A DNA stretch of 64,000 bases from a virus (lineage: Duplodnaviria > Caudoviricetes): positions 3,189-67,188 of IMG/VR virus record IMGVR_UViG_638276471_000001; one strand, written 5' to 3'. The position numbers and the translations under genes were made by a program. The notes under the pieces were generated by a model, which did no database searches, was not told the DNA's origin, and saw nothing but the letters and a program-made list of their open reading frames with translations. Of the stretch, positions 1-64,000 are shown piece by piece. The number at the start of each line of letters is the position of its first letter. The stretch's first letter is position 1.

Positions 1-573
1 TACACCTGGGACGCGCGCGAGCACGACCTCAACGCGGAGACCACGCTGCTGGCCTGGCCGGACATCGTGGACGCACTGCTGCCGGACACTCCGTTGGTCA
101 TCTCCGGTGGCGAGCCGCTACTGCACCAGAAGCATTCGGCGTTCCAGGCGGTGCTCCAGCACGCCTGGCGCAAGGGGTGTGAGGTGCACATCGAGACCAA
201 CGGCACCCTGGCACCGCTGGCCGCCACAGTCAGCGGCACCACGGTGTTCGCCGTCTCGCCCAAGCTCAGCCACGCCGGGCCGCACCGTGGCCGCCAGGAC
301 GCCGCAATCGCCGACGGGTGGGCCGACCTGGCGGTGCAAGGCAAGGCATTCCTGAAGGTCGTGGTGCGCCACAGCGGGGACGTGGAGTACGTCGCGCACT
401 GGGCCGCCGAACACGAGTGGCCGAAGCGCGCCACCTGGGTCATGCCGGTCGGCACCGATGCGCACACCCTGTTGGCACGCTGGCAGGAGATCGCCAGCGC
501 CGCCGCGCTGGCCGGTATCAACGCTTCGCAACGCTTGCACGTGCTGGCGTGGGGCGACACGAAAGGGACGTAA
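1..573 (+). CDS. queE: 7-carboxy-7-deazaguanine synthase, radical SAM (5' truncated by window)
   Basis: Frame open from base 1 (YTWD...); VISGGEPLL, HIETNGT, VSPKL and QRLHVLAW motifs; adjacent to folE. Confidence 0.9.
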   Translation, partial: YTWDAREHDLNAETTLLAWPDIVDALLPDTPLVISGGEPLLHQKHSAFQAVLQHAWRKGCEVHIETNGTLAPLAATVSGTTVFAVSPKLSHAGPHRGRQDAAIADGWADLAVQGKAFLKVVVRHSGDVEYVAHWAAEHEWPKRATWVMPVGTDAHTLLARWQEIASAAALAGINASQRLHVLAWGDTKGT

Positions 574-1148
574 TGGTCGACATTGACGCCGCCGCCTTGG
601 CGGTCAAGGATCTGCTGGGCGCGTTCGGCGTGCCGACCGACGACCACACCGAAGGCACGCCGCTGCGCAGTGCCAAGGCCTGGTCAGACATCCTCTCCGG
701 GTACCGGGAAGACCCCGCTGACCACCTGGAGGTGACGTTCTCCGCACCGGACGACCCCGGCCAGGTCATCCTGGCCGGTGTGCAGCTCCAGTCGATGTGC
801 GCCCACCACCTGCTGCCGTTCACCGGCATGGCGACGGTGGCCTACCGGCCATCGCCGGGTGACCGGGTGGTGGGACTGTCGAAGCTCTCGCGCGTGGTGC
901 AGGGATACGCCCGGCGGCTCCAGGTCCAGGAGCGCATCGGCGCGGACACCGTGGACGCGATCATGGCCCGGTTGCGCCCGGCGGGCGCGGTGGTTCTGAT
1001 CACCGCCAGCCACGACTGCATGCGCCTGCGCGGCGCGCAGGAGCCGCACTCGGCCACCACCACCATCGCCAGCAAGGGCCTGGTGCTGCCACACGAGTGG
1101 GACGCGGTGCACCGGGCGCACTGGAGTGCCTATGACACCCACCGCTGA
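573..1148 (+). CDS. folE: GTP cyclohydrolase I
   Basis: TAATG overlap; TPLRSAKAW, SMCAHHLLPF, VVGLSKLSRVV, RRLQVQER and HDCMRLRG motifs. Confidence 0.95.
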   Translation: MVDIDAAALAVKDLLGAFGVPTDDHTEGTPLRSAKAWSDILSGYREDPADHLEVTFSAPDDPGQVILAGVQLQSMCAHHLLPFTGMATVAYRPSPGDRVVGLSKLSRVVQGYARRLQVQERIGADTVDAIMARLRPAGAVVLITASHDCMRLRGAQEPHSATTTIASKGLVLPHEWDAVHRAHWSAYDTHR

Positions 1149-2826
1149 GGTCTCCGACGACTTCTCGACCCCGGAGGCCGAGCTGGTCTATCGCGCCAGC
1201 AAGTCCTGGCCGCCGGAACAACGCGCGGGCCTGCTGGCGCAGCTGGAGGCCGCACGTGCGCGCGAGGCCGTCGTTGGCCGCTACCGCAACCCCGCCGAGC
1301 TGGCGGCCACCGTGGACCCGGGGTTCAACATCACCCCGGCGCTGTGGCTGATTGCCGAGGCCATCGAGGCGCTGCTGCACTCGCCACCCGGTGTGACGCG
1401 AAACCTGCTCATCACCTGCCCGCCGCAGGAGGGCAAGTCCACCATGGCCTCGGTGTACACCGTCCTGCGTGCCTTGCAGCTCAACCCGAACGCGCGCATC
1501 ATTCTGGCCTGCTACGGCCAGGACCTCGCGCACGGCCACAGCCGCAAGTGCCGCGACCTGATCAAGCGCCACGGCTCCGGGGTGCGCGACGCCATGACCG
1601 GAGCGCAGATCGAGGACAAGCTCGGCCTGAAACTGGAGCGTGGCGCGAACAAGGTCTCGGAGTGGTCCATCGAAGGCGGTACCGGAGGCCTGGTCGCCAC
1701 CGGCCTCGGCGGCACCATCACCGGTAAGCCTGCGGACCTGTTCATCATTGACGACCCGTACAAACACATGTCGGAGGCCGACTCCGCGACGTACCGGGCG
1801 AAGGTGGACCTGTGGATGGCAACGGTGGCCACCACGCGTCTGGCACCCGGCGCTCCCACGATCCTGATCCAGACCCGGTGGCACCCCGAAGACCTAGCAG
1901 GCAAGGTGCTCACCGCCGAACTGGAGCTACCGAAAGCTCAGCGTACCTGGCGGCACATCAACATTCCCGCCATCGCCGAAGAGGGGATCAAGGACGCGCT
2001 CGACCGTGCTCCAGGTGAGGCCATGGTGTCCGCGCGCGGCCGAACAAAAGAACAGTTCGAGGCCACCAAGCGCAAGGTTGGGGATCGTGTTTGGTACGCG
2101 ATGTACCAGGGTTCCCCGACGAATCCAGCAGGTGGTTTGTTCCAGCGTTCGTGGTTCGAGGACCGGCGTCTCACCGGAACGCCGATCCTACCCGTGGCGT
2201 CAATAGTTGGCATAGACCCTGCGGACTCCGGAGAGGGAGATGAAACAGGGATCATTGCCGGGACACTGACCGGCGACGGAACGATTGCGCTGGTAGAGGA
2301 CTGGTCGGGACAGATGACCTCCGACGAGTGGTCCCGCCAGGCTGTGACCCTTGCCCTCACGGTGGGCGCGCGCGAAATCGCCATGGAGGCCTTCGCCACC
2401 GCGACCACGTACGTGAAAGTGATCAAGCGCGCGTGGGAACAGATCCACGAGGCGGCGGTGGAGAAGCACAACGCCGGTGGCATCCTGACGCCGGTGGAGC
2501 AGCGCGCCCTCGCGCCGCAGATGCCGTTCGCCATCCACAAGTGGACGGCCAAGGGTGACGCGGTGGGGCGCAGCGCGCTACTGCGCCAGGCGTGCGAGGT
2601 CGGGACGTGCCGCACCGTGGAGTACAAGCTGGCGGTGTTCGAGGACCAGGCGTGCGACTGGCAGGCCGGGCAGCACCAGCCTGACCGGGTGGCGGCGGCG
2701 CTGATCGCGCACGACCGGCTGGCCGCGCTGGCCACCGGGCGGTCCAACCTGGCCGCGCCGGTGAGCGACCGGCCGAGCGAAGTCCCGGCCTGGCTCAGGC
2801 GCACCATCGGACGCGGTGGCCTTTAG
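1132..2826 (+). CDS. terL: terminase large subunit
   Basis: Walker A PPQEGKS, Walker B FIIDDP, IQTRWH, YQGSP, nuclease GIDPA...DETGI and C-terminal PDRVAA; alternative GTG start at 1126. Confidence 0.93.
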   Translation: MTPTAEVSDDFSTPEAELVYRASKSWPPEQRAGLLAQLEAARAREAVVGRYRNPAELAATVDPGFNITPALWLIAEAIEALLHSPPGVTRNLLITCPPQEGKSTMASVYTVLRALQLNPNARIILACYGQDLAHGHSRKCRDLIKRHGSGVRDAMTGAQIEDKLGLKLERGANKVSEWSIEGGTGGLVATGLGGTITGKPADLFIIDDPYKHMSEADSATYRAKVDLWMATVATTRLAPGAPTILIQTRWHPEDLAGKVLTAELELPKAQRTWRHINIPAIAEEGIKDALDRAPGEAMVSARGRTKEQFEATKRKVGDRVWYAMYQGSPTNPAGGLFQRSWFEDRRLTGTPILPVASIVGIDPADSGEGDETGIIAGTLTGDGTIALVEDWSGQMTSDEWSRQAVTLALTVGAREIAMEAFATATTYVKVIKRAWEQIHEAAVEKHNAGGILTPVEQRALAPQMPFAIHKWTAKGDAVGRSALLRQACEVGTCRTVEYKLAVFEDQACDWQAGQHQPDRVAAALIAHDRLAALATGRSNLAAPVSDRPSEVPAWLRRTIGRGGL

Positions 2827-3293
2827 GCCGCCAGCGCCTCGCGGCCCAGCTGACCAACCACGCCGCGCTGGTAGCCGATGCCGGGGGCGGCCTCGTAAAC
2901 GTCGTTCATGCTGATCCACTCGTTGTCCTCGTCGTCGTTGAGCAGTTCGACGGCGGCGGCCAGCGTGCGGCGGTAGGCACCGGGCAGGTACATGTCGATG
3001 GCCTCCGGCGCGATCTCGGCCAGCTGGGCGGCCAGGCCTTCGGCGGTGATGCAGTGCGCGTCGCCCATCTTGGTGTCGTAGCTGGCCAGCTCCTGGTCCA
3101 GGTCCACCAGGCCGTACTTGGCCGAGAGGATCATGACCTTGGCGTTGTCCATGTCGGCGGCGATGGCCTGCGCGTTGCGCAGCGTGTTGGCGAAGTTGGC
3201 CGAGGTGTACAGCTCGGCGGCGGCGTGAACACCTTCGCGCTTGGCCGAGGCGCAGGGGATGATGACCAGCTGGGCGGCGGTGGTGTTCGACAT
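2823..3293 (-). CDS. DUF6884/YaaA-like protein
   Basis: IIPCASAK...AAELYTS..F...ILSAKYGLV.....YD pattern; RBS AGAAGGA; preceded by repeat cassette. Confidence 0.65.
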   Translation of the reverse strand: MSNTTAAQLVIIPCASAKREGVHAAAELYTSANFANTLRNAQAIAADMDNAKVMILSAKYGLVDLDQELASYDTKMGDAHCITAEGLAAQLAEIAPEAIDMYLPGAYRRTLAAAVELLNDDEDNEWISMNDVYEAAPGIGYQRGVVGQLGREALAA

Positions 3294-3300
3294 CGGGTGC

Positions 3301-3372
3301 TCCTTCTCGGGGCTGGCGGGTCTGCCCCGCCGTGCAAGACCAACAATACGTCGACAGCGCGGTATTGTCTCC
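3301..3372 (-). promoter_or_regulatory. repeat expression cassette copy 1 (promoter + leader hairpin + RBS)
   Basis: Minus strand GGAGACA-ATACCGCGCTGTCGACG-TATTGT-TGGTCT-TGCACGGCGGGGCAGACCCGCCA...AGAAGGA. Confidence 0.8.
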
Positions 3373-3375
3373 CTC

Positions 3376-3951
3376 ATGCCTCGGATTCTTGGAATCGACA
3401 CTTCGCTTACCGGAACCGGCCTGGCCAGGGCCGTGCTCCCTGACGTGCAGCGCGGTGTCGACATGCCACGGGAGTGGCCCGCACAGGTCGACCTGGCCAC
3501 CGTCGGCGCGAGCAAGCCGAAGAAAGGCGATACCTGGCTGGCCCGGAGCCGTCGGGTGCACGAAGTGCTCGACGGCATCGCCGGTGCACTGGACGACGGC
3601 CACTACGACGCTGTCGGCCTGGAGGAGCTGGCCTACGGCGCGAAGGGCGACGCCGTGGTGGTGCTGCACTGGCTCTGGGGCGAGGTCGTCAACCTGGTGC
3701 GCCTGCGCGACATCCCGCTCTACCTGGTCAACGTGTCCGGCGTGAAGAAGTTCGCCACCGGCAACGGCAACGCCAAGAAAGACGAGGTGATGCTGGCGAT
3801 GGCGAATCGGTTCCCGCAGTACACGATCAAGGACAACAACCAGTCCGACGCGCTGGCGGTGTGCATGATGACAGCGCGGCATTGTGGCGTACCGTTCGAG
3901 ACCATGCCGCTCAAACACCTGGAGTCGATGACCAAGGTGGTCCAGCAGTGA
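3376..3951 (+). CDS. ruvC: RuvC-like Holliday junction resolvase
   Basis: ILGIDTSLTGTGLA, LEE, VKKFATGNGNAKKDEV and NNQSDALAV motifs. Confidence 0.9.
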   Translation: MPRILGIDTSLTGTGLARAVLPDVQRGVDMPREWPAQVDLATVGASKPKKGDTWLARSRRVHEVLDGIAGALDDGHYDAVGLEELAYGAKGDAVVVLHWLWGEVVNLVRLRDIPLYLVNVSGVKKFATGNGNAKKDEVMLAMANRFPQYTIKDNNQSDALAVCMMTARHCGVPFETMPLKHLESMTKVVQQ

Positions 3952-4268
3952 CCGCCACCGAACAGCCGCGCACGGGAACGTTCACGATGGACTTCCGGCA
4001 CGGCAAGTCCGACCCGCTCCCCTACACTGCCACCGCCGAGCAAATCCGCTACGCCACCGAGCAGGCCGCCAGGCGAGACCAGTTCATCGCCGCACTGCAC
4101 CACGCGAACCCGGCCATGGCCGACGCGTGCTCGGTGTGCAACCCGCCGGTGCGCGCCGTGGAGAACGCATCCGAGCTGAGCTGGTGGATGCGCCCGCTGC
4201 TGCGGTTCCGGCGCTGGCGCTACCAGGCACTGACCCGTTTCGCCGACTGGCTGGAGGACCGAGCATGA
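3948..4268 (+). CDS. hypothetical protein
   Basis: GTGA overlap with ruvC; fills gap up to next ATGA overlap. Confidence 0.6.
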   Translation: MTATEQPRTGTFTMDFRHGKSDPLPYTATAEQIRYATEQAARRDQFIAALHHANPAMADACSVCNPPVRAVENASELSWWMRPLLRFRRWRYQALTRFADWLEDRA

Positions 4269-4603
4269 CCATCGACGTTTTGGCCTGGCTGGTTGTCTAC
4301 GCGCTGGCCGCCGCGCGCGTGACCCGACTGATCAACTTCGACGCGGTGCTGGACCGGCCCCGGGTGGCGCTGGTGCGGCTGGTGCGCGGCAACCCGGTGG
4401 TCGTGTACTTCATCCGGTGCCCGTGGTGCGTCAGCATCTGGGTCACGCTCCCAACGGCGTGGATCCCGCTCTGGCATTGGGACAACCGGGCATTCCAGGC
4501 CGTCGCCGTGGCGCTGGCCGTGAGCCACCTGATCGGTATCGCCGCGCCGCTGTCGTCCGACGACGACAGCGACGTGGAGGTCGCTGACGATGACGAGCTG
4601 TAA
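4265..4603 (+). CDS. membrane protein, DUF1360-like
   Basis: LAAARVTRLI..D, CPWCVSIW, hydrophobic segments, acidic tail. Confidence 0.7.
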   Translation: MTIDVLAWLVVYALAAARVTRLINFDAVLDRPRVALVRLVRGNPVVVYFIRCPWCVSIWVTLPTAWIPLWHWDNRAFQAVAVALAVSHLIGIAAPLSSDDDSDVEVADDDEL

Positions 4604-4629
4604 CACCTTCGACCGCTACCGTTAGCGTC

Positions 4630-6519
4630 GTGGCACCCACCTCACTACGCATCGTTCGCCGTCCCAAGTCGGAACCGGTGAGCACGCGTCAGCGTGCCCT
4701 GGTGGCCGCCAGCCAGCCGGTGGAGAACCCAGGCAAGGCCTTCCGCAAGGCCATGGGCAGCTCCACCCGGACGGACTGGCAGGATGACGCCTGGAAGGCC
4801 TACGACGCGGTAGGCGAGCTGCGTTATTACGTCGGCTGGCGGTCCTCCAGCGCCAGCAGGGTGCGGCTCATTGCCAGCGCCATCGACCCCGACACCGGCC
4901 TTCCCACCGGCAGCATTGACGAGGACGACCGCGTCGGTGCTCGGGTGCAGCAGATCGTCAACCAGATCGCCGGGGGCGCGCTGGGCCAGGCGCAGCTGAT
5001 CAAGCGCGTGGTCGAACAGCTGACCGTAGCAGGGGAGACCTGGGTGGCCATCCTGTTCACCGACAAGTCCCGCCTGGACAGCAACGGCAACCCGGTGCCG
5101 GAGTGGTTGGCGCTGACGCCGGAAGAGGTGCGCGCCAGCGAGAAGAAAACCATCATCGAGCTGCCCACCGGCGACAAGCACGAGTTCCGCGACGGCCTCG
5201 ACGGCATGTTCCGGGTGTGGAACCCGCGCGCCCGCCGGGCCAGGGAACCTGACTCCCCGGTGCGCGCCAACCTGGACAGCCTCAAAGAAATCGTCCGCAC
5301 CACCAAGACCATCGCCAACGCCAGCAAGTCGCGGCTGATCGGCAACGGCGTGGTGTTCGTGCCGCACGAGATGAGCCTGCCGAGCATGAACGCGCCGGTG
5401 GCCTCGAACAAGCCCGGTGCACCGGCACCGCCGATCCTCGGCACCCCCGCCGTACAGCAGCTCCAGGAACTGCTGTTCCAGGTGGCGCAGACCGCCTACG
5501 ACGACGAGGACTCCATGGCGGCGCTGATCCCGATGTTCGCCGCCGCGCCCGGTGAGCTGATCAAGAACGTCACGCACTTGAAGTTCGACAACCAGGTCAC
5601 CGAGGTTGCCATCAAGACCCGCAACGACGCCATCGCCCGACTGGCCATGGGCCTGGACGTGTCGCCTGAGCGCCTGCTGGGACTCGGCTCCAACAGCAAT
5701 CATTGGTCGGCCTGGCAGATCGGCGACGAGGATGTGCGCCTGCATATCCTGCCGCCGGTGGAGATGCTGTGCGAGGCCATCACGAACCAGGTGCTGCGCA
5801 CGGTGCTGATGCGCGAAGGCATCGACCCTAATGCGTACGTGGTGTGGCACGACGCCAGCCAGCTCACGGTGGACCCGGACAAGACCGACGAGGCCCGTGA
5901 CGCGTTCGACCGCGGGGCCATCACCGCCGAGGCCATGGTCAAGATGCTCGGCCTGGCCGACGACACCGTCTACGACTTCACCACGCCGGAAGGTTGGGCG
6001 CAGTGGGCGCGTGACCGGGTGGGCCAGGACCCGAACCTGCTGCCGACGCTGGCGGTGCTCATCCCCGAGCTGGCCGATGTCGAGTTCCCGACGCCGACGG
6101 TGGCGCTACCCCCCGCCGAGGAACAGGACGGGGACGAGGAGGCCTCCGGTGCGTCCCGGCGCGAGGAGCCGGACACCGAGGACGACGCCGGTACCGACGA
6201 CAGCGATCAGGCCAGCCTGGACAGCCGCGAGACGGCCATGGTGGAGGCCCTGGTGTTCCGGGCGCTGGAGCTGGCAGGCAAGCGCAGCCGTACCCGGTCC
6301 CTCCCGTACGAGCTGCGCCAGCTCTCCGACCGCGAGCTGGTGCGCCGGTTGGAGCCGGTGCGCCGCGAACACGTGGCCGACCTGATCCGTGGCTGGGACA
6401 GCATGCTCGAGGAGCGCGCCGTGCAGGCGCTGAACATGAACATTCCCGGCATCCGGGCGGCGGTGAAGCGCGCGGTGTACGGCGAGCTGACCAAGACCAT
6501 CGACGGCGAGGTGTCCTGA
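4630..6519 (+). CDS. portal protein
   Basis: 629 aa after terminase; VGELRYYVGW, RVWNPR, RLAMGLDVSPERLLG and NHWSAW motifs of actinophage portals. Confidence 0.88.
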   Translation: MAPTSLRIVRRPKSEPVSTRQRALVAASQPVENPGKAFRKAMGSSTRTDWQDDAWKAYDAVGELRYYVGWRSSSASRVRLIASAIDPDTGLPTGSIDEDDRVGARVQQIVNQIAGGALGQAQLIKRVVEQLTVAGETWVAILFTDKSRLDSNGNPVPEWLALTPEEVRASEKKTIIELPTGDKHEFRDGLDGMFRVWNPRARRAREPDSPVRANLDSLKEIVRTTKTIANASKSRLIGNGVVFVPHEMSLPSMNAPVASNKPGAPAPPILGTPAVQQLQELLFQVAQTAYDDEDSMAALIPMFAAAPGELIKNVTHLKFDNQVTEVAIKTRNDAIARLAMGLDVSPERLLGLGSNSNHWSAWQIGDEDVRLHILPPVEMLCEAITNQVLRTVLMREGIDPNAYVVWHDASQLTVDPDKTDEARDAFDRGAITAEAMVKMLGLADDTVYDFTTPEGWAQWARDRVGQDPNLLPTLAVLIPELADVEFPTPTVALPPAEEQDGDEEASGASRREEPDTEDDAGTDDSDQASLDSRETAMVEALVFRALELAGKRSRTRSLPYELRQLSDRELVRRLEPVRREHVADLIRGWDSMLEERAVQALNMNIPGIRAAVKRAVYGELTKTIDGEVS

Positions 6520-8966
6520 TGTGGCCGCTACCCGGTGAGTCCATCGACCGCGACATCGCGTTCGAGGCCTGCGTGGAAGACCTCTACGCCGAGGCCCTGC
6601 GCCGGTGGCACCCGACGCTCAAGGCCACCGTCTTGCCGTCGATCACCGCCGCCGGTGAGCTGCCGCCGGATCCCGACGCCGCGCAGGAGCAGGCCGCCGA
6701 CGAGTGGTCCGGTCTGACCGAGGCGGTGATTGTGGCCGGGCTGACCATGCTCTGGGTCGCCACGGTCATGGAGGCCTTCGACGCGCTCGGCATCCCGTTG
6801 CCGGAACTGCCGGACCTGCCGCGCGCCGACCGGGAGCGCATCATCGCCACGCGTGAGCCGTGGTTTGACGACACCCCCGTGGTGCGCCGGGTGCTCAGCC
6901 ACACCGGCGACAAGCGCGTGGACCTGGAGAACGCCGCTGACCTCGTGCTCAGCCAGCCGCCGCTGGCCACCGCGCTCGAGGAGTTCCAGACCGCCCAGCG
7001 CCAGCGAGCGCTGGAGGTGCCTGCCCAGGTGCGCGAGCAGCTGGCTGTGCGCGTGGAGCGGGCCAACCAACTGGCCAGCGACGCCGGTGTCGCGCCAGAG
7101 GTCGCCCGCACCGATGTGCGCGCCGCAACGCAGGCCGCCATCGACCCCGCCGGGGAGGACATGCGCGAGATCGCGCGCACCGCCGGGTACCAGGCCGCCA
7201 GCGTGCAGAACCACGCCATCCTGACCACCGCCTTGCAGTCAGAGGAAGAAGGCCTCCAGAAGTGCTGGATCGCCACTATCGACGGCAAGACCCGGCCGAC
7301 GCACTGGGCCGCCGACGGTCAGCGCGCACCGCTCGCCGGTAGCTTCATCGTCGGCGGGGAGGCCCTGGCGTTCCCCGCCGATCCGGCTGGTTCGGCGCGC
7401 GAGGTGCGCAACTGCCGTTGCCGTATGGGCGTGCTGGCCGAGGACGAGGAGCTGCCCAGTGAGGTCGACCGGCACACCGAACGCCTCAACGGTCGGGACG
7501 CGGTGGCCCGCAACCGGCAGGGCAGCCAGGCCGACGAGATCGAGCGGCGCAAGCGAGCAGGCAACGTGCGTGCCCGCGACACCCGCGACGGCGTCGGCAC
7601 CGTAGCGGCATCCGGCGGCTGGGCCGCACCGAGTGAGCAGGAGATGGCAATGGCAGACGACAGCGATACCGGCGAGACCTTCCGCACGTTCACCGACGCG
7701 GTGATCGCGCTGGTCGGTGAACCCACCAGCGACGGGCGCATGCTCAGCCGCGACATCGACTTGTCGATGCGCACCTTTCCGCACCCGCTGATGTGGCAGG
7801 AGCAGACCGACCACGGACACGGCGGCAGTTACGTCATCGGCGTGGTGGAGGACGCCCGCCTGGAGGACGGCAAGGTGCTCGGTTCGGGCTACCTGCTCAA
7901 CAACGAGCACGCCGACCAGGCCTATGACCTGTTGATCCACAAGGTGGTCGCGCCGTCGGTGGACCTGGCCGCCAGCGAGTGGGTCATGACCGACCGGGAC
8001 GAGAACCCGGTTGAGTACGACGATTACATGGAGTCCATCGAAAACGGCGACCCCATCGAGCTGTTCAGCACGGTGATGAGCGCGGAGCTGATCGGCACCA
8101 CGCTGGTGGCCACCGCTGCCTTTGGCGACACGTACCTGACACTCAACCCCGAGCGCGAGACCCGCGAGGTGCCGGTGGTGGCGTCCATCGTGGCCTCGTT
8201 CACGCCGACCACCTACCCGGCCGCCCACTTCGCCAACCCGGAGCTGACCGGGCCGACGCGCACCACGGTCACCGAGGACGGCCGGGTGTTCGGGCACATC
8301 GCCTGCTGGGACTCCCGGCACCGCTCGGTGGGCCTGGGCCACATCGACCCACCCCGCAACCACAGCGGCTACCGCGAGTTCCACACCAGCCCGCCGGTGC
8401 GCTTGGACGACGGCACCGAGCTGGCCGTCGGCCGCCTGACCGTCGGCATCGGCCACGCCAGCACGGCGGCCAACGTGACCGCCGCGCAAGCAGCTGCGCA
8501 CTACGACAACGCTGACGCCTGCTGGGCGTTGGTCCGGGTAGGCGAGGACGCCTATGGCATCTGGTTCTCCGGTGTGGTGGCCCCGTGGGCCGACCAGGCC
8601 ACCGTGGAGAAGGGCGCGAGCGCGCCGCTGTCCGGCGACTGGCGTGACTTTGGCACAGGGTACGAACTCGTGGCGGCGCTGTCGGTGAACACACCGGGAT
8701 TCAACGTGCGCGGCACCACCGACAGCCAGGGCCGTCCGCTGGCCATGGTCGCCAGCCTGGCACCTGCGGAGCACACCGCGACCGGCGGCACCGACGGCAT
8801 GACCCCGCAGGACTTCGCGGCGGCGGTGGCCAAGGCCATGCTCGACCAGCAGGAGGCGGCTCGCCTGGCCGCCGAGCGCGATGAGGTGCTGGCCCGCGCG
8901 GCGGCCATCACGCAACCCCCGACCCCGGCTGAGGAGATCAGCCGACTGCTGGAAGGACGTGGCTAA
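6519..8966 (+). CDS. MuF-like minor head protein fused to capsid maturation protease
   Basis: KCWIATIDGKTRPTHWAADGQ...FPADP...NCRC (MuF); C-terminal TSDGR, GRVFGHIACW, LSGDWR, VNTPGF. Confidence 0.8.
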   Translation: MWPLPGESIDRDIAFEACVEDLYAEALRRWHPTLKATVLPSITAAGELPPDPDAAQEQAADEWSGLTEAVIVAGLTMLWVATVMEAFDALGIPLPELPDLPRADRERIIATREPWFDDTPVVRRVLSHTGDKRVDLENAADLVLSQPPLATALEEFQTAQRQRALEVPAQVREQLAVRVERANQLASDAGVAPEVARTDVRAATQAAIDPAGEDMREIARTAGYQAASVQNHAILTTALQSEEEGLQKCWIATIDGKTRPTHWAADGQRAPLAGSFIVGGEALAFPADPAGSAREVRNCRCRMGVLAEDEELPSEVDRHTERLNGRDAVARNRQGSQADEIERRKRAGNVRARDTRDGVGTVAASGGWAAPSEQEMAMADDSDTGETFRTFTDAVIALVGEPTSDGRMLSRDIDLSMRTFPHPLMWQEQTDHGHGGSYVIGVVEDARLEDGKVLGSGYLLNNEHADQAYDLLIHKVVAPSVDLAASEWVMTDRDENPVEYDDYMESIENGDPIELFSTVMSAELIGTTLVATAAFGDTYLTLNPERETREVPVVASIVASFTPTTYPAAHFANPELTGPTRTTVTEDGRVFGHIACWDSRHRSVGLGHIDPPRNHSGYREFHTSPPVRLDDGTELAVGRLTVGIGHASTAANVTAAQAAAHYDNADACWALVRVGEDAYGIWFSGVVAPWADQATVEKGASAPLSGDWRDFGTGYELVAALSVNTPGFNVRGTTDSQGRPLAMVASLAPAEHTATGGTDGMTPQDFAAAVAKAMLDQQEAARLAAERDEVLARAAAITQPPTPAEEISRLLEGRG

Positions 8967-9139
8967 TGGCGTGTGGGTGCCGTAAGAAATCGGCTGCCAG
9001 TCCCAGTTCCAGCATCACCGGGTTCCGGTACGTGCCGCCCGACGGCGGCGATCCGGTCACGTACATGACCATCATCGAGGCCCGTGCTGCGCAGCGCGCC
9101 AACGGTGGAGGTACGATCAAAACCCTGCGCTCGGCGTAA
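8966..9139 (+). CDS. 57-aa protein (MACGCRKK...), absent from ORF track
   Basis: TAATG overlap, GGAAGGA RBS, open to TAA 9137-9139. Confidence 0.7.
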   Translation: MACGCRKKSAASPSSSITGFRYVPPDGGDPVTYMTIIEARAAQRANGGGTIKTLRSA

Positions 9140-9142
9140 CAA

Positions 9143-9187
9143 ACAACACCGCCCCCGGTCTAACTGGCTTACCGGGGGCGGTGTTGT
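9143..9187. terminator. 17-bp perfect stem-loop, terminator-like
   Basis: ACAACACCGCCCCCGGT / ACCGGGGGCGGTGTTGT right after the stop codon. Confidence 0.7.
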
Positions 9188-9200
9188 GTCTGCGCTCGGT

Positions 9201-9223
9201 GGTGCACGGTCGCCGTTTAGTGT
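9201..9223 (+). promoter_or_regulatory. putative promoter for major capsid gene
   Basis: GGTGCAC-N10-TAGTGT, same arrangement at 14389-14411. Confidence 0.45.
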
Positions 9224-9312
9224 TCGACCGCAGAGAGCGACCGTCTGGCTGCGGGCCGGGGAGCAATCGACCGAGGTACTGCTGAGAGCTACACCGAGAC
9301 AGGAGTTGAGCA

Positions 9313-11340
9313 GTGTTCGTACTGCCCGATGAGCTGCCCACCGACATCGACGCGCTCCAGGCGCTCGCACGTCAGGCGCAGGCGGCTATCAACGTCATTC
9401 AGGCCCGCCACGCCGCGCACCTTGCGGGCACCGGCGAGGAACTGACCCCCGACGATGTGCGCGAGCTGCGCTCGCTGGTGGAGGCCGACGAGGCCATTTC
9501 CGCTGCCATCGCAGAAGCCACGCCAGAGGCCGTGGACCAGGCCGAGGTCGACGCCCTCTTGGCCCGCGCGGCTGCGCCTGCGGCCAACGAGGACAACGGC
9601 ACCCCCGCCGACGACGCGCCCGAGGACGGTGGCTCTGCTGCCGACGTGATCGCGGAGGCCGAGGCCGCCACCGCCGAGGCCGCCGCCGGGGAGCCTGCGC
9701 TCGCCGCCAGCGGTGCCGGTGCGCCGTCGGCCAACTTCGCCGCCGTCGGCACCCCCGGTGCTCCCGCCGACGCGGCGGCAGGCAACACCGAGCGCCGGGC
9801 CGGGTGGATTATGTCCCCCGACGCGCCCGGTTACGTCGCCGGGCCGGTCGGCTTCCGCGAGATCGCGCTGGGCATCGACTCGGTGCGCCCCGGTTCGCGC
9901 GGTGCACGCCGCCCCACCGGCCAGCGCGGCAGCTTCTCCACGCAGCGCCTCGCGTCGCTGACGCGTGACGCGCACCTGGTCCAGGACAGCCACGACCTGG
10001 TGGCCGAAATCGAGCGGGCGACCAGCCAGATCAATGGCGGGGAGTTCCGTGGCCAGGCCGTGACCGCCAGCGCGCTGGTGGCCGCCGGTGGCTGGTGCGC
10101 GCCGTCGGAGCAGCTGTACGACTTCTGCGACGTGCCGGACCCGACCGACCTGATCAGCCTCCCGGAAATCACCATCCGACGTGGTGGTGTCCGCTGGCCG
10201 ATTGAGCCGGACGTGTCGGCCCTGCTCACCGACTTCGCGTTCCAGTTCTTCTTCACGGAGCAGCAGCTGGAGGCCGAGGACGGCAACGGCAATCCCACCG
10301 CCGTCAAGGAGTGCATCGAAATCCCGTGCGCCGACGAGTTCGAGGAGCTGCGCCTGGCGGCCATCGGCTACTGCGTCGAGGCGGGCATTCTCCAGGACCA
10401 GGGCTGGCCGGAACTCACCGAGTGGTTCCTGCGCACGTTCGCCGCCGCGCACCTGCGCGGTGTCTCGTGGCGCACGGTCCAGGACATGGTGGCCGGTTCG
10501 GGCACGCCGAAGATCATCCCGACCCAGGCGCTGTCGGTCGGTGCCACCACCTCGGTGCTCAACGGCCTGGCGCTCCAGGCGACCAACCTGCGCCTCCAGC
10601 GCGGTGTCGCCCGCAACGCCACCATCGAAGGCGTTGCGCCGTCGTGGTTCTCCGAGGTCATCCGCGCCGACCTGGCCATTCAGGAGGGTGTCGACACCAA
10701 GGCGATCACCGACGGCCAGATCAACAGCTGGCTGGCGGCTCGCAACATTTACCTCCAGTACGTCGCTGACTGGCAGTCGCGCGGCGCAGGCCAGCCCGGC
10801 CACCTGGACACGGTGCAGTGGCCCAACTCGGTCAACGTCCTGCTGTACCCGGCCGGTACCTGGTTCCGCGCCATGCAGAACGTGATCGACCTGGGGGTCA
10901 TGTACCCCAAGGAGCAGCTCCAGGTGAACCGGTACACCCGGTTCTTCACGGAGGACTCCATCGCGGTCGGCAAGCGTTGCGAGCACTCGATCAACGTGCA
11001 GCTCCCGCTGTGCGTCAACGGTGCCATCGGCGAACGCATCGAGGTGTCGTGCAACGTCGATCCCGGCGACAACAGCTTCACGCTGACCAACACCGCCGAG
11101 TCGGGCCAGTACAAGCTGAAGGTCGGTGGCAAGACCACCGCTGACATCGCGTACAACGCCGACAACGCGACCATCAAGAGCGCGCTGGTGGCGCTGGACG
11201 ACGGTTACTCGGCCAGCGACTTCGACGTGACCGGTACGTCGCCGAAGACGATCAAGGCTCCCAAGGAGCTGGGGTCGATTGAGGTGGTTGCCGGTACCAC
11301 GCCGGTCGCCGGTGGCACGGTGACGGTGACCCTGGCCTAA
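9313..11340 (+). CDS. major capsid protein with N-terminal scaffold-like region and C-terminal accessory domain
   Basis: Acidic Ala-rich N-terminus, ALVAAGGWCAPSE, LPEITIRRGG; AGGAG RBS; position after protease. Confidence 0.88.
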   Translation: MFVLPDELPTDIDALQALARQAQAAINVIQARHAAHLAGTGEELTPDDVRELRSLVEADEAISAAIAEATPEAVDQAEVDALLARAAAPAANEDNGTPADDAPEDGGSAADVIAEAEAATAEAAAGEPALAASGAGAPSANFAAVGTPGAPADAAAGNTERRAGWIMSPDAPGYVAGPVGFREIALGIDSVRPGSRGARRPTGQRGSFSTQRLASLTRDAHLVQDSHDLVAEIERATSQINGGEFRGQAVTASALVAAGGWCAPSEQLYDFCDVPDPTDLISLPEITIRRGGVRWPIEPDVSALLTDFAFQFFFTEQQLEAEDGNGNPTAVKECIEIPCADEFEELRLAAIGYCVEAGILQDQGWPELTEWFLRTFAAAHLRGVSWRTVQDMVAGSGTPKIIPTQALSVGATTSVLNGLALQATNLRLQRGVARNATIEGVAPSWFSEVIRADLAIQEGVDTKAITDGQINSWLAARNIYLQYVADWQSRGAGQPGHLDTVQWPNSVNVLLYPAGTWFRAMQNVIDLGVMYPKEQLQVNRYTRFFTEDSIAVGKRCEHSINVQLPLCVNGAIGERIEVSCNVDPGDNSFTLTNTAESGQYKLKVGGKTTADIAYNADNATIKSALVALDDGYSASDFDVTGTSPKTIKAPKELGSIEVVAGTTPVAGGTVTVTLA

Positions 11341-11359
11341 CTGGCCGACCGCTACGGAC

Positions 11360-11406
11360 TAGGCGGTAGGCGTGAACACTCCGAGGCCGTTCACGCCTAC
11401 CGCCTA
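11360..11406. terminator. 18-bp perfect stem-loop after capsid gene
   Basis: TAGGCGGTAGGCGTGAAC / GTTCACGCCTACCGCCTA; no U-tract. Confidence 0.6.
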
Positions 11407-11433
11407 CCGTCGTCTTAGAGGAGGATCGACACC

Positions 11434-12252
11434 ATGGCGCTTGGCACCCTGACCACCGAAAGCAGTGCGCTCCCGGTTCAGTTCGACGCACCGCTGGTCA
11501 ACCCTTCGCCGCAGGGCCTGTACGGGGCCACGCAATGGTCCGAGGATGCGGGACCGTCGCGGTTCCTGATCAGCGGCGTGGACGTACTGGCGCACAACTA
11601 CGGCGGCGCGCTGTCCACCGGACTGTGGGGCGCGCCGTGGTGCGTCGCCCCCGACGACTTGACCGAAAACGACATCAAGACCGGCACCCGTCCGCAGAAC
11701 CTGGACACCTTCGTGGCCATGGTCCCGTGGGGGTTTGACGAGTGTGCGCTGACTGCGCCGAGCCGAGACGAGGTCCGCTTGCGTGCAACGCAGAACCTGC
11801 GCCTGCGCGAGCAGGTCATGGTCGAGCGGGAGTTCGCCGACCGGCTCCTGGACGACGTGGGGACGCCGGATGAAGTCGAAGGCCTTATCGGCGCGGTGGC
11901 CGCCCTGGAGGCCGACCTTGCCGTCACCGGGACGCTGGGCCTGATCCACGCCAGCGCGCAGCTGGCCGCCGCCGCCACGCACCTGGGACTGGTGCTGCGC
12001 AGCGGCAACAAACTCACCACACCGCTGGGACACCAGTGGGTGTTTGGTGGCGGTTACGTCGATGGCCTGGCCAACACCCTGGTGGCCACCAGCCCGACAT
12101 TTGGCTGGCGCGACGCGGTGGCAACCCGCGAAGCACTGGACCATACGCACAACCGGTTTGTCGCCATCGCGGAGCGCGCGCTGGTGATCGGCTACGAGGC
12201 CGCCATCGGGGCGGCCAGCATTGTTGACCCCGAACCGACTGAGGAGCCGTAA
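11434..12252 (+). CDS. second capsid protein (probable pentamer/vertex protein)
   Basis: GAGGAGG RBS; LRLREQVMVEREF, GAVAALE, TPLGHQWVFGGGY, AIAER; synteny with cluster B heads. Confidence 0.65.
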   Translation: MALGTLTTESSALPVQFDAPLVNPSPQGLYGATQWSEDAGPSRFLISGVDVLAHNYGGALSTGLWGAPWCVAPDDLTENDIKTGTRPQNLDTFVAMVPWGFDECALTAPSRDEVRLRATQNLRLREQVMVEREFADRLLDDVGTPDEVEGLIGAVAALEADLAVTGTLGLIHASAQLAAAATHLGLVLRSGNKLTTPLGHQWVFGGGYVDGLANTLVATSPTFGWRDAVATREALDHTHNRFVAIAERALVIGYEAAIGAASIVDPEPTEEP

Positions 12253-13001
12253 TGCCCGCAGGTATCGCCGTCGAACTCGACAACGGGTTCGCCACCCTGG
12301 AGTTCCTGGACAAGGCCGCCCGGGGCCGGGCGCTGGAGGCGCTGATCCGCGTTGGTGGACCGGCGACCATCGAGAAGCTGACCCGCGAGAAGGGCGCGCG
12401 CTCGGTGCGCTACCGGGTGCCCGAAGGCAACGCGCGCGAGGCCGGGTTGCTGGACGACTACGAGGGAGGCCTCTCCAACGTCGTGGCCAGCGGCGGCACC
12501 GACGCCACCGGCATCGTGCTCCCGGAGACGCCGACCAGCAAGGGCCTCGTGCACGGCCAGCAGATGCGCAGCGGCACCTATCGCGGCGGCGACACCGGCA
12601 ACGTGCACACCACCACGCCGAGCGACCCGGTGGCACGCGGCATCGCCACACCGACGCACGCCGAGGTCATCGAGCACGTGGCCGCCAGCGGCCCTGTGCA
12701 GCCGCAGGGCGTCCCGGCAGAGGCCTACCCGGCACCGGAGCCTGGCGGGGCCTACATCGGCATGCAGGGCCTTGGTGAGGACGTGACACCGGCAGAGGCC
12801 GAAACGTCCGGCTCCGGGGACGGTGGCGTGGTCGTTGACGTGCCCGGCGACGACGACATCGTGGCCAAGCAAGCGTGGCCCGCCGGTGAGCCGAACGAGG
12901 ACTGGAAGCGTTCGGAGCTGGACGCCTACGCCGCCAGCATCGGCATCAACACCAAGAACCTCGACAACAAGGCCGCCGTCCTGGACGCGCTCAAGAAATA
13001 A
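12252..13001 (+). CDS. head accessory/decoration protein
   Basis: TAATG overlap; YRVPEGNAREAGL; C-terminal WKRSELDAYAA helical domain. Confidence 0.55.
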   Translation: MPAGIAVELDNGFATLEFLDKAARGRALEALIRVGGPATIEKLTREKGARSVRYRVPEGNAREAGLLDDYEGGLSNVVASGGTDATGIVLPETPTSKGLVHGQQMRSGTYRGGDTGNVHTTTPSDPVARGIATPTHAEVIEHVAASGPVQPQGVPAEAYPAPEPGGAYIGMQGLGEDVTPAEAETSGSGDGGVVVDVPGDDDIVAKQAWPAGEPNEDWKRSELDAYAASIGINTKNLDNKAAVLDALKK

Positions 13002-13037
13002 CCCGGTGATGACAGTTCACGGAGGTGAGGAGGCGCG

Positions 13038-13580
13038 ATGGACGCCGCATCCCATTACGTCGCTCGCCCGGTGTTCGCGCCGGGCCCGACGCGGCGCTTC
13101 ACTGTCGTATCAGACCGGGCCGCCGGTGATGTGATGACCAGCGAGGAGCGGCTGGCGCTGGCCGACAAGCTGGCGGCCGAGTACACCCGGCACATCGACT
13201 ACATCCGCACCCAGACGGTGCTGTTCGGTCTGCTGCCGCTCTTCTACGGCATCCTCACCTTCGTCTTTGGCGACGACCTGTGGGCAGGCGGTGTTGTTTA
13301 CAGCACCGCGCTCCAGGTGCCGTATGCGCCGCAGTCCTGGGGTGTGGCCTTCATCGTCATGGGCATGGGCGTCATCGTGAACGCGTGGTACCGCCGCCAG
13401 CGTCTGCTGGTGGCCTCCTGCATGCTCACCGCGCTCATCCTGTCGATGTTCATGGTCACGTTCCTGACCGAGGTGGTGGTCAGTGACAACCTGTCTGGCC
13501 TGCCGCCTGGCGTGGTGTACGGCATCTTCTCGCTCTCGTTCATGCACCGAGCGCGGCTGGCCTGGAACTCGCGGGGATGA
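13038..13580 (+). CDS. membrane protein (about 4 TM)
   Basis: GAGGAGG RBS; four hydrophobic segments. Confidence 0.75.
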   Translation: MDAASHYVARPVFAPGPTRRFTVVSDRAAGDVMTSEERLALADKLAAEYTRHIDYIRTQTVLFGLLPLFYGILTFVFGDDLWAGGVVYSTALQVPYAPQSWGVAFIVMGMGVIVNAWYRRQRLLVASCMLTALILSMFMVTFLTEVVVSDNLSGLPPGVVYGIFSLSFMHRARLAWNSRG

Positions 13581-14059
13581 GCGGGGACCAGGTGCGGCGC
13601 GTCGTGTGGTGGGCGCGCCATTCGCGCCAGGTTCAAAGCGGGTCGCCGCCGCTCTACCGCATTTTGCTGGTGGCCAGTGTCTGCGCCGGTGTGGTGCAGA
13701 GTTTCAAGCGCACCCCGCCGAACAGCATCGCTGAGAACAGCCCCACCTGGTACGGATATGCGCTTATCGGCGTATTGCTATTCGGGGGAATTACGGCGTT
13801 GCTGGGCCTTTATATGGCCGACGAGAATAAGCACCACGCCACCCGGTTGAATTTCTCGCTGAACGTCGAACTGCTGGGGCTCGTAGCACTGCAAACTGCC
13901 ACGATCATCAACATGGCGGGGGTTATTGCGAACCAGATCGACCAGGGCAACGGTTGGGCACCGTCGTCGCCGTCGAGCTGGTACAGCCTTGGGTTCTCGT
14001 TGTGGATGTGGTTCCGAATCAAGGACATCATCCTTGGCATCCGGATGCTGACGAAATGA
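13577..14059 (+). CDS. membrane protein (about 4 TM)
   Basis: ATGA overlap; hydrophobic segments. Confidence 0.75.
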   Translation: MSGDQVRRVVWWARHSRQVQSGSPPLYRILLVASVCAGVVQSFKRTPPNSIAENSPTWYGYALIGVLLFGGITALLGLYMADENKHHATRLNFSLNVELLGLVALQTATIINMAGVIANQIDQGNGWAPSSPSSWYSLGFSLWMWFRIKDIILGIRMLTK

Positions 14060-14388
14060 CGGCGGCGCTGGTCCTGCAACTGCTCGGCGGCGCTGGTTTT
14101 CTGGCCGGGGTCGCGGCCCTGTTGCATTTCCTGAATACCCGCCAGTCCACCCGGTCAAAAGGGAGTGCGGAGGCCTATCAGGCGTATCGCACTTTCGTCA
14201 CCGGTGCATTTGACGATGCGGCGCGCGTGAACACCGGTCTGATGACCGAGCGCGACAAGCTCAACACCGTACGCGCCCTGCTCATTGACCTGGTGCAGGA
14301 GCTGATTACGCAGCTGCGGGAGCGCGGTGCCACGCCAGACGACGTGGTCGCCTACCAGGACCGCCTGGACGAGGTGCGCGCACTGTAA
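14056..14388 (+). CDS. membrane-anchored coiled-coil protein
   Basis: ATGA overlap; N-terminal TM then helical region. Confidence 0.7.
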   Translation: MTAALVLQLLGGAGFLAGVAALLHFLNTRQSTRSKGSAEAYQAYRTFVTGAFDDAARVNTGLMTERDKLNTVRALLIDLVQELITQLRERGATPDDVVAYQDRLDEVRAL

Positions 14389-14411
14389 GGTGCACCGCTG
14401 GAATCTAGTGT
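14389..14411 (+). promoter_or_regulatory. putative promoter for major tail gene
   Basis: GGTGCAC-N10-TAGTGT, matching 9201-9223. Confidence 0.45.
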
Positions 14412-14477
14412 CTGTGGTGCGGCCTCGGAACCCGTACTGGCGCTCAGCGCCTTGGCACTAGCAGGAGACAAGCCAGC

Positions 14478-15554
14478 ATGGCCGAGTTCCCCGTGGTGAA
14501 GGGCTACACCCTCCGCGCCACCAAGATCAACAACTGCGGTCGCCCGGAATCCGGCGCGGCCAACCGCCTCGTCACCGAAGGCTTCGTCAGCTTCAACCTG
14601 TCGCCGGAAATGAAGGCGGCTGAGCAGCTGGAGCAGACCAACGCCGCTGGCAAGGTGTGCGTCACCGACCGCACGCCGCCTGAGCGCAAGTGGTGGAACA
14701 TCGAGGCCACCCTGTGCAACGTCAACACCGAACTCATCACCCTGTTCACCGGGTGGGAGCAGGTTGTCGACTTCGCCGACCTGCCTGTCGGTATCCGCGA
14801 CAAGGCTGAGGTCGATGGCGACTACGGCGTGGCGTTGGAGGTCTGGACCGGCGGCGAAGGCGAGGACGACTGCCCAGTGCCGACCACGGACTCGATCTTC
14901 TCGGTGGCCACCTCCGGTAAGCAGTACGGCTACCTGCTGCTGGGCGGCAAGGAGTTCACGCTCGGCAACATCGAAATCGGCGCGTCGGTGTCCACGTTCA
15001 CCATCTCGGGCATCTCGCTGGCCATGCCGCACTGGGGCAAGGGTCCGTACAACGTGGCCGCCATCGACGGCAACGGCACGCCCGGCCGCCTGCTGGCACC
15101 GACCGGCAAGAAGGAGCACATCACCTTGTTCCGCACGCCGGTGCCGCCCCCGGAGCCGACCGGCGGCGCGGTGCCGCTCGACATCACCGGCAAGTTCCAG
15201 GGCACGACCTACTACTTCGGCGGCCCGGCGGGCGCACCGGCGGCCGACGTGGCTCCCGAGCAGGACGACGGCACCGAGCTGGTGCTGTCGGTGTCCGGCA
15301 CCGCCACCGCTGGGCAGTTCAAGCTGGCGGTCAACGGCAAGGTCACCGACAACATCGACTACGACGCGACGGCGGCCGAGGTCAAGACCGCGCTGGTGGC
15401 TCTGGACGATGGCTTTGAGGCCAGCGACTGGGCGACCAGCGGTGGACCTCTGCCCGGTGACGACGTGACCATCGTGCCGCCGCTGGGCGCGACGGTGACC
15501 ATCAGCCAGCAGTCGCTGACCGGTGGCACGCTCTCGCTGGATGTGGCGTCCTAA
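14478..15554 (+). CDS. major tail (tube) protein
   Basis: AGGAG RBS; LRATKINNCGRP, VALEVWTG, WGKGPYNV; C-terminal accessory domain. Confidence 0.85.
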   Translation: MAEFPVVKGYTLRATKINNCGRPESGAANRLVTEGFVSFNLSPEMKAAEQLEQTNAAGKVCVTDRTPPERKWWNIEATLCNVNTELITLFTGWEQVVDFADLPVGIRDKAEVDGDYGVALEVWTGGEGEDDCPVPTTDSIFSVATSGKQYGYLLLGGKEFTLGNIEIGASVSTFTISGISLAMPHWGKGPYNVAAIDGNGTPGRLLAPTGKKEHITLFRTPVPPPEPTGGAVPLDITGKFQGTTYYFGGPAGAPAADVAPEQDDGTELVLSVSGTATAGQFKLAVNGKVTDNIDYDATAAEVKTALVALDDGFEASDWATSGGPLPGDDVTIVPPLGATVTISQQSLTGGTLSLDVAS

Positions 15555-15560
15555 GCACCG

Positions 15561-15605
15561 ACGAAACAACCCCCGTACCCGAGGCCGGTACGGGGTTGTT
15601 CGTTT
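15561..15605. terminator. bidirectional intrinsic terminator
   Basis: AACAACCCCCGTACC / GGTACGGGGTTGTT stem between convergent genes. Confidence 0.8.
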
Positions 15606-15612
15606 GTGGGGG

Positions 15613-15726
15613 TTACTCGTCAGGCTCTGGCTCGTAGAACTGGCATGTCGGGTCGTGGTCGGTGACCGGGTGGCCGCACTCAGGGCACCAGCGCGGCTCC
15701 TCCACGTCGGCGGGGTCGCGGCGCAT
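15613..15726 (-). CDS. 37-aa Cys/His peptide (WCPECGH...H...C)
   Basis: TGATG overlap with upstream gene; ends at terminator. Confidence 0.55.
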   Translation of the reverse strand: MRRDPADVEEPRWCPECGHPVTDHDPTCQFYEPEPDE

Positions 15727-15917
15727 CAGACCAGGCCCTTGGCCATGTAGCGGCGCAGGATGGCCAGCGCGGTGTCGATGTCCTTGTAGGCGGCAATCTC
15801 GGCCAGCTCGCGCAGGTCGCTGGTCTCCGGGTTGGCACCGGCGGCCGGGCAGGTCATGAAGTGCGGCAGGCTGGCGTCCTCGGAGGTGAGGCAGTCGCAT
15901 CCGGTGGCGTTCGACAT
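15726..15917 (-). CDS. 63-aa hypothetical (MSNATGCDC...H...C)
   Basis: GAAAGGA RBS within repeat cassette. Confidence 0.7.
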   Translation of the reverse strand: MSNATGCDCLTSEDASLPHFMTCPAAGANPETSDLRELAEIAAYKDIDTALAILRRYMAKGLV

Positions 15918-15923
15918 GTCGTG

Positions 15924-15993
15924 TCCTTTCGGGTGGGCGGGTCTGTCCCGCCGTGCAAGACCAACAATACGTCGACATCGCGGTGTTGTCTCC
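15924..15993 (-). promoter_or_regulatory. repeat expression cassette copy 2
   Basis: Near-identical core to copy 1 (CCCGCCGTGCAAGACCAACAATACGTCGACA on +). Confidence 0.8.
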
Positions 15994-16027
15994 CCCGTGG
16001 TGCGTGCCCGCGCGATAGCCTGAGCCG

Positions 16028-16813
16028 GTGAGTTGTGACTGGCCAGTCGACCGCTCCTGCTTCGATGCCCTGCCGCCGGAGCCGGAGCCACCTGGCGACG
16101 GAGCGAGCGAGCAGGAACAGGCCGCCTACGCCGCCGCCGTGGCCGAGCGGGAGGCGCTGATCCAGCGGCGCAACATGGCCGAGGACACCGCTGTCATGGT
16201 GCTGTGGGCGTTCACCGGTCGCCAGTTCGGCCTCTGCGAGACCACCGTGCGCCCATGCCCGGGCGGCGGTGGCCCGCGCGACATGCGCCCCTGGAGCCAG
16301 CCGCTGCTGTGGTGGGACGGCACGCACTGGCTCAACGCCAGCTGCGGGTGCGCCGGGCGGTGCCAGGTCTCCGGGCCTGGCGTCGTGCACCTGCCCAGTC
16401 CGGCGGCCGAGGTGCTGGCGGTGACGCTCGGCGACACCGTGCTGGACGAAAGCGAGTACGTGCTGGAAGGTAACGCGCTCTACCGGCGCGGCGGCAAGGC
16501 CTGGCCGAGCCAAGACCTGGGACGGCCACTCGGTGAGCGCGGCACCTGGAGCGTGCAGTACCTGCGCGGCCTGCCGGTGCCCGCCGGGGGCGACAAGATG
16601 GCGGGCCTGCTGGCCAAGGAGTTCGTCAGCGCGTGTGACGGCGGCGCATGCCGGTTGCCGCGCACCGTGGTGCAGACAACGCGCCAGGGCGTCACGCACG
16701 TGTTCGACGCCACCAAGCTCCTGGACCTGGGATACACCGGCCTAACCGAGGTGGATACCTGGCTGGCCGCGATCAACCCCCACCACCTCCAGCAGGCACC
16801 GGTGGTCCTGTGA
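16028..16813 (+). CDS. head-to-tail adaptor
   Basis: LWAFTGRQFGLCETTVRPC, CRLP, RQGV, TGLTEVDTWLAAINP. Confidence 0.75.
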   Translation: MSCDWPVDRSCFDALPPEPEPPGDGASEQEQAAYAAAVAEREALIQRRNMAEDTAVMVLWAFTGRQFGLCETTVRPCPGGGGPRDMRPWSQPLLWWDGTHWLNASCGCAGRCQVSGPGVVHLPSPAAEVLAVTLGDTVLDESEYVLEGNALYRRGGKAWPSQDLGRPLGERGTWSVQYLRGLPVPAGGDKMAGLLAKEFVSACDGGACRLPRTVVQTTRQGVTHVFDATKLLDLGYTGLTEVDTWLAAINPHHLQQAPVVL

Positions 16814-17370
16814 CCGCACCGGAGGCCGTGGTGCCTGAAGACCCCGCCATCAGCGCGGTGAACGCGTTCGTGGCCGCGCTCAAGCTGGCGTTCAACCCCA
16901 ACGACAAGGTCCAGCCACCGCTGGGCGGCGGCACCAAGAACGTGCGGTTCTTCGCCGGTGACGGCCCGGCCCTTGCGGCGTTCGACGCGCACGTCGGGGT
17001 GTCCGGCGACAACTGCGCAGAGCCTTTCGCCTGGGTGCGCCTGGCGCGCCGGTACTACTTCCGGCCCGGCGCGTTCCCGGCCCCTGTGGTCGACACCAGC
17101 GAGAAGTGCGCCGACACCATGGCGGCGGCGGCCATTGAGATCGGCGTCGCCCGGTGCACCGTCGCCGCGCAGGCCACCCCGACGTTCGAGCAGTACGCGC
17201 ACGAGGCCGAGGTCAGCCTGGACGACTCCTGGCGCATCAGCCTGGCGCTGTGCACGGCGGCGAAGATGCTGCGCACCCCCAAGCGCAACGTCGGACTCGA
17301 CACCATCACGCCGTATGGTCCCGAAGGCGGCGTCGTCGCCTGGGTGGGCCAGGCATTCGTCCAGCTATAG
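16810..17370 (+). CDS. tail terminator/completion-like protein
   Basis: GTGA overlap; EIGVARC, PYGPEGGVVAW; synteny. Confidence 0.6.
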   Translation: MTAPEAVVPEDPAISAVNAFVAALKLAFNPNDKVQPPLGGGTKNVRFFAGDGPALAAFDAHVGVSGDNCAEPFAWVRLARRYYFRPGAFPAPVVDTSEKCADTMAAAAIEIGVARCTVAAQATPTFEQYAHEAEVSLDDSWRISLALCTAAKMLRTPKRNVGLDTITPYGPEGGVVAWVGQAFVQL

Positions 17371-17378
17371 GAGGCACC

Positions 17379-17732
17379 GTGGAGGTCACCGTCGAAGGCA
17401 CGCTCACGCCGAGCGTCTACCTGGGCACCGGCGAGCGCCAGCGCGTCGAGCTGACCCCGGAGGTCCGGCGCAAGATCAGCCGTGGCTACATCAAGATCGT
17501 GGCCTACCACGACACCGACCCGGTCACCCCCGAACCCGAGGAGCGCCTGGAGGCACCGCAGGCGGTGCCGTCCACACCGGAGGCGGTGGCCCCGAAGCCA
17601 CCGGCACGCAACGCCAGCCGCGACGACTGGGCTGAGTTCCTGGCCAGCTTCCCGGACAACGCGTTTGTCACCGAGGGCAAGGACCGTGCGGCGCTGATCG
17701 CTGAGTGGGACGAGTACCTGGAGAACAGCTAG
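17379..17732 (+). CDS. hypothetical virion-associated protein
   Basis: AGGAGG RBS; C-terminal PARNASRDDWAEF helical domain. Confidence 0.7.
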   Translation: MEVTVEGTLTPSVYLGTGERQRVELTPEVRRKISRGYIKIVAYHDTDPVTPEPEERLEAPQAVPSTPEAVAPKPPARNASRDDWAEFLASFPDNAFVTEGKDRAALIAEWDEYLENS

Positions 17733-18160
17733 TGGTCCAGGTCAGCGTGCGCTACGAAGGTTTCGACTACAACCCGGTCGGAGCGGCGGCGCAGGTCGGC
17801 CCGATCCTGCGGCGCACCCATAGCTCGCTGACCCGCCAAATCGCCAACGAGACCCGTGCACGGGTGCCGGTGCTGACCGGGCACCTGGGCCGGTCAGTGC
17901 GGGAAGACCCGCAGGTCATGGTCACCCCGTTCCACGTGTCCGGCGGTGTCACCGCGCACGCGAAATACGCCGCAGCTGTCCACGAGGGGACTCGGCCACA
18001 CGTTATCCGGGCCAAGCACGCGCAGGCGCTTCACTTCTGGTGGCGTGGCCGCGAGGTGTTCGTGCGCCAGGTCAACCACCCCGGCACGCGCGCCCGGCCG
18101 TATCTGCGCAACGCAGGCGAGGCGGTGGTCCGGCGCGACCGCCGCATCCGTGTGCGCTGA
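17732..18160 (+). CDS. HK97 gp10-like neck protein
   Basis: PVLTGHLGRS, YAAAVHEGT, VNHPGTRARPYL. Confidence 0.75.
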   Translation: MVQVSVRYEGFDYNPVGAAAQVGPILRRTHSSLTRQIANETRARVPVLTGHLGRSVREDPQVMVTPFHVSGGVTAHAKYAAAVHEGTRPHVIRAKHAQALHFWWRGREVFVRQVNHPGTRARPYLRNAGEAVVRRDRRIRVR

Positions 18161-18214
18161 CCATGTGTCGCACGGCGGTGATATCGTGCGATCAACTACG
18201 ACGTAAGGCCTCGA

Positions 18215-18700
18215 ATGACAACCTTCGCACCTGACGGTTCCGTGCTGGACGACGACGGAGAGGACACCCCGACCACCGACGAGGTGTTCCACGCGCCGGT
18301 CAAGCATGAGGACAAGGCACCGGCCATCGACACCACCACCGAGCTGGCGGTGGTGGAAGAGGTCAAGGACGTGGCCGAGGTAGACCACCGATGGATGCAC
18401 GACTACCTGGAGTTCGAGGGCGACCGCCTGGAGGTGCGCCTGCCAACCGAGCAGGCGCTCTCGGCGTTCTCCATCTCGGTGTCGAAGTACATGCCTGCGG
18501 AAGTGCAGAACGACATGGTCGGCCTGTTCATCGCCAAGCACATGTCCCCCGCGAGCTACACCCACGTCATGGCCCGCATGATGGATCCCGATGACCCGAC
18601 CTACACCAGCAAGACGGTCGGCGAACTCATGGGCGCGATCAGCCGGGCTTCCATGGCCGCCCGCAAGGCCGCACAGGAAACCGGCGAAGAGTCGGAATAG
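18215..18700 (+). CDS. tail assembly chaperone (stand-alone G-like)
   Basis: Directly upstream of tape measure; similar to 34376-34732. Confidence 0.7.
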   Translation: MTTFAPDGSVLDDDGEDTPTTDEVFHAPVKHEDKAPAIDTTTELAVVEEVKDVAEVDHRWMHDYLEFEGDRLEVRLPTEQALSAFSISVSKYMPAEVQNDMVGLFIAKHMSPASYTHVMARMMDPDDPTYTSKTVGELMGAISRASMAARKAAQETGEESE

Positions 18701-18725
18701 CAGCCTTGTGCGATAGCCTGGCCCG

Positions 18726-21700
18726 GTGACCACCGCCGGGAGCATCAACCTCGGCGTCGACATTGACGCCTCCGACCTGCGTGGTGAGCTGACCCGCGCG
18801 GTCCAGGAGGCCATGGGGCCGGTGCTCGCCGACCTGAACCGCGACATGCGGAACAGCCAGCGCCAGGCACAATCTGGCTACCGGGACACCGCACGCGCCG
18901 CCAACGACAGCGCGAACCAGCAGCGCCTGGCAGCTCAGCGCGTCCAGCGCGGCATCCATGGCATCACCGAGGAGCACCGCAGGGCCACGGCGGCGGCGAC
19001 CGCATTCGGCCTGGCGCAGGTGGCCTCCCTGCGCGACGGCACCCGTGCGATCAACGCGCAGGCGCGAGCATGGGACCGCCTGGCGGCGGCCAAGGCCCGC
19101 GCGGCGGCGGTGCCGAACCCCGATGCTCCCCGTGGCCCGCCACCCGGTACAGGCGGCGGCGGCGGCGGCGGCGGTCGCGCTGGCGGTGGACGTGCAGGCG
19201 GCGTCGGCGGATTCCTAACCAGCCCGCTAGGCCTCAACGCCATCGCCATCGGCGCGGCGGCGATCCCGCCCGCGCTCCAGGCCGGTTCCCTGGCGGCGGC
19301 CAACCTGCTCGGTGCCATTCAGCAGCTGACGCAGGCAGGCCTCGCTCTGCCCGGTGTGTTCGCCGGTATCGCCACATCGGTCGGTACGGCGGTGTTCGGC
19401 TTCAAAGGCCTCGGTGAGGCCGTTACGGCGCTGTGGGAGGCCGCCGCCAGCGGCGACCCCAAAGACCTGGAGAAGGCCGCCGAAGCGCTCAAGGACATGG
19501 CCCCGGCGGCGCAGGACGTGGCCAAGGCCGTGGCTGGTACGCGCGACCGGTTCGTGGACCTGCGCAAAGAGGTCCAGCAGAACATGTTCGAGGGCGTGGC
19601 TGGCGACTTCACCACTCTGGTCGACCGGCAGTTTCCGGCGGTGCAGGCCGGGCTGGCCAAGACCAGCAAGGCCTGGAACTCGACCATTCGGGAGCTACTG
19701 CGCGTCGGTGCCAGCGACAAGGTGACCGGGTTCCTGGACCGCATTTTCGGCAACACCGCCGAAGGCCAGAAGCGCGCCAACGCCGCCATCGAACCGCTGA
19801 TCAACGGCCTGGGCCGACTGGCCGCCGTCGGCAGCGATTTCCTGCCACGCCTTGGTGACGGCCTGGCCAAGCTGGCCAACCGGTTCGACGCCTTCATCAC
19901 CAAGGCCGAGCAGTCCGGTGATCTGGCCAAGTGGATTGACGAAGGCTTCCGGGCGGCGGCCAACTTTGGCGAGAGCCTGCTCAACATCGGCAAGATACTG
20001 ACCGACATCACCAAGGCCGCCGGTGGCGACGGCGGGTTCCTGAAATGGCTCCGTGACGCCACCACGCAGCTGCACGAGTTCCTGTCCAGCGACGAGGGCC
20101 AGGAGAAGCTGACCAACTTCTTCAACGAAGGCCGCCAGGCCATTGCGGAGTGGAAGCCGATCCTCCAGGACCTGATCAGCGTTGCTCGCCAGGTGTTCGA
20201 CGGGTTCCGGCAATGGGGCGAGTTCATGCTCCCGGTGCTGCGCACGGTGGCCGATCTGCTGGCCTCTATGCCCGACAGCGTGACGGCGGTGGTGACCGCC
20301 TTTCTGGCCTGGAAGACGCTGACCGGCGTCACCAGCCTGCTCACCAACCTCGGCGGCATCGGTCGCGGCCTGGACAGCCTGCCGGGCCGCGCGAACACCG
20401 CCGCCGGTGGTATCACCCGCGCGCTCAACAAGATCGCTGTCCCGGCCTTGCTGGCACCGCTGCTGACCGGGTACACCGACGGCCTGGTCGGCCCGGACCA
20501 GAGCGTGGCCTCCAACCTGGGCGGCGGCGCGCTCAACATCGCAGGCGGCGCACTGCTCGGTGCGCAGTTCGGGCCGTGGGGCGCGGCGTTGGGCGCGATG
20601 ATCGGCGCTGGCGTCACTCTGTTCCAGTCCACCAAGGAGCGGCTGGACAAGGCCAAGGCCGAGTGGGAGGCCCAGTGGGAGGAGGACCACAACGCTGGTC
20701 CCGACCGCCCCGGCTCGGCCGAGCAACAGCTCGCCGCATTCCCGGAGCTGCGCGGCACCCGCCTGCCGAGCCTGTACAACCCGGACGGCTCGCTCAAGCC
20801 GTCGCCGGGCCAGCAGTTCGCCGACGTGATCGGTTCCGGCAAGGTGCCCGGCGCGGTGATCAACCCCGACGGCACGGTCACCTACAACGGCGTGACCATC
20901 CCGAACTTCAAGGTGCCGCAGCCCGGCACGCCGACGCAGCAGCCGTACCCGCTGCGCACCGCTCCGGTGCAGGGTCCGCAGGCGGTGCCGCCGCCCAAAA
21001 TGCCGGTGCCTGCGGTGCCCGACATCGCGCCGAGCGACCTCGGCGGTCTGCTCGGTGCCAAGGAAGAGGTGCGCCAGCTCGCCACCGAAATCACCGAGCT
21101 GCCGGAAGGCGAGGTCCGTATCAAAGACCCGTCGCCGGAGCTGCTGGAAAACCTGAACAAGGTCGACGCCACCATCACCAAGGTCGGCGAAAACGAGATT
21201 CAGGTGAAGGCCGACACCAAGAAGGCCCAGGCCGAAGTCGACGCCTTCGTGCTCAAGTACAAGCAACAGCAAATCCAGCTCCAGATCAGCGCGCTACCGC
21301 CGGGGGCGGTGCCGCAGGGCCGCGCGTTCGGCGGTGCCATCTACGGCGGTGTGCCGGGCCGCGATAGCGTCCCGGCCATGCTCATGCCGGGCGAGCACGT
21401 CCTGACGACAGCGGACGTGGCGCGCATGGGCGGCCAGGCCAACGTCTACGCGTTCCGGCGCGCACTGCACTTCGCCGACGGCGGTGAGGTTCCAGGCCTG
21501 CCGACCATTCCAGGCGTCAGCGACGACAACACCGAGCTGGGCGTGCTGCGCCAGATTCGTGACCTGCTGGCAGGGAAGACCGGCACCGGGCCGCTGGTCG
21601 ATACGGCCAAGGCGGTCGGCAACATCGCGCAGGACACCACACAGGGCGGCAGCGGTAGCGCCACCGGGCCGTTCGGCACCCCCATCAAGCCGCGCCATCG

Positions 21701-24374
21701 TGGCTACGAGATGGCCGCCGCCGCGATCAGCGCGCTGGGCGGCGACCCCGAGAAGTTCCTCGGTGCCGACCCGGCCACGCTTCCGGTGTCCCAGGGCGGC
21801 ATCCTGCCCAACCCGGTCGCGCTCAGCGCCGGTGCAGCTGGAGGCGGCATCGACGTGGCGCAGCTCCAGAAGTTCGCGCGCACCGGCAACGTGGCCGACC
21901 TCCCGGCAGGCATGTCGCTCAACGACCCGGTGGTCACCGCCATCACCAGCGCGCGCAACAAGAAAAAGGGCATGGGTGCCGACGCCATCTCCGACCTGGT
22001 TGGCCAGGCGCTGGCACCGGGTGGCTTCACCGGCACGCTGGACGCGAACAACACCGCGCTGGTGAAGGCGCTGGAGAAGCTGCGCACCAAGGGCCTTCCG
22101 GCCACACCAGGCGGCGGCGGTTCGTCGGCCCTGGCGGCGTATGGCGGCCTCCCCGGTGGCCTTGGCGGCGGCCTGATGGACCCGGTCAGCGCCTACGCCG
22201 CCGCGCACAGCGGCGGCCAGTACCAATGGGGTGCCTCCGACCTTGCCGCTGGCCTGTCGGACTGCTCCGGTGCCATCAGCGACCTGGTGGAGCTCATCAC
22301 CAAGGGCCAGGCGACCGGCGAGCGGCTGTTCTCGACCGCCGACGCCGGGTCGGTGCTCAAGAGCCTCGGCGCGGTGGAAGGTGCGCTACCCGGAGCGCTC
22401 CAGATTGGGTGGGACGCCGGGCACATGCGCGCGACGCTGCCCAACGGTGTGCCGTTCGAGAGCGGCGGCGGTACCGGGCAGGGCGCGACCTACGGCGGCA
22501 ACGCGCGTGGCGCAGCTGGCATGCCCAACATCATGAGCCTGCCGGTCAACGGTGTGTACGGCGCGATCCCCGGCCTGGCGTCCGGCTCCACCGGCGGCAC
22601 GCCGGTGTTCGTCACCAACTGGCCGGGTGGCGGCCAGAACGGCATCGGCGGCCAGATGCTCGGCGGCCTGTTCAACGGCCTCGGCCAGGCCGGGCAGAAC
22701 GTCAGCGGTGACCTGCTGTCCGGCATCAGCGCGCTCTCGCCGAACATCGGCAACAAGGTGCCCAACGCCGAGCTGGCCAAGCTGGTGCGCGAAGGCAACC
22801 CGCTGGCGCTCCTGGCGGCGGCCGGGTTCAACGTGCCGGACTTCACCAAGCAAGGCGGCCAGGGCGGCGAGTTCGAGGCCAACACCTCGGCGTACGACTC
22901 CAGCGGTCGCCTGATCTCCAACACCTCGGCGCTGTCCGACCGCACCAGCACCTCGCTGGCCGCGCAGATCGAGGACATGAAGAAACAGCTGGTCTCCGTG
23001 GTGGACCAGGTGAGCGACAAGCTCAGCGAGGACGCGCTCAAGCCGATCATGGAGTCGGCCATCCAGGCGGGCCTGGAAGGCCTCAAGGATTCGGTGACCT
23101 CGGCCATCGGTACGCAGCTCGGCCAGGCCGCCGGGCCGCCGATTGCCGACGCGGTGCGCTCGGCCATTCCGTCGGGCAACGGCACCGGCAACGTCGGCGG
23201 CGATCTGGCCAACGCCGCCACCGGCGCGCTGGCAGCGGGGTTCGCCGCCGGTGGCCCGGTGTACGGCGGCACGCCTGGCCGCGACAGCGTGCCCGCCATG
23301 CTCATGCCTGGCGAGCACGTGCTGACCACCGCTGACGTGTCGCGCCTGGGCGGTCAGGCCGGGGTGTACGCGTTCCGGCGCGCCCTGGCGCGCGGCGGTG
23401 TGCGCGGGTTCGCCACCGGCGGCGGCGTCATCGCCAACGACACCGTCGGCGCGGAGTTCTTTGGTGTGTCGGAGGTGCCGATCCTCGGGGCCATCGTCAA
23501 CCTGCTGGTGCGCGTGTTGCTCAAGGTGCTCGGCGTCGAAATCGAGGCCCGCGACACCCTGATGGAAATGACCGACGACTTCCGGCAGTTCCGAGGTGAC
23601 TTCAAGGCGTTCGACGCCACGGGCCGGTTGATGAACGACACCAGCGCGCTGGTGGATCGGTCGAGCACCAGCGAGCAGGAGGCGGCGCAGGAGCGCATTC
23701 GCATCCTGAAAATCGTCATTGAAGCGCTCATCAAGTACATCATCGAGAAGGTCATCGTCCCGATTGCCAAGGCGGTGGCCAACGCCGCCATCCAGGCCGG
23801 TGCGAGCGCGGCGGGCGCGGCGATCAACAGCCAGGCACCGGGTGCCGGTGGCATTGTGTCCAGCCTCATCTCCAGCGCCGGGTCCGCAGGCGTGGACATC
23901 GCCGCCGAGATCGGTACCGACTTTGCGCTGGCCGTTGCCGGGACGCTGATCGACGTGCTGGGCGATTCGATCACCAGCTACGGCGGCGACCTGGCCACGG
24001 CGATCTTCGGCGGCGGCGCGATCCAGAGCCTTCTCATCGGGCCGCTGACCGCGATCACCGATCCCATCCTGTCGGCGTTCGGCACGGTGACCGGGCTGAT
24101 CAGCACCCTGTTCGGTGGCCTGCTCGGTGCGGCCAGCTTTGACGACGGCGGTATCGCCGTGGGCACCGGCATGATGCCCAAGGCCACCATCGCGCCGGAG
24201 CGCGTGCTCAACCCGACGCAGACGCATCTCTTTGACCGCATGGTGGCGGCATTGGAGCGCGGTGCCACCACCGGCGGTGACAAGCGTATTGAGGTCCATG
24301 CGCCGATTACAGTGAACGGCGGGCCAGAGGCTGGCAAGGACGTGCGCAGCCGCCTGCTGGAGCTAATCGACTAG
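18726..24374 (+). CDS. tape measure protein with NlpC/P60-like domain
   Basis: 1882 aa, Ala/Gly-rich; YQWG...DCSG...GHM; duplicated GRDSVPAMLMPGEHVLT. Confidence 0.93.
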   Translation: MTTAGSINLGVDIDASDLRGELTRAVQEAMGPVLADLNRDMRNSQRQAQSGYRDTARAANDSANQQRLAAQRVQRGIHGITEEHRRATAAATAFGLAQVASLRDGTRAINAQARAWDRLAAAKARAAAVPNPDAPRGPPPGTGGGGGGGGRAGGGRAGGVGGFLTSPLGLNAIAIGAAAIPPALQAGSLAAANLLGAIQQLTQAGLALPGVFAGIATSVGTAVFGFKGLGEAVTALWEAAASGDPKDLEKAAEALKDMAPAAQDVAKAVAGTRDRFVDLRKEVQQNMFEGVAGDFTTLVDRQFPAVQAGLAKTSKAWNSTIRELLRVGASDKVTGFLDRIFGNTAEGQKRANAAIEPLINGLGRLAAVGSDFLPRLGDGLAKLANRFDAFITKAEQSGDLAKWIDEGFRAAANFGESLLNIGKILTDITKAAGGDGGFLKWLRDATTQLHEFLSSDEGQEKLTNFFNEGRQAIAEWKPILQDLISVARQVFDGFRQWGEFMLPVLRTVADLLASMPDSVTAVVTAFLAWKTLTGVTSLLTNLGGIGRGLDSLPGRANTAAGGITRALNKIAVPALLAPLLTGYTDGLVGPDQSVASNLGGGALNIAGGALLGAQFGPWGAALGAMIGAGVTLFQSTKERLDKAKAEWEAQWEEDHNAGPDRPGSAEQQLAAFPELRGTRLPSLYNPDGSLKPSPGQQFADVIGSGKVPGAVINPDGTVTYNGVTIPNFKVPQPGTPTQQPYPLRTAPVQGPQAVPPPKMPVPAVPDIAPSDLGGLLGAKEEVRQLATEITELPEGEVRIKDPSPELLENLNKVDATITKVGENEIQVKADTKKAQAEVDAFVLKYKQQQIQLQISALPPGAVPQGRAFGGAIYGGVPGRDSVPAMLMPGEHVLTTADVARMGGQANVYAFRRALHFADGGEVPGLPTIPGVSDDNTELGVLRQIRDLLAGKTGTGPLVDTAKAVGNIAQDTTQGGSGSATGPFGTPIKPRHRGYEMAAAAISALGGDPEKFLGADPATLPVSQGGILPNPVALSAGAAGGGIDVAQLQKFARTGNVADLPAGMSLNDPVVTAITSARNKKKGMGADAISDLVGQALAPGGFTGTLDANNTALVKALEKLRTKGLPATPGGGGSSALAAYGGLPGGLGGGLMDPVSAYAAAHSGGQYQWGASDLAAGLSDCSGAISDLVELITKGQATGERLFSTADAGSVLKSLGAVEGALPGALQIGWDAGHMRATLPNGVPFESGGGTGQGATYGGNARGAAGMPNIMSLPVNGVYGAIPGLASGSTGGTPVFVTNWPGGGQNGIGGQMLGGLFNGLGQAGQNVSGDLLSGISALSPNIGNKVPNAELAKLVREGNPLALLAAAGFNVPDFTKQGGQGGEFEANTSAYDSSGRLISNTSALSDRTSTSLAAQIEDMKKQLVSVVDQVSDKLSEDALKPIMESAIQAGLEGLKDSVTSAIGTQLGQAAGPPIADAVRSAIPSGNGTGNVGGDLANAATGALAAGFAAGGPVYGGTPGRDSVPAMLMPGEHVLTTADVSRLGGQAGVYAFRRALARGGVRGFATGGGVIANDTVGAEFFGVSEVPILGAIVNLLVRVLLKVLGVEIEARDTLMEMTDDFRQFRGDFKAFDATGRLMNDTSALVDRSSTSEQEAAQERIRILKIVIEALIKYIIEKVIVPIAKAVANAAIQAGASAAGAAINSQAPGAGGIVSSLISSAGSAGVDIAAEIGTDFALAVAGTLIDVLGDSITSYGGDLATAIFGGGAIQSLLIGPLTAITDPILSAFGTVTGLISTLFGGLLGAASFDDGGIAVGTGMMPKATIAPERVLNPTQTHLFDRMVAALERGATTGGDKRIEVHAPITVNGGPEAGKDVRSRLLELID
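21342..23386 (+). repeat. two-copy ~125-bp in-frame repeat in tape measure (21342-21468; 23262-23386)
   Basis: YGGVPGRDSVPAMLMPGEHVLTTADVARMGGQANVYAFRRAL vs YGGTPGRDSVPAMLMPGEHVLTTADVSRLGGQAGVYAFRRAL. Confidence 0.9.
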
Positions 24375-24382
24375 GAGGCCCG

Positions 24383-25819
24383 GTGGCGTTTCGCGGGTGG
24401 TTTGCCCTCAACGGGGTGGAGCTTGCCAACAGCTCACGCGTGGTGGCGCACCTCGGTGTCGAGGTGCCCACGAGCGACCTTGGTGTGTTCACCGACCCGT
24501 CCGGTGATTGCGGCCTGGTGGAAAGCGAATACGGCCCGGGCACCTTTGAACTCGCGCCGTCGATGACGCAGGTGTCGCCCGGGCTGTACACCCCGCCCGA
24601 CGGTGCGCGGCGGTTCGGTCCTGGCCTGCTCCTGGTGGGCGACTCCTGCTGGGCACCGAGCGCGCTGTGCACGCAGGAGTGCCGGTCGCTGCTCGGCTAC
24701 GACGACAGTTGGCCCGGCCTGCGCGAGTTCCTGGGCGACACCATCTACCGCCCGGAGCTGGCACCGTGGTACGTCGCCGAACAGCCCGAGAGTGCGGAGT
24801 TCGGCGGCGTCTGGGTGATGCAGGTCGATGGCCTGGACGTGACACCGGCAGAGCGCGAGATCATGCCGGTGGTCGGCCCCGGCGGTGTGGCCGGGCCGCC
24901 GCGCGACCCGCACCGGGTGGTGCGGTTCGAGGCCTTGCTGGTGGCCTGTACGCACGCAGGCCTCAACTACGGCCTGCAATGGCTGGCGTGCAACCTGCGC
25001 GAGGCGCACGTGGACAGCACCGCCAGCCTGCGCTACCTGGCCGCCCACCCGGAGCACAGCGCGGTGGACCCGGCCAGCCTGGTGCGCGAGGCCGCTGGCG
25101 TGGTGCTCACGCAGGAGCCGCGCATCATGAACGAGTACGCGCCGGGGTCCAAGCGCAACCAGCAGGCCACCGTCTACCGGGTGTCCTGGGAGCTGGCCAT
25201 CCTCTCGCCGTACGCGTACGTGCCGCCGGTTGACCTGGTGGTCGACTGGCATGACATTGTGCGCCAGCCCATCAACTGGATCCACGCCGCCGACTGCGCC
25301 AAACCTGAGACCTGCGTGGACATGCCGGTCATGTACTCCACCGAGTGCGAGCCGGAAGAAATCGCGGTCACCAACACCCCGCCACCGGTGTGCGGCGGCT
25401 GCCTGCCGGTCGGGGAAATCAGCAAGTACCTGTTCCAGGTGCCGACGATGGACTACCCGTTCCGGTGCCGCGAGACGGCGGTGACGCAGGTGATTCGCAA
25501 CGTCGGCGAACACTCCCTGTCGCTCCAGGCTTTCTGGCGCGTCTGCGGCACCGACGTGCGGTGCGAGGACAACCGGTTCCCGCTCCAGGTCAGCGGCATG
25601 CCACCCGGTTCCGAGCTGGTGCTCGACGGTGTGACCGGGCGGTACAAAATGTGGTACGACGAGCGCTGGCGTCTCCCGGTCGGCATAGTGGGAACACCGA
25701 ACGGCGCGCCGTGGCGACCGCCGCTGATCGACCGGACGACGTGTTGGGAGTTCGTGGTGCAGACTGCCACAACCTCCGACTTCGAGGTGGAGCTGAGCCT
25801 GCGCGACCGGGAGGCCTAG
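24383..25819 (+). CDS. minor tail protein (Dit-like)
   Basis: AGGAGG RBS; first gene after tape measure; Cys-rich. Confidence 0.8.
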   Translation: MAFRGWFALNGVELANSSRVVAHLGVEVPTSDLGVFTDPSGDCGLVESEYGPGTFELAPSMTQVSPGLYTPPDGARRFGPGLLLVGDSCWAPSALCTQECRSLLGYDDSWPGLREFLGDTIYRPELAPWYVAEQPESAEFGGVWVMQVDGLDVTPAEREIMPVVGPGGVAGPPRDPHRVVRFEALLVACTHAGLNYGLQWLACNLREAHVDSTASLRYLAAHPEHSAVDPASLVREAAGVVLTQEPRIMNEYAPGSKRNQQATVYRVSWELAILSPYAYVPPVDLVVDWHDIVRQPINWIHAADCAKPETCVDMPVMYSTECEPEEIAVTNTPPPVCGGCLPVGEISKYLFQVPTMDYPFRCRETAVTQVIRNVGEHSLSLQAFWRVCGTDVRCEDNRFPLQVSGMPPGSELVLDGVTGRYKMWYDERWRLPVGIVGTPNGAPWRPPLIDRTTCWEFVVQTATTSDFEVELSLRDREA

Positions 25820-25821
25820 CT

Positions 25822-26871
25822 GTGATCGTCAGCGATCAGCAGATCGTCAGCATTTCCACCCACCGGGGTGTGCAGCTGAACCAGTTCCTGCCCACCGAGC
25901 AGATGAGCCTGGCCTGGAGCCGTGAGCTGCGCCAGACCAGCACGTGCGAGCTGGTGGTGCCGACGCAGTTCGCCGCGCAGCAGTTCCCGAACCTTCAGCC
26001 GTGGACGCAGTGGGTCTCGGTGTGGGACGGCAACGGCCAGGACATGCTGTGGCGCGGCCCCATTCAAGGCATCACCGCCGACCGCCGACAGCTCACCATC
26101 ACCAGCTCCGACCCGAGTGCCTACTACCGCAAGACGCGCACGCCGCTGACCAAGCGCTGGGAGGCGGTGGACCTGTCCGTCCCCGCTGAGGCGTTGTGGC
26201 ACCAGATGGCCGAGGACAAGGCCATCAACGTCGACCCCATCGTGCGCCCGGACCCGCTGGGCGACCGGTTCGACATCGACCTGGTGCGCGACCAGCAGCT
26301 GGTGGAACAGGACTTCAATGACCTGGTGCAGAAAGGCCTGCGCTGGTCGGTGGTTGCCGGTGTGCCGATTCTGGGGCCGCTGCCTTACAAGGCGGTGGCC
26401 GCACTCGGCGAAGACGACTTCCTAGGCAGCGGCGTGCAGCTGCACCGCGATGGGAGCCAAACCGCCAACGACGTGCTCCTGCGCGCGGCCGACCAGACCG
26501 CGCGTGCGCGCGTCAACGTCGTGGGCCAGAACCTCCAGACCATCGTCAACGCCGACAGCATTTTCGGCGTGTCCAACGCCGAGAAGGCGGTGCGTCAGTA
26601 CGTGCGGTACACCGGCACCTACCGGGACACCCTGGTGGTGCCAGAGGATACCCAGCTGCACCCCAACGCGCCGGTCACCATCGCGCAGCTCATGCCTTCA
26701 GCCCGGTTCCACGTCGAGGCATATGGTTTGCTCTCGCTTATGGAGCTGCGCAGCGTGAAGGTGTCGGTCACCTCCGGTGCCACCACCGTGGCGGTGTCGA
26801 TGGACAGCGTGAACGATGACCTGCCCGAGCTGGCCGAGCTACAGCAGAAGACACCGGGGGCGATCCTGTGA
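25822..26871 (+). CDS. minor tail protein (hub-like)
   Basis: LAWSRELRQTS, LWRGPI; synteny. Confidence 0.78.
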   Translation: MIVSDQQIVSISTHRGVQLNQFLPTEQMSLAWSRELRQTSTCELVVPTQFAAQQFPNLQPWTQWVSVWDGNGQDMLWRGPIQGITADRRQLTITSSDPSAYYRKTRTPLTKRWEAVDLSVPAEALWHQMAEDKAINVDPIVRPDPLGDRFDIDLVRDQQLVEQDFNDLVQKGLRWSVVAGVPILGPLPYKAVAALGEDDFLGSGVQLHRDGSQTANDVLLRAADQTARARVNVVGQNLQTIVNADSIFGVSNAEKAVRQYVRYTGTYRDTLVVPEDTQLHPNAPVTIAQLMPSARFHVEAYGLLSLMELRSVKVSVTSGATTVAVSMDSVNDDLPELAELQQKTPGAIL

Positions 26872-29588
26872 GCCTGGTACCGGCCTCCCGGCCACTCACC
26901 GACGCCGAATGGGCCCGCAGTGTGGAGCAACGCCTGCGCGAGCTACAGGCACCGCGCAGTGTGCGCGTCGGCCAGTGGGCGATCAACGCCGTCGGCGGCG
27001 AGCTGGTGGCCACCAAACCCGGCGAGTCCATGGTGATCGGGGAGGCGGCCCCCGAACCCACCAAGGTGGCGCTCACACGTGGCTACGTCAAGCCAGAGGA
27101 CCTGAGCGGCGCTATCGGCTACGACGACGAGGTCGGGGCACCGGCCACGTCGTTTGACGAGATCAAAGCCTGGTTGCAGGACAAGTTTTACGGCGTGGTG
27201 GACCCCACGCGCATCCCGGCGCTGCCGTGGCAGCACCTGTTCGACGGCGGCGTGGAGCTGCTGACCGACCCCTCGTTCGCTCAGCCTGGCACGCTCGGCT
27301 ACGACCCGAGCGTGGGGCGGCTGGCGCTGGGGTCGGTGAAGTTCACCGCCGACGGCTCCGACCAGTCGCGGGTGTCGAACCTGATCGAGGTGGTGCCGGG
27401 CGAGAAGATCGCCGCCCGCGTGTGGGCGTTCTTCGAGGGAGTGACCGCGACGGCGGGCCAGAACGGCATCCGGCTCCAGGTGCGGGCATACCACCTGGAA
27501 GGCGACACGCTCACGCCGGTGGGCACGCCAACGATGCTGGCGGGCATCGCATCGCCGTCCGGGGAGTCCGATGACCACCCCGACGAGGTGGACGGGTGGG
27601 TGCTGCTGTCCGGCACCTACACCGTGCCGTCGGGCACCAACCGGATCGTGCTCGAGCCGATGGTCACCAGCGCGGTGACGGCAGGCGATGTGTGGTTTGA
27701 CGACGGCTCGGCGAAGAAGACACCGACCGGCATGCCGCAGGCGTGGACCTTGGACCTGCCCGACGACCTGGACTCGCTGTGGAACGGCGTGGTCGGCACC
27801 GTTGAGACGCTGATGGCGCAGCTGGGCCTGACGCCGACCGGTGAGTTCTGGGACGACCTGTTCGACCTGTCGGACGAAATTGCGTGGATCCAGGAACGTG
27901 CCGCCGAGGGCTGGCAGGACGCCGCGCAGGCGCTGGAGGACCTTGGCGACCTGGCGCACAACCTGCTCACCAACCCGGCGGCGGTGCTGGGCCAGATCGG
28001 GCAAGGCCTCGTAGAGGGCCTGGAAGACGACCTGGCCGACGCCGGTGACGCCATTGCCGATGTGTTCGACGGCCTCCGGGACACCTGGAACCGCATCGTC
28101 GGCGGCTACCGCCGTACCTCGGTGACCGGGCAGACCAGCCAGGACGTTGAGGAAATCATGGTGTCGGTCGGCCAGGAAATTCTGGTCGCGCAGGAGTCCA
28201 CCATCACGCTCGCCAACCAGGCCAACGCGCCCAAGAACGTGGCGTACTGGGAGACGCCGAACCCGTTCGAGGACGTGTCATTTCCGCGCGCGCTGCTGGT
28301 GCCGGAACTGTCGTACAACGTCAGCGGCACCACGGCGCGCGCCAACCTCGGTACGCTGCCCGCGAACTGGACCGCCAGCGTCGCCGACGACGTTGAGGTG
28401 CATACGCACAACATCACCAGCCTGACGCTGACGCCGGTGACCTCCCGTCCGCGCTACACCATCGCCGCCGGGACGCTGGCACTGTCGGCGGTGCGCATTA
28501 AGCAGGACCGGCTGATCAACATCGCCCGGTTCATCGCCGGTGGCGACACACCGCCGCCGACGGCCCTGTACGTCGGCCTGTACGCCACCGACCCCGAGAC
28601 CGGGAACATGGCGCTGGTCCACAACTTCGGCGACATGAAGGGCGACATTGCCACCGGGTCGGGCCTGTATGAGACGCCGTGCGAGCTGCCCGCCGACGTG
28701 CTGGTGGACGCGGGCACGTTGTTCGCGGTCGGCATTCTGCCGGTCGGCGGCTCGTTCTCCGTGGCCGCAATCCGACGCCAGCCGATCACCACCTCCGCGC
28801 TGATCTACCCCCAGGCCGCCACCGAACTGCTGACCGGGCAGTCCACGTTGCCGTCCACGATCACCGAGTCGGCGTTGACGCACACGGCGACGCACCGCGT
28901 CTGGGTGAGCGTTGGCCAGGCGGTGGAGTCCACACCGGAGGACGTGAGCCCGGTGACGTTGAGCATGAACTTCGACGTGTCGAACACGAACAACTGGTCC
29001 TCGCCGTCGTTCCAGCAGATCGGCACGTCCGGGAGCCGGTTCGGTATCGACAGCGGCGCGATCTACTGCGCGTCGGACCTGTTGGCGATCGGCGAAGAGG
29101 TGCATTGGCGCTCTGCGCTGTGCCTGACGCCGGTGCACACCAACGACCATTCGGCGACGATCACGCTGGACACCCAGTTCAACGCCAACACCTACGGGTA
29201 CACGACGACGCGTGCCTATGTGCGGTGCAACAGCAGCGGCACCTCGGGCGTGGCGATGCACCTGGACTCGAACTCGGCGGGCAACCTGCGTATCCGCATC
29301 GCCAACATCACGAATATGACCTCACTCGGCACCGTCCGGGCCACCGCCACCACAACGTTCGCGCCGGGCGATGACCTGGAGATTCGGGCGGTCGGCTCGC
29401 TGTACAAGGTGTACAAGAACGGTGTCGCCGTACCCGGTGCGGAGTGGGACGACACCACCGAGATCGTGCCGGTCGGCAAGGCCTGGCGGCGGCATGGCTA
29501 CGGCCTCGGCAACCGCAACGTCTCCGCGTTCACGACGTACCGCACGGCCTACATCGACCGGTACGTCGCGGCCGACCTGGTGGCGTGA
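26868..29588 (+). CDS. minor tail protein with carbohydrate-binding-like domains
   Basis: 906 aa; LLTDPSF...VWFDD CBM-like segment; beta-rich C-terminus. Confidence 0.8.
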   Translation: MSLVPASRPLTDAEWARSVEQRLRELQAPRSVRVGQWAINAVGGELVATKPGESMVIGEAAPEPTKVALTRGYVKPEDLSGAIGYDDEVGAPATSFDEIKAWLQDKFYGVVDPTRIPALPWQHLFDGGVELLTDPSFAQPGTLGYDPSVGRLALGSVKFTADGSDQSRVSNLIEVVPGEKIAARVWAFFEGVTATAGQNGIRLQVRAYHLEGDTLTPVGTPTMLAGIASPSGESDDHPDEVDGWVLLSGTYTVPSGTNRIVLEPMVTSAVTAGDVWFDDGSAKKTPTGMPQAWTLDLPDDLDSLWNGVVGTVETLMAQLGLTPTGEFWDDLFDLSDEIAWIQERAAEGWQDAAQALEDLGDLAHNLLTNPAAVLGQIGQGLVEGLEDDLADAGDAIADVFDGLRDTWNRIVGGYRRTSVTGQTSQDVEEIMVSVGQEILVAQESTITLANQANAPKNVAYWETPNPFEDVSFPRALLVPELSYNVSGTTARANLGTLPANWTASVADDVEVHTHNITSLTLTPVTSRPRYTIAAGTLALSAVRIKQDRLINIARFIAGGDTPPPTALYVGLYATDPETGNMALVHNFGDMKGDIATGSGLYETPCELPADVLVDAGTLFAVGILPVGGSFSVAAIRRQPITTSALIYPQAATELLTGQSTLPSTITESALTHTATHRVWVSVGQAVESTPEDVSPVTLSMNFDVSNTNNWSSPSFQQIGTSGSRFGIDSGAIYCASDLLAIGEEVHWRSALCLTPVHTNDHSATITLDTQFNANTYGYTTTRAYVRCNSSGTSGVAMHLDSNSAGNLRIRIANITNMTSLGTVRATATTTFAPGDDLEIRAVGSLYKVYKNGVAVPGAEWDDTTEIVPVGKAWRRHGYGLGNRNVSAFTTYRTAYIDRYVAADLVA

Positions 29589-30793
29589 TGGCAGGCTGGC
29601 TCCCGGACGTTCCGACCATTCACACCGTCACGCGGCGTGGCTGGTTCAGCACGCCGGTGCCGCCGCCGGGCCCGGCCCCCGAGAAGGGCTGGTGGGCAGT
29701 CCTGTCCATCGACAACACGCTGTCGGTGGAACTGGTCAGCACCACCGAGCTGGAAGTGCTCGGCGGCATGGGCGTGGTGGCGTCGGTGGAACTCACGCGC
29801 GAGGTCGCGCTCCAGAAGCTCGGCATGCTGGCCGTGCAGCGCGCGGTGGCCGTCGGCGGCGCGGCAACGCTCGGCAAGCTCCAGAGCTTTGACCTGGAGA
29901 CGGTGCTGGAGCTGGCGAGCGCGGTGACGGTAGGCCGGGTGGCCAACCTAGACATCGCGCGTTCTGAGGCGCTGGAAGCCGCTGTGGCGCTCGAAAAAGT
30001 GCTCCCCCTGGCGATTGCCCAGACGGCCACCGCTGAGCGCGCCGTGGACCTGGAGCGCGTCGGCACGCTGGAGGTCACCAGGCTGTTCCAGACCTACCGC
30101 GAGGTTGAGCTGGTGAAGACCGGCGGCCTGGCCGTCGCTATGCCGCTCGCGCTGGCCAACACGGTGGAGCTGCTGCGCCGACGGAACATCCTCCTGGCGT
30201 CGGGGTTCGTGATCGGCGCGGCGGCAGCGATGGGCTTCCAGCCGCTCACGCCGGTGACCCAGAGCTTCACGACGGCTGGGGCGTACACCTACACCTTTCC
30301 GCGCAACGCGATCTTCTTCGACCGGATCATGCTCGGCGGTGGCGGCGGCGGCAAGGGCATGGCATTTGTCGACGCGTGGGGGTCGGGCGGCAACGGTGGC
30401 AGCTACGAGTCCGACACGGTGCAGCGTGGCGTGGACTTCGCGTGGTCGGTGACCTCGTTCACCGGCACGGTCGGCCAAGGCGGTCAGGGCGGTGCCGGGT
30501 CATTCAGCAACGGTGCGCCCGGCGCCACCGGGCAGGCGACCACGTCGCTGGTGTCCGGCGGTACGACGCTGACCGCTGCGGGCGGCGCGGGCGGCACCAC
30601 CGCGAACCCCGCGAACGTCGCCGGAAAGTCGCCGGGCGACCGGACACAGGGCGGGTTGACGGTGACCGGTGGTGCTCAGGTGGCGTCCGGCAACGGCAAC
30701 GTTCCTGGCGGCGGCGGGGCCGGTGCCGTCGTGTCGACCACGCCTGGCGGTACCGGCGCGCGTGGCGTGGCGGCGTATCGCGCATACCAGTAG
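29588..30793 (+). CDS. minor tail protein, glycine-rich
   Basis: TGATG overlap; GGGGGG and PGGGGAGA runs. Confidence 0.8.
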   Translation: MAGWLPDVPTIHTVTRRGWFSTPVPPPGPAPEKGWWAVLSIDNTLSVELVSTTELEVLGGMGVVASVELTREVALQKLGMLAVQRAVAVGGAATLGKLQSFDLETVLELASAVTVGRVANLDIARSEALEAAVALEKVLPLAIAQTATAERAVDLERVGTLEVTRLFQTYREVELVKTGGLAVAMPLALANTVELLRRRNILLASGFVIGAAAAMGFQPLTPVTQSFTTAGAYTYTFPRNAIFFDRIMLGGGGGGKGMAFVDAWGSGGNGGSYESDTVQRGVDFAWSVTSFTGTVGQGGQGGAGSFSNGAPGATGQATTSLVSGGTTLTAAGGAGGTTANPANVAGKSPGDRTQGGLTVTGGAQVASGNGNVPGGGGAGAVVSTTPGGTGARGVAAYRAYQ

Positions 30794-30819
30794 TCACTCC
30801 CAAGTGAAAGGATGGCCGC

Positions 30820-31203
30820 ATGACCGTCGGCATCACCAGTTACCTGGCGAACAAGCTGCTCGACCACGTCGGGCGCAATGTCGCCTACACCCCGCCAGCG
30901 GTGGTGTACGTCAAGGCGCACACCGGCGACCCCGGCGCGTCCGGTGCCAGCAACGCCAGCGCGCAAACCACCCGCCTGGCCGTCAGCTTCGCCGCTGCGG
31001 CGGGCGGGACCATGACGGCGAACACCGCGCCGGAATGGACACTCAACGCCACCGAGACCATCACGCACGTGTCGTTCTGGGACGCCAGCTCTGGCGGAAA
31101 CTGCCTATGGACGTCACAAGCTACCGTGTCCAAGGGCGGTGTTTCCGGCGACATCATCCGCATCTCGTCCAACACGCTGTCGTTCGGCCCGATTGCCGCA
31201 TAG
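30820..31203 (+). CDS. minor tail/fibre protein
   Basis: YLANKLLDH, HTGDPG, ITHVSFWDASSGGNCL; AAAGGA RBS. Confidence 0.78.
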   Translation: MTVGITSYLANKLLDHVGRNVAYTPPAVVYVKAHTGDPGASGASNASAQTTRLAVSFAAAAGGTMTANTAPEWTLNATETITHVSFWDASSGGNCLWTSQATVSKGGVSGDIIRISSNTLSFGPIAA

Positions 31204-31211
31204 GAGGCCTC

Positions 31212-31634
31212 ATGCCAGAAAACGATCAGAACACCTGGGCGGTGCGGTGGGAGGCGGCGCAGCTGCCGGTCGGCCTGATCCCGGAGTGCCCGCCGCCGCC
31301 GGTGTACCCGGCCGACCAGCTCCCGCCGGTCACCTATGACCCGGCCACCGGCAACCCGATTCCACCGGAGTACACCCCCGAACAGCAGGAGCTGGTCGAC
31401 AACTACCAGGCTCAGGCAGAGGTGTACGCCGACTGCGTGGCGCAGTGGAATGCGGCGGTGGACGCCGTGCTGGCCGACGACGCCAACTGGACCATTGCCA
31501 TGACCACCGCCTCCAGCGAGAGCGTGGCCCGCGCGCTGCTGGCCGAGCTGCGCCTGGCGCACGCAGGCGACAAGTACACCCGCAACTTCCGGCTGGTCAC
31601 CGCGCCGCCGCGCAGCTGGACCGTGGTCGAGTAG
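31212..31634 (+). CDS. hypothetical tail-associated protein
   Basis: AGGAGG RBS; Pro-rich. Confidence 0.7.
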   Translation: MPENDQNTWAVRWEAAQLPVGLIPECPPPPVYPADQLPPVTYDPATGNPIPPEYTPEQQELVDNYQAQAEVYADCVAQWNAAVDAVLADDANWTIAMTTASSESVARALLAELRLAHAGDKYTRNFRLVTAPPRSWTVVE

Positions 31635-31645
31635 GGAGGCCACCA

Positions 31646-32290
31646 ATGGCCGTTATGGACTTCACCGAACCCAACGTCTGCATTGCGGAAAACCTGACCA
31701 CCGACGACGGCGGTCTGCTGCGCATGCAGCCGTGGGCGGTTCCGCGCGTTGTGCGCGACGTGAAGGCCCTGGCCAACGACGGCAACGGCAAGGTCTACCC
31801 GACCGAGAAACTGCCCGGCAAGCTCCTGATCAACCAGCGGCTGGACTGGCGCAACGACACCCCCTTGGAGCAGGCCGTGCTGATCCGGGTGACGCGTGCG
31901 GCGCGCGAATGGGTCACCAGCAACCCCAACGCGATTCAGTTCCGCGACCGGTGGAGCTTCGCGCTCAACCATCAGCCGTCGGTGCCGGTCACCTCCGGGT
32001 ACTTCAACAGCCAGCTCGGCTCTGCAATCGACCTGGGCACCAACTCGGTGGCCGAGCCGGAACCGGGTGTGCAGTGGAACTGGGTGCCGGTGTCCACCTC
32101 CGAGGAGTGGGTGCCGTACCTGGTGCCGCCCGGTTCGACGTTCTACTTCTGGTACCGGTGTTACCTGTGGACACCACCGCCGTGGAGCGACAACGCGAAC
32201 AAGAACTCGCCCAAGCACACCGCATTCGCCAAGTGGACGCGGTGCCAGCTGTGGGCGTTCCCGCAACAGGGCAACCTGGTGGCCGGATGA
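31646..32290 (+). CDS. minor tail protein (paralog 1 of 3)
   Basis: GGGAGG RBS; QPWAVPRVV, WRNDTPLEQ. Confidence 0.72.
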   Translation: MAVMDFTEPNVCIAENLTTDDGGLLRMQPWAVPRVVRDVKALANDGNGKVYPTEKLPGKLLINQRLDWRNDTPLEQAVLIRVTRAAREWVTSNPNAIQFRDRWSFALNHQPSVPVTSGYFNSQLGSAIDLGTNSVAEPEPGVQWNWVPVSTSEEWVPYLVPPGSTFYFWYRCYLWTPPPWSDNANKNSPKHTAFAKWTRCQLWAFPQQGNLVAG

Positions 32291-32439
32291 GCCGCCGAGG
32301 AGCGCGGGAGGCGATGGTCCCGCCGGACAGCGGGCGACCGTTGCGGCCGGGCCGCGACTGTCCGAACTGCGCAACGTCGCTGCGCGTTGAGGAGCACCGG
32401 CGCTACTGCACCGAGTGCGGGCACGAGGAGCCGCGATGA
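32287..32439 (+). CDS. 50-aa zinc-ribbon protein
   Basis: ATGA overlaps at both ends; CPNC...CTECG. Confidence 0.6.
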   Translation: MSRRGAREAMVPPDSGRPLRPGRDCPNCATSLRVEEHRRYCTECGHEEPR

Positions 32440-33035
32440 GCGTCAAGGTCTGCACGTTCGAGTACATGCTGTCCACCGTCAACGGAATGGACCTTGCGCG
32501 GCACTACTTTCCGCGCGTGGTGGCCGAGTCGTTCCTGGAGTCGACAAAGGACGGCGAGATCAAGCTCTCGCCTGACCCGGTCACCATGATCGACGGTGAC
32601 CTGACCTGGTTCAACAACACCAGCGACGACCAATGGGTGGTGGTGCAGACCCAGCGCGCGCCGCGCTCCATCGTGGCGCAGTCCCCGGCGACGGTGGTCA
32701 TTCACGACGCCGCCAGCTTCGACGTAGGCATCTCCCCGCAGGCCGACTATCCAAGCGTCATGCAGGACACATTCGGCGGTCGCGGCCAGGTGGACCGCAA
32801 AGAGGCTCGCGCCGAGGACCTGCTCTACGGGCGGCTGTTCTACGACAGCGACTCCACGCAGGCCTGGCGCACAGTCGGGGTGGTGCCCGCCGGACAGAGC
32901 ATGCACTACCGGCATCTGACCGCCGTGCAGACACCGGGCACCTGGATCAGCCCGAGCGAGTTCGAGCCGCGATGGGAGGCAAGCGCGCGGTGGGTGCGCC
33001 TGCTGGCCTTCGCCACACCTGTGGGGGCGCAGTGA
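32436..33035 (+). CDS. minor tail protein (paralog 2 of 3)
   Basis: GAGGAG RBS; YFPRVV, WFNNTSDDQWV. Confidence 0.72.
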   Translation: MSVKVCTFEYMLSTVNGMDLARHYFPRVVAESFLESTKDGEIKLSPDPVTMIDGDLTWFNNTSDDQWVVVQTQRAPRSIVAQSPATVVIHDAASFDVGISPQADYPSVMQDTFGGRGQVDRKEARAEDLLYGRLFYDSDSTQAWRTVGVVPAGQSMHYRHLTAVQTPGTWISPSEFEPRWEASARWVRLLAFATPVGAQ

Positions 33036-34345
33036 CACATCCCGATCATTTCGCGGTCGTTGGCGACGCGCTGGCACCTCAGCCGTGGATGCAGCTGCGC
33101 AGCGTGGCCACCGCCGAGACCGCTGGCGTGGCCAAGAGCTATGAGGTGTCCGGCGGCCTGGCCAAGAACGAGGCGGTGCTCTCGCTGTCCACCCGGTGGA
33201 CCAACAACTCGCCGGTGCCACAGTGGGTGTACGGCATGGTGTCCAACGAAGGCAACGCCGTCTACCTCCAGGCGCGCTCGCGGGCCTACCTCCTCGAGCG
33301 CCACGGCTTCGTGGTGGACGACGACCCTGCTGGCGTAACCATGGTGGACGTGAGCAAGTGCGGCACCGGGTTCGACATCGGCAAGGCCGGGACGCTGAGC
33401 CTGGGCACGGCGTTCGGGATCAGCGAGTACCGGGCGCATTCCGGCACCTACCCGCTCATGCCGCAGATGACCGGCATGACCCTGGTGGCCCCCGGTGAGA
33501 CGTTCCAGGCACGCGTGGAGCTGCGGTTCGTCAGCGAATACTGGGAGGCCACCACCATCGACGGCGGCGAGACTGGGTCGGAGTCCGGGTACGTCGCCGG
33601 GGGTTACCGCATCGACCTGTTCGCCGTCCCGGCGCTGACGCCGCCAGGGCCGCGCCCGGTGCCGACGCTGGTCGGCGGCGGCTCGGTCAGCTACGACACC
33701 CAGACCAGCTCCACCACCGAGGTCGAGGTGCCGGAGGACGTGGAAGAAGGCGACATGCTGGTGGCCGTGGTCGGCAACCAGCTCGGACTGGCCGGTGGCA
33801 TCGCACCGGTCGAGGCCGGGTGGACACGCCTGCTGGTGGTCAACGACGGCCAGTTCGGTTTCGCCGACGCGCACCTAAAGGTGTACATCCGGCGCGCGGG
33901 GTCCGATGAGCCGGACACCTACTCGTTCACCAACAACCTGCTGGCGCAGCAGATCGCCTGCCTGTTCGCGGTGCGCGATGCTGCGGAGAACGTTGAGGAG
34001 GGCTGGCGTGCCGCCAGCGCACTGCGCCGCCAGTTCTGGGAGCGCGCCGAGGGCCACGTCGCGCCGAGCATCGACGCGCGCGGCCAGCTGCTGGTGTGCG
34101 TGAGCTATTTCGCCAAACCGGTGCTCGCACCGGATATCACCCAGACACCGCCCGAGGACATGTCCGAGCTGGTGGACATCGCCAAGAGCGCGTCCAGCAT
34201 GGCCATTGCCTACCTGGAAAGCCCGCCGCAACCGACCGGCGAGCGCGCGTTCACGCTCAGCCAGGAGCCGCTGGGTGTGCTCGGCAGCTTGCCCAACCGT
34301 ACGATCACGGCCACTATCCTGATTCCAGGTGCGTACGGCTCTTAG
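33032..34345 (+). CDS. minor tail protein (paralog 3 of 3, extra C-terminal domain)
   Basis: GTGA overlap; QPWMQLRSV, WTNNSPVPQWV; GDMLVAVV...GWT...EPDTYSF domain. Confidence 0.72.
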   Translation: MTHPDHFAVVGDALAPQPWMQLRSVATAETAGVAKSYEVSGGLAKNEAVLSLSTRWTNNSPVPQWVYGMVSNEGNAVYLQARSRAYLLERHGFVVDDDPAGVTMVDVSKCGTGFDIGKAGTLSLGTAFGISEYRAHSGTYPLMPQMTGMTLVAPGETFQARVELRFVSEYWEATTIDGGETGSESGYVAGGYRIDLFAVPALTPPGPRPVPTLVGGGSVSYDTQTSSTTEVEVPEDVEEGDMLVAVVGNQLGLAGGIAPVEAGWTRLLVVNDGQFGFADAHLKVYIRRAGSDEPDTYSFTNNLLAQQIACLFAVRDAAENVEEGWRAASALRRQFWERAEGHVAPSIDARGQLLVCVSYFAKPVLAPDITQTPPEDMSELVDIAKSASSMAIAYLESPPQPTGERAFTLSQEPLGVLGSLPNRTITATILIPGAYGS

Positions 34346-34375
34346 CGGGCCGCACAGCGCCGTATAGGAGGCCTC

Positions 34376-34732
34376 GTGTACGACCCGCCACCCGGTTACG
34401 ACGACCTGATGCACGACTGCGGCGGCGATGACCCGCCGGTGGACCCGGTGTACCGGGAGCTGGAGGTGCCCGGCATCGGTACCGTGCGGGCCCGGCCGCC
34501 CATGCCGAACGCCGTCGGTGCGCTGGCCATGGCCGCCCGGTCAGGCATCGACCCGGTGCGCCAGGTGGATTACCTGGGCCTGTTCGTACGCAACCACCTT
34601 GCGCCCGGCGAGGTGGAGCGCCTGCTCGTTGGCCAGATGGAAGGTCAGTACCCGACTGACACGATCCAGCAGGTGGCGAAGGCGGTGAGTGTGTGGGGCA
34701 CGGCGCGCCCTACACAGCGGTCATCTCGCTGA
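34376..34732 (+). CDS. second tail assembly chaperone G-like ORF
   Basis: AGGAGG RBS; aligns with 18215-18700; ends ...GTARPT. Confidence 0.65.
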   Translation: MYDPPPGYDDLMHDCGGDDPPVDPVYRELEVPGIGTVRARPPMPNAVGALAMAARSGIDPVRQVDYLGLFVRNHLAPGEVERLLVGQMEGQYPTDTIQQVAKAVSVWGTARPTQRSSR

Positions 34733-35058
34733 GCGTGATGGCCGCGCACCATTGGCGCACGATCCGTACCCGGTTGCTCAACAACGGCATCGACAACCTG
34801 ATGCAGCTCACCAGCATGCACGCCCTGCTCGACGCGGTGGAGGCCATCGTCCTGGAGGCCATCGTTGCCGACGCGGTGAAGCCGGAACAGGCCAAGCACA
34901 AGCGCGACCAGTTCCTGGACGCCCTGTACGCGCCGACCACCCCCGAGGCCAAGAAGCTCAACGGTGACGGCTACAAACCGCCGCCGTCGGAGTTCGCGGT
35001 GCCGGAGCAAGTGGAGGCCGACTTCGACGCATTCGCGCGCATGGTCGCCGGACGATAA
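34708..35058 (+). CDS. T-like ORF, probably reached by -1 frameshift at C-CCT-AC
   Basis: Open in -1 frame across the end of the G-like ORF; no RBS before GTG34735/ATG34738. Confidence 0.55.
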   Translation, partial: PYTAVISLSVMAAHHWRTIRTRLLNNGIDNLMQLTSMHALLDAVEAIVLEAIVADAVKPEQAKHKRDQFLDALYAPTTPEAKKLNGDGYKPPPSEFAVPEQVEADFDAFARMVAGR

Positions 35059-35083
35059 CACCGCGAGCAGTTACCCTGACCTC

Positions 35084-35500
35084 GTGAGTGAGATTGTGTT
35101 CGCGCTCGACATGAGCAAGCCTGTCGGCCAGCGCATGTCCCCGGAGCTGATCGCCGAAATTCAGGCCGTGGCTCCCAGCGTGGTGGTCAACGGGTCGATC
35201 ACCGAGGCCAAGCTCAAGGACAAGGCGGTGACCACGCCCAAGCTCAACGAGGGCGCGGTCACCAGTCCCAAGATCGCTACCGGCGGCGTGGAGACCGAGA
35301 ACCTGGCCGATTCGGCGGTGACCACGTCCAAGGTTGCCGACGGCGCGATCACCGCCGACAAGGCAGGCACCGGCGTCAGCAAGGCCACCGACGCCGACGG
35401 CGAGCCGATTGAGAACGACTTCCGGTTCGTGACGGCCAGCCAGTTCGCCGCAATCGAGTCGCCGGACCCCAACATCACGTACATGATTGGGCCGGACTAG
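35084..35500 (+). CDS. tail protein with 10-aa (A/S)(I/V)TxxK(L/I) repeats
   Basis: SITEAKLKDK AVTTPKLNEG AVTSPKIATG GVETENLADS AVTTSKVADG AITADK. Confidence 0.7.
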   Translation: MSEIVFALDMSKPVGQRMSPELIAEIQAVAPSVVVNGSITEAKLKDKAVTTPKLNEGAVTSPKIATGGVETENLADSAVTTSKVADGAITADKAGTGVSKATDADGEPIENDFRFVTASQFAAIESPDPNITYMIGPD

Positions 35501-36196
35501 GTGTCGATCAGCCGTCTGGGCGGTATCTCCCGCATTCACCGCAACGGCGTCGACCTGATCCAGGTCCGGCGCGGCTCCCAGCTGATCTGGTCGAGCAACA
35601 TCCTCCTGGACACGTTCAACCGGGACGACGCCAACACGCTCGGTGAGCATTGGACCAGCACCGGAACCGGGTACAAGCTGGGCATTTCCAGCGGCGGTGC
35701 CCGCCTGGCGGTACCCGACGGCCTGGTGGCCCTGGCGCTCAACACCGATTACGCACGGTTCAACGCCGCCACGCTGGACAGCGACGACTACGACCTGGAG
35801 ATCGTGGTTGGGTCGAAAGGTGCCAGCGACTCCATCACCGGCACCAAGCACCGCACCGAGGTGTTCGCGCGTGGGTCCAACACCGGCGTCACGCACGGCG
35901 TCGGTATCGACCTCTACGGCTCGGCGGTGTCCATTGTGCGCCGGGTGGCCAGCGTCAACACGATCATGAAGGCCGGTGGTGCCTACGCACCCGGTGACCG
36001 GGTACGCCTGCGCGGGGTCGGCAACCTGCACAACCTCTACGTCAACGGCGAGTTCCGGGTGCAATGGGATGACTCCAGCGGCACCGCCCAGAAGGGGTCG
36101 GGGTACCGCTCGCTGATCTTGCGCGCCGACGGGTCCAAGGACTTGCTTGGACCACGCCGGTTCAGCGCCTCTATCGACTCGGTGCAGCTCGCCTAA
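35501..36196 (+). CDS. minor tail protein, lectin-like
   Basis: DTFNRDD...LG..W; similar to C-terminus of 26868-29588. Confidence 0.72.
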   Translation: MSISRLGGISRIHRNGVDLIQVRRGSQLIWSSNILLDTFNRDDANTLGEHWTSTGTGYKLGISSGGARLAVPDGLVALALNTDYARFNAATLDSDDYDLEIVVGSKGASDSITGTKHRTEVFARGSNTGVTHGVGIDLYGSAVSIVRRVASVNTIMKAGGAYAPGDRVRLRGVGNLHNLYVNGEFRVQWDDSSGTAQKGSGYRSLILRADGSKDLLGPRRFSASIDSVQLA

Positions 36197-36399
36197 CGAG
36201 CGCCCCAGTTGCCGCGCCCAGGCCGGTTGGCCGCCCACTCGTCAATGGTGTCGGGGAACCAGCCCTTGTACGGCCCGATCACCGCGTCGGGTGTCGGCAG
36301 TTTGATACGCGACAAGGACCGTGGCCCCAGGCCGAGGCGTGCGGCTACCTCGGCTCGTGACAGGTACACCACGGTCTTGCGCTGCTTCTCCTTGGCCAT
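36193..36399 (-). CDS. small AlpA-like HTH DNA-binding protein
   Basis: YLSRAEVAARLGL...LPTPDAVIG...GW...TIDEW. Confidence 0.75.
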   Translation of the reverse strand: MAKEKQRKTVVYLSRAEVAARLGLGPRSLSRIKLPTPDAVIGPYKGWFPDTIDEWAANRPGRGNWGAR

Positions 36400-36429
36400 G
36401 CACGGGATAATACCGCCGTGCGTGCAGGC

Positions 36430-36819
36430 CTAATCCTCGCCGGACAGCACCGGACGGATCAGGCCGCCCTCAACAGCTGCTCGGGCCACCACGCAGCGCT
36501 CCCACTCCTGGCGGGGGTCGCGCGGCACGGTCACCTCCAGGTACCGGCCTCCGCGTGCCTCGTGCTCGCGCTCGGCCGCCGAGATGACCGAGTCCACCTC
36601 GCTGTCGAACTTGTCCACCAGGGTGTCCACCGTGGTCATGAGACCGGGTGGCATGGCGTCCTGGCCGTTCTCGATGCGCTGGTAGCTGCGCCGGTCCATG
36701 TCGGACAGGTGCTTGGCCATACCGCGCTGGCTGAGTCCGATGTACAGGCGCTTGGCGCGCATCAGCTCGCCCAGGCCGTCGGTGTAGTCGGCGGGTTCTT
36801 TGGTCGTTGTGTCGGTCAT
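36430..36819 (-). CDS. XRE-family HTH protein
   Basis: MRAKRLYIGLSQRGMA...YQRIENG; AGGAGG RBS. Confidence 0.8.
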   Translation of the reverse strand: MTDTTTKEPADYTDGLGELMRAKRLYIGLSQRGMAKHLSDMDRRSYQRIENGQDAMPPGLMTTVDTLVDKFDSEVDSVISAAEREHEARGGRYLEVTVPRDPRQEWERCVVARAAVEGGLIRPVLSGED

Positions 36820-36893
36820 GACGTCCTCCTGTGGTTATGGCGGTGCCCGGAGCGCCATCCCCTGCGCTCCGGGCACCTGGTCGGTGTGGTGGC

Positions 36894-37659
36894 TTACCAG
36901 CCTGCGTTAGCGGCGCAGACCGGGCCGATCCCCCTCGCACGGCTCTCGTCGTTGGTCAGCGTGCGGTCGCAGATACCGCAGCGGCCGATCTCGTGGCCGT
37001 AGCGGGCGCTGGCGGCCTCGGCACCGACCTCGGCGATCCTGTTCAGGACGGCCTTGCTGGCGGCGAAGCTCATGCGCTGCTCGCTGTCGCTGACCAGGAG
37101 CTTGACGAACACGTACCCGGCCCACTTGCCGGTCTCGGGGCGGTCGACCTTGTAGAAGGCCACCCCGTTGACCGCGCCGTCGTTGGTGTCGATGGCGTAG
37201 CGCCCGGCAGGCACGACCTCGGCGCTGGGCAGGTCGCTGGCGGCGGCCTTGGCCTTGGGGGCCTCGGCGGTGGCGGCCTTCGGCAGGCCGGTCAGCCACT
37301 CGATCATCTTGGACGCACCGGCCTTGGTCAGCGGTGCCCAGGCGGCCGCCTGCTCGGGGGTCTCGGCGGTCTGCGCCGAGTGCGCCAGCACCTGGGTTGA
37401 CGCGCACGCCCAGGTTGTCGGCGGTGGCGACCTCCGCGACCTCCAGGAGCTGGGCGAAGCCCTCGGTGATCTCCGGGTCGGTGGTGGTCAGCACGTCCAG
37501 CACCACGTTGATCACCGCCGCGCGGCCGACGAACTTGGGGGCCTGGCCCCGCCAGTCGCGCTCGGCCAGCAAGGTGGCGACGAACTTCAGCTGGGCGGCG
37601 GTGGCCGGGACGACCAGCGCGGCGGGGGCGGTGGCGGTGGTGTTGAAGGGAGTGCTCAT
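36894..37659 (-). pseudogene. DUF6011-domain gene split by an apparent +1 frameshift near 37395
   Basis: MSTPFN... ORF and downstream CGICDRTLT..ESRARGIGPVC ORF join if one C of AACCCAG is removed. Confidence 0.6.
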
Positions 37660-37667
37660 GGTGTCGG

Positions 37668-37739
37668 TCCTTTCTCAGGTGGCGGGTCCGTCCCGCCGTA
37701 CAACGCACATATTACGGCACGCATGGCTGCATTGTCTCC
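37668..37739 (-). promoter_or_regulatory. repeat expression cassette copy 3
   Basis: GAGACA-N18-TAATAT-N6-TGTACGGCGGGACGGACCCGCCACCTGAGAAAGGA. Confidence 0.8.
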
Positions 37740-37754
37740 TGATACGTTGACGCC

Positions 37755-39266
37755 GTGGCGCTAGGAATGACTCTGGAGAACGGATGGCCCGAGTGCGACC
37801 TGGCCGATTGCGACTACGCGACGATTCCGGGCACGCCGCTGCGGCTGCCGTTCCAGCGCGGTATCCCGTTCATCATCTTGCAGGCCTTTCTGCGTGACCT
37901 GAACGATTTCATCGAGCCTGCCGACAACGCACGGCACTACACCGACGAAGGCAGCTGGACCGAGGACAACTCGGTGTACACCTCGAACCACAAGGGCGCG
38001 ACGGCCTTCGACTACAACTGGTCTGATCATCCTCTGGGGTACGCCGCGCCGGACCCGCGCGCGGGGTGGAACGGGTCGGTGCTGATCAAAGGCGACCAGA
38101 CGCCAGCGGTGCGCGAGCTGCTGGCCTGGTACACCTTTGAAGGCCTCCAGCTTGTGTGGTGGGGCAACGACTGGAACTCGCCCAAGGACTCGATGCACTT
38201 CCAGATGGGCTACGGCACCGCGACCGCCGACGGCCGGGCCAAGGCCACCCGGTTCATCGACCGATTCATCCGGGCCGATGGCTATTCGACCTACCGTCGC
38301 GGTGGCGTCCCCCGTGGCGGTGGTGCGGCGGTGCCGCCGGTGTCAGTGGGGCTGACCCCGGCGGTGCTGGCCAAGGTGATGGACAACCGGGTGTCCATGG
38401 CCCGCTACGAGGCCCTGGCACCGCAGCTCATCTCTGCCTTCCACCTGGCCGGGTGCGACACCTTGCTTCGGCGGCGGCATTTCCTGGCGCAGGTCGGCCA
38501 CGAGTCCGGCGGCCTGAAATACCAGGAGGAGATCGCCTCCGGTGCGGCGTACGAAGGCCGGGCCGACCTCGGCAACACCCAGCGCGGCGACGGCGTGCGG
38601 TTCAAGGGACGCGACTTCATCCAGATCACCGGGCGGTCCAACTACACCCGGTTGAGCCAGTGGGCGTACGGACGCGGCCAGGTGCCGACGCCGACGTTCT
38701 TCGTGGACCACCCGGAGGCGCTGGCCACCGACGCGTACGCGTTCCTCGGCGTGGTCTGGTACTGGACGCAGGCCCGCGACATGAACGCGCTGGCCGACCG
38801 CGACGACATCGTGGCCGTGACCAAGGCGGTCAACGGCGGCACCAACGGCCTGGAGGACCGCAAGGCGTTCTATGCCCGCGCGGTGGCCGCTGGCGACAAC
38901 CTCCTGGATCCCGTACCGACCGACGAATGGGAGGCCCTGATGGCCGACGGGCAGAAAGACCAGTCACGGTCGATCTACCGCACCGACAACAACCGAGTGT
39001 TCACCGCGCGCGACATGGTGTTCAACGCCGACGCCACCACGCACGGCCTGTGGGTCGAGAGCGCCGCACTGCGCGGTGAGCAATGGGCCGTGGAGCTGGT
39101 GGCCGACGTGGCCGCCGGTGTCGGCACCGGCGCGAAGACGTGGTGGGACGCGAGCAAGACCGACACCTGGGCAATCCAGCACGCCCAGCAGGTGCTTCGG
39201 GTTATCGAGGCCACCAACCCGGCCGCCCTGGCCACCTACATCGCCAACCGGAAAGGCAGCAACTGA
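37755..39266 (+). CDS. lysA: lysin A (M15-like peptidase + GH19 glycoside hydrolase)
   Basis: SNHKGATAFDYNW...DSMHF; FLAQVGHESG, GRDFIQITGRSNY, VNGGTNGLEDRK. Confidence 0.92.
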   Translation: MALGMTLENGWPECDLADCDYATIPGTPLRLPFQRGIPFIILQAFLRDLNDFIEPADNARHYTDEGSWTEDNSVYTSNHKGATAFDYNWSDHPLGYAAPDPRAGWNGSVLIKGDQTPAVRELLAWYTFEGLQLVWWGNDWNSPKDSMHFQMGYGTATADGRAKATRFIDRFIRADGYSTYRRGGVPRGGGAAVPPVSVGLTPAVLAKVMDNRVSMARYEALAPQLISAFHLAGCDTLLRRRHFLAQVGHESGGLKYQEEIASGAAYEGRADLGNTQRGDGVRFKGRDFIQITGRSNYTRLSQWAYGRGQVPTPTFFVDHPEALATDAYAFLGVVWYWTQARDMNALADRDDIVAVTKAVNGGTNGLEDRKAFYARAVAAGDNLLDPVPTDEWEALMADGQKDQSRSIYRTDNNRVFTARDMVFNADATTHGLWVESAALRGEQWAVELVADVAAGVGTGAKTWWDASKTDTWAIQHAQQVLRVIEATNPAALATYIANRKGSN

Positions 39267-39799
39267 TGGCAGAGACGATCGGCCCCGCCGACCCCAACGC
39301 GCCGACGCGGGCCAAGGTATGGGCAGGACTGGCGGTCATCGCGCCGCTACTGTCGTTCCTGGCCACCTTCGGCATCCTGTCCAACGACCAGGCCAACGCG
39401 ATCAACGGCGCGCTCACCGCCGTGGTCGGCGTGCTGACGGCGTTCGGCTTCGGCGTGGCCGCCAAGAAGACCAGCGAGCAGGTCAAGAACGGCACCTTCG
39501 ACCCGGCACCTCCCCCGCCGCCGGTGCTGGTGCCGCCAGCGATGAGCGCGGTGGAGGGCATCACGGCGGTGGCCAACCAGTTCAACGATCTGGTCACCGG
39601 CGTGACCTCCGGTGTGAAGCATGTCCAGGACGTGGTTGGCGGCCTGGCCGGTGCGATCCCCGGTTTGAGCGGCCTGCCGGGCCTCCAGGGCCTTGATCCC
39701 AACTCGCTGGCCGCTCAGGCCGCACAACTCGCATACGAGCGCGGTGGGGCCAACCAGGCCGCCGCACGCCCGGCCTCTGGCACCGAGACCGCCACCTGA
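39266..39799 (+). CDS. holin
   Basis: TGATG overlap with lysA; two N-terminal TM segments. Confidence 0.7.
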   Translation: MAETIGPADPNAPTRAKVWAGLAVIAPLLSFLATFGILSNDQANAINGALTAVVGVLTAFGFGVAAKKTSEQVKNGTFDPAPPPPPVLVPPAMSAVEGITAVANQFNDLVTGVTSGVKHVQDVVGGLAGAIPGLSGLPGLQGLDPNSLAAQAAQLAYERGGANQAAARPASGTETAT

Positions 39800-39869
39800 C
39801 GACGAACGCCGCCAGGTGATACCCTGACGGCGCTTGTGGCTGCTGTGGTTGTGGCCGGGGAGACAAGTA

Positions 39870-39907
39870 CAACGCCCCCACCTCACTGGAGGTGGGGGCG
39901 TTGCTTT
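39870..39907. terminator. intrinsic terminator between convergent blocks
   Basis: CAACGCCCCCACCTC / GAGGTGGGGGCGTTG followed by CTTT. Confidence 0.8.
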
Positions 39908-39915
39908 GTGCCCGG

Positions 39916-40413
39916 TCAGAGGGTGTTGGTCTTCAACCAGTTGCGGGCGGCGACCACGTCCTCGTCGGTGTAGGCGACGAAGATCCAGGCCGGGTCGTTG
40001 CCGTCACCCTTGTCGCGCGACTTGCCCAGGCGGGCCAGGATGTACGGGTTGGCCTTCTGCTCCAGAATCTTGATCAGCTCGCGCTTCAAGGCCTGCTGGA
40101 ACACCAGCATGTCCTTGATCTTCTCGCCAGCGCGCGGGCCGGAGAGCACGGCCATGTCGCCGCGCACCACGTCCTTGGCGATGCCGCGCGAGGTCTTCAT
40201 CTCGGGGATGACCTCGGTGGGCTTGAACAGGAACAGCTCGCCCTCGAACTGCGTGATCTTCTCCCCGGAAATGCCCGACGGCCCGGAGAACGGGTCGCCG
40301 CCGCCGAACCCGAGGCCCGGCGAGGCCGAGGTCGGAGCGGCAGGTGCGGCGGCAGCAGGTGCGGCGGGCGCGGAGGTGGCTGCGCCACCTCCGAACGGTG
40401 AGTTACCGGCCAT
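39916..40413 (-). CDS. hypothetical replication/recombination protein (possible ssDNA-binding)
   Basis: TAAGGAG RBS; Ala/Pro-rich N-terminus then beta-rich domain; follows nuclease. Confidence 0.65.
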   Translation of the reverse strand: MAGNSPFGGGAATSAPAAPAAAAPAAPTSASPGLGFGGGDPFSGPSGISGEKITQFEGELFLFKPTEVIPEMKTSRGIAKDVVRGDMAVLSGPRAGEKIKDMLVFQQALKRELIKILEQKANPYILARLGKSRDKGDGNDPAWIFVAYTDEDVVAARNWLKTNTL

Positions 40414-40427
40414 GGTGGTGTTACTCC

Positions 40428-41795
40428 TTAAACGGTGGGTGTTGCGGTTGCGGTGAACAGCCCGGCCACGGTGTGGCCGAGCGCGGTGAGTTCGTCGGAC
40501 CAAACGTCCTGGAACTCAGCCCACACGGCGTCGAGGTCCGACACCGCCTGGGCAGCTTGGATGCGCTGGTATGCCTGGACATAGCGCAGCGCCTCGGCCG
40601 ACGGCACCGGCGTGGTCAGGCCGGGTACGTCGTGCTTGGCGTTCTTGCGGTGGTGGCGCGCACGCAGCGAGGTCGCCAGGTACTCGTCCCCGCACGACAG
40701 GCGCATCGGCAGCATGTGCGCCATGTTCGGCGCATCGCTGGGCAGGTGGATGAGCACGGCCATCTCCTGGTTGATGGCAGGCATTGGCTCCCAGGTCTCG
40801 CCGTCGAGGCCGAGCATCAGCCGTGCGCGGGCGTACCCGGCCAGCTGCGTTGGCCAGGTCATCCACGACCATTTGACATTGTCGGCCTTGCTGGTCTTGA
40901 GGTCGCCCAGGTACAGCTCTCCGGTGGTGACGCACATGTAGATGCGGTCCAGCGTGCCGACCACGCGCTCCTCGCCCGCGTCGTTGAGCACCAGGCGCTC
41001 GCAATACTGCGGCACGGCGATGAACCCGGCGCGCGCCAGCACCTCGCGGTACTTGTCGACCCAGGGCCGGAACATTTCGGGAACCTGCTCCAGCGTGACC
41101 ATGGCGCAGTCGACGGCGGCACACCACTCGTGCACGGCGTCGCCGAACTCGGCACTGTTCTTGCCGCCGTTGAAGGCGTCAATGCGCTCGATGAGGTCGT
41201 TGACGGTGGACCCGTTGCCCTTGTCAATCGCCTCGCGCAACTCGCGCAGCATCGACACGGCCACCTCGTTGGCGTCCGGCCCGGTGGCGTAGTCGACCAG
41301 CTTGAGCACGCTGGCCACCTGCATGCGCGTGGACCACCGGGACAGGTTGTACGTGTCGTCCAGAGTCTTGGCCGCCGCGGTGGCCCGGACGAACCCGGTC
41401 GGCAGGCCGGTGATCGGGTCAGGCAGGACGTAGTGGCCGTACTGGTTGAACTTGTTCACCGGGCGCGGGAGCGCCGGGGGGAGCGGGTACTCGGCCCACT
41501 GCGTCACCCGCTGCTGCGGCGGCGCGATGCCGATGTCGCTGGCGTCGACTGTCACTGGTGGTTCCTCCTGCGGTGGTTGTGTATTCGGCCGGGACAGGCC
41601 GTGCATCGTGTACCGGCGACCGTCGGGGCCGAGCCACGAGTCTGTGAGTTCGTCGTAGTCGTAGTCCGGGTGGGCGAGCAGAGGGTTGGCGGTCCACCCC
41701 CACTGCTCGATACCCATGCCGGGGTCGCGCACCGGACGGAACCAGGTGGCACCGTTGGCGTCGGTGCGCGCCGGGTAGTCGGTGGCGACGCTCAT
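40428..41795 (-). CDS. PD-(D/E)XK exonuclease (RecB/Cas4-like)
   Basis: FGDAVHEW, VVGTLDRI, LGDLKTS, QLAGYA. Confidence 0.82.
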   Translation of the reverse strand: MSVATDYPARTDANGATWFRPVRDPGMGIEQWGWTANPLLAHPDYDYDELTDSWLGPDGRRYTMHGLSRPNTQPPQEEPPVTVDASDIGIAPPQQRVTQWAEYPLPPALPRPVNKFNQYGHYVLPDPITGLPTGFVRATAAAKTLDDTYNLSRWSTRMQVASVLKLVDYATGPDANEVAVSMLRELREAIDKGNGSTVNDLIERIDAFNGGKNSAEFGDAVHEWCAAVDCAMVTLEQVPEMFRPWVDKYREVLARAGFIAVPQYCERLVLNDAGEERVVGTLDRIYMCVTTGELYLGDLKTSKADNVKWSWMTWPTQLAGYARARLMLGLDGETWEPMPAINQEMAVLIHLPSDAPNMAHMLPMRLSCGDEYLATSLRARHHRKNAKHDVPGLTTPVPSAEALRYVQAYQRIQAAQAVSDLDAVWAEFQDVWSDELTALGHTVAGLFTATATPTV

Positions 41796-43507
41796 GACAT
41801 GTGCCCGTCAAGGACGCGCGACGCCAGCGCGATGCTGATTTCATCGCTCAGGCGGGCCTTGGTCATGCCGTCGGCACCGACGATGCCGAGGTTGTGCGCG
41901 AACATCACCTGCTTATCGCTCGGCTTCTGGTTGCGCCGCCAGGAGGCCGACTTGTCGTTGAAGGTGAACCGGTCGCTCTCGTACACCCAGGCCTCGGCGA
42001 AGTCAACGGCGTCCTCCAGGTCCATGAAGTCGGCCACCACCCCGCCGCGCTCCAGCGGCAGCGCGTCCATGCGGCGCTTGGTGCTGGTCAGGCCCGGCAG
42101 CCAGCGCTGGTCGCGGCCCTTGCGTCCGGTTTCCGGCCACAGGAACACCAGCCAGCCGTCGCTTCCGTTGATGAACGGCACACCGGCGGGGGTCTCCAGC
42201 CACAGCGTGTCCGAGTTGGCCAGCAGGTCGATGCTGACCAGCTCCACCGGACCCTGGCGCACCACCTTGGCCTCGGTGTCGCCGCCGCTCATGGCGTCAT
42301 CCACCAGGCCGCAGACGCACTCGGTGACGTAGAGGTCGCACGTCGGGCATACCGCGATGGCCTGGCCCTGCTCATCCACCTCTTCGACCGGCGCACCGGG
42401 GGACAGGTCGGTGAGGTTGACCAACTTCATCGCGCGGGTGGAGCCGGACAGGTCCAGCACCAGCGCGTCGGTCTTGCCGGGGAACAGGCGCAGCGCGCGG
42501 CCGACCATCTGCGCGTAGAGGTTTTTTGACCGGGTAGGCCGAGCCATGACCACGGTGTCGCACATCGGGAAGTCGGCACCTTCGGTCAGCACCATGACCG
42601 TGACCAGGTTCTTGGTCACGCCGGTGCGGTACCGGTCGTAGACCTGTTCGCGCTCGGCGTGCGGCATTGACCCGGTGACGGCCTCGGCGGTCATGCCGCG
42701 CTCGTTGATGGCGTCGGCGATCATGTGCGCGCCGTCCACGCTGGCGGCGAACACGATGTTGGTGCGCTCGCGGGCATGCAGTTCGATGGCGTCCACCACG
42801 TACTCGACGGCGGCCTCCATGACCTCGGCCAGTTCGTCGTTCTTGAAGTCACCGGCCACGGTGCGCACGTCGTCCAGCTTGTCCAGGTTCTTGATGCGCA
42901 CGGTCTTGCCGCGCGGCTGGACCAGGAACCCGTGCTTGATGGCCCAGCGCAGGTCTTTCTCGTAGCTGACCTTCTGGATCACATCGCCCAGGCCGATGGT
43001 GCCCTTCTCGTTGCGGTACATCGTGGCGGTGAACCCACACAGGTAGGCGTGCGTATAGCCGCCCAGTTCCTCGAACGTGGCGTGGAAGCCTTCGGCACCG
43101 GCGTGGTGGAACTCGTCCCACAGGATCACGTCGCGGCGGCCGAGCGCGTTGCGGCGCTTGGCGTGCGCCAGCGTCTGGAGGCTGGCGAACACGATGGGAG
43201 CGTGGTGGTCGTCGTGCTCGGCCATCACGATGCCGATGTCGCTGGCCGGAATGGTCGGGTCCACGGCCAGCATGTCCCGGCGCATCTGGAACAGCAGTTC
43301 GGCGCGGTGGGCCAGGGCCACCACGCGCTTGCCGCTGCGGTAGGCGTTGGAGGCCAGCTTGCCGATGACGGTGGACTTGCCTGCACCGGTCGGAAGAACG
43401 ACGCCGGTGCGCTTGGTGCCGGATTCCCAGTCGCGCTCGACGGCGGCGACGGCGGCGGTTTGGTACGAGCGCAGTTCGCGGGGTTCAGTCCCCACTGATG
43501 CGGTCAC
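41792..43507 (-). CDS. superfamily 2 DNA helicase
   Basis: LRSYQ, LPTGAGKS, DEFHH, GFTAT, LTEGAD, QMVGRALR; AGGAG RBS before GTG 43507. Confidence 0.92.
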   Translation of the reverse strand: MTASVGTEPRELRSYQTAAVAAVERDWESGTKRTGVVLPTGAGKSTVIGKLASNAYRSGKRVVALAHRAELLFQMRRDMLAVDPTIPASDIGIVMAEHDDHHAPIVFASLQTLAHAKRRNALGRRDVILWDEFHHAGAEGFHATFEELGGYTHAYLCGFTATMYRNEKGTIGLGDVIQKVSYEKDLRWAIKHGFLVQPRGKTVRIKNLDKLDDVRTVAGDFKNDELAEVMEAAVEYVVDAIELHARERTNIVFAASVDGAHMIADAINERGMTAEAVTGSMPHAEREQVYDRYRTGVTKNLVTVMVLTEGADFPMCDTVVMARPTRSKNLYAQMVGRALRLFPGKTDALVLDLSGSTRAMKLVNLTDLSPGAPVEEVDEQGQAIAVCPTCDLYVTECVCGLVDDAMSGGDTEAKVVRQGPVELVSIDLLANSDTLWLETPAGVPFINGSDGWLVFLWPETGRKGRDQRWLPGLTSTKRRMDALPLERGGVVADFMDLEDAVDFAEAWVYESDRFTFNDKSASWRRNQKPSDKQVMFAHNLGIVGADGMTKARLSDEISIALASRVLDGHMS

Positions 43508-43574
43508 GGTGTCTCCTGTTGCGTTGGCGTTGCGGTGGCGGTGCGGTGGCGCGCCCTGTGCGAGCGCGCCACCG

Positions 43575-43602
43575 ACATTACGTTGAGGCGGCGGTATTGT
43601 CC
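43575..43602 (-). promoter_or_regulatory. partial cassette (promoter/palindrome only) upstream of helicase
   Basis: ACATTAC-N12-GTATTGT on +. Confidence 0.6.
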
Positions 43603-43740
43603 AGCGTGCGGACGCAGGCGGCGCAGGAACCGTCGACCGTCCGGTCGTGGCGGTAGTCCCCGTGGCGTGCGCACACTGTCGGCAACCGGCGCTCAGCTGC
43701 GGCGTAGTAACCGCGCATGGTGGTGTATCCGCGCGACATG

Positions 43741-44076
43741 TTAGCCGAGCACCCCGCCGCATCCCCCAGGACCGGCCAACGGCGGTGTGGGTGACCCGTT
43801 CGGGATGATGCAGCGCAGCGGCTGCCACCAGTACCCGATGCGGAAGGTGTTCAACCGGGTGCCGTCGGGGAACGACTGGCCTTCGCAGTAGCCGCCCCAC
43901 CCGGAGGCCGACATACCCGGCCCATTGCCAGGGCACCAGAACGGTGGTGCCGGGACGCGGGGATCCGGCAGAGCGTGCGCCTCGGTGGCGTAGGCGGCCC
44001 CGGTGCCCAGGAGCACCGTAGCGGCGGCCAGGGCCGCTGCTGCGCGGCGAACGGTGCGGCGGTGGTAGGTGTGCAT
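43741..44076 (-). CDS. secreted Cys/Gly/Pro-rich protein (CDGP-like)
   Basis: Signal peptide RRTVRR-hydrophobic-AHA; WCPG...GGYCEG..FPDG...RC...GGCGG. Confidence 0.7.
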   Translation of the reverse strand: MHTYHRRTVRRAAAALAAATVLLGTGAAYATEAHALPDPRVPAPPFWCPGNGPGMSASGWGGYCEGQSFPDGTRLNTFRIGYWWQPLRCIIPNGSPTPPLAGPGGCGGVLG

Positions 44077-44567
44077 CAGCGCACCGCCTCGGGCGCGAGG
44101 GTAGCGGCTGCGCGGAACAGGCCCTCGAGGTTGGTGTAGCCGAACAGCTTCAGCTGGTTGGCCGTCACCGTGTCTCCGGTGTGGGCGTTGAGCATGGCCA
44201 CCAGGCCCCGGTAGGAGGAGGCGGTGGTGGCGTTGAGCCACCCCTGGGGGCGCGGCACGTTGTTGCGCACCTCGTTCTCCGACACCTGCTGGTCGCGCAG
44301 CTCGCTGAGGTAGTCGCTACCGGCGGCGGCACGGAAACGCTTGGTGTCCTCGTGGGTCGGGGTGCGCTTGGTCTTGATGAACGCGCTGAGCGCGTCGCGC
44401 AGTGCCACGATGTTGTCGCGCTTGCTCGGCGGGGTGTGCTCGGCGATGTAGGCCGCACACCGCCGTCGGTACTCGGCGTCGGCCTTGTCGTGGACGGCCA
44501 GTGCGGCGTTGGCCGCCTTGATCAGCGCCTTCTTGTCGAAGGTGATGCTGGTTGGCGCGGTTGCCAT
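44076..44567 (-). CDS. hypothetical protein
   Basis: AAGGAG RBS; 163 aa; TGATG overlap downstream. Confidence 0.75.
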   Translation of the reverse strand: MATAPTSITFDKKALIKAANAALAVHDKADAEYRRRCAAYIAEHTPPSKRDNIVALRDALSAFIKTKRTPTHEDTKRFRAAAGSDYLSELRDQQVSENEVRNNVPRPQGWLNATTASSYRGLVAMLNAHTGDTVTANQLKLFGYTNLEGLFRAAATLAPEAVR

Positions 44568-44631
44568 GTGTTGTCTCCTTTTGTGGGTGTGGTTGTGTTG
44601 CGCGTTGGCCGGACGCGCCCCCGGTAGTGCG

Positions 44632-47382
44632 TCAGTCGGCCAGGATGTTCTCGGCGGCGAACAACTGGCGTGCCTGCTCGTCGGACCCGCCTGACGGCAC
44701 GTAGCGCGAACCGGAGGCGGTGCCGGTGAGCGTCTGGATCAGGTCGTAGCGCAGGCCACGGTCGGCGGCCTCGGCCACCTTCTGCTTCCAGGCCTTGGCG
44801 GCGTCGGCACGGCTGGCGGTGTAGGCGTCCATCTCCAGGTAGGTCACCAACTCAGTGCGCGTCAGGCCCTGCTCCGGGAACCGCTGCGCGATCAGGCGGC
44901 GCATGCGGATGGCGGTTTCGACCACCGGTTCCGGCGTCGGCCGGGCAAGCACGATGTCGCCCTGCATCGGGTCCACCGTCCCGGTCGGCCCGGTGATGAT
45001 GGGAGCGTTGCGCGGCTCCCAGTTGACCATCATCAGCGGCAGCGGCTCGGCAAGCTGTTCGGAGTTCTTCTGCTTGGTGGTGTCCAGCTCGATGGCCTTG
45101 CCGGGGAGGCGTCCGTTGTCGTCGGCCACCATGCGCACGTCCCACCGGCCTTCGCGCACCAGCAGTTCGCTGTCCAGGGCACCGTTGAGCGCGCTGGATC
45201 CACGGGCGGTCTCGGAGTGCTTGCCGGTGTGGTGCACGATCAGCACCCCGGCGTTGGTGTGGCGGCGAATCTGGTCAAACCGCTCCACCGCCTTGCCGAC
45301 CTCGGTGGCCGAGTTCTCCTCGACCGACAGCGCCATACGAGCAAACGTGTCGAAGATGATGAACCCGATGCCCTCGCGGATGATGTAGTTGCCGACCTCC
45401 TGCCACACCTCGGCCTGCGCGCCGAGCTTGACGATGGAGTTGGCCAGCAGCAGGTCATTGCCCACCTCGGTGCCGTGCGCCTCTTCCCAGGCCCAGATGC
45501 GCTGCACCGCGCCGGAGAGGCCTTCACCGGGCATGTAGAGCACTTTGGTCTTGAGCGTGCGGCGGCCCTGCCAGCGCTTGCCGGTGGCGATGTGGCAGGC
45601 CATGTCCAGCGCCACGCTGGACTTGCCGACGCCGGGCGGGCCGATGATGCAGGACAGGCCGCCGTTCTCCAACAGGCCGTCGATGATGTACTCCGGGGGC
45701 GGCATGTCGCGCCAGTGCGCGAACGGGGCGATGACCGGGACGCCGAACGTGGCCGAGTTCAGCACGTGCGGGTCCGCAGGCCCGGCCTCGTCGCCGAACG
45801 GCACGTCGGCGGGCGGGGTGGCCGGGGCGGGCGCGTCGGTGCCCTGCTGGCCGGGCCCGACCCCGCTGAACAGATCGGCCACCGGCGCAGGCTCGGCCTC
45901 GGCAGGCTCGGCCAGGTGCTCGTCGCCCACGTCGCCGCCAACCGGCAGGTGCCACAGGTCGCCGTCGGCGTCGGCCTGGAACGTACCGTCGCCGGTCTCG
46001 CACACCGGGCAGTACGGCGCAGTCTCGGCGGCGGCGGCCTGCTCGGTCGGCCAGTCGGTCGGTGCCGGGCCGGGCGTCGGCACGTCGCCCCACAGCGGCG
46101 CGTCCATGTTGGCGGTGTCCACACCGGCCTCGCGCTCGGTGGCCTTGCCGTCCAGGATCGACCCGTCGGCGGCCATGGTCGGCGCTGACGGGATCAGGCC
46201 CAGGCTGTCCATGGCCTTGCCGATGTTGCCGCCGTACTCGGTCAGCGCCACCACCTGGAGCTTGGACATGGTCTTGGTGCCGTTGGCCGCGATCCACGAG
46301 TCGAACGGTTCGCCGGGGTTGTCGGTCCAGATGTGCAGCGGCGCGTCGGGGGTGTAGCGGCCCAGCGTGCACCCGGCGGTGTGCGCGGTGGCCGACTTCG
46401 GGCTGGCGTGGCCTTCGCCTGCGGTCCAGACCTCACACCCGCAGGCGTCGTTGCGGCTGGCCGGTGTCCAGCCCAGCGGCTCCAGGAGCACCGACCACGG
46501 CGTGGACTCGGCCCATTCGGCGATAACGGTGTCCAGGGCACCGGGCACGCGCTCGGCGGCGCGGCGTTCGAACTCAGCCGCGCGCTCGGCACGCAGTGCA
46601 CCAGAGCGGGTGATCTCCTCCAGCAGTGCCGGGATCAGCTCGTAGTCCTCCCCGGCCATCACATACGGTCCCTCGGGACGCGAGGACGGCGGGATCAGCA
46701 CGTAGCGGCGGTTCCACAGGATGGCGAACCCGTCGTCGCCGGACATGGTGATCGCGCCCAGGTTGGACGGCAACTCCACACCGTCGGGCACCCGGAAGTA
46801 GAAATGCCCGCCGTCGCTGTGCACCGGCACACCGTCCACGATCTGACCGGGTGTGCGCACCGTCGGCGGCAGCGTGGCCGGTGCCTGGCTCCAGGCCAGG
46901 AACCGGTCGAGCTGCGCCTTGGTGTCGCAGTCCACCACGACCAAGCGGCTGGCCCCCACCTCGATGGCCAGGTTGATCGGCGGGCACTCCACCAGCGTGG
47001 ATTCCTTGACCTGCTTCGGCCCCTTGGGACGCACGACGTTGCCGTCGGCGTCGTGCCAGGTGCCGAACACGCGCAGGTACTCATCCAGGTACTTGAGAAC
47101 CACCTTGGGGTCGTCGCTAGCCAGCGCCAGGCCCGACGGCGACTTCACGCGCGCCCAGTCGGTGCGTCCGGCCAGGCGGGCGGCCTCCTTGGCATCGGCA
47201 TCGGCGGCGTTCTTCACCCGCTCGGTGCGCATGTCGGCGGGGTGCTTGCTGTTGGGGTACACCAGCAGCAGGTGCAGGCCCGCCTTGCAGGCCTCGCGGA
47301 TGAACGCACGCATGCGTTCGGGGTCGGTGTTCATGCCGGGCGGGACACCCAGAATGGATTGCAGATCGGAAGCTCCGAGCAT
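44632..47382 (-). CDS. bifunctional primase/polymerase fused to RepA-like AAA helicase
   Basis: INLAI..LVVVDCD, TVRTP..GGHFYF, YVLIPPS; GPPGVGKS, IIFDT, IVHHTGK, ARGSSAL. Confidence 0.9.
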   Translation of the reverse strand: MLGASDLQSILGVPPGMNTDPERMRAFIREACKAGLHLLLVYPNSKHPADMRTERVKNAADADAKEAARLAGRTDWARVKSPSGLALASDDPKVVLKYLDEYLRVFGTWHDADGNVVRPKGPKQVKESTLVECPPINLAIEVGASRLVVVDCDTKAQLDRFLAWSQAPATLPPTVRTPGQIVDGVPVHSDGGHFYFRVPDGVELPSNLGAITMSGDDGFAILWNRRYVLIPPSSRPEGPYVMAGEDYELIPALLEEITRSGALRAERAAEFERRAAERVPGALDTVIAEWAESTPWSVLLEPLGWTPASRNDACGCEVWTAGEGHASPKSATAHTAGCTLGRYTPDAPLHIWTDNPGEPFDSWIAANGTKTMSKLQVVALTEYGGNIGKAMDSLGLIPSAPTMAADGSILDGKATEREAGVDTANMDAPLWGDVPTPGPAPTDWPTEQAAAAETAPYCPVCETGDGTFQADADGDLWHLPVGGDVGDEHLAEPAEAEPAPVADLFSGVGPGQQGTDAPAPATPPADVPFGDEAGPADPHVLNSATFGVPVIAPFAHWRDMPPPEYIIDGLLENGGLSCIIGPPGVGKSSVALDMACHIATGKRWQGRRTLKTKVLYMPGEGLSGAVQRIWAWEEAHGTEVGNDLLLANSIVKLGAQAEVWQEVGNYIIREGIGFIIFDTFARMALSVEENSATEVGKAVERFDQIRRHTNAGVLIVHHTGKHSETARGSSALNGALDSELLVREGRWDVRMVADDNGRLPGKAIELDTTKQKNSEQLAEPLPLMMVNWEPRNAPIITGPTGTVDPMQGDIVLARPTPEPVVETAIRMRRLIAQRFPEQGLTRTELVTYLEMDAYTASRADAAKAWKQKVAEAADRGLRYDLIQTLTGTASGSRYVPSGGSDEQARQLFAAENILAD

Positions 47383-47426
47383 GGCTGAGTTGGCCTTTCG
47401 TGGTTGGTGGAGCGGGGAGGTTGAGC

Positions 47427-47591
47427 CTATGCCGTCGGGTCGGCGGTCGGCGGGTCATCGGCGTGGCCGACACAGAACCAGTCGACACCGCCGTCGGGGG
47501 TGCGGACCAGGCGTGCGCCCGGTGCCGTGCAATCGGGTACCGCGCAGTGCGGTGCGGAGTGTGATGCGCGCTTATCGCGGTACTTGCTCAT
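47427..47591 (-). CDS. 54-aa Cys/His protein
   Basis: CAVPDC...FCVGH; fills gap after polymerase. Confidence 0.55.
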   Translation of the reverse strand: MSKYRDKRASHSAPHCAVPDCTAPGARLVRTPDGGVDWFCVGHADDPPTADPTA

Positions 47592-47593
47592 CG

Positions 47594-49423
47594 TTACACC
47601 TTCGCCCATCGGTGTCCCATGTCCGCGCGGTCGGTGCGCAACATGAAGTCGTCGCGCTTGGCCCAGCGGGTCAGGAACTCCGGTGGCGTCATCATGATGT
47701 GCTCAACCTCGGCGGCCACATCGGTGTCCACCACCAGCTCGTCGTGCATGGCCAGCTGCACATGGCCGGACAGCCCAACCTCGTCCAGGCGCACGATGGT
47801 GTGCGCCAGCACGTCGTAGGCCGACCCCTGGCAGATGTAGTTGACCGCCCGGTAGCTGCCCTGCTGGTCCACCGGCAGGATGCGGCCACCGCCGGTGACG
47901 ATGCGCCCGTGGGTGATGGCGATGGACTCGACCTTGGCCATGAAGTCGCGGCTGGCGGGCATGGCCGCGAGCATCTGCCGCCGAATCTGTGCCGCCGATT
48001 CCTCGGTGTGGCCGATGCGCCGGGCCATGGACCGCGCGCCCTGGCCGTACATCGTGGCCAGCAGGATCACCTTGGCCATCGGCCGGTCGATGCCGCACGC
48101 GCGCATGATCGGCTCGTACAGGTCGGCGTCCTTTTCGAAGAACGGTGCCAGGAACTCCCGGTCACCGGCCATCAGCGCCATCGTGACCGGCTCGATCTGC
48201 GCCCAGTCCACCGAGGTGAGGCCTTGGCCGTCGTCCACAATGATCGGCCGGGCGTCCTTGGGGAACTGCTGGAGTTCGGGGGAGCCGTAGCTCATGCGCC
48301 CGGTGGCCGAGGCCCCCAGGATGGCGACCTGCGGATGGCACCGCCCGGTCACGGCGGCCTGACGCGCCACCTTCTCCAGGTAGCCGAGCACCTTGTCGCT
48401 CACCGCCAGCGCACGCTGCGCGGCGGCGACCGGGTGGTCCAAGGTCTCCAGGTGTTCCTTGGCCGCGCTCGGCGCACCTTTCGGTGTACGCGGCCAGTCG
48501 CTGGGCAACTCGCCACGAGCCTCCAGCCATTTGACCAGCGCCGGACCTTTACCGGTGCCGCCTTCCAGGTCGTACTGGGCCAGGAATGCGGCGTGCTCCA
48601 GGCGCTTGTCGTGCTCGCGCTCGCGGTACTCGTCCAGGTAGTCCCGATCCACGGCCAGGCCGCGCGCGCTGCGCTGGAGCATCACCCAGTGCGCGATCTC
48701 CTGCACCTCCAGCACCTCCAAGGCCTCAGCCTCGGTGGTGGCACCGAACTCGGCGAACGGGTGGCTGGTGGTCCACTCGACGCACTTACGCCGCAGCACC
48801 GGCTCCAGCAGCAGGGTGGCCACGGTGTCGGCCATCGCGCCCTGCCGGTAGATCGGGGCGTCGATGTTCATGTTCTCGTATCCGTCCTGAATGGTCTTGA
48901 ACCCGGCGGCCTTGAACGCCCGCTCCATGCCACCGGCCACGTCGACCAGGCCCAGCAGGTGCACCGCGCAGGCCTCCAGCGTCTTGCGTGGCAGCGGCGG
49001 GCCGTAGCTGTCCGGGTAGGCGAACCGGGCCAGCAGGACCGTGTCGGCAATCTTGCGAATCTCCCCGGCGTCGATCAGGCCGTGGTGCCACAGCGGCGGT
49101 ACGTCGAAGCTGGCGTTGTGGAACACCAGCTTGCAGGCACGTGCGAACACATCGCGCGCGGCCTGGCGGTGCGCGGGCCAGCGAATCGGATCCAGCAGCA
49201 CCGACTCGATGGTGCCGTCCCAGCCGATCCAGGCGGCGGTCAGGCAGTTGATCTCGAAGTTGCGGTCCAGGCCGGGGGTCTCGATGTCGGCCGCCACCGG
49301 GATGCCCGACGGCATGGCCGCCACCACCTCCAGCGCGTTGCGACCGGTGTGCATGTGGCAGTTCAAGCCGGTGTGGAGCCAGGAGGTGTCCGGCACCGGT
49401 TCGTAGGTGATGGTGATGGTCAC
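47594..49423 (-). CDS. polA: DNA polymerase, family A (3'-5' exo + pol)
   Basis: DIET, FHNASFD, TGRMS, LQQFP, DWAQIE, AKVILLATMYG, NYICQGSAYD, MHDEL. Confidence 0.93.
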   Translation of the reverse strand: MTITITYEPVPDTSWLHTGLNCHMHTGRNALEVVAAMPSGIPVAADIETPGLDRNFEINCLTAAWIGWDGTIESVLLDPIRWPAHRQAARDVFARACKLVFHNASFDVPPLWHHGLIDAGEIRKIADTVLLARFAYPDSYGPPLPRKTLEACAVHLLGLVDVAGGMERAFKAAGFKTIQDGYENMNIDAPIYRQGAMADTVATLLLEPVLRRKCVEWTTSHPFAEFGATTEAEALEVLEVQEIAHWVMLQRSARGLAVDRDYLDEYREREHDKRLEHAAFLAQYDLEGGTGKGPALVKWLEARGELPSDWPRTPKGAPSAAKEHLETLDHPVAAAQRALAVSDKVLGYLEKVARQAAVTGRCHPQVAILGASATGRMSYGSPELQQFPKDARPIIVDDGQGLTSVDWAQIEPVTMALMAGDREFLAPFFEKDADLYEPIMRACGIDRPMAKVILLATMYGQGARSMARRIGHTEESAAQIRRQMLAAMPASRDFMAKVESIAITHGRIVTGGGRILPVDQQGSYRAVNYICQGSAYDVLAHTIVRLDEVGLSGHVQLAMHDELVVDTDVAAEVEHIMMTPPEFLTRWAKRDDFMLRTDRADMGHRWAKV

Positions 49424-49809
49424 AGCACGCCTCGCACTTGGTCGATGAGTTTGATGGTCAGGTCGGTGCCGGGCACGTCGTCATCACCGGCATGCTTGCG
49501 CTCCCAGGTGGCCAGCACCTCTTTGACCCGGTTGGCCAGGTCCTCGCGCCCGTCGGCCTCGCCACGCTCGTAGGCGCTGGCCTCCAGGTCGCCGTGGCCG
49601 CTGGCGCAGTCGTTGACGCCCTCCTCGTAGAGGCGCTGGCGGTTCTCCTCGCGCTCCTCCTCGGTGGCCCCGGCGCACCAGGTGTCCAGCGGTACGCCGT
49701 CATCGTTGGTGCACCGGTACATGCCGTTGGCATGCACCCAGGAGCGTCCGGCCAGCACGGCGGCGTGGCCGCACTCCAGGCAGGCGCTGCGCTCGTTCAC
49801 GATTTCCAC
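49420..49809 (-). CDS. hypothetical protein
   Basis: AAGGAG RBS; CLECGH; GTGA overlap with polA. Confidence 0.7.
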   Translation of the reverse strand: MEIVNERSACLECGHAAVLAGRSWVHANGMYRCTNDDGVPLDTWCAGATEEEREENRQRLYEEGVNDCASGHGDLEASAYERGEADGREDLANRVKEVLATWERKHAGDDDVPGTDLTIKLIDQVRGVL

Positions 49810-50288
49810 GTCTGCTCCTTGGCCAGCAGTTCGCGCAGCATCTCCTGCGGCGACGGCCCGGTGTCGGCCAGCCAGTCGGCGTACACCTGCGCGGTGCCCA
49901 GCACGGTGGTGTCCGACTCGCCGGTACCGGCGTACACCTGCGCGGCGGCCTGCAAGGCCACATCACGCGGGTAGGTGCCGCCGGAAATGACCGGGTACAC
50001 CGGGTCCGGCGTGAAGGCCTCCGGGGACAGGCCGACCGCGCCGCTGGCCAGGAATGCGTCCAGGGTGCCCAGCACCACCACGTGGCACGGGTAGGTGATC
50101 CCGGCGCGCTCCGGTGTCATCGGCTCCCACCCACCGGGGCTGAGCCACACCACCCGGTCACCCTGGTCGTCGTACTCGACGTTGACGAACGCCACCGCCT
50201 TGCTGGTCGGGTCGCCTTGGATGCGGTTCCAGGTGATGAGCGTGCCGTCGGGCAACTGCTCCAGGTCTGCCTGCGTCAGGACGATCAC
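49797..50288 (-). CDS. hypothetical protein
   Basis: GGAGG RBS before GTG 50288; GTGA overlap. Confidence 0.65.
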   Translation of the reverse strand: MIVLTQADLEQLPDGTLITWNRIQGDPTSKAVAFVNVEYDDQGDRVVWLSPGGWEPMTPERAGITYPCHVVVLGTLDAFLASGAVGLSPEAFTPDPVYPVISGGTYPRDVALQAAAQVYAGTGESDTTVLGTAQVYADWLADTGPSPQEMLRELLAKEQTWKS

Positions 50289-50755
50289 CGGACGTCCTCC
50301 GCGAGTGCCAGCACCGGCAACGGGTGGTCGGCCAGGTAGGCCTCGACGGCGGCGAAGATCGGATCCAGGTCCAGCTCGGTGCGGGCCCACTGTGCCAGGT
50401 ACTCCTCGTCCCGGGCGCGGCGTGCCTCGATCTCGGACTCCCAGAGCTGGTAATCGTGCTCCATGCGGTCGGACAGTGCGCCGCTCTTGAGCACGCGGGG
50501 GCCGGACACCCGCATGCGTTTGAGTTCTCCGTCGGTGAAGCGCAGGAGCACGCGGGTCGGCCGGAACACGAACTTGGACGAGGAGTAGGGCCGGATGTCG
50601 GCCACAGTGCCGGGTTCGACGGCCAGGAACACCGTGGCGGTGATGACGGTCGGTTCCCAGACCGGCGGGGCGGTGGGGTCCGGTTGCGCCTGCATGCGGG
50701 CGTGCGCTTCCAGGCTGGAGTGCAACCAGCGGAAGCCTTCGGGGTAGGGGGTCAC
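50285..50755 (-). CDS. hypothetical protein
   Basis: GAAAGG RBS; VSGPRVLKSG motif. Confidence 0.7.
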   Translation of the reverse strand: MTPYPEGFRWLHSSLEAHARMQAQPDPTAPPVWEPTVITATVFLAVEPGTVADIRPYSSSKFVFRPTRVLLRFTDGELKRMRVSGPRVLKSGALSDRMEHDYQLWESEIEARRARDEEYLAQWARTELDLDPIFAAVEAYLADHPLPVLALAEDVR

Positions 50756-50791
50756 TGCGGTGCCTTTCTCGTGGGGTGGTTGTGACGGGGG

Positions 50792-50899
50792 TCAGGCGAG
50801 GTGCGGGGTCACCGTGTCGGCCAGGCACAGCCGGGCCCGATGTGCGCCGCACAATTCGGATGCGAACACCCTGCGCGGTGAGTGGGGTCGCTGGATCAC
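50792..50899 (-). CDS. putative 35-aa peptide (MIQRPHSP...)
   Basis: GAGGAGG RBS preceded by the cassette leader hairpin at 50921-50940. Confidence 0.45.
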   Translation of the reverse strand: MIQRPHSPRRVFASELCGAHRARLCLADTVTPHLA

Positions 50900-51015
50900 G
50901 TTGTGCCTCCTCGGCCTTCGTGGCGGGTGTGCCCGCCGTAGGGTTACCAGGTTTACCGGGTGCGGTGACCCGGGTCAAGGCGTCGGAGGGAAACGGTCGA
51001 CACCGCGCACAATGC

Positions 51016-51276
51016 CTACACGAGGCGGCGTTGTCGGATACGTGCGGAATGTTGGCCTTTATCGGCGATGATCAGCAGGCGCAAACCGGCGGCCTGCTCG
51101 GGGCCGAGGTCGGCCAGCAGCTGTTCCAGGGCACCGCGCCGGGACAGCTCCTCAGCCAGCGCCGCCACCCGGCCGGGGGTGCGCGCATCGGCCCCCTTGG
51201 CGGCTGACATTCCGAGGGCATAGCACAGCGCGGCGGTGGAGATGTTGGCAAGTGCCGGGGGCGGGGTCGAGGCCAT
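51016..51276 (-). CDS. hypothetical protein
   Basis: TACACT-N7-ATG leaderless arrangement; also downstream of the consensus promoter. Confidence 0.5.
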   Translation of the reverse strand: MASTPPPALANISTAALCYALGMSAAKGADARTPGRVAALAEELSRRGALEQLLADLGPEQAAGLRLLIIADKGQHSARIRQRRLV

Positions 51277-51329
51277 GCGGGCAAGTGTAGACCGGCGGTG
51301 TTGTGGGTCGAGCCTCACGCGCGCGCGCG

Positions 51330-51359
51330 ATTATACGCTAGGCCCCCAAGTTTTGTCAA
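51330..51359 (-). promoter_or_regulatory. perfect-consensus SigA promoter, leftward
   Basis: Minus strand TTGACA-N18-TATAAT. Confidence 0.85.
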
Positions 51360-51620
51360 ATTTTGCATGTCCCTTGACAACGCCGGTAAGCTCGTACCGC
51401 GCTCACCGGCGGAGGTACGAGCGCCGTGAGGACCGGTGTCAGAGAACCTGGTTATCGACAACGATCTATTTCCCAGGTACTATCGCGCGCGCGTGCGCGC
51501 GTACGTGTGCGCGCGCGAGGACGGGGTGTTGTGGGCGACCCCCATGGCCATGGTGTCTCCCTACCGGGGAGCCACCAGCCACCGGGAAGGCCAGACGGTG
51601 TCGACCGTTTTCGCAGGCCA

Positions 51621-51650
51621 GGAGACAATACCGCCGGTTCGCCGTATTGT
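51621..51650 (+). promoter_or_regulatory. partial cassette: rightward promoter, leaderless
   Basis: GGAGACA-ATACCGCCGGTTCGCCG-TATTGT-N8-ATG. Confidence 0.75.
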
Positions 51651-51658
51651 CGGTAACC

Positions 51659-52393
51659 ATGGCAACGAAGAAGAGCGCGCGCCAGGAGCCGATGACCCTG
51701 GCTGAGTTCGACCGGGCGGTCAACGAGCACGCTGGCAGCAACCAGGCGTTTGCTGCCACGGTCGTGGCCCTGTACAACGTGCGGCACGAGGCGGCCCTGG
51801 TGGCCGAGCGTCGCAAAGAGTGCTTCGAGCGGCTCAAGTCCTGCTTCGCGCGGGGTGAGCGGGTGGCCGCCGACCACAGCGGACGGCTTCTGCGGCAAAC
51901 GGCACCAGGGGAGCCGAAGGTGGTGCGCAGTGTGCCCAGCGCGGTGATCAAGAAATGCTCGCCGACGCTGTGGGAACAGGCCAAGGAGCCGGTGCCGTAC
52001 GTGCAGTGCAAACCCCCGGCGAAATGGCCGGTTGTGGCGGTGGAGCCGCTGCCGGAGGCACCCCCGGAGAACGCACCGCTGGCGGCGGCGCTGGATGCCT
52101 ACGAGGCGTTGGCACCGCGCGCCAAGGCGCTGCGGGAGATGGAAGAGGAGCTGGTGGACCGGCTCAAGAAGATCGGGGCGAACAACGGGTGGGACGGCCT
52201 GCCGATCGAGTTCGCCGACGGCTGGCAGGTGAGCCTGGCGCGCATGCAGTACAGCAGTGACAAGCTGGCCCGGATCGCGCCGGAAACCTTCGCTGCGCTG
52301 GCGGTGGAGACCACCCAGCAGCGTGCGCCGGTGGTCTATGTCGCCAAGCGCGGTGAAGGCCTGGCCGAGGATGAAGAAGACGACGGCGAGTGA
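51659..52393 (+). CDS. hypothetical protein
   Basis: MATKKSARQEP...; GC3-rich codons from 51659. Confidence 0.75.
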   Translation: MATKKSARQEPMTLAEFDRAVNEHAGSNQAFAATVVALYNVRHEAALVAERRKECFERLKSCFARGERVAADHSGRLLRQTAPGEPKVVRSVPSAVIKKCSPTLWEQAKEPVPYVQCKPPAKWPVVAVEPLPEAPPENAPLAAALDAYEALAPRAKALREMEEELVDRLKKIGANNGWDGLPIEFADGWQVSLARMQYSSDKLARIAPETFAALAVETTQQRAPVVYVAKRGEGLAEDEEDDGE

Positions 52394-52411
52394 CGGTTTA
52401 CCATGGTTACC

Positions 52412-52663
52412 ATGAGCGGACAACCACGAACTCGCGCCGCTGGCCGCCGTGGCCCGGTGGCCGGGGGGCCGGGCACCAAGGCGGTGCTGATCAAGGGCGT
52501 AACGCCGGAGTTGCACAAGCGATTTCGGCTGGCGTGCGTGGAGGAGGGCCTGGCGGCGCACCAGCTGCTGGACCTACTTTTGGACCAGCGCGACAGCCGT
52601 ATCCGGCGACGTTTGGCGCAGATGCGCTCCCCGTTGCACCGGCCCGCAGAGGATGACGAATGA
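52412..52663 (+). CDS. ribbon-helix-helix-like DNA-binding protein
   Basis: AVLIKGVTPELHKRFRLACVEEG....LL. Confidence 0.65.
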   Translation: MSGQPRTRAAGRRGPVAGGPGTKAVLIKGVTPELHKRFRLACVEEGLAAHQLLDLLLDQRDSRIRRRLAQMRSPLHRPAEDDE

Positions 52664-52694
52664 GCCTTCGATGGCGGCGTGACCGGGTGGTCCG

Positions 52695-53036
52695 GTGAGC
52701 GCGTGCGAGCACGGGGTGCCGGTGACCGGGTACTGCGTGCAGTGCGACGTCGACGCCAAGGTGGCCGGGGGCATGGACCTGCCCGATGGCCTGTTGCCGC
52801 CGGAGCTGGTGGCCAAGGTGGACCGGGGCGAGGCCGACGCCGACGCCGCGCTCCAGCGGGTCATCGGCGTCTACGGCGAACACATCGCGCGCGGCAAGTC
52901 GCGCACCACCACGCTGCTGGCCACCACCGTGGGCCTGGAGGCCGCCGTCAGGGCGCAGGGCGTGGAGGTGCTGTGCGGCATGCTGGCGGTGGCGGTGGCA
53001 CGGTTGTACGACGTACGGGAGGCCAAGAAACGATGA
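52695..53036 (+). CDS. hypothetical protein
   Basis: CEHG...CVQC N-terminus; ATGA overlap downstream. Confidence 0.65.
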   Translation: MSACEHGVPVTGYCVQCDVDAKVAGGMDLPDGLLPPELVAKVDRGEADADAALQRVIGVYGEHIARGKSRTTTLLATTVGLEAAVRAQGVEVLCGMLAVAVARLYDVREAKKR

Positions 53037-53692
53037 GCGTGGCCCTGGCCAACGGTGACGACGGCGACGACGGCGGCGCTATCGAGCGCCCGGTGGATGA
53101 GACGCTGTGGGAGCGGCGCATGCAGGCGGTCAGCCTGCGCAACGCCGGGATGACCTTCTCCGAGATCGCGCGTATCCAAGGCATCAGCCCGGCCCTGGCG
53201 CGCCGGGACGTGGAGACCGCGCTGCGCGAGTTCATGTCCGGGGAGATCGACCAGCTGATCGCCCGGCACCGCTCGGTGCTGATGGACATGCAGCGCGCCA
53301 ACTACCGGGCCATGCTCTCGGGGTCCAAGGAGGCCGCCACCACGATCCTCAAAGGCCTGGAGCACGAGGCCAAACTGCTCGGCCTGTACGCGCCGACCCG
53401 GGTGGTCACCGGCGTCGGTGAGGTCGAGTTCTCCGAGCGTTTCGTCCAACTGGTCAACGCCATCTCCCCCGACACCCTCAAGGAGCTACTTCGTGGAGCA
53501 CAACACACCGGCGAACCCCGACAGCAACCCGTCGACGCCGAAGTCGTCCCTGACCCCGTGGCAGAAACGCCTGGCGGTGCTGGCGCAGAAGCTGGGCCCG
53601 GGGGTGAAGCTGGCGGTGCTGATGCCGCGCCAGCACGGGAACCGGCACCAGACCACGGTGGTGACGACGCCGACGGCTGGTCCAACCTGTGA
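53033..53692 (+). CDS. HTH protein, probable terminase small subunit
   Basis: RRMQAVSLRNAGMTFSEIA..GIS...RDV and AKLLGLYAP. Confidence 0.6.
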   Translation: MSVALANGDDGDDGGAIERPVDETLWERRMQAVSLRNAGMTFSEIARIQGISPALARRDVETALREFMSGEIDQLIARHRSVLMDMQRANYRAMLSGSKEAATTILKGLEHEAKLLGLYAPTRVVTGVGEVEFSERFVQLVNAISPDTLKELLRGAQHTGEPRQQPVDAEVVPDPVAETPGGAGAEAGPGGEAGGADAAPAREPAPDHGGDDADGWSNL

Positions 53693-53693
53693 G

Positions 53694-54227
53694 ATGCCGT
53701 CGGTGACGGACGTGGCCATCGACCACGACCACCTGGCGCAGCTGGTGGAACATCACGAGGTCAGCGCCCCCTGGCACCCCCACCTGGGCGCGGAGGCCAA
53801 GGCGGCCATCGTGTCCTCCTGCCTGGAGCGCGCCCGGGACTGGTGCACGGCGCACAGCGTGGAGGCCAACCTGTGCCAGTTCGAGCGCGTCACCGCCGGG
53901 GACGAGCGCGCCATCGGGGTGCGCTGGTCGGTCACGGTGGGCCACGGCACCAGCGCGGTGGCAGGCACCACCTGGAACGAGGTGGCCGCCCGCATGCACT
54001 GGACCTGGAGCGACCGCTGGCAGCACTGGCGCGGCTGGTTCGCCTCCATGGCGGCGGTGGCCGACGCGCACGCTCGGGCGCAGGCGGGCCTGGAAGGCGG
54101 CGGCGCGATGGTGCTCAGCCTGCCGGACAAACGCCCCACCTGGGCGGGCGGCACCGTCGGCCCGCACAGCTCGGCCTGTGACGGCGAGCCGCACCCCGGC
54201 CAGCCCTGCCCGGTCGACTGGCCGTAG
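53694..54227 (+). CDS. hypothetical protein
   Basis: Starts just after upstream stop; ends before terminator. Confidence 0.6.
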   Translation: MPSVTDVAIDHDHLAQLVEHHEVSAPWHPHLGAEAKAAIVSSCLERARDWCTAHSVEANLCQFERVTAGDERAIGVRWSVTVGHGTSAVAGTTWNEVAARMHWTWSDRWQHWRGWFASMAAVADAHARAQAGLEGGGAMVLSLPDKRPTWAGGTVGPHSSACDGEPHPGQPCPVDWP

Positions 54228-54237
54228 GCCACACAGA

Positions 54238-54271
54238 CAAAAGACCCCGCCGGTGAGGGCGGGGTCTTTTG
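54238..54271. terminator. bidirectional intrinsic terminator
   Basis: AAAAGACCCCGCC / GGCGGGGTCTTTT. Confidence 0.88.
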
Positions 54272-54346
54272 CGCGGTTACCAGTCGCTATCCAGGCGGCC
54301 AGCGTATCACTCGACCGGTGTGCACGGCGGCGTTAGGATCGGGCGC

Positions 54347-54652
54347 ATGTCTCCCGACAAACTGCCGGTCCTGCCCACCGTCGACAAGCGCCGCACGCAG
54401 GTGCCTGCGCCGGATCCCGAGGCGGTGGCCCGCCTCCAGAGCGCGACCGCCGAGCTGCGCCGGTTGGCCGACATCGCCCGCAACCTACCGACGGTGGTGA
54501 CCGTGCACGAGCGGTACGGCCAGCCACCCGGTGACCTCGCGTACACCCCGATTGAGGCCTGGACCCCACAGCAGGTGGCCATCGGCCAGGCATGGCTGCG
54601 CAACGAGATGGCCAAGGACTGGTGGCACGCCCAGGCGGCAGCTGCGCAGTGA
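54347..54652 (+). CDS. hypothetical protein
   Basis: TAGGAT-N7-ATG; GTGA overlap downstream. Confidence 0.6.
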   Translation: MSPDKLPVLPTVDKRRTQVPAPDPEAVARLQSATAELRRLADIARNLPTVVTVHERYGQPPGDLAYTPIEAWTPQQVAIGQAWLRNEMAKDWWHAQAAAAQ

Positions 54653-55206
54653 GCGACCAGGCGGTCTACGACACCGACACCGACTGGGCCAAGACCTGGG
54701 AACCCGACCACGGCCTGGTCCCGGCGGTGCTGGCCGCCGGTACCCGCCCGATTGCCAGCGTCCCGGCACGCCAGGACCGGTGCTGGCTGGTGGCCGGGCT
54801 GAAGGTGGCCGGGCTGACCGCCGATGACATTGCCGACCGCCTGCGGTGCTCGCTGCGGCTGGTGCGCACGCTGCTGGCCGAGGACATGACCAAGGTGTGC
54901 CTGGCGTACTTCGCCGAGGCCGATCATTTCGCCGATGAGCTGCGCCTGGTGCGCCACGAGCTGACCGTGCGCACCGTGCAGCTCGACCGGGAGCGCGCCG
55001 AGCACGGCCGGGTCCGCGAACAACGCGACCGGCTGATCGACATGGCGATCACCGGGGAGCCGGTGCGGCTGTGCCGCCACCAGCACCTGCTGGACAAGTA
55101 CAACACCTACGTCCATCCGCGCACCGGCAAGGTCAGTTGCCGCACCTGCCGCGCCGAGGCGGTCGAACGGTACCGGTCGAAACGAGAAACTGACATCACC
55201 AGGTGA
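54649..55206 (+). CDS. HTH protein with C-terminal Cys/His motif
   Basis: GLTADDIADRLRCSLRLVR; CRHQH...NTY...CRTC. Confidence 0.7.
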   Translation: MSDQAVYDTDTDWAKTWEPDHGLVPAVLAAGTRPIASVPARQDRCWLVAGLKVAGLTADDIADRLRCSLRLVRTLLAEDMTKVCLAYFAEADHFADELRLVRHELTVRTVQLDRERAEHGRVREQRDRLIDMAITGEPVRLCRHQHLLDKYNTYVHPRTGKVSCRTCRAEAVERYRSKRETDITR

Positions 55207-55213
55207 TGACAGC

Positions 55214-55570
55214 TCACCGGCGTCGCCGGGTCATGGCGCGCCCGGTGGCCCTGCTGGCGTTACCGCGCCGGTTGCCGCCCCGCACGGCCCCGCGCGTGGA
55301 GGCCTTGGCCCGGCCGCCGGAACCCCGCCGGTTGCCCCCGGCCCCGTGCCGGACCCGACTGCCCGCTGAGGCCAGCGCGAACTTGCCGCGCCCGCCCTTC
55401 TTGCCGCGCCGACTGCGGTCCAGCGTGCCGTTGGCGGCGGCGTTGGAGATGCGCGCGGCCTTCTCCTTGCTGTAGCCCTTGCGCCGCAGCGCCTCGTACA
55501 TGCGCGGTGCTTTGATCGACGGCCCGTGGCGGCTGGTGCCGCGCTGGGCCTCTATCCGTGGCTTGCTCAT
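55214..55570 (-). CDS. highly basic nucleic-acid-binding protein
   Basis: GPSIK...YEALRRKGYSKEKAARISNA plus Arg/Gly tail; alternative start 55579. Confidence 0.7.
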   Translation of the reverse strand: MSKPRIEAQRGTSRHGPSIKAPRMYEALRRKGYSKEKAARISNAAANGTLDRSRRGKKGGRGKFALASAGSRVRHGAGGNRRGSGGRAKASTRGAVRGGNRRGNASRATGRAMTRRRR

Positions 55571-55599
55571 GGTGGCCATGTTCCCCGTCGACCGTGCGG

Positions 55600-55902
55600 C
55601 TAACAGACCTCACGCACGGCCACCGGCACCTGGCCGCACCGGGCACGCATGATCGCGTTGCCCTGGCGGTGGCTGCACTGCGCACAGTGTGGGGCCAGGT
55701 TGTCCCGGCGGTAGGTGCCGCCTCGGATGTCCGGGATGATGCGGTCGGCGCACAGGTCCACCTCGTCCGGCCCGCACAGCACGCCACAATCCCAGCACGG
55801 CACCGTCTCGCCGTCCCCGCCCCACCCCGCCTCCGGGGACAACAGCCAGGCCTTGCGCCGGGCCCTGTCCGCCGAGCTGCCGCGCTGGTTACCGTTCGGC
55901 AT
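55600..55902 (-). CDS. HNH-like endonuclease
   Basis: CWDCG...DRIIP...GGTYRRDNL..HCAQC. Confidence 0.72.
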   Translation of the reverse strand: MPNGNQRGSSADRARRKAWLLSPEAGWGGDGETVPCWDCGVLCGPDEVDLCADRIIPDIRGGTYRRDNLAPHCAQCSHRQGNAIMRARCGQVPVAVREVC

Positions 55903-55993
55903 CGCCGGACTGCGCCAGTTCCTGGCGTTTGAGGTCGATGCCGATGGCCGATCCTTGCAGAAAGGCCAGGGCCAGGGTCAGCCAGTAGTTCAT
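55889..55993 (-). CDS. 34-aa hydrophobic peptide (MNYWLTLALAF...)
   Basis: GGAGGAG RBS, ATGA overlap; absent from ORF track. Confidence 0.5.
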   Translation of the reverse strand: MNYWLTLALAFLQGSAIGIDLKRQELAQSGDAER

Positions 55994-56214
55994 TGCTCCT
56001 CCAGTTCGATGCCGTGGTAGCGCCGCAGGTCGCGGCGCACGTGGCGGGACTGCATGTTGTCGGCGCTGGTGCCTGCGAAGGTGAGCAGGTAGCGCTCACC
56101 GTCGTAGACCTTCCAGTGACCGTTTCCGCCGAGCGTGACCCGCAGACCCGCACGCTCCAACTGCCGTTTGAGCTTGCGGGTCTGCTTGTCGGCAGGCCGT
56201 TGCCCCTTGCTCAT
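55990..56214 (-). CDS. HicA-like protein
   Basis: 74 aa basic; LERAGLRV..GGNGHWKVY...T.AGT.D...VRRDLRR; GAGGAG RBS. Confidence 0.65.
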   Translation of the reverse strand: MSKGQRPADKQTRKLKRQLERAGLRVTLGGNGHWKVYDGERYLLTFAGTSADNMQSRHVRRDLRRYHGIELEEQ

Positions 56215-56726
56215 GGGCGCTCCTCGATTGGCCACTCGGCCACGACCTGGCCGTTGGTGTTGAACACGCGCACGGTGTCCTGGAGCCGCCCGGCGGCACA
56301 GTCGCTGCACTTGCAGGTGTTGCGCACGTGCCGCCTGGCGGCCTTGCCCACCGGTGTGCGCCGGTCGGCGGCGATGTCCACCACCTGCGCGGCCAGCGGC
56401 CCCAACGGAGCACCGGGCGCGCCGTAGGCCTGCGCACAGGTCCTGCACCGCCAGCGCGCGCCGTTGTCGCACCAGCGCATGTCCATCAGCCGCACCACCC
56501 GGTCACATCCCGCGCACCAATGCTCGACCACGGTGGGGGTCGGCCCGGTCAGGTCCCCCATGCGCGCCAGTCGTGCATTGACCCTTTCCTGCGCCGAGCT
56601 GCGCGGGGTGCGGGTGCGCATCCTGCGATCCACGACGTAGGCCGCCGACCCGGTCACCACGCCCGCCACGGCGAGCTGGCTTTCGACCGGCCAGGAGGCG
56701 AACACCGCCAGCATGTCGCTCAGCAT
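56211..56726 (-). CDS. membrane-anchored Cys-rich protein
   Basis: N-terminal hydrophobic segment; CAGC, CRTC, CKCSDC. Confidence 0.6.
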   Translation of the reverse strand: MLSDMLAVFASWPVESQLAVAGVVTGSAAYVVDRRMRTRTPRSSAQERVNARLARMGDLTGPTPTVVEHWCAGCDRVVRLMDMRWCDNGARWRCRTCAQAYGAPGAPLGPLAAQVVDIAADRRTPVGKAARRHVRNTCKCSDCAAGRLQDTVRVFNTNGQVVAEWPIEERP

Positions 56727-56998
56727 GGCGCGGTGCCGGTGTAGGCGAACCAGAACGCCGCCACGGCGGCCAGGTCGGTGCCGGGCAGGTCCACCCCGAT
56801 GCGGCGGCGCACGAACCGGCCCTTGTCAGCGGCGGTGTCCGGCCCCACGTGCGCGTTGTGCTGGCGGCGCTCGTGCCGCACCCGGACCTTGCCGCACGCG
56901 CCGCAGTATTGGACGGCGCAGGTGGGAGGTCTCGACTCCAGCATCTGCCAGGCCTCGCACTCGTGGTGCGCGGCCCGGCGGCCCGTGCGGGCCTTCAC
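56720..56998 (-). CDS. hypothetical protein
   Basis: GTGA overlap; CGACG. Confidence 0.5.
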   Translation of the reverse strand: MKARTGRRAAHHECEAWQMLESRPPTCAVQYCGACGKVRVRHERRQHNAHVGPDTAADKGRFVRRRIGVDLPGTDLAAVAAFWFAYTGTAPC

Positions 56999-57306
56999 CG
57001 GGCCACCCCGAACCGGTTCTCCGGAACGAAGGTGTGACCGGGTCGTGCACCTTGCTCCTGGTGCACCGGGCACACCTTCACACGCTCCCAGACGCCGCCT
57101 GCCAGGATGTGCAGGTCGGCGTTGGCCTCGGCGTTGTAGGTGCACCCGCAGGCGGTGGCTACCTTCCGGGTGTACCTCGGCGGTGGCGGTTGCGTGGCCC
57201 GGTCCTCGGCGGCCTCCAGGGCCTCGGCAATGCGTTCGAGCGCGATCACCGCGCGTTCGGCCAGCGGTGCCAGGTCGGTCAGGTTGGGCATGCCGGGGAG
57301 CTTCAT
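56995..57306 (-). CDS. hypothetical protein
   Basis: ATGA overlap; ALERIAEALE; CGC...CPVH. Confidence 0.6.
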   Translation of the reverse strand: MKLPGMPNLTDLAPLAERAVIALERIAEALEAAEDRATQPPPPRYTRKVATACGCTYNAEANADLHILAGGVWERVKVCPVHQEQGARPGHTFVPENRFGVAR

Positions 57307-57614
57307 GCGTAGAACACTCCGTCCTTGCCTCGGTACACCTGGAACGACTCGCCGGGTTCGACCTCGGCCAGCATGCCGGGCAGTTCCTCGGGCAACACCG
57401 GGTGCAGGACGGTGACCAGCATGATCGACCGCAGGCTGATCTCGCCGCGCCCGGTGCCGTCGACACCTTCGAACTCGACCAGCTGGTATGTCTCCACGCC
57501 GCGCACGGTGCGCAGGCCGGTCACCCGGCGCACGTCGCTCATGCGCAGGGTCGAGGGGGCAGGTGCCAGGATGTCGCCTACCTCCAGCTTGGAGGCGTCG
57601 GTGATCACGGCCAT
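57303..57614 (-). CDS. hypothetical protein
   Basis: GAAAGGA RBS; LEVGDIL. Confidence 0.7.
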   Translation of the reverse strand: MAVITDASKLEVGDILAPAPSTLRMSDVRRVTGLRTVRGVETYQLVEFEGVDGTGRGEISLRSIMLVTVLHPVLPEELPGMLAEVEPGESFQVYRGKDGVFYA

Positions 57615-57676
57615 GGTGGTGTGTTCCTTTCGGGGAGAGGTGCCCGGCGACCGGGTGGCCGCCGGGTGGGGGTTGG

Positions 57677-57922
57677 TCAGGACTTGAAGATGGCGACCAG
57701 GAACTCGCCTCGGTGCGTGGCGTACCAGGTGCCGGACACGGACTCACCGTCGATGTCCACGGCGGCGATGTCGGCCGGGAGCGCGATGCGCACCTCCTCG
57801 GCCTCCAGTTCATCGACCATCTCGGCCACGGCGTCGCACGCCTCGGCCAGTTCGACATGCGTGCTGTACACCTCGTGGCTGGTGGCGTCGGCCTCGGTGG
57901 TGATGACGGTGTAGAGACTCAC
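57677..57922 (-). CDS. acidic hypothetical protein
   Basis: Downstream of cassette; GAAAGGA RBS. Confidence 0.72.
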   Translation of the reverse strand: MSLYTVITTEADATSHEVYSTHVELAEACDAVAEMVDELEAEEVRIALPADIAAVDIDGESVSGTWYATHRGEFLVAIFKS

Positions 57923-57927
57923 GGGGT

Positions 57928-57994
57928 TCCTTTCCTGGCGGGTGCGTCCCGCCGTACAGGTTCAACAATACGGGCCGGTGGCGGCATTGTCTCC
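57928..57994 (-). promoter_or_regulatory. repeat expression cassette copy 4
   Basis: GAGACA-N17-TATTGT-N6-TGTACGGCGGGACGCACCCGCCAGGAAAGGA. Confidence 0.8.
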
Positions 57995-58019
57995 GCAACG
58001 CCGCCACCGGTCGACGCGG

Positions 58020-58286
58020 CTACAGTTCGCCGCGCTCGTGCATCCGGCCCAGCGACTGGGTGTACTCGGTCAGCCACCCGGCCAGGTCGGCGGGGTTGGT
58101 GGCCTCGGCGTACACCTGGCCGTTCGCGTCGGCGATCAGCCACACCTCGCCATTGAACAGCAGGGCCATGGCGGCGGTGTCGGGATTCGACAGCTGCGCC
58201 GGGTCGATTTCCGGCAGCACCGCCGCCGGGCCGCCGCCCTCGGCGGCGTAGGTGGCGGCCAGGTGAATGGTGGTGGCGTTCGACAT
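58020..58286 (-). CDS. acidic hypothetical protein (MSNATT...)
   Basis: Single gene between two cassettes; GAAAGGA RBS. Confidence 0.72.
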   Translation of the reverse strand: MSNATTIHLAATYAAEGGGPAAVLPEIDPAQLSNPDTAAMALLFNGEVWLIADANGQVYAEATNPADLAGWLTEYTQSLGRMHERGEL

Positions 58287-58292
58287 GGTGTG

Positions 58293-58362
58293 TCCTTTCT
58301 CAGGTGGCGGGTCCGTCCCGCCGTACATGCACCACAATACGGTACACCGGCGGCATTGTCTC
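58293..58362 (-). promoter_or_regulatory. repeat expression cassette copy 5
   Basis: GAGACA-N17-TATTGT-N6-TGTACGGCGGGACGGACCCGCCACCTGAGAAAGGA. Confidence 0.8.
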
Positions 58363-58384
58363 GCCGCCGGTGCTCGCGTGCCAC

Positions 58385-58810
58385 CTAGTCGATGTCGCCG
58401 CGCAGGCGGCGGCGCTCGATGCGCGCCAGCAGTGACGTGCAGGCGCTGGCGTGCCGCTGGTTGGTCCGGGTGCGGCAGCACTCGCGCAGCTGGATCGCCT
58501 CGTTGGTCGAGGCGTCCCGCCCGCACACCACGCACTTGGGCCAGTCGAACCCCCCGGAGGTGTCGGCGAAGTAGCAGGTGTGCGCCTGCACGCCATTGGC
58601 GTCGGTGCCGTGGGCAGGCCGGGCCCCGGCCACCTCCGACCACGGCTGAGGCAGGAATCCGCCACGGGCGAACCAGGCGTCCAGCTCCAGCACCATGCGC
58701 GCCAGCTCGGCCCCGTCGGCAGGCGGGTCGCCTTGCAGGCGGTTTTCGTCCTCGCGCAGCACGTTCTGCGCCTCATCCACCAGCTGCGCCACCAGGGCGT
58801 CAGGATCCAT
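58385..58810 (-). CDS. hypothetical protein
   Basis: MDPDA...LDAWFARGGFLPQPW motif; Cys-rich tail. Confidence 0.7.
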   Translation of the reverse strand: MDPDALVAQLVDEAQNVLREDENRLQGDPPADGAELARMVLELDAWFARGGFLPQPWSEVAGARPAHGTDANGVQAHTCYFADTSGGFDWPKCVVCGRDASTNEAIQLRECCRTRTNQRHASACTSLLARIERRRLRGDID

Positions 58811-58961
58811 CTCGAACCACCTCTATCGCGGGGTGCGGGCCACGGCACCCGCCGGGCCTGGTGCACCGGATGTAACCGTCGGTGTACACCATGAGCCACC
58901 CGCACCCGCCGCGCACAATCGCGACGGGGACGGGGGCCACGGGGTTGAGCGGGGTGGGCAT
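58800..58961 (-). CDS. 53-aa hypothetical protein
   Basis: Fills gap between flanking genes. Confidence 0.4.
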   Translation of the reverse strand: MPTPLNPVAPVPVAIVRGGCGWLMVYTDGYIRCTRPGGCRGPHPAIEVVRDGS

Positions 58962-58962
58962 G

Positions 58963-59175
58963 TCAGCCCACCGCCACCCACTGCTGCACGGTCGCCAGCG
59001 CGTCGTCGTAGCTGGCGCTGGCGAACATGGCGTCGGTGAACTCGTTGCACGCCTCGCCGTGCCCGGCCTTGCGCAGGGCTCGCGTGACCCGGCCGATGAT
59101 GGCGAACACGTTGCCGTCCTGGCCAACCAGCGCCACCTCGACATCGGGGTAGCGCGGCTGGTCCTGCCCGCTCAT
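58963..59175 (-). CDS. conserved small phage protein
   Basis: VALVGQDGNVFAIIGRV..ALR.....EF......SYDDAL motif. Confidence 0.75.
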   Translation of the reverse strand: MSGQDQPRYPDVEVALVGQDGNVFAIIGRVTRALRKAGHGEACNEFTDAMFASASYDDALATVQQWVAVG

Positions 59176-59666
59176 GCGGTGGCCTTCAGCAGGTCCAGGC
59201 GCTGCTCCAGCGCCGCGCGGGCCTCCGCGATCTCATCGCCGGAGGCCTCCAGCACAGCGCGCGCCAGCCTGCGCACCTCGTCGTCGCGGTCCATCAGGAG
59301 CGGCACCGGGCCCTTGCCCTCGCGCTGCGCCCAGGTGCGCAGTCCGAAGGCCTCGTAGTCCTGCCAGCGCTCCGGGAGGTGGCCGTTGGCGACCGCCTCG
59401 AGCACTTCGTCGTAGCGGCGGGACTTGGTGTCCCAGTCAGCCTGGTCGCTGGCCAGCAGCTCGTCCAGCTTGGCCTTGTCGGCCGGAATCGACACCTTGC
59501 CGTTGCGGTCGGCCACCGCGCCGAGGCGCTTGCTGGCGACGCGCACGAAGGCGGCGTAGGCCTGTGTGACATCAGGATCATGGGTGAACTCGCCCAGGTG
59601 GAAATCGGCCACGGGGGTCGACTTGCGGTAGTCGGCCACATCGTCGTGGGTGCTGGGACGTGCCAT
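59172..59666 (-). CDS. hypothetical protein
   Basis: AAGGAG RBS; ATGA overlap. Confidence 0.72.
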   Translation of the reverse strand: MARPSTHDDVADYRKSTPVADFHLGEFTHDPDVTQAYAAFVRVASKRLGAVADRNGKVSIPADKAKLDELLASDQADWDTKSRRYDEVLEAVANGHLPERWQDYEAFGLRTWAQREGKGPVPLLMDRDDEVRRLARAVLEASGDEIAEARAALEQRLDLLKATA

Positions 59667-59732
59667 GGTGGTTCTCCTTGTGGTTGTGGTTGGTGCCTGC
59701 CCGGCGGGGTTGCCGGGCAGGCGGGGGAGCTT

Positions 59733-59954
59733 TCAGGCCGACCGGGTGTCGGTGATGGTGTAGCGGGCCTCCGGGGTCTCGCCCCGGAACAGGATCCCGG
59801 CCATGCCGTTGCCACGGCGGGCCAGGCCCTGGCCGGTGACGAAGCCGACCAGCGCGCGGCGCGCGCCGACGATGGTGGCGTGCTCGGTGGTGCGCACGTG
59901 GCCGGTGGCCGGGAACGCGATGCGCAGGATGACCGCGCCGGAAGTTGTGGACAT
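59733..59954 (-). CDS. hypothetical protein
   Basis: Downstream of variant cassette. Confidence 0.6.
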   Translation of the reverse strand: MSTTSGAVILRIAFPATGHVRTTEHATIVGARRALVGFVTGQGLARRGNGMAGILFRGETPEARYTITDTRSA

Positions 59955-59959
59955 GGGGA

Positions 59960-60034
59960 CCGCCTAACGGTTGGTGGCGGCTACCGTGCCGCCGTGCAAT
60001 CACTACATTACGGCGACCCGGCGGCATTGTCTCC
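59960..60034 (-). promoter_or_regulatory. repeat expression cassette copy 6 (covariant hairpin)
   Basis: GAGACA-N17-TAATGT; hairpin GGCGGC/GCCGCC replaces GGCGGG/CCCGCC. Confidence 0.75.
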
Positions 60035-60063
60035 GGGTAGAGGCCATGCCGCCGGGCACCGGC

Positions 60064-60594
60064 TCAGACTCCGAACCAGGTTGCGCGCCGGGTCGACTCG
60101 ACGCGGCCGAACGGCCCCATCTTCTCGGACACCGGCGGCTCGTTGCCGGGCGTCGGCCCGAGCAGCTTGTCCACGACCATCAGGTACAGGCTCGGCCAGT
60201 TGGCCTCACCGATGAACTCCAGCAGGCCGTTCCAGTTGTACCGGGAGGTGGTCTCCCCGGTGACCGCCCAGCGCACCGAGCGGCCGACGCGCCAGCCGAT
60301 GGCGGCGTAGCGGTACTCCCGACCGGACTGGTACTTCGTGAACGACACGACAGCGTGGTCGCCTTCGCCGCCCAGTTCCGGCATCCGGGGGCGCGAGGCC
60401 TCCAGCTGCGCCTGCGCCAGCAGGGCGGCCTGGCGACGCAGCTCGCGGGCGTGGCGCTCGGCCTCCTCGGCCGCCGCCATCAGGTCCATCGGCCTGCGCG
60501 GCGCGGCGGTGGTTACCGCCTCGGACGCCATCAGCTTCACCTGCTCGCGGTCCTGGTCGAACTGCACGTCTTCGGGGGTTTCGTCGGTGTACAT
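60064..60594 (-). CDS. hypothetical protein
   Basis: AGGAG RBS; Y.YAAI......W.VTG......W..LL motif. Confidence 0.72.
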   Translation of the reverse strand: MYTDETPEDVQFDQDREQVKLMASEAVTTAAPRRPMDLMAAAEEAERHARELRRQAALLAQAQLEASRPRMPELGGEGDHAVVSFTKYQSGREYRYAAIGWRVGRSVRWAVTGETTSRYNWNGLLEFIGEANWPSLYLMVVDKLLGPTPGNEPPVSEKMGPFGRVESTRRATWFGV

Positions 60595-60670
60595 GGTTCT
60601 CCTGTGGTTGTGGTTGTCGTGCGGGAGGTGGTGCCGGGCCACCGTACGATGACCCGGCACCGGGCGGCCA

Positions 60671-61741
60671 CTAGTTTGCGGCCGACAGCAGGGTGAAGGC
60701 CTTGGCCTTCGTGTCCGCGACCGTGGTGCTGGTGATGGTGCGGATGGCGCGGCGCACGCTGTCGGTGCCACGTGCGCGCGTGGCGGCCTTCATCGGGCCC
60801 AGCGGTGCCAGGTGGTCCAGGTACCGGGTAACGGCGTTGTACGCGCCGAACTGGGTGCCGTACCACATGGCCACGGTGTCGTCCTTGCGGTAGACCTCCA
60901 TCACCTTGGCGGCGGTCTCCAGGCGCTTGCCGCGCTTGACCTCGGTGTCGGCGGTGTCGGCCTCGAACACCTCGTTGAGCGCCTTGCGCACCCACTCGTC
61001 GTCGCGCTCGCGCTGTGCCATGGCCTCGAACTCGGTGCGCATGGTCTCGTCCAGCTTGAACGTCAAGCCCAGGATGCGGCGCACCTCTTCCAGGCGCACG
61101 TCGGCGTTGCCGGTGTGCCGGATCGACACCTGGGACACGGCGTTGGCCTCGGCCAGGCGCTGGGTGTTGGCGCACACCACCCGAACGGGGGAGATGACCG
61201 CGCGCAGAGCGCCCTGGCCGTCGTGGTGGTTGAACACCGCCAGGTACAGCTTGGTCACGTCCTTGAACCCGGTCGGCGCGGTCAGCTCCATGTGGTCCGG
61301 CATCAGCATGGTGACGAAGGTGCGCCGCCCGCCGTCCAGGGCACCGATGGTCTCGATGTGCGCGCCGGACTGGTCGCAGATGTTGTAGAGCAGGCCGGTG
61401 GTGGCCTCGTTCTGGAACGGCTGCCACCAGGCACCGATGACGCCCAGCGGCTCGGCGGCCTTGGTGACCGGGTTGGTGCGCAGGATCGTGTACCGGCCCG
61501 GTACGTCGACCAGTTGCGGTTCCGGCTGAACCTCCAGCTCGTTGCCGTCGGCGTCGTGGCGCACCGCGATGTCGGCGCGCAGCGGCACCTTGCGTACGTC
61601 CCAGTCGAGCATGTTGGCGGCCGCCAGGGCCTCCATCGGGTCCATCTTGTGGCCGACCTGCTGGCCGAGCTGGTGCCAGGCGTCGGTCTGGCTGTCGGCG
61701 AAGCTGACCACGCCGTTGGTGCTGTCGAGTTCGTGGGCCAT
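60671..61741 (-). CDS. DUF932 family protein
   Basis: MAHEL...AWHQLG...LDWDV, QN, ETIGALDGGR, HDG, PVRVVCANT, IRHT, YNAVT. Confidence 0.88.
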   Translation of the reverse strand: MAHELDSTNGVVSFADSQTDAWHQLGQQVGHKMDPMEALAAANMLDWDVRKVPLRADIAVRHDADGNELEVQPEPQLVDVPGRYTILRTNPVTKAAEPLGVIGAWWQPFQNEATTGLLYNICDQSGAHIETIGALDGGRRTFVTMLMPDHMELTAPTGFKDVTKLYLAVFNHHDGQGALRAVISPVRVVCANTQRLAEANAVSQVSIRHTGNADVRLEEVRRILGLTFKLDETMRTEFEAMAQRERDDEWVRKALNEVFEADTADTEVKRGKRLETAAKVMEVYRKDDTVAMWYGTQFGAYNAVTRYLDHLAPLGPMKAATRARGTDSVRRAIRTITSTTVADTKAKAFTLLSAAN

Positions 61742-61815
61742 GGTGTCCTCCTTGGTAGGCGGGTGGTTGTGGTGGGGTGGTGCGCGTTGTCCGGTCGCGC
61801 CCCCGGGTACCGAAA

Positions 61816-62073
61816 TCAGTGGGTCTTGGCGGCGACCCAGGTGGCGGCGGTGAGCGCCTGGCGGGCGGTGGCCCGGTCCAGGTCGATGACCGCGACGCGG
61901 GTCTGCGGTTCGCCAGCGGCGTTGGTGGTGTGGCCATAGGCGACCTCGTGGCTGAGGTCGTCCCAGGAGATGACCGCCGCCAGTTCGTCCTGCGCGATGA
62001 TCATGCCGTCGAGCAGGGTGGCGTCGTCCGCGTCGAGGTCCAGGGTGTTGGTGGGGGTGACGATGCTGATCAT
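61816..62073 (-). CDS. acidic hypothetical protein
   Basis: Downstream of cassette; GGAAGG RBS. Confidence 0.68.
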   Translation of the reverse strand: MISIVTPTNTLDLDADDATLLDGMIIAQDELAAVISWDDLSHEVAYGHTTNAAGEPQTRVAVIDLDRATARQALTAATWVAAKTH

Positions 62074-62078
62074 TTCTG

Positions 62079-62144
62079 CCTTCCCTGGCGGGTCCGTCCC
62101 GCCGTACACGAACGACATTACGTCAGAGACGCGGCGTTGTCTCC
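62079..62144 (-). promoter_or_regulatory. repeat expression cassette copy 7
   Basis: GAGACA-N17-TAATGT-N6-TGTACGGCGGGACGGACCCGCCA. Confidence 0.8.
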
Positions 62145-62145
62145 A

Positions 62146-62292
62146 CTACGCGAGCGGCCACAGAAACGCCGCTCCCAGGAACCCGGCAATGGCCACGGTT
62201 CCCCAGAACGCGACGGCGGCCTCGCTGTGCACCACGGCCAGCGCCAGGCAGGCCACGATGGCGGCCCCCAGGGCCACCAGGGCGACGGTCAT
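62146..62292 (-). CDS. 48-aa two-TM membrane peptide
   Basis: ATGA overlap; MTVALVALGAAIVACLALAVV...; absent from ORF track. Confidence 0.55.
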   Translation of the reverse strand: MTVALVALGAAIVACLALAVVHSEAAVAFWGTVAIAGFLGAAFLWPLA

Positions 62293-62426
62293 CGCGGACC
62301 CCCGCCCAGGCGCTGCCAGAACGCGAGTTCGCGCGCCAGGCGCTGTGCTGGCGTGCGGCGCGCGGCCACCGTGCGCCGGTACCAGGCCCGGCAGGCCGGG
62401 TCCGGCAGGTGCGGGATGCTGTTCAT
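62289..62426 (-). CDS. 45-aa basic peptide
   Basis: AGGAGG RBS; ATGA overlaps at both ends. Confidence 0.55.
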   Translation of the reverse strand: MNSIPHLPDPACRAWYRRTVAARRTPAQRLARELAFWQRLGGGPR

Positions 62427-62791
62427 GCGATGCCTCCTGGAAGTTCGGTGTGCAGCGCGGTGGCGTACCCGTAGTAATACCGCAGGTCAGCCGCCATGGC
62501 CTCGGTCATGAGCCGCACGGCGGCGTCCTGGTTGGCGTCCAGCCACGCGCGCAGCTCCGGTCCTGGCCTACCCGGTCCCGAGTAGGCCTGCGCCAGCAGG
62601 CGCTTCTTGCGCTCGATGCGCGCCAGCTCGGCCTGGTGGGCGAAAAACGCCACGAAGTTGGCCTCGCGGGCGTTGGCCGCCGCGCGCCGGTGGGCGCGCG
62701 CACGGCGACCGATGCCGTGCACCGGGCAGGTGACCCGGCGGCACCGGCGGGTGCCGGGTTGCTGGTAGTTCCAGCCGGTGGTGGTGGCCAT
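62423..62791 (-). CDS. hypothetical protein
   Basis: AAGGAG RBS; CRRVTCPVH. Confidence 0.65.
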   Translation of the reverse strand: MATTTGWNYQQPGTRRCRRVTCPVHGIGRRARAHRRAAANAREANFVAFFAHQAELARIERKKRLLAQAYSGPGRPGPELRAWLDANQDAAVRLMTEAMAADLRYYYGYATALHTELPGGIA

Positions 62792-62793
62792 GG

Positions 62794-62985
62794 TCAGCTC
62801 TCCTTGCTCTCGATGGCGACAACTTGGGACTCGTGCACGATCAGCGTGCTCAGCGCGGCGTCGTCCCAGCGGACGGCCACGTTGCGGGTGCCCGACGGCA
62901 GCGGCGCGTAGTAGCGCTCGAACGTCCCGGTGACGCCGGGGCGGGCGGCCAGGGCGACGCGGGTGTTGGGGGTGAAGTCCGGCAT
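62794..62985 (-). CDS. 63-aa SH3/KOW-like protein
   Basis: GAGGAGG RBS; RV.......GT.......VAVRWDD. Confidence 0.65.
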   Translation of the reverse strand: MPDFTPNTRVALAARPGVTGTFERYYAPLPSGTRNVAVRWDDAALSTLIVHESQVVAIESKES

Positions 62986-62989
62986 GGTG

Positions 62990-63060
62990 TCCTCCTCGGG
63001 CTGGCGGGTCCGTCCCGCCGTACAGGTACGACTTTACGTCAGGGTGGCGGCGTTGTCTCC
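62990..63060 (-). promoter_or_regulatory. repeat expression cassette copy 8
   Basis: GAGACA-N17-TAAAGT-N6-TGTACGGCGGGACGGACCCGCCA. Confidence 0.8.
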
Positions 63061-63080
63061 ACGCCGCCACCCGGTGGCGG

Positions 63081-63836
63081 CTAGGCCTTGGCGGCGGCCT
63101 CGCGGGCCGCCTTCAGCGCGGCCCGGCGGGCACGGCGGTAGGCGTTGTGCGCCTCACCGGAATTGCGCCACACGATCTTGCCGTCGCGCACGACCTGGTT
63201 CTTGGCCAGCTTGGTGCCTGCGGCCTTGGTGGCCACGATGGCCTCGGCGGCGGCCCGGTCACCGGCGGTGCCCAGGTCTTCCCACCCGGCGGCGGTCTTG
63301 CGCTGCGCGGCGAACTCGGTGACGGTCTTGCGCACCACCCGGTACAGCACCCCGGCGACCTCGGCGCGGTACTCGCCGCCCTTGTGGCTGCGGAACTTCG
63401 GGGTCTCGACGGTGGCCTCGGCCTTGTCCTCCTCGGTGGCGGCCTCGACCGCGCTGGCCAGCACGTCAGCGCCGGTGGCGACCTTCGGCGCGGCCTTCGG
63501 CGCGGCCTTGGCGGCCACAACCTCGGCGAAGGCCTCCGGCGCGATCTCGCCCCAGCCGTCGACCTCGGGGTGCCAGTCGCCCAGCTTGCCCGCCACGGCG
63601 GTGATCCTGACCGGCACCACGATGGCCTGGCCACCGAGCTGCTGCGCACGCTTCGCGCCGTACCCGGTGCGGGCGTTGGCCTCGGCGGCCAGCGAACTCT
63701 TGTGCCAGGTGTGCACGAAGGCCTCGCCGTCGGCCTGCACGATGATCGTGGCGGCGATGTACGGCATGGTGCCGGACGTGCGGGTCACGGTCTCGCCGTT
63801 CGGCAGGTCAACGGTGAAGGTGAACTTGGCGGCCAT
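63081..63836 (-). CDS. Ala/Lys-rich hypothetical protein
   Basis: 251 aa, single gene between two cassettes; GAAAGGA RBS. Confidence 0.78.
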   Translation of the reverse strand: MAAKFTFTVDLPNGETVTRTSGTMPYIAATIIVQADGEAFVHTWHKSSLAAEANARTGYGAKRAQQLGGQAIVVPVRITAVAGKLGDWHPEVDGWGEIAPEAFAEVVAAKAAPKAAPKVATGADVLASAVEAATEEDKAEATVETPKFRSHKGGEYRAEVAGVLYRVVRKTVTEFAAQRKTAAGWEDLGTAGDRAAAEAIVATKAAGTKLAKNQVVRDGKIVWRNSGEAHNAYRRARRAALKAAREAAAKA

Positions 63837-63842
63837 GGTGGT

Positions 63843-63914
63843 TCCTTTCTCAGGTGGGCGGGTCCGTCCCGCCGTACAAAGACCACATTACGTCGAAACG
63901 GCGGCATTGTCTCC
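63843..63914 (-). promoter_or_regulatory. repeat expression cassette copy 9
   Basis: GAGACA-N17-TAATGT-N6-TGTACGGCGGGACGGACCCGCCCACCTGAGAAAGGA. Confidence 0.8.
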
Positions 63915-64000
63915 TCGACAAATAGGGCCTTCGCCCTATCCGGTTTTCGGGGACCCCTGGTACCGCCCCCGGTGTCCGGCTCCACGACGAAAATACCGCC

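Follow-up and report, generated by a model that had tools for sequence, protein, structure and literature searches.

A repeated promoter, leader-hairpin and ribosome-binding-site cassette at gene starts of a cluster B2 mycobacteriophage and related phages

A cassette of fixed geometry recurs on the minus strand

Short, similar stretches of DNA recur on the minus strand of a Rosebush-like (cluster B2) mycobacteriophage genome of 67,188 bp, each ahead of a start codon. What kind of promoter do they carry, and what does the hairpin behind each promoter do? Both questions were addressed in a window of 64,000 nucleotides (bases 3189–67188 of the genome); the first 3188 bases, outside the window, contained no additional copies.

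The window contained nine full cassettes, all on the minus strand and ahead of start codons, as the initial annotation had described. Each comprised, in order, GAGACA, a 17-nt spacer (18 nt once), TAWTGT or TAATAT, 11 nt, a GGCGGG-N5-CCCGCC hairpin, 13–21 nt with a ribosome-binding site (RBS), and the start codon. Allowing one mismatch, GAGACA-N17-TAWTGT matched nine times in the window (0.04 expected), a count reached in none of 100 shuffles; eight matches were on the minus strand and one was at 51622–51650 on the plus strand. The promoter copy with the 18-nt spacer and a TAATAT −10 was located at 37709–37738. The exact hairpin pattern matched eight times (0.11 expected; 0 of 100 shuffles as high), always within a cassette, and the ninth stem read GGCGGC-ACGGTA-GCCGCC (59976–59993), confirming the compensatory change noted there earlier. 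The nine copies were used to build a covariance model (R1), which scored them at 71.5–83.2 bits (E ≤ 5e-20). The claim of fixed spacing with variable spacer bases also held, with 17 nt between the promoter hexamers in 8/9 copies and 11 nt between −10 and stem in 9/9. Sequence conservation reached barely beyond the −35 and the RBS; bases in the middle of the spacer were variable. These data support the reading of the unit as a promoter-like element followed by a transcribed hairpin and an RBS before start codons.

Cassette 1 (3311–3373, 77.4 bits) had its −35 GAGACA at 3366–3371, its −10 TATTGT at 3343–3348 and its hairpin, with loop GCAGA, at 3315–3331; an RBS and ATG 3293 of a gene-8 homologue (156 aa, DUF6884) followed. 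Cassette 2 (15932–15994, 77.9 bits; −35 15987–15992, −10 15964–15969, hairpin 15936–15952) preceded gene 23–22 homologues inside the rightward tail/head operon. Genes 46 (ATG 37659), 45 (HTH) and 44 (DNA-binding) followed cassette 3 (37677–37740, 71.5 bits; 18-nt spacer, −10 TAATAT, hairpin 37681–37697). Cassette 4 (57933–57995, 74.9 bits; hairpin 57937–57953, loop ACGCA) led to GTG 57922, upstream of gene 78 to 71 homologues. The gene-79 homologue was headed by cassette 5 (58302–58364, 78 bits; hairpin 58306–58322); its annotated start falls inside the −10 of the cassette, which implies ATG 58286 as the start. Cassette 6 (59972–60035, 74.4 bits) carried the variant stem GGCGGC/GCCGCC with a 6-nt loop upstream of gene 84 to 80 homologues. 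Cassette 7 (62083–62145, 78.9 bits; hairpin 62087–62103) preceded ATG 62073 and genes 87, 86 (DUF932) and 85, and cassette 8 (62999–63061, 81.2 bits; −10 TAAAGT, hairpin 63003–63019) the gene 92 to 88 homologues. Cassette 9 (63853–63915, 83.2 bits; hairpin 63857–63873) led to ATG 63836 of a gene-93 homologue (251 aa).

All leftward gene blocks in the window started with a cassette or a degenerate copy, except the gene-62 homologue, which had a consensus promoter (TTGACA-18-TATAAT) instead. The units had been described as one to a few small genes of unknown function. Small units do exist, but cassette-headed units spanned one to eight genes, and degenerate versions headed the block with DNA polymerase and primase and that with the helicase. 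Three cassettes were located within the rightward late operon.

Occurrence in other phages and in bacteria

The promoter, hairpin and RBS unit was found in 11/11 other phages whose copies were read, so the suggested search across cluster B relatives returned the element in every related phage inspected in this way. These eleven phages span seven further Bclasvirinae lineages, Gordonia Sourvirus phages and Tsukamurella phage TPA2; the element is thus not restricted to this genome or to B2. In all cassettes read, the orientation was that of the gene behind, and this held for the plus-strand copies of PG1, Pipefish and TPA2 too. One Saguaro hairpin (68208–68224) lacked a recognisable upstream promoter.

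Viral contigs scanned with the B2-type promoter pattern gave no matches. A TGTSA plus hairpin pattern was found in 24 stretches of viral contigs, mostly several per contig of 61–71 kb. The same pattern matched 30 times in 185,579 bacterial genomes, singly and scattered, and no record with Mycobacterium, Gordonia or Tsukamurella in its title was among them. Since records so titled had no match, an origin of the hairpin as a copied host leader was ruled out. A full-text literature search found no published description of the cassette, which does not establish its absence from print.

The promoters resemble host SigA promoters

The −10 element fitted the mycobacterial SigA form TANNNT in all nine full copies, in the plus-strand copy at 51622 and in a weaker copy at 43575. 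GAGACA shares four of six bases with TTGACA, so that the window cassettes have a −35 related to TTGACA within the 16–18 nt spacing of SigA promoters. The homologous cassettes of PG1, Pipefish, Funsized and TPA2 had TTGACA as the −35, those of Stinger TTGACT, and those of Phelemich and LilMcDreamy TAGACT or TAGACA, while Saguaro mixed GAGACA, TTGACA and TTGACT among otherwise similar cassettes. TTGACA cassettes in sister phages had spacers of 16–18 nt and a −10 of TAACTT, TATTGT or TAATGT. Since TTGACA is present in homologous cassettes and Saguaro contains a mixture, GAGACA is, as judged from these comparisons, a derived SigA-type −35 and provides no evidence for a novel promoter class.

The initial annotation had proposed such a class, with a non-canonical −35 and a phage factor, and that proposal finds no support in the −35 variants of the homologous cassettes or in the −10 elements. 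We consider it improbable that GAGACA defines a separate class dependent on a phage-encoded factor or an alternative sigma factor. GAGACA and the flanking AAYRCCGC were identical in 10/10 promoters of the genome, the −10 edge carried an invariant CGTA that loosely resembles the CGT motifs of ECF-type promoters, and the sites failed a simple promoter scan, the rules of which followed the E. coli consensus. Against this stand the exchange of −35 forms between homologous cassettes and within Saguaro, the four consensus bases that GAGACA retains, and the lack of a sigma-factor domain in the ten proteins scanned. Moreover, if all non-structural units required a phage factor, infection would be left without any starter.

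Pairing of the hairpin is maintained

Pairing was analysed in 63 hairpin copies from eight genomes. The stem was nearly invariant, with the identical base pair in 59–63 of the 63 copies, pair by pair, and two of the six pairs did not vary at all. Across the copies, 98.9% of cells paired, compared with 39–53% when the partner was slid. Double changes were observed in four cells at three of the six pairs, and the observed values were reached in none of 500 shuffles. Paired variants elsewhere included GACGGG/CCCGTC in TPA2 and AGCGGG/CCCGCT in AnarQue, and stems with sense-strand wobbles were also found (GGCGGG/CCCGCT, GGTGGG/CCCGCC). Pairing was therefore kept through two-sided changes, as in a conserved RNA structure, and the earlier claim that pairing is under selection agrees with these rare variants. 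A re-alignment at E ≤ 0.001 (R2; 148 rows, with many duplicates because loci overlapped) was left out of the covariation analysis since it retained almost solely canonical copies.

The hairpin was present in the minimum-energy fold of 9/9 predicted leaders, in which the Shine-Dalgarno sequence was mostly open. Its predicted energy alone was about −12.6 kcal/mol; the folding energy of the whole leaders was ordinary for their G+C content (z-scores −1.7 to 0.04). In a permissive scan of 13 genomes, among them Mortcellus (14 matches), 100 hairpin-like sites had TANNNT 8–18 nt upstream, and the gap was 10–12 nt in 82 of the 100. Stinger had a gap of 13–14 nt from −10 to stem, which would give a longer free 5' end there.

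That the inverted repeat is instead a double-stranded DNA operator (approximately +5 to +21) for a dimeric phage repressor acting later in infection appears unlikely. The perfect 6-5-6 palindrome is highly constant in sequence and occupies a classical roadblock position, and HTH proteins are conserved through the lineage. Conserved spacer bases between −35 and −10, which could form a second site, are phage-specific: AAYRCCGC in the window, CCGAC..GKCGGG in PG1 and CACCACCA..GTAGG in TPA2. On the other hand, the double changes recover pairing and retain no half-site. Loop positions 1 (A) and 4 (G) were at least 90% conserved without mirror symmetry, the A being conserved on the sense side only, and this asymmetry of the repeat centre fits single-strand reading better than a dimer site. 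The wobbles may point the same way, internal ones being sense-strand G·U or U·G and A·C occurring at the outermost pair only, in a comparison of few independent origins (three versus about two). Cluster B phages are not known to be temperate, a further point against an operator.

A role of the hairpins as terminators or insulators ending transcription of the upstream unit is very improbable. They are located at unit boundaries, and it has been proposed that mycobacteria use G+C-rich hairpins lacking a U-tail as terminators. However, a T-run after the stem was absent on both strands of the window cassettes, the 3' flanks reading AGCCCC, CACCCG or ACCTGA. The hairpin also lies 3' of its own promoter, so it would stop its own transcripts, and the rightward late operon must read through three cassettes. 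The convergent gene junctions of the phage have long, canonical hairpins with T-rich tails; six terminator-like sites were found in 50000–64000, none of which was a cassette hairpin.

A protective 5' stem-loop as a candidate function

We rate at about an even chance the reading of the cassettes as host-SigA promoters whose short leaders open with a 5'-terminal protective stem-loop beside a strong RBS. Each cassette would provide a promoter for the host RNA polymerase (SigA-type) and a leader of only about 34–42 nt. Judged from the position of the −10, transcription would start approximately 7–8 nt further on, at the G within the conserved TGYAC, and probably early in infection. The predicted RNA would begin with about four unpaired bases, directly followed by the stable G+C-rich 6-bp hairpin, and a strong Shine-Dalgarno sequence and the start codon would lie within 13–21 nt of it. 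Acting in cis on the RNA, the hairpin could restrict 5'-end-dependent decay enzymes (RppH, RNase E, RNase J), which would stabilise the message, and keep the adjoining RBS free. One standard start module would then suffice for strong expression of every non-structural transcription unit, and a phage factor would be unnecessary.

In M. tuberculosis, RppH is less active on 5' ends whose first 20 nt are more structured (PMC12988327). Just two unpaired 5' bases suffice for the enzymes of E. coli and B. subtilis (PMC12988327, PMC3997798); since the predicted leaders have about four, RppH could act despite the hairpin.

The stem is far more constant in sequence than structure alone needs while promoters and loops have diverged, which hints at sequence-specific recognition. 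The hairpin could accordingly be an RNA tag for a conserved phage or host protein, with possible roles in antiterminator loading (as for boxB/nut), translational activation or repression, or protection from a phage-induced RNase; we regard this as possible but on balance doubtful. Its near-invariant stem and conserved loop A and G persist despite diverged promoters and three host genera, and the long internal hairpins of the leftward operons might be targets for a read-through system. Yet these internal hairpins lack U-tails, stem variants with altered sequence but intact pairing persist, and a scan of ten proteins gave neither an RNA-binding nor an antiterminator domain. Homologues of two DNA-binding-type proteins (window 53039–53692 and 36430–36819) were kept in 5/5 hairpin-bearing phages tested; this co-occurrence says little because the phages have many genes in common. 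It is likewise a tentative suggestion that GGCGGG-ANNGN-CCCGCC marks phage early messages in phages of Mycobacterium, Gordonia and Tsukamurella. With a similarly small probability, such a tag would load an antitermination factor for each unit or exempt phage mRNAs from the decay or translation shut-off of host mRNAs. To our knowledge, a message-tag system of this kind would be the first described in actinobacteriophages.

The product of 53039–53692 (Rosebush gp65; phrog_645) carries a legacy 'RNase E' label, which we rejected as evidence for a phage RNase. It gave weak HTH matches only in Pfam and none in a PDB sequence search, and its AlphaFold model, made from the single sequence, was helical and of poor quality (pLDDT 60.6).

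If the protective stem-loop reading is correct, an entire lineage uses a single compact module of promoter, 5' hairpin and RBS as the standard for its gene starts. Cluster B, with more than 350 members (PMC9262239), is among the largest mycobacteriophage groups. The module would offer a natural repeated test system for the effect of 5'-end structure on mRNA life in mycobacteria, a subject of current research, and ready-made short expression cassettes for mycobacterial genetics. The cassettes would also help, as a practical rule, to place start codons and operon boundaries in these genomes, as for the gene-79 homologue. As direct repeats, they may double as recombination points that shuffle gene modules.

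Comparison with known systems

The 5' stem-loop stabilisers of ompA, papA and aprE appear in the reference list of PMC3997798. Those leaders belong to single host genes of E. coli (ompA, papA) and B. subtilis (aprE) and are unrelated in sequence, whereas here one 17-nt hairpin is used at least nine times per genome and is nearly letter-identical across a phage lineage. Phage T7 phi10 likewise combines a promoter, a transcript starting with a stem-loop and a strong RBS, as a phage-wide standard. Unlike T7, which has its own RNA polymerase and whose leader hairpin is not conserved from promoter to promoter throughout, the cassettes have promoters of the host SigA type. Lambda boxB/nut and the phiC31 inverted repeats are short conserved hairpins or palindromes near early transcript starts that are read by a phage protein; the cassettes have no known cognate protein and far more copies per genome than nut.

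Among mycobacteriophages, the start-associated sequences (SAS) of cluster K are described in PMC3203893 as a multi-copy intergenic motif in one orientation before non-structural gene starts, conserved across subclusters. For the inverted repeats of extended SAS, the authors report no RNA covariation. SAS is an asymmetric motif of 13 bp placed directly at the RBS, in contrast to the promoter and covarying hairpin of cluster B. SAS is defined as GGGATAGGAGCCC with up to two deviations, 3–7 bp ahead of start codons; within two deviations the motif matched once in the window (1.63 expected), away from the cassettes. This chance level is in line with the earlier statement that the two elements are distinct. 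PMC3203893 also mentions the cluster A stoperators. Like the cassettes, stoperators are oriented and multi-copy in short intergenic gaps. They regulate transcription and are asymmetric 13-bp repressor sites of temperate phages. The 13-bp stoperator motif GGTGGMTGTCAAG matched twice in the window (3.38 expected), again at chance level.

No Rfam family reached its gathering score over the window. The consensus end of the M23 RNA motif (RF03006), ggCGGg-N5-cCCGcc with aGGAAAGG, resembles the cassette hairpin and RBS, but the M23 RNA has an additional upstream stem and precedes M23 peptidase genes. Membership in this family was rejected, the best score being 27.9 bits at a gathering cut-off of 41.2, and the family was non-specific, matching 7/14 control genomes as well.

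In cluster O phages (PMC4351075), SigA-like promoters are strongly predicted at eight or nine sites per genome; some of them drive leftward genes within the structural operon and some yield leaderless mRNAs. A shared leader hairpin is absent from that description, in contrast to the cassettes.

Partial and degenerate copies

Copies consisting of a hairpin or a promoter alone had also been listed. The supposed hairpin-only copy (50918–50978, minus strand; 12 bits, E 0.038) does contain the hairpin GGCGGG-CACA-CCCGCC with a 4-nt loop (50922–50937). Reading the sequence directly, we found TTGACC (50973–50978), 17 nt, TAAACC (50950–50955) and a 12-nt gap upstream of it, so it may be a degenerate full copy rather than a hairpin alone. 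An RBS and GTG follow, and behind them lies the block of genes 61 to 52, with DNA polymerase I and primase.

Among the three proposed promoter-only copies, 51009 was non-significant (5.7 bits, E 2.9) and was rejected. The minus-strand copy at 43544–43603 was moderate (25 bits), with TGGACA-17-TAATGT at 43575–43603, and thus a −35 of TGGACA. It overlaps the 3' end of the gene-52 homologue; next come an unrelated hairpin of 13 bp and, after it, the helicase gene. The plus-strand promoter at 51620–51661 was solid (31.5 bits), with GAGACA-17-TATTGT at 51622–51650 and no hairpin. An in-frame ATG (51659) lies 8 nt past its −10, the annotated start being 51692; from this position, the rightward gene 64–70 block may start at ATG 51659 with no leader or almost none.

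Cassette copies and gene context

The cassette (-35 element GAGACA, a 17- or 18-nt spacer, -10 element, GGCGGG-N5-CCCGCC hairpin, RBS and start codon) was present in nine full copies. Both repeats reported in the initial annotation were real. GAGACA-N17-TAWTGT with at most one mismatch matched nine times against 0.04 expected, a count reached in none of 100 shuffles, and a tenth promoter site had an 18-nt spacer and the -10 TAATAT. All eight exact hairpins (0.11 expected) lay within cassettes, and the compensatory ninth stem was confirmed as GGCGGC-ACGGTA-GCCGCC (59976–59993). The nine copies scored 71.5–83.2 bits under R1, a covariance model built from them. R1 also scored a promoter without hairpin (51620–51656, plus strand, 31.5 bits), a weaker promoter-like copy (43544–43603, minus strand, 25 bits) and a hairpin copy (50918–50940, minus strand, 12 bits, E 0.038). 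The promoter-only copy proposed at 51009 (50958–51036, minus strand) was not significant, since it scored 5.7 bits (E 2.9). No cassette copy was found in the 3188 bases of the record outside the window. Similarity extended from 1–2 nt before the -35 to the RBS. The spacer varied in its middle but was fixed at AAYRCCGC, next to the -35, and at the CG that precedes the -10, which indicates selection at particular positions rather than recent duplication.

With genes transferred from the annotation of phage Calamitous, the cassettes, all on the minus strand, preceded homologues of gene 8 (cassette 1), genes 23-22 (cassette 2), 46-45-44 (cassette 3), 78 to 71 (cassette 4), gene 79 (cassette 5), genes 84 to 80 (cassette 6), 87 to 85 (cassette 7), 92 to 88 (cassette 8) and gene 93 (cassette 9). 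The units, predicted to hold one to a few genes, therefore spanned 1 to 8 genes. Three were leftward islands within the rightward structural operon, and no cassette stood ahead of structural genes in the window. The remaining leftward blocks opened with variant elements. Genes 61 to 52 (DNA polymerase I, primase) lay 3' of a hairpin at 50922–50937, which on direct reading of the sequence had TTGACC-17-TAAACC 12 nt upstream. Genes 51 to 49 (helicase) lay 3' of a TGGACA-17-TAATGT site at 43575, and the gene-62 homologue 3' of a perfect TTGACA-18-TATAAT (51359–51330, minus strand). The sole plus-strand copy in the window (51622–51650) lacked a hairpin and had an in-frame ATG 8 nt past its -10, so the rightward gene 64–70 block may be leaderless; the gene-64 homologue may start at 51659, not 51692. 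The Calamitous-annotated start of the gene-79 homologue (58337) fell within the -10 of cassette 5, and the cassette position implies the ATG at 58286 as the likely start. The gene-46 homologue (36907–37659, minus strand) matched no Pfam family and was followed by two DNA-binding genes in this window.

Distribution across phages

R1 and R2, a hairpin-centred model, were run over the whole records of twelve other phages; copies were read individually in eleven, and Mortcellus matches were counted only. All had the same part order, each with its own promoter flavour. PG1 (TTGACA-17-TAACTT) and Pipefish (TTGACA-16-TATTGT) each carried at least 13 copies, the per-phage counts being lower bounds that cover DNA within ~1.5 kb of model matches. 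Stinger had TTGACT-18-TAGTGT; Phelemich and LilMcDreamy TAGACT/TAGACA-17-TAACGT or TAACTT; Funsized TTGACA/TTGACT-17-TAATGT or TATTGT; Tsukamurella phage TPA2 TTGACA/TTGACT-17-TAAAGT or TAATGT; and Gordonia phages Yago84, Sisko and AnarQue TTGCGC-17-TAGTGT or similar. Plus-strand copies preceded plus-strand genes in PG1 (2360 and 2983), Pipefish (67758 and 68638) and TPA2 (58427). GAGACA had been proposed as a non-canonical -35 class; this was not upheld, as sister phages carry TTGACA/TTGACT and Saguaro mixes both with GAGACA, which is best read, on these comparisons, as a lineage-specific variant of TTGACA. A ATGGCCACCCCGTTCGAC-like N-terminus, homologous-looking to the gene-46 homologue, followed a cassette in PG1, Pipefish, Saguaro and AnarQue, and was more diverged in Stinger, Funsized and Phelemich.

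With one cassette as query, blastn returned 108 phage records (95 Mycobacterium, 10 Gordonia, 2 Tsukamurella and 1 Mycolicibacterium). TGTSA plus hairpin gave 24 stretches in IMG/VR, mostly several per 61–71 kb contig. Among 185,579 bacterial species, one genome each, it gave 30 single scattered matches, none in records titled as host genus. The unit thus belongs to this phage lineage and was not taken over from a host leader.

Hairpin conservation and proposed function

In A3, an alignment of 63 copies from eight genomes, each of the six stem pairs was identical in 59–63 copies. Stem cells paired in 98.9% of cases, against 39–53% with the partner slid, and three pairs (four cells) had double-sided changes; none of 500 shuffles reached the observed values, with two misaligned rows with 4-nt loops counted as broken. 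Further paired variants were GACGGG/CCCGTC (TPA2 54828), AGCGGG/CCCGCT (AnarQue twice, PG1 15817) and GCCGGG/CCCGGC (Pipefish, Mortcellus, Yago84, Sisko). Wobble stems were GGCGGG/CCCGCT (Stinger, AnarQue) and GGTGGG/CCCGCC (TPA2). About nine copies (eight from Gordonia phages, one from Phelemich) carried an A.C mismatch at the outermost pair, and one T.C was seen. The paired variants indicate that pairing is kept when the stem sequence changes, which is very rare. In the loop, A3 showed the A at position 1 and the G at position 4 to be at least 90% conserved and not symmetric.

The stem started 11 nt after the -10 in all nine window copies. In a permissive scan (216 sites in all, background included), the gap was 10–12 nt in 82 of the 100 sites with an upstream TANNNT. 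The hairpin (~ -12.6 kcal/mol alone) appeared in the minimum-energy structures of all nine predicted leaders, whose z-scores (-1.7 to 0.04) were ordinary for this G+C content. Mycobacterial promoters start 6–8 nt after TANNNT, usually at a purine, so that the G in TGYAC, which lies 4 nt ahead of the stem, is the predicted RNA 5' end.

As the best-supported reading we hypothesize, with roughly even confidence, that each cassette couples a host SigA promoter to a minimal leader, whose 5' end would be tucked against a stable stem-loop with the RBS directly behind. This logic matches the known 5' stabilisers ompA, papA and aprE listed in PMC3997798, and a preference of M. tuberculosis RppH, which PMC12988327 describes as less active on structured 5' ends. 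Because the stem sequence is nearly frozen, two other explanations stay in play: that a conserved protein reads the hairpin as an RNA tag, which we consider unlikely, and that the inverted repeat acts as a DNA operator, which seems rather improbable. Homologues of two HTH proteins occurred in 5/5 hairpin-bearing phages tested and of an RHH protein in 3/5, which is weak evidence because these phages share much else. Ten candidate regulators were scanned and had no sigma, RNase or RNA-binding domain. The legacy name 'RNase E' for 53039–53692 (plus strand; Rosebush gp65, phrog_645) lacked support, as no RNase E/G domain was present; the protein gave weak HTH matches only and a helical low-confidence model, and had homologues in 5/5 related phages tested.

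Comparison with known elements

No Rfam family reached its threshold in the window. The M23 motif, described ahead of M23 peptidase genes, resembles the hairpin plus RBS; this identity was rejected, as the best score was 27.9 bits against a 41.2 cut-off and matches occurred in 7/14 unrelated control genomes. The cassette was distinct from cluster K SAS, as annotated: the SAS motif was at chance level in the window, as was the cluster A stoperator motif. A terminator reading is very unlikely, as the hairpins lacked a U-tail; long hairpins with T-rich tails occurred at the convergent junctions 15555–15612 and 39800–39915. No description of the cassette was found in the full-text literature searched, to which this claim is confined. 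Repeated intergenic mycobacteriophage motifs are of a known kind, as are 5' stabiliser hairpins; their combination, its copy number and its conservation in phages that infect three host genera appear new.

Genome identity and other intergenic elements

The window runs from base 3189 to the end (base 67,188) of its virus record. Its right 7 kb shared 99.3% identity with Mycobacterium phage Rosebush (Bclasvirinae, genus Rosebushvirus, 'cluster B2') and at least 99% with 22 records of the Rosebush group. The G+C content was 0.66–0.72 throughout. The gene-91 homologue (62750–62790) was mostly missing relative to Calamitous and Rosebush, with ~34 bp alone aligning, which accounts for a ~320-bp length difference in megablast matches. 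By homology to Calamitous, record bases 1–3188 and window 1–1148 encoded ParB-like, DpdA-like, QueC/D/E-like and FolE-like proteins, which make up a 7-deazaguanine DNA modification set.

Cassette-free gaps in leftward operons (60595–60670, 59667–59732, 57615–57676, 36820–36906 and 43508–43577) each held one long (10–14 bp) hairpin of unrelated sequence without U-tail, with a C/A-rich tract (ACCACAACCACA-like) and then an RBS downstream; a role in processing or 3' protection is possible for these elements. A second intergenic motif, GGGGGCGCG(A/T)CCGG(A/C)CAACGCGCA, occurred twice on the minus strand (61781–61804 and 44599–44622) against 0.01 expected; ~38 bp around the former had ~95% identity to DNA that carries no annotation in many other mycobacteriophages, whose genomes measure 45–49 kb. 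The divergent control region 51300–51660, a possible origin or site of regulator binding, contained the perfect TTGACA-18-TATAAT of the gene-62 homologue and alternating CG/CA tracts (~51318–51330 and 51484–51520). It was also marked by the 14-mer GGTGTCGACCGTTT, which occurred in inverted orientation at 50991–51004 (minus strand) and 51597–51610 (plus strand).
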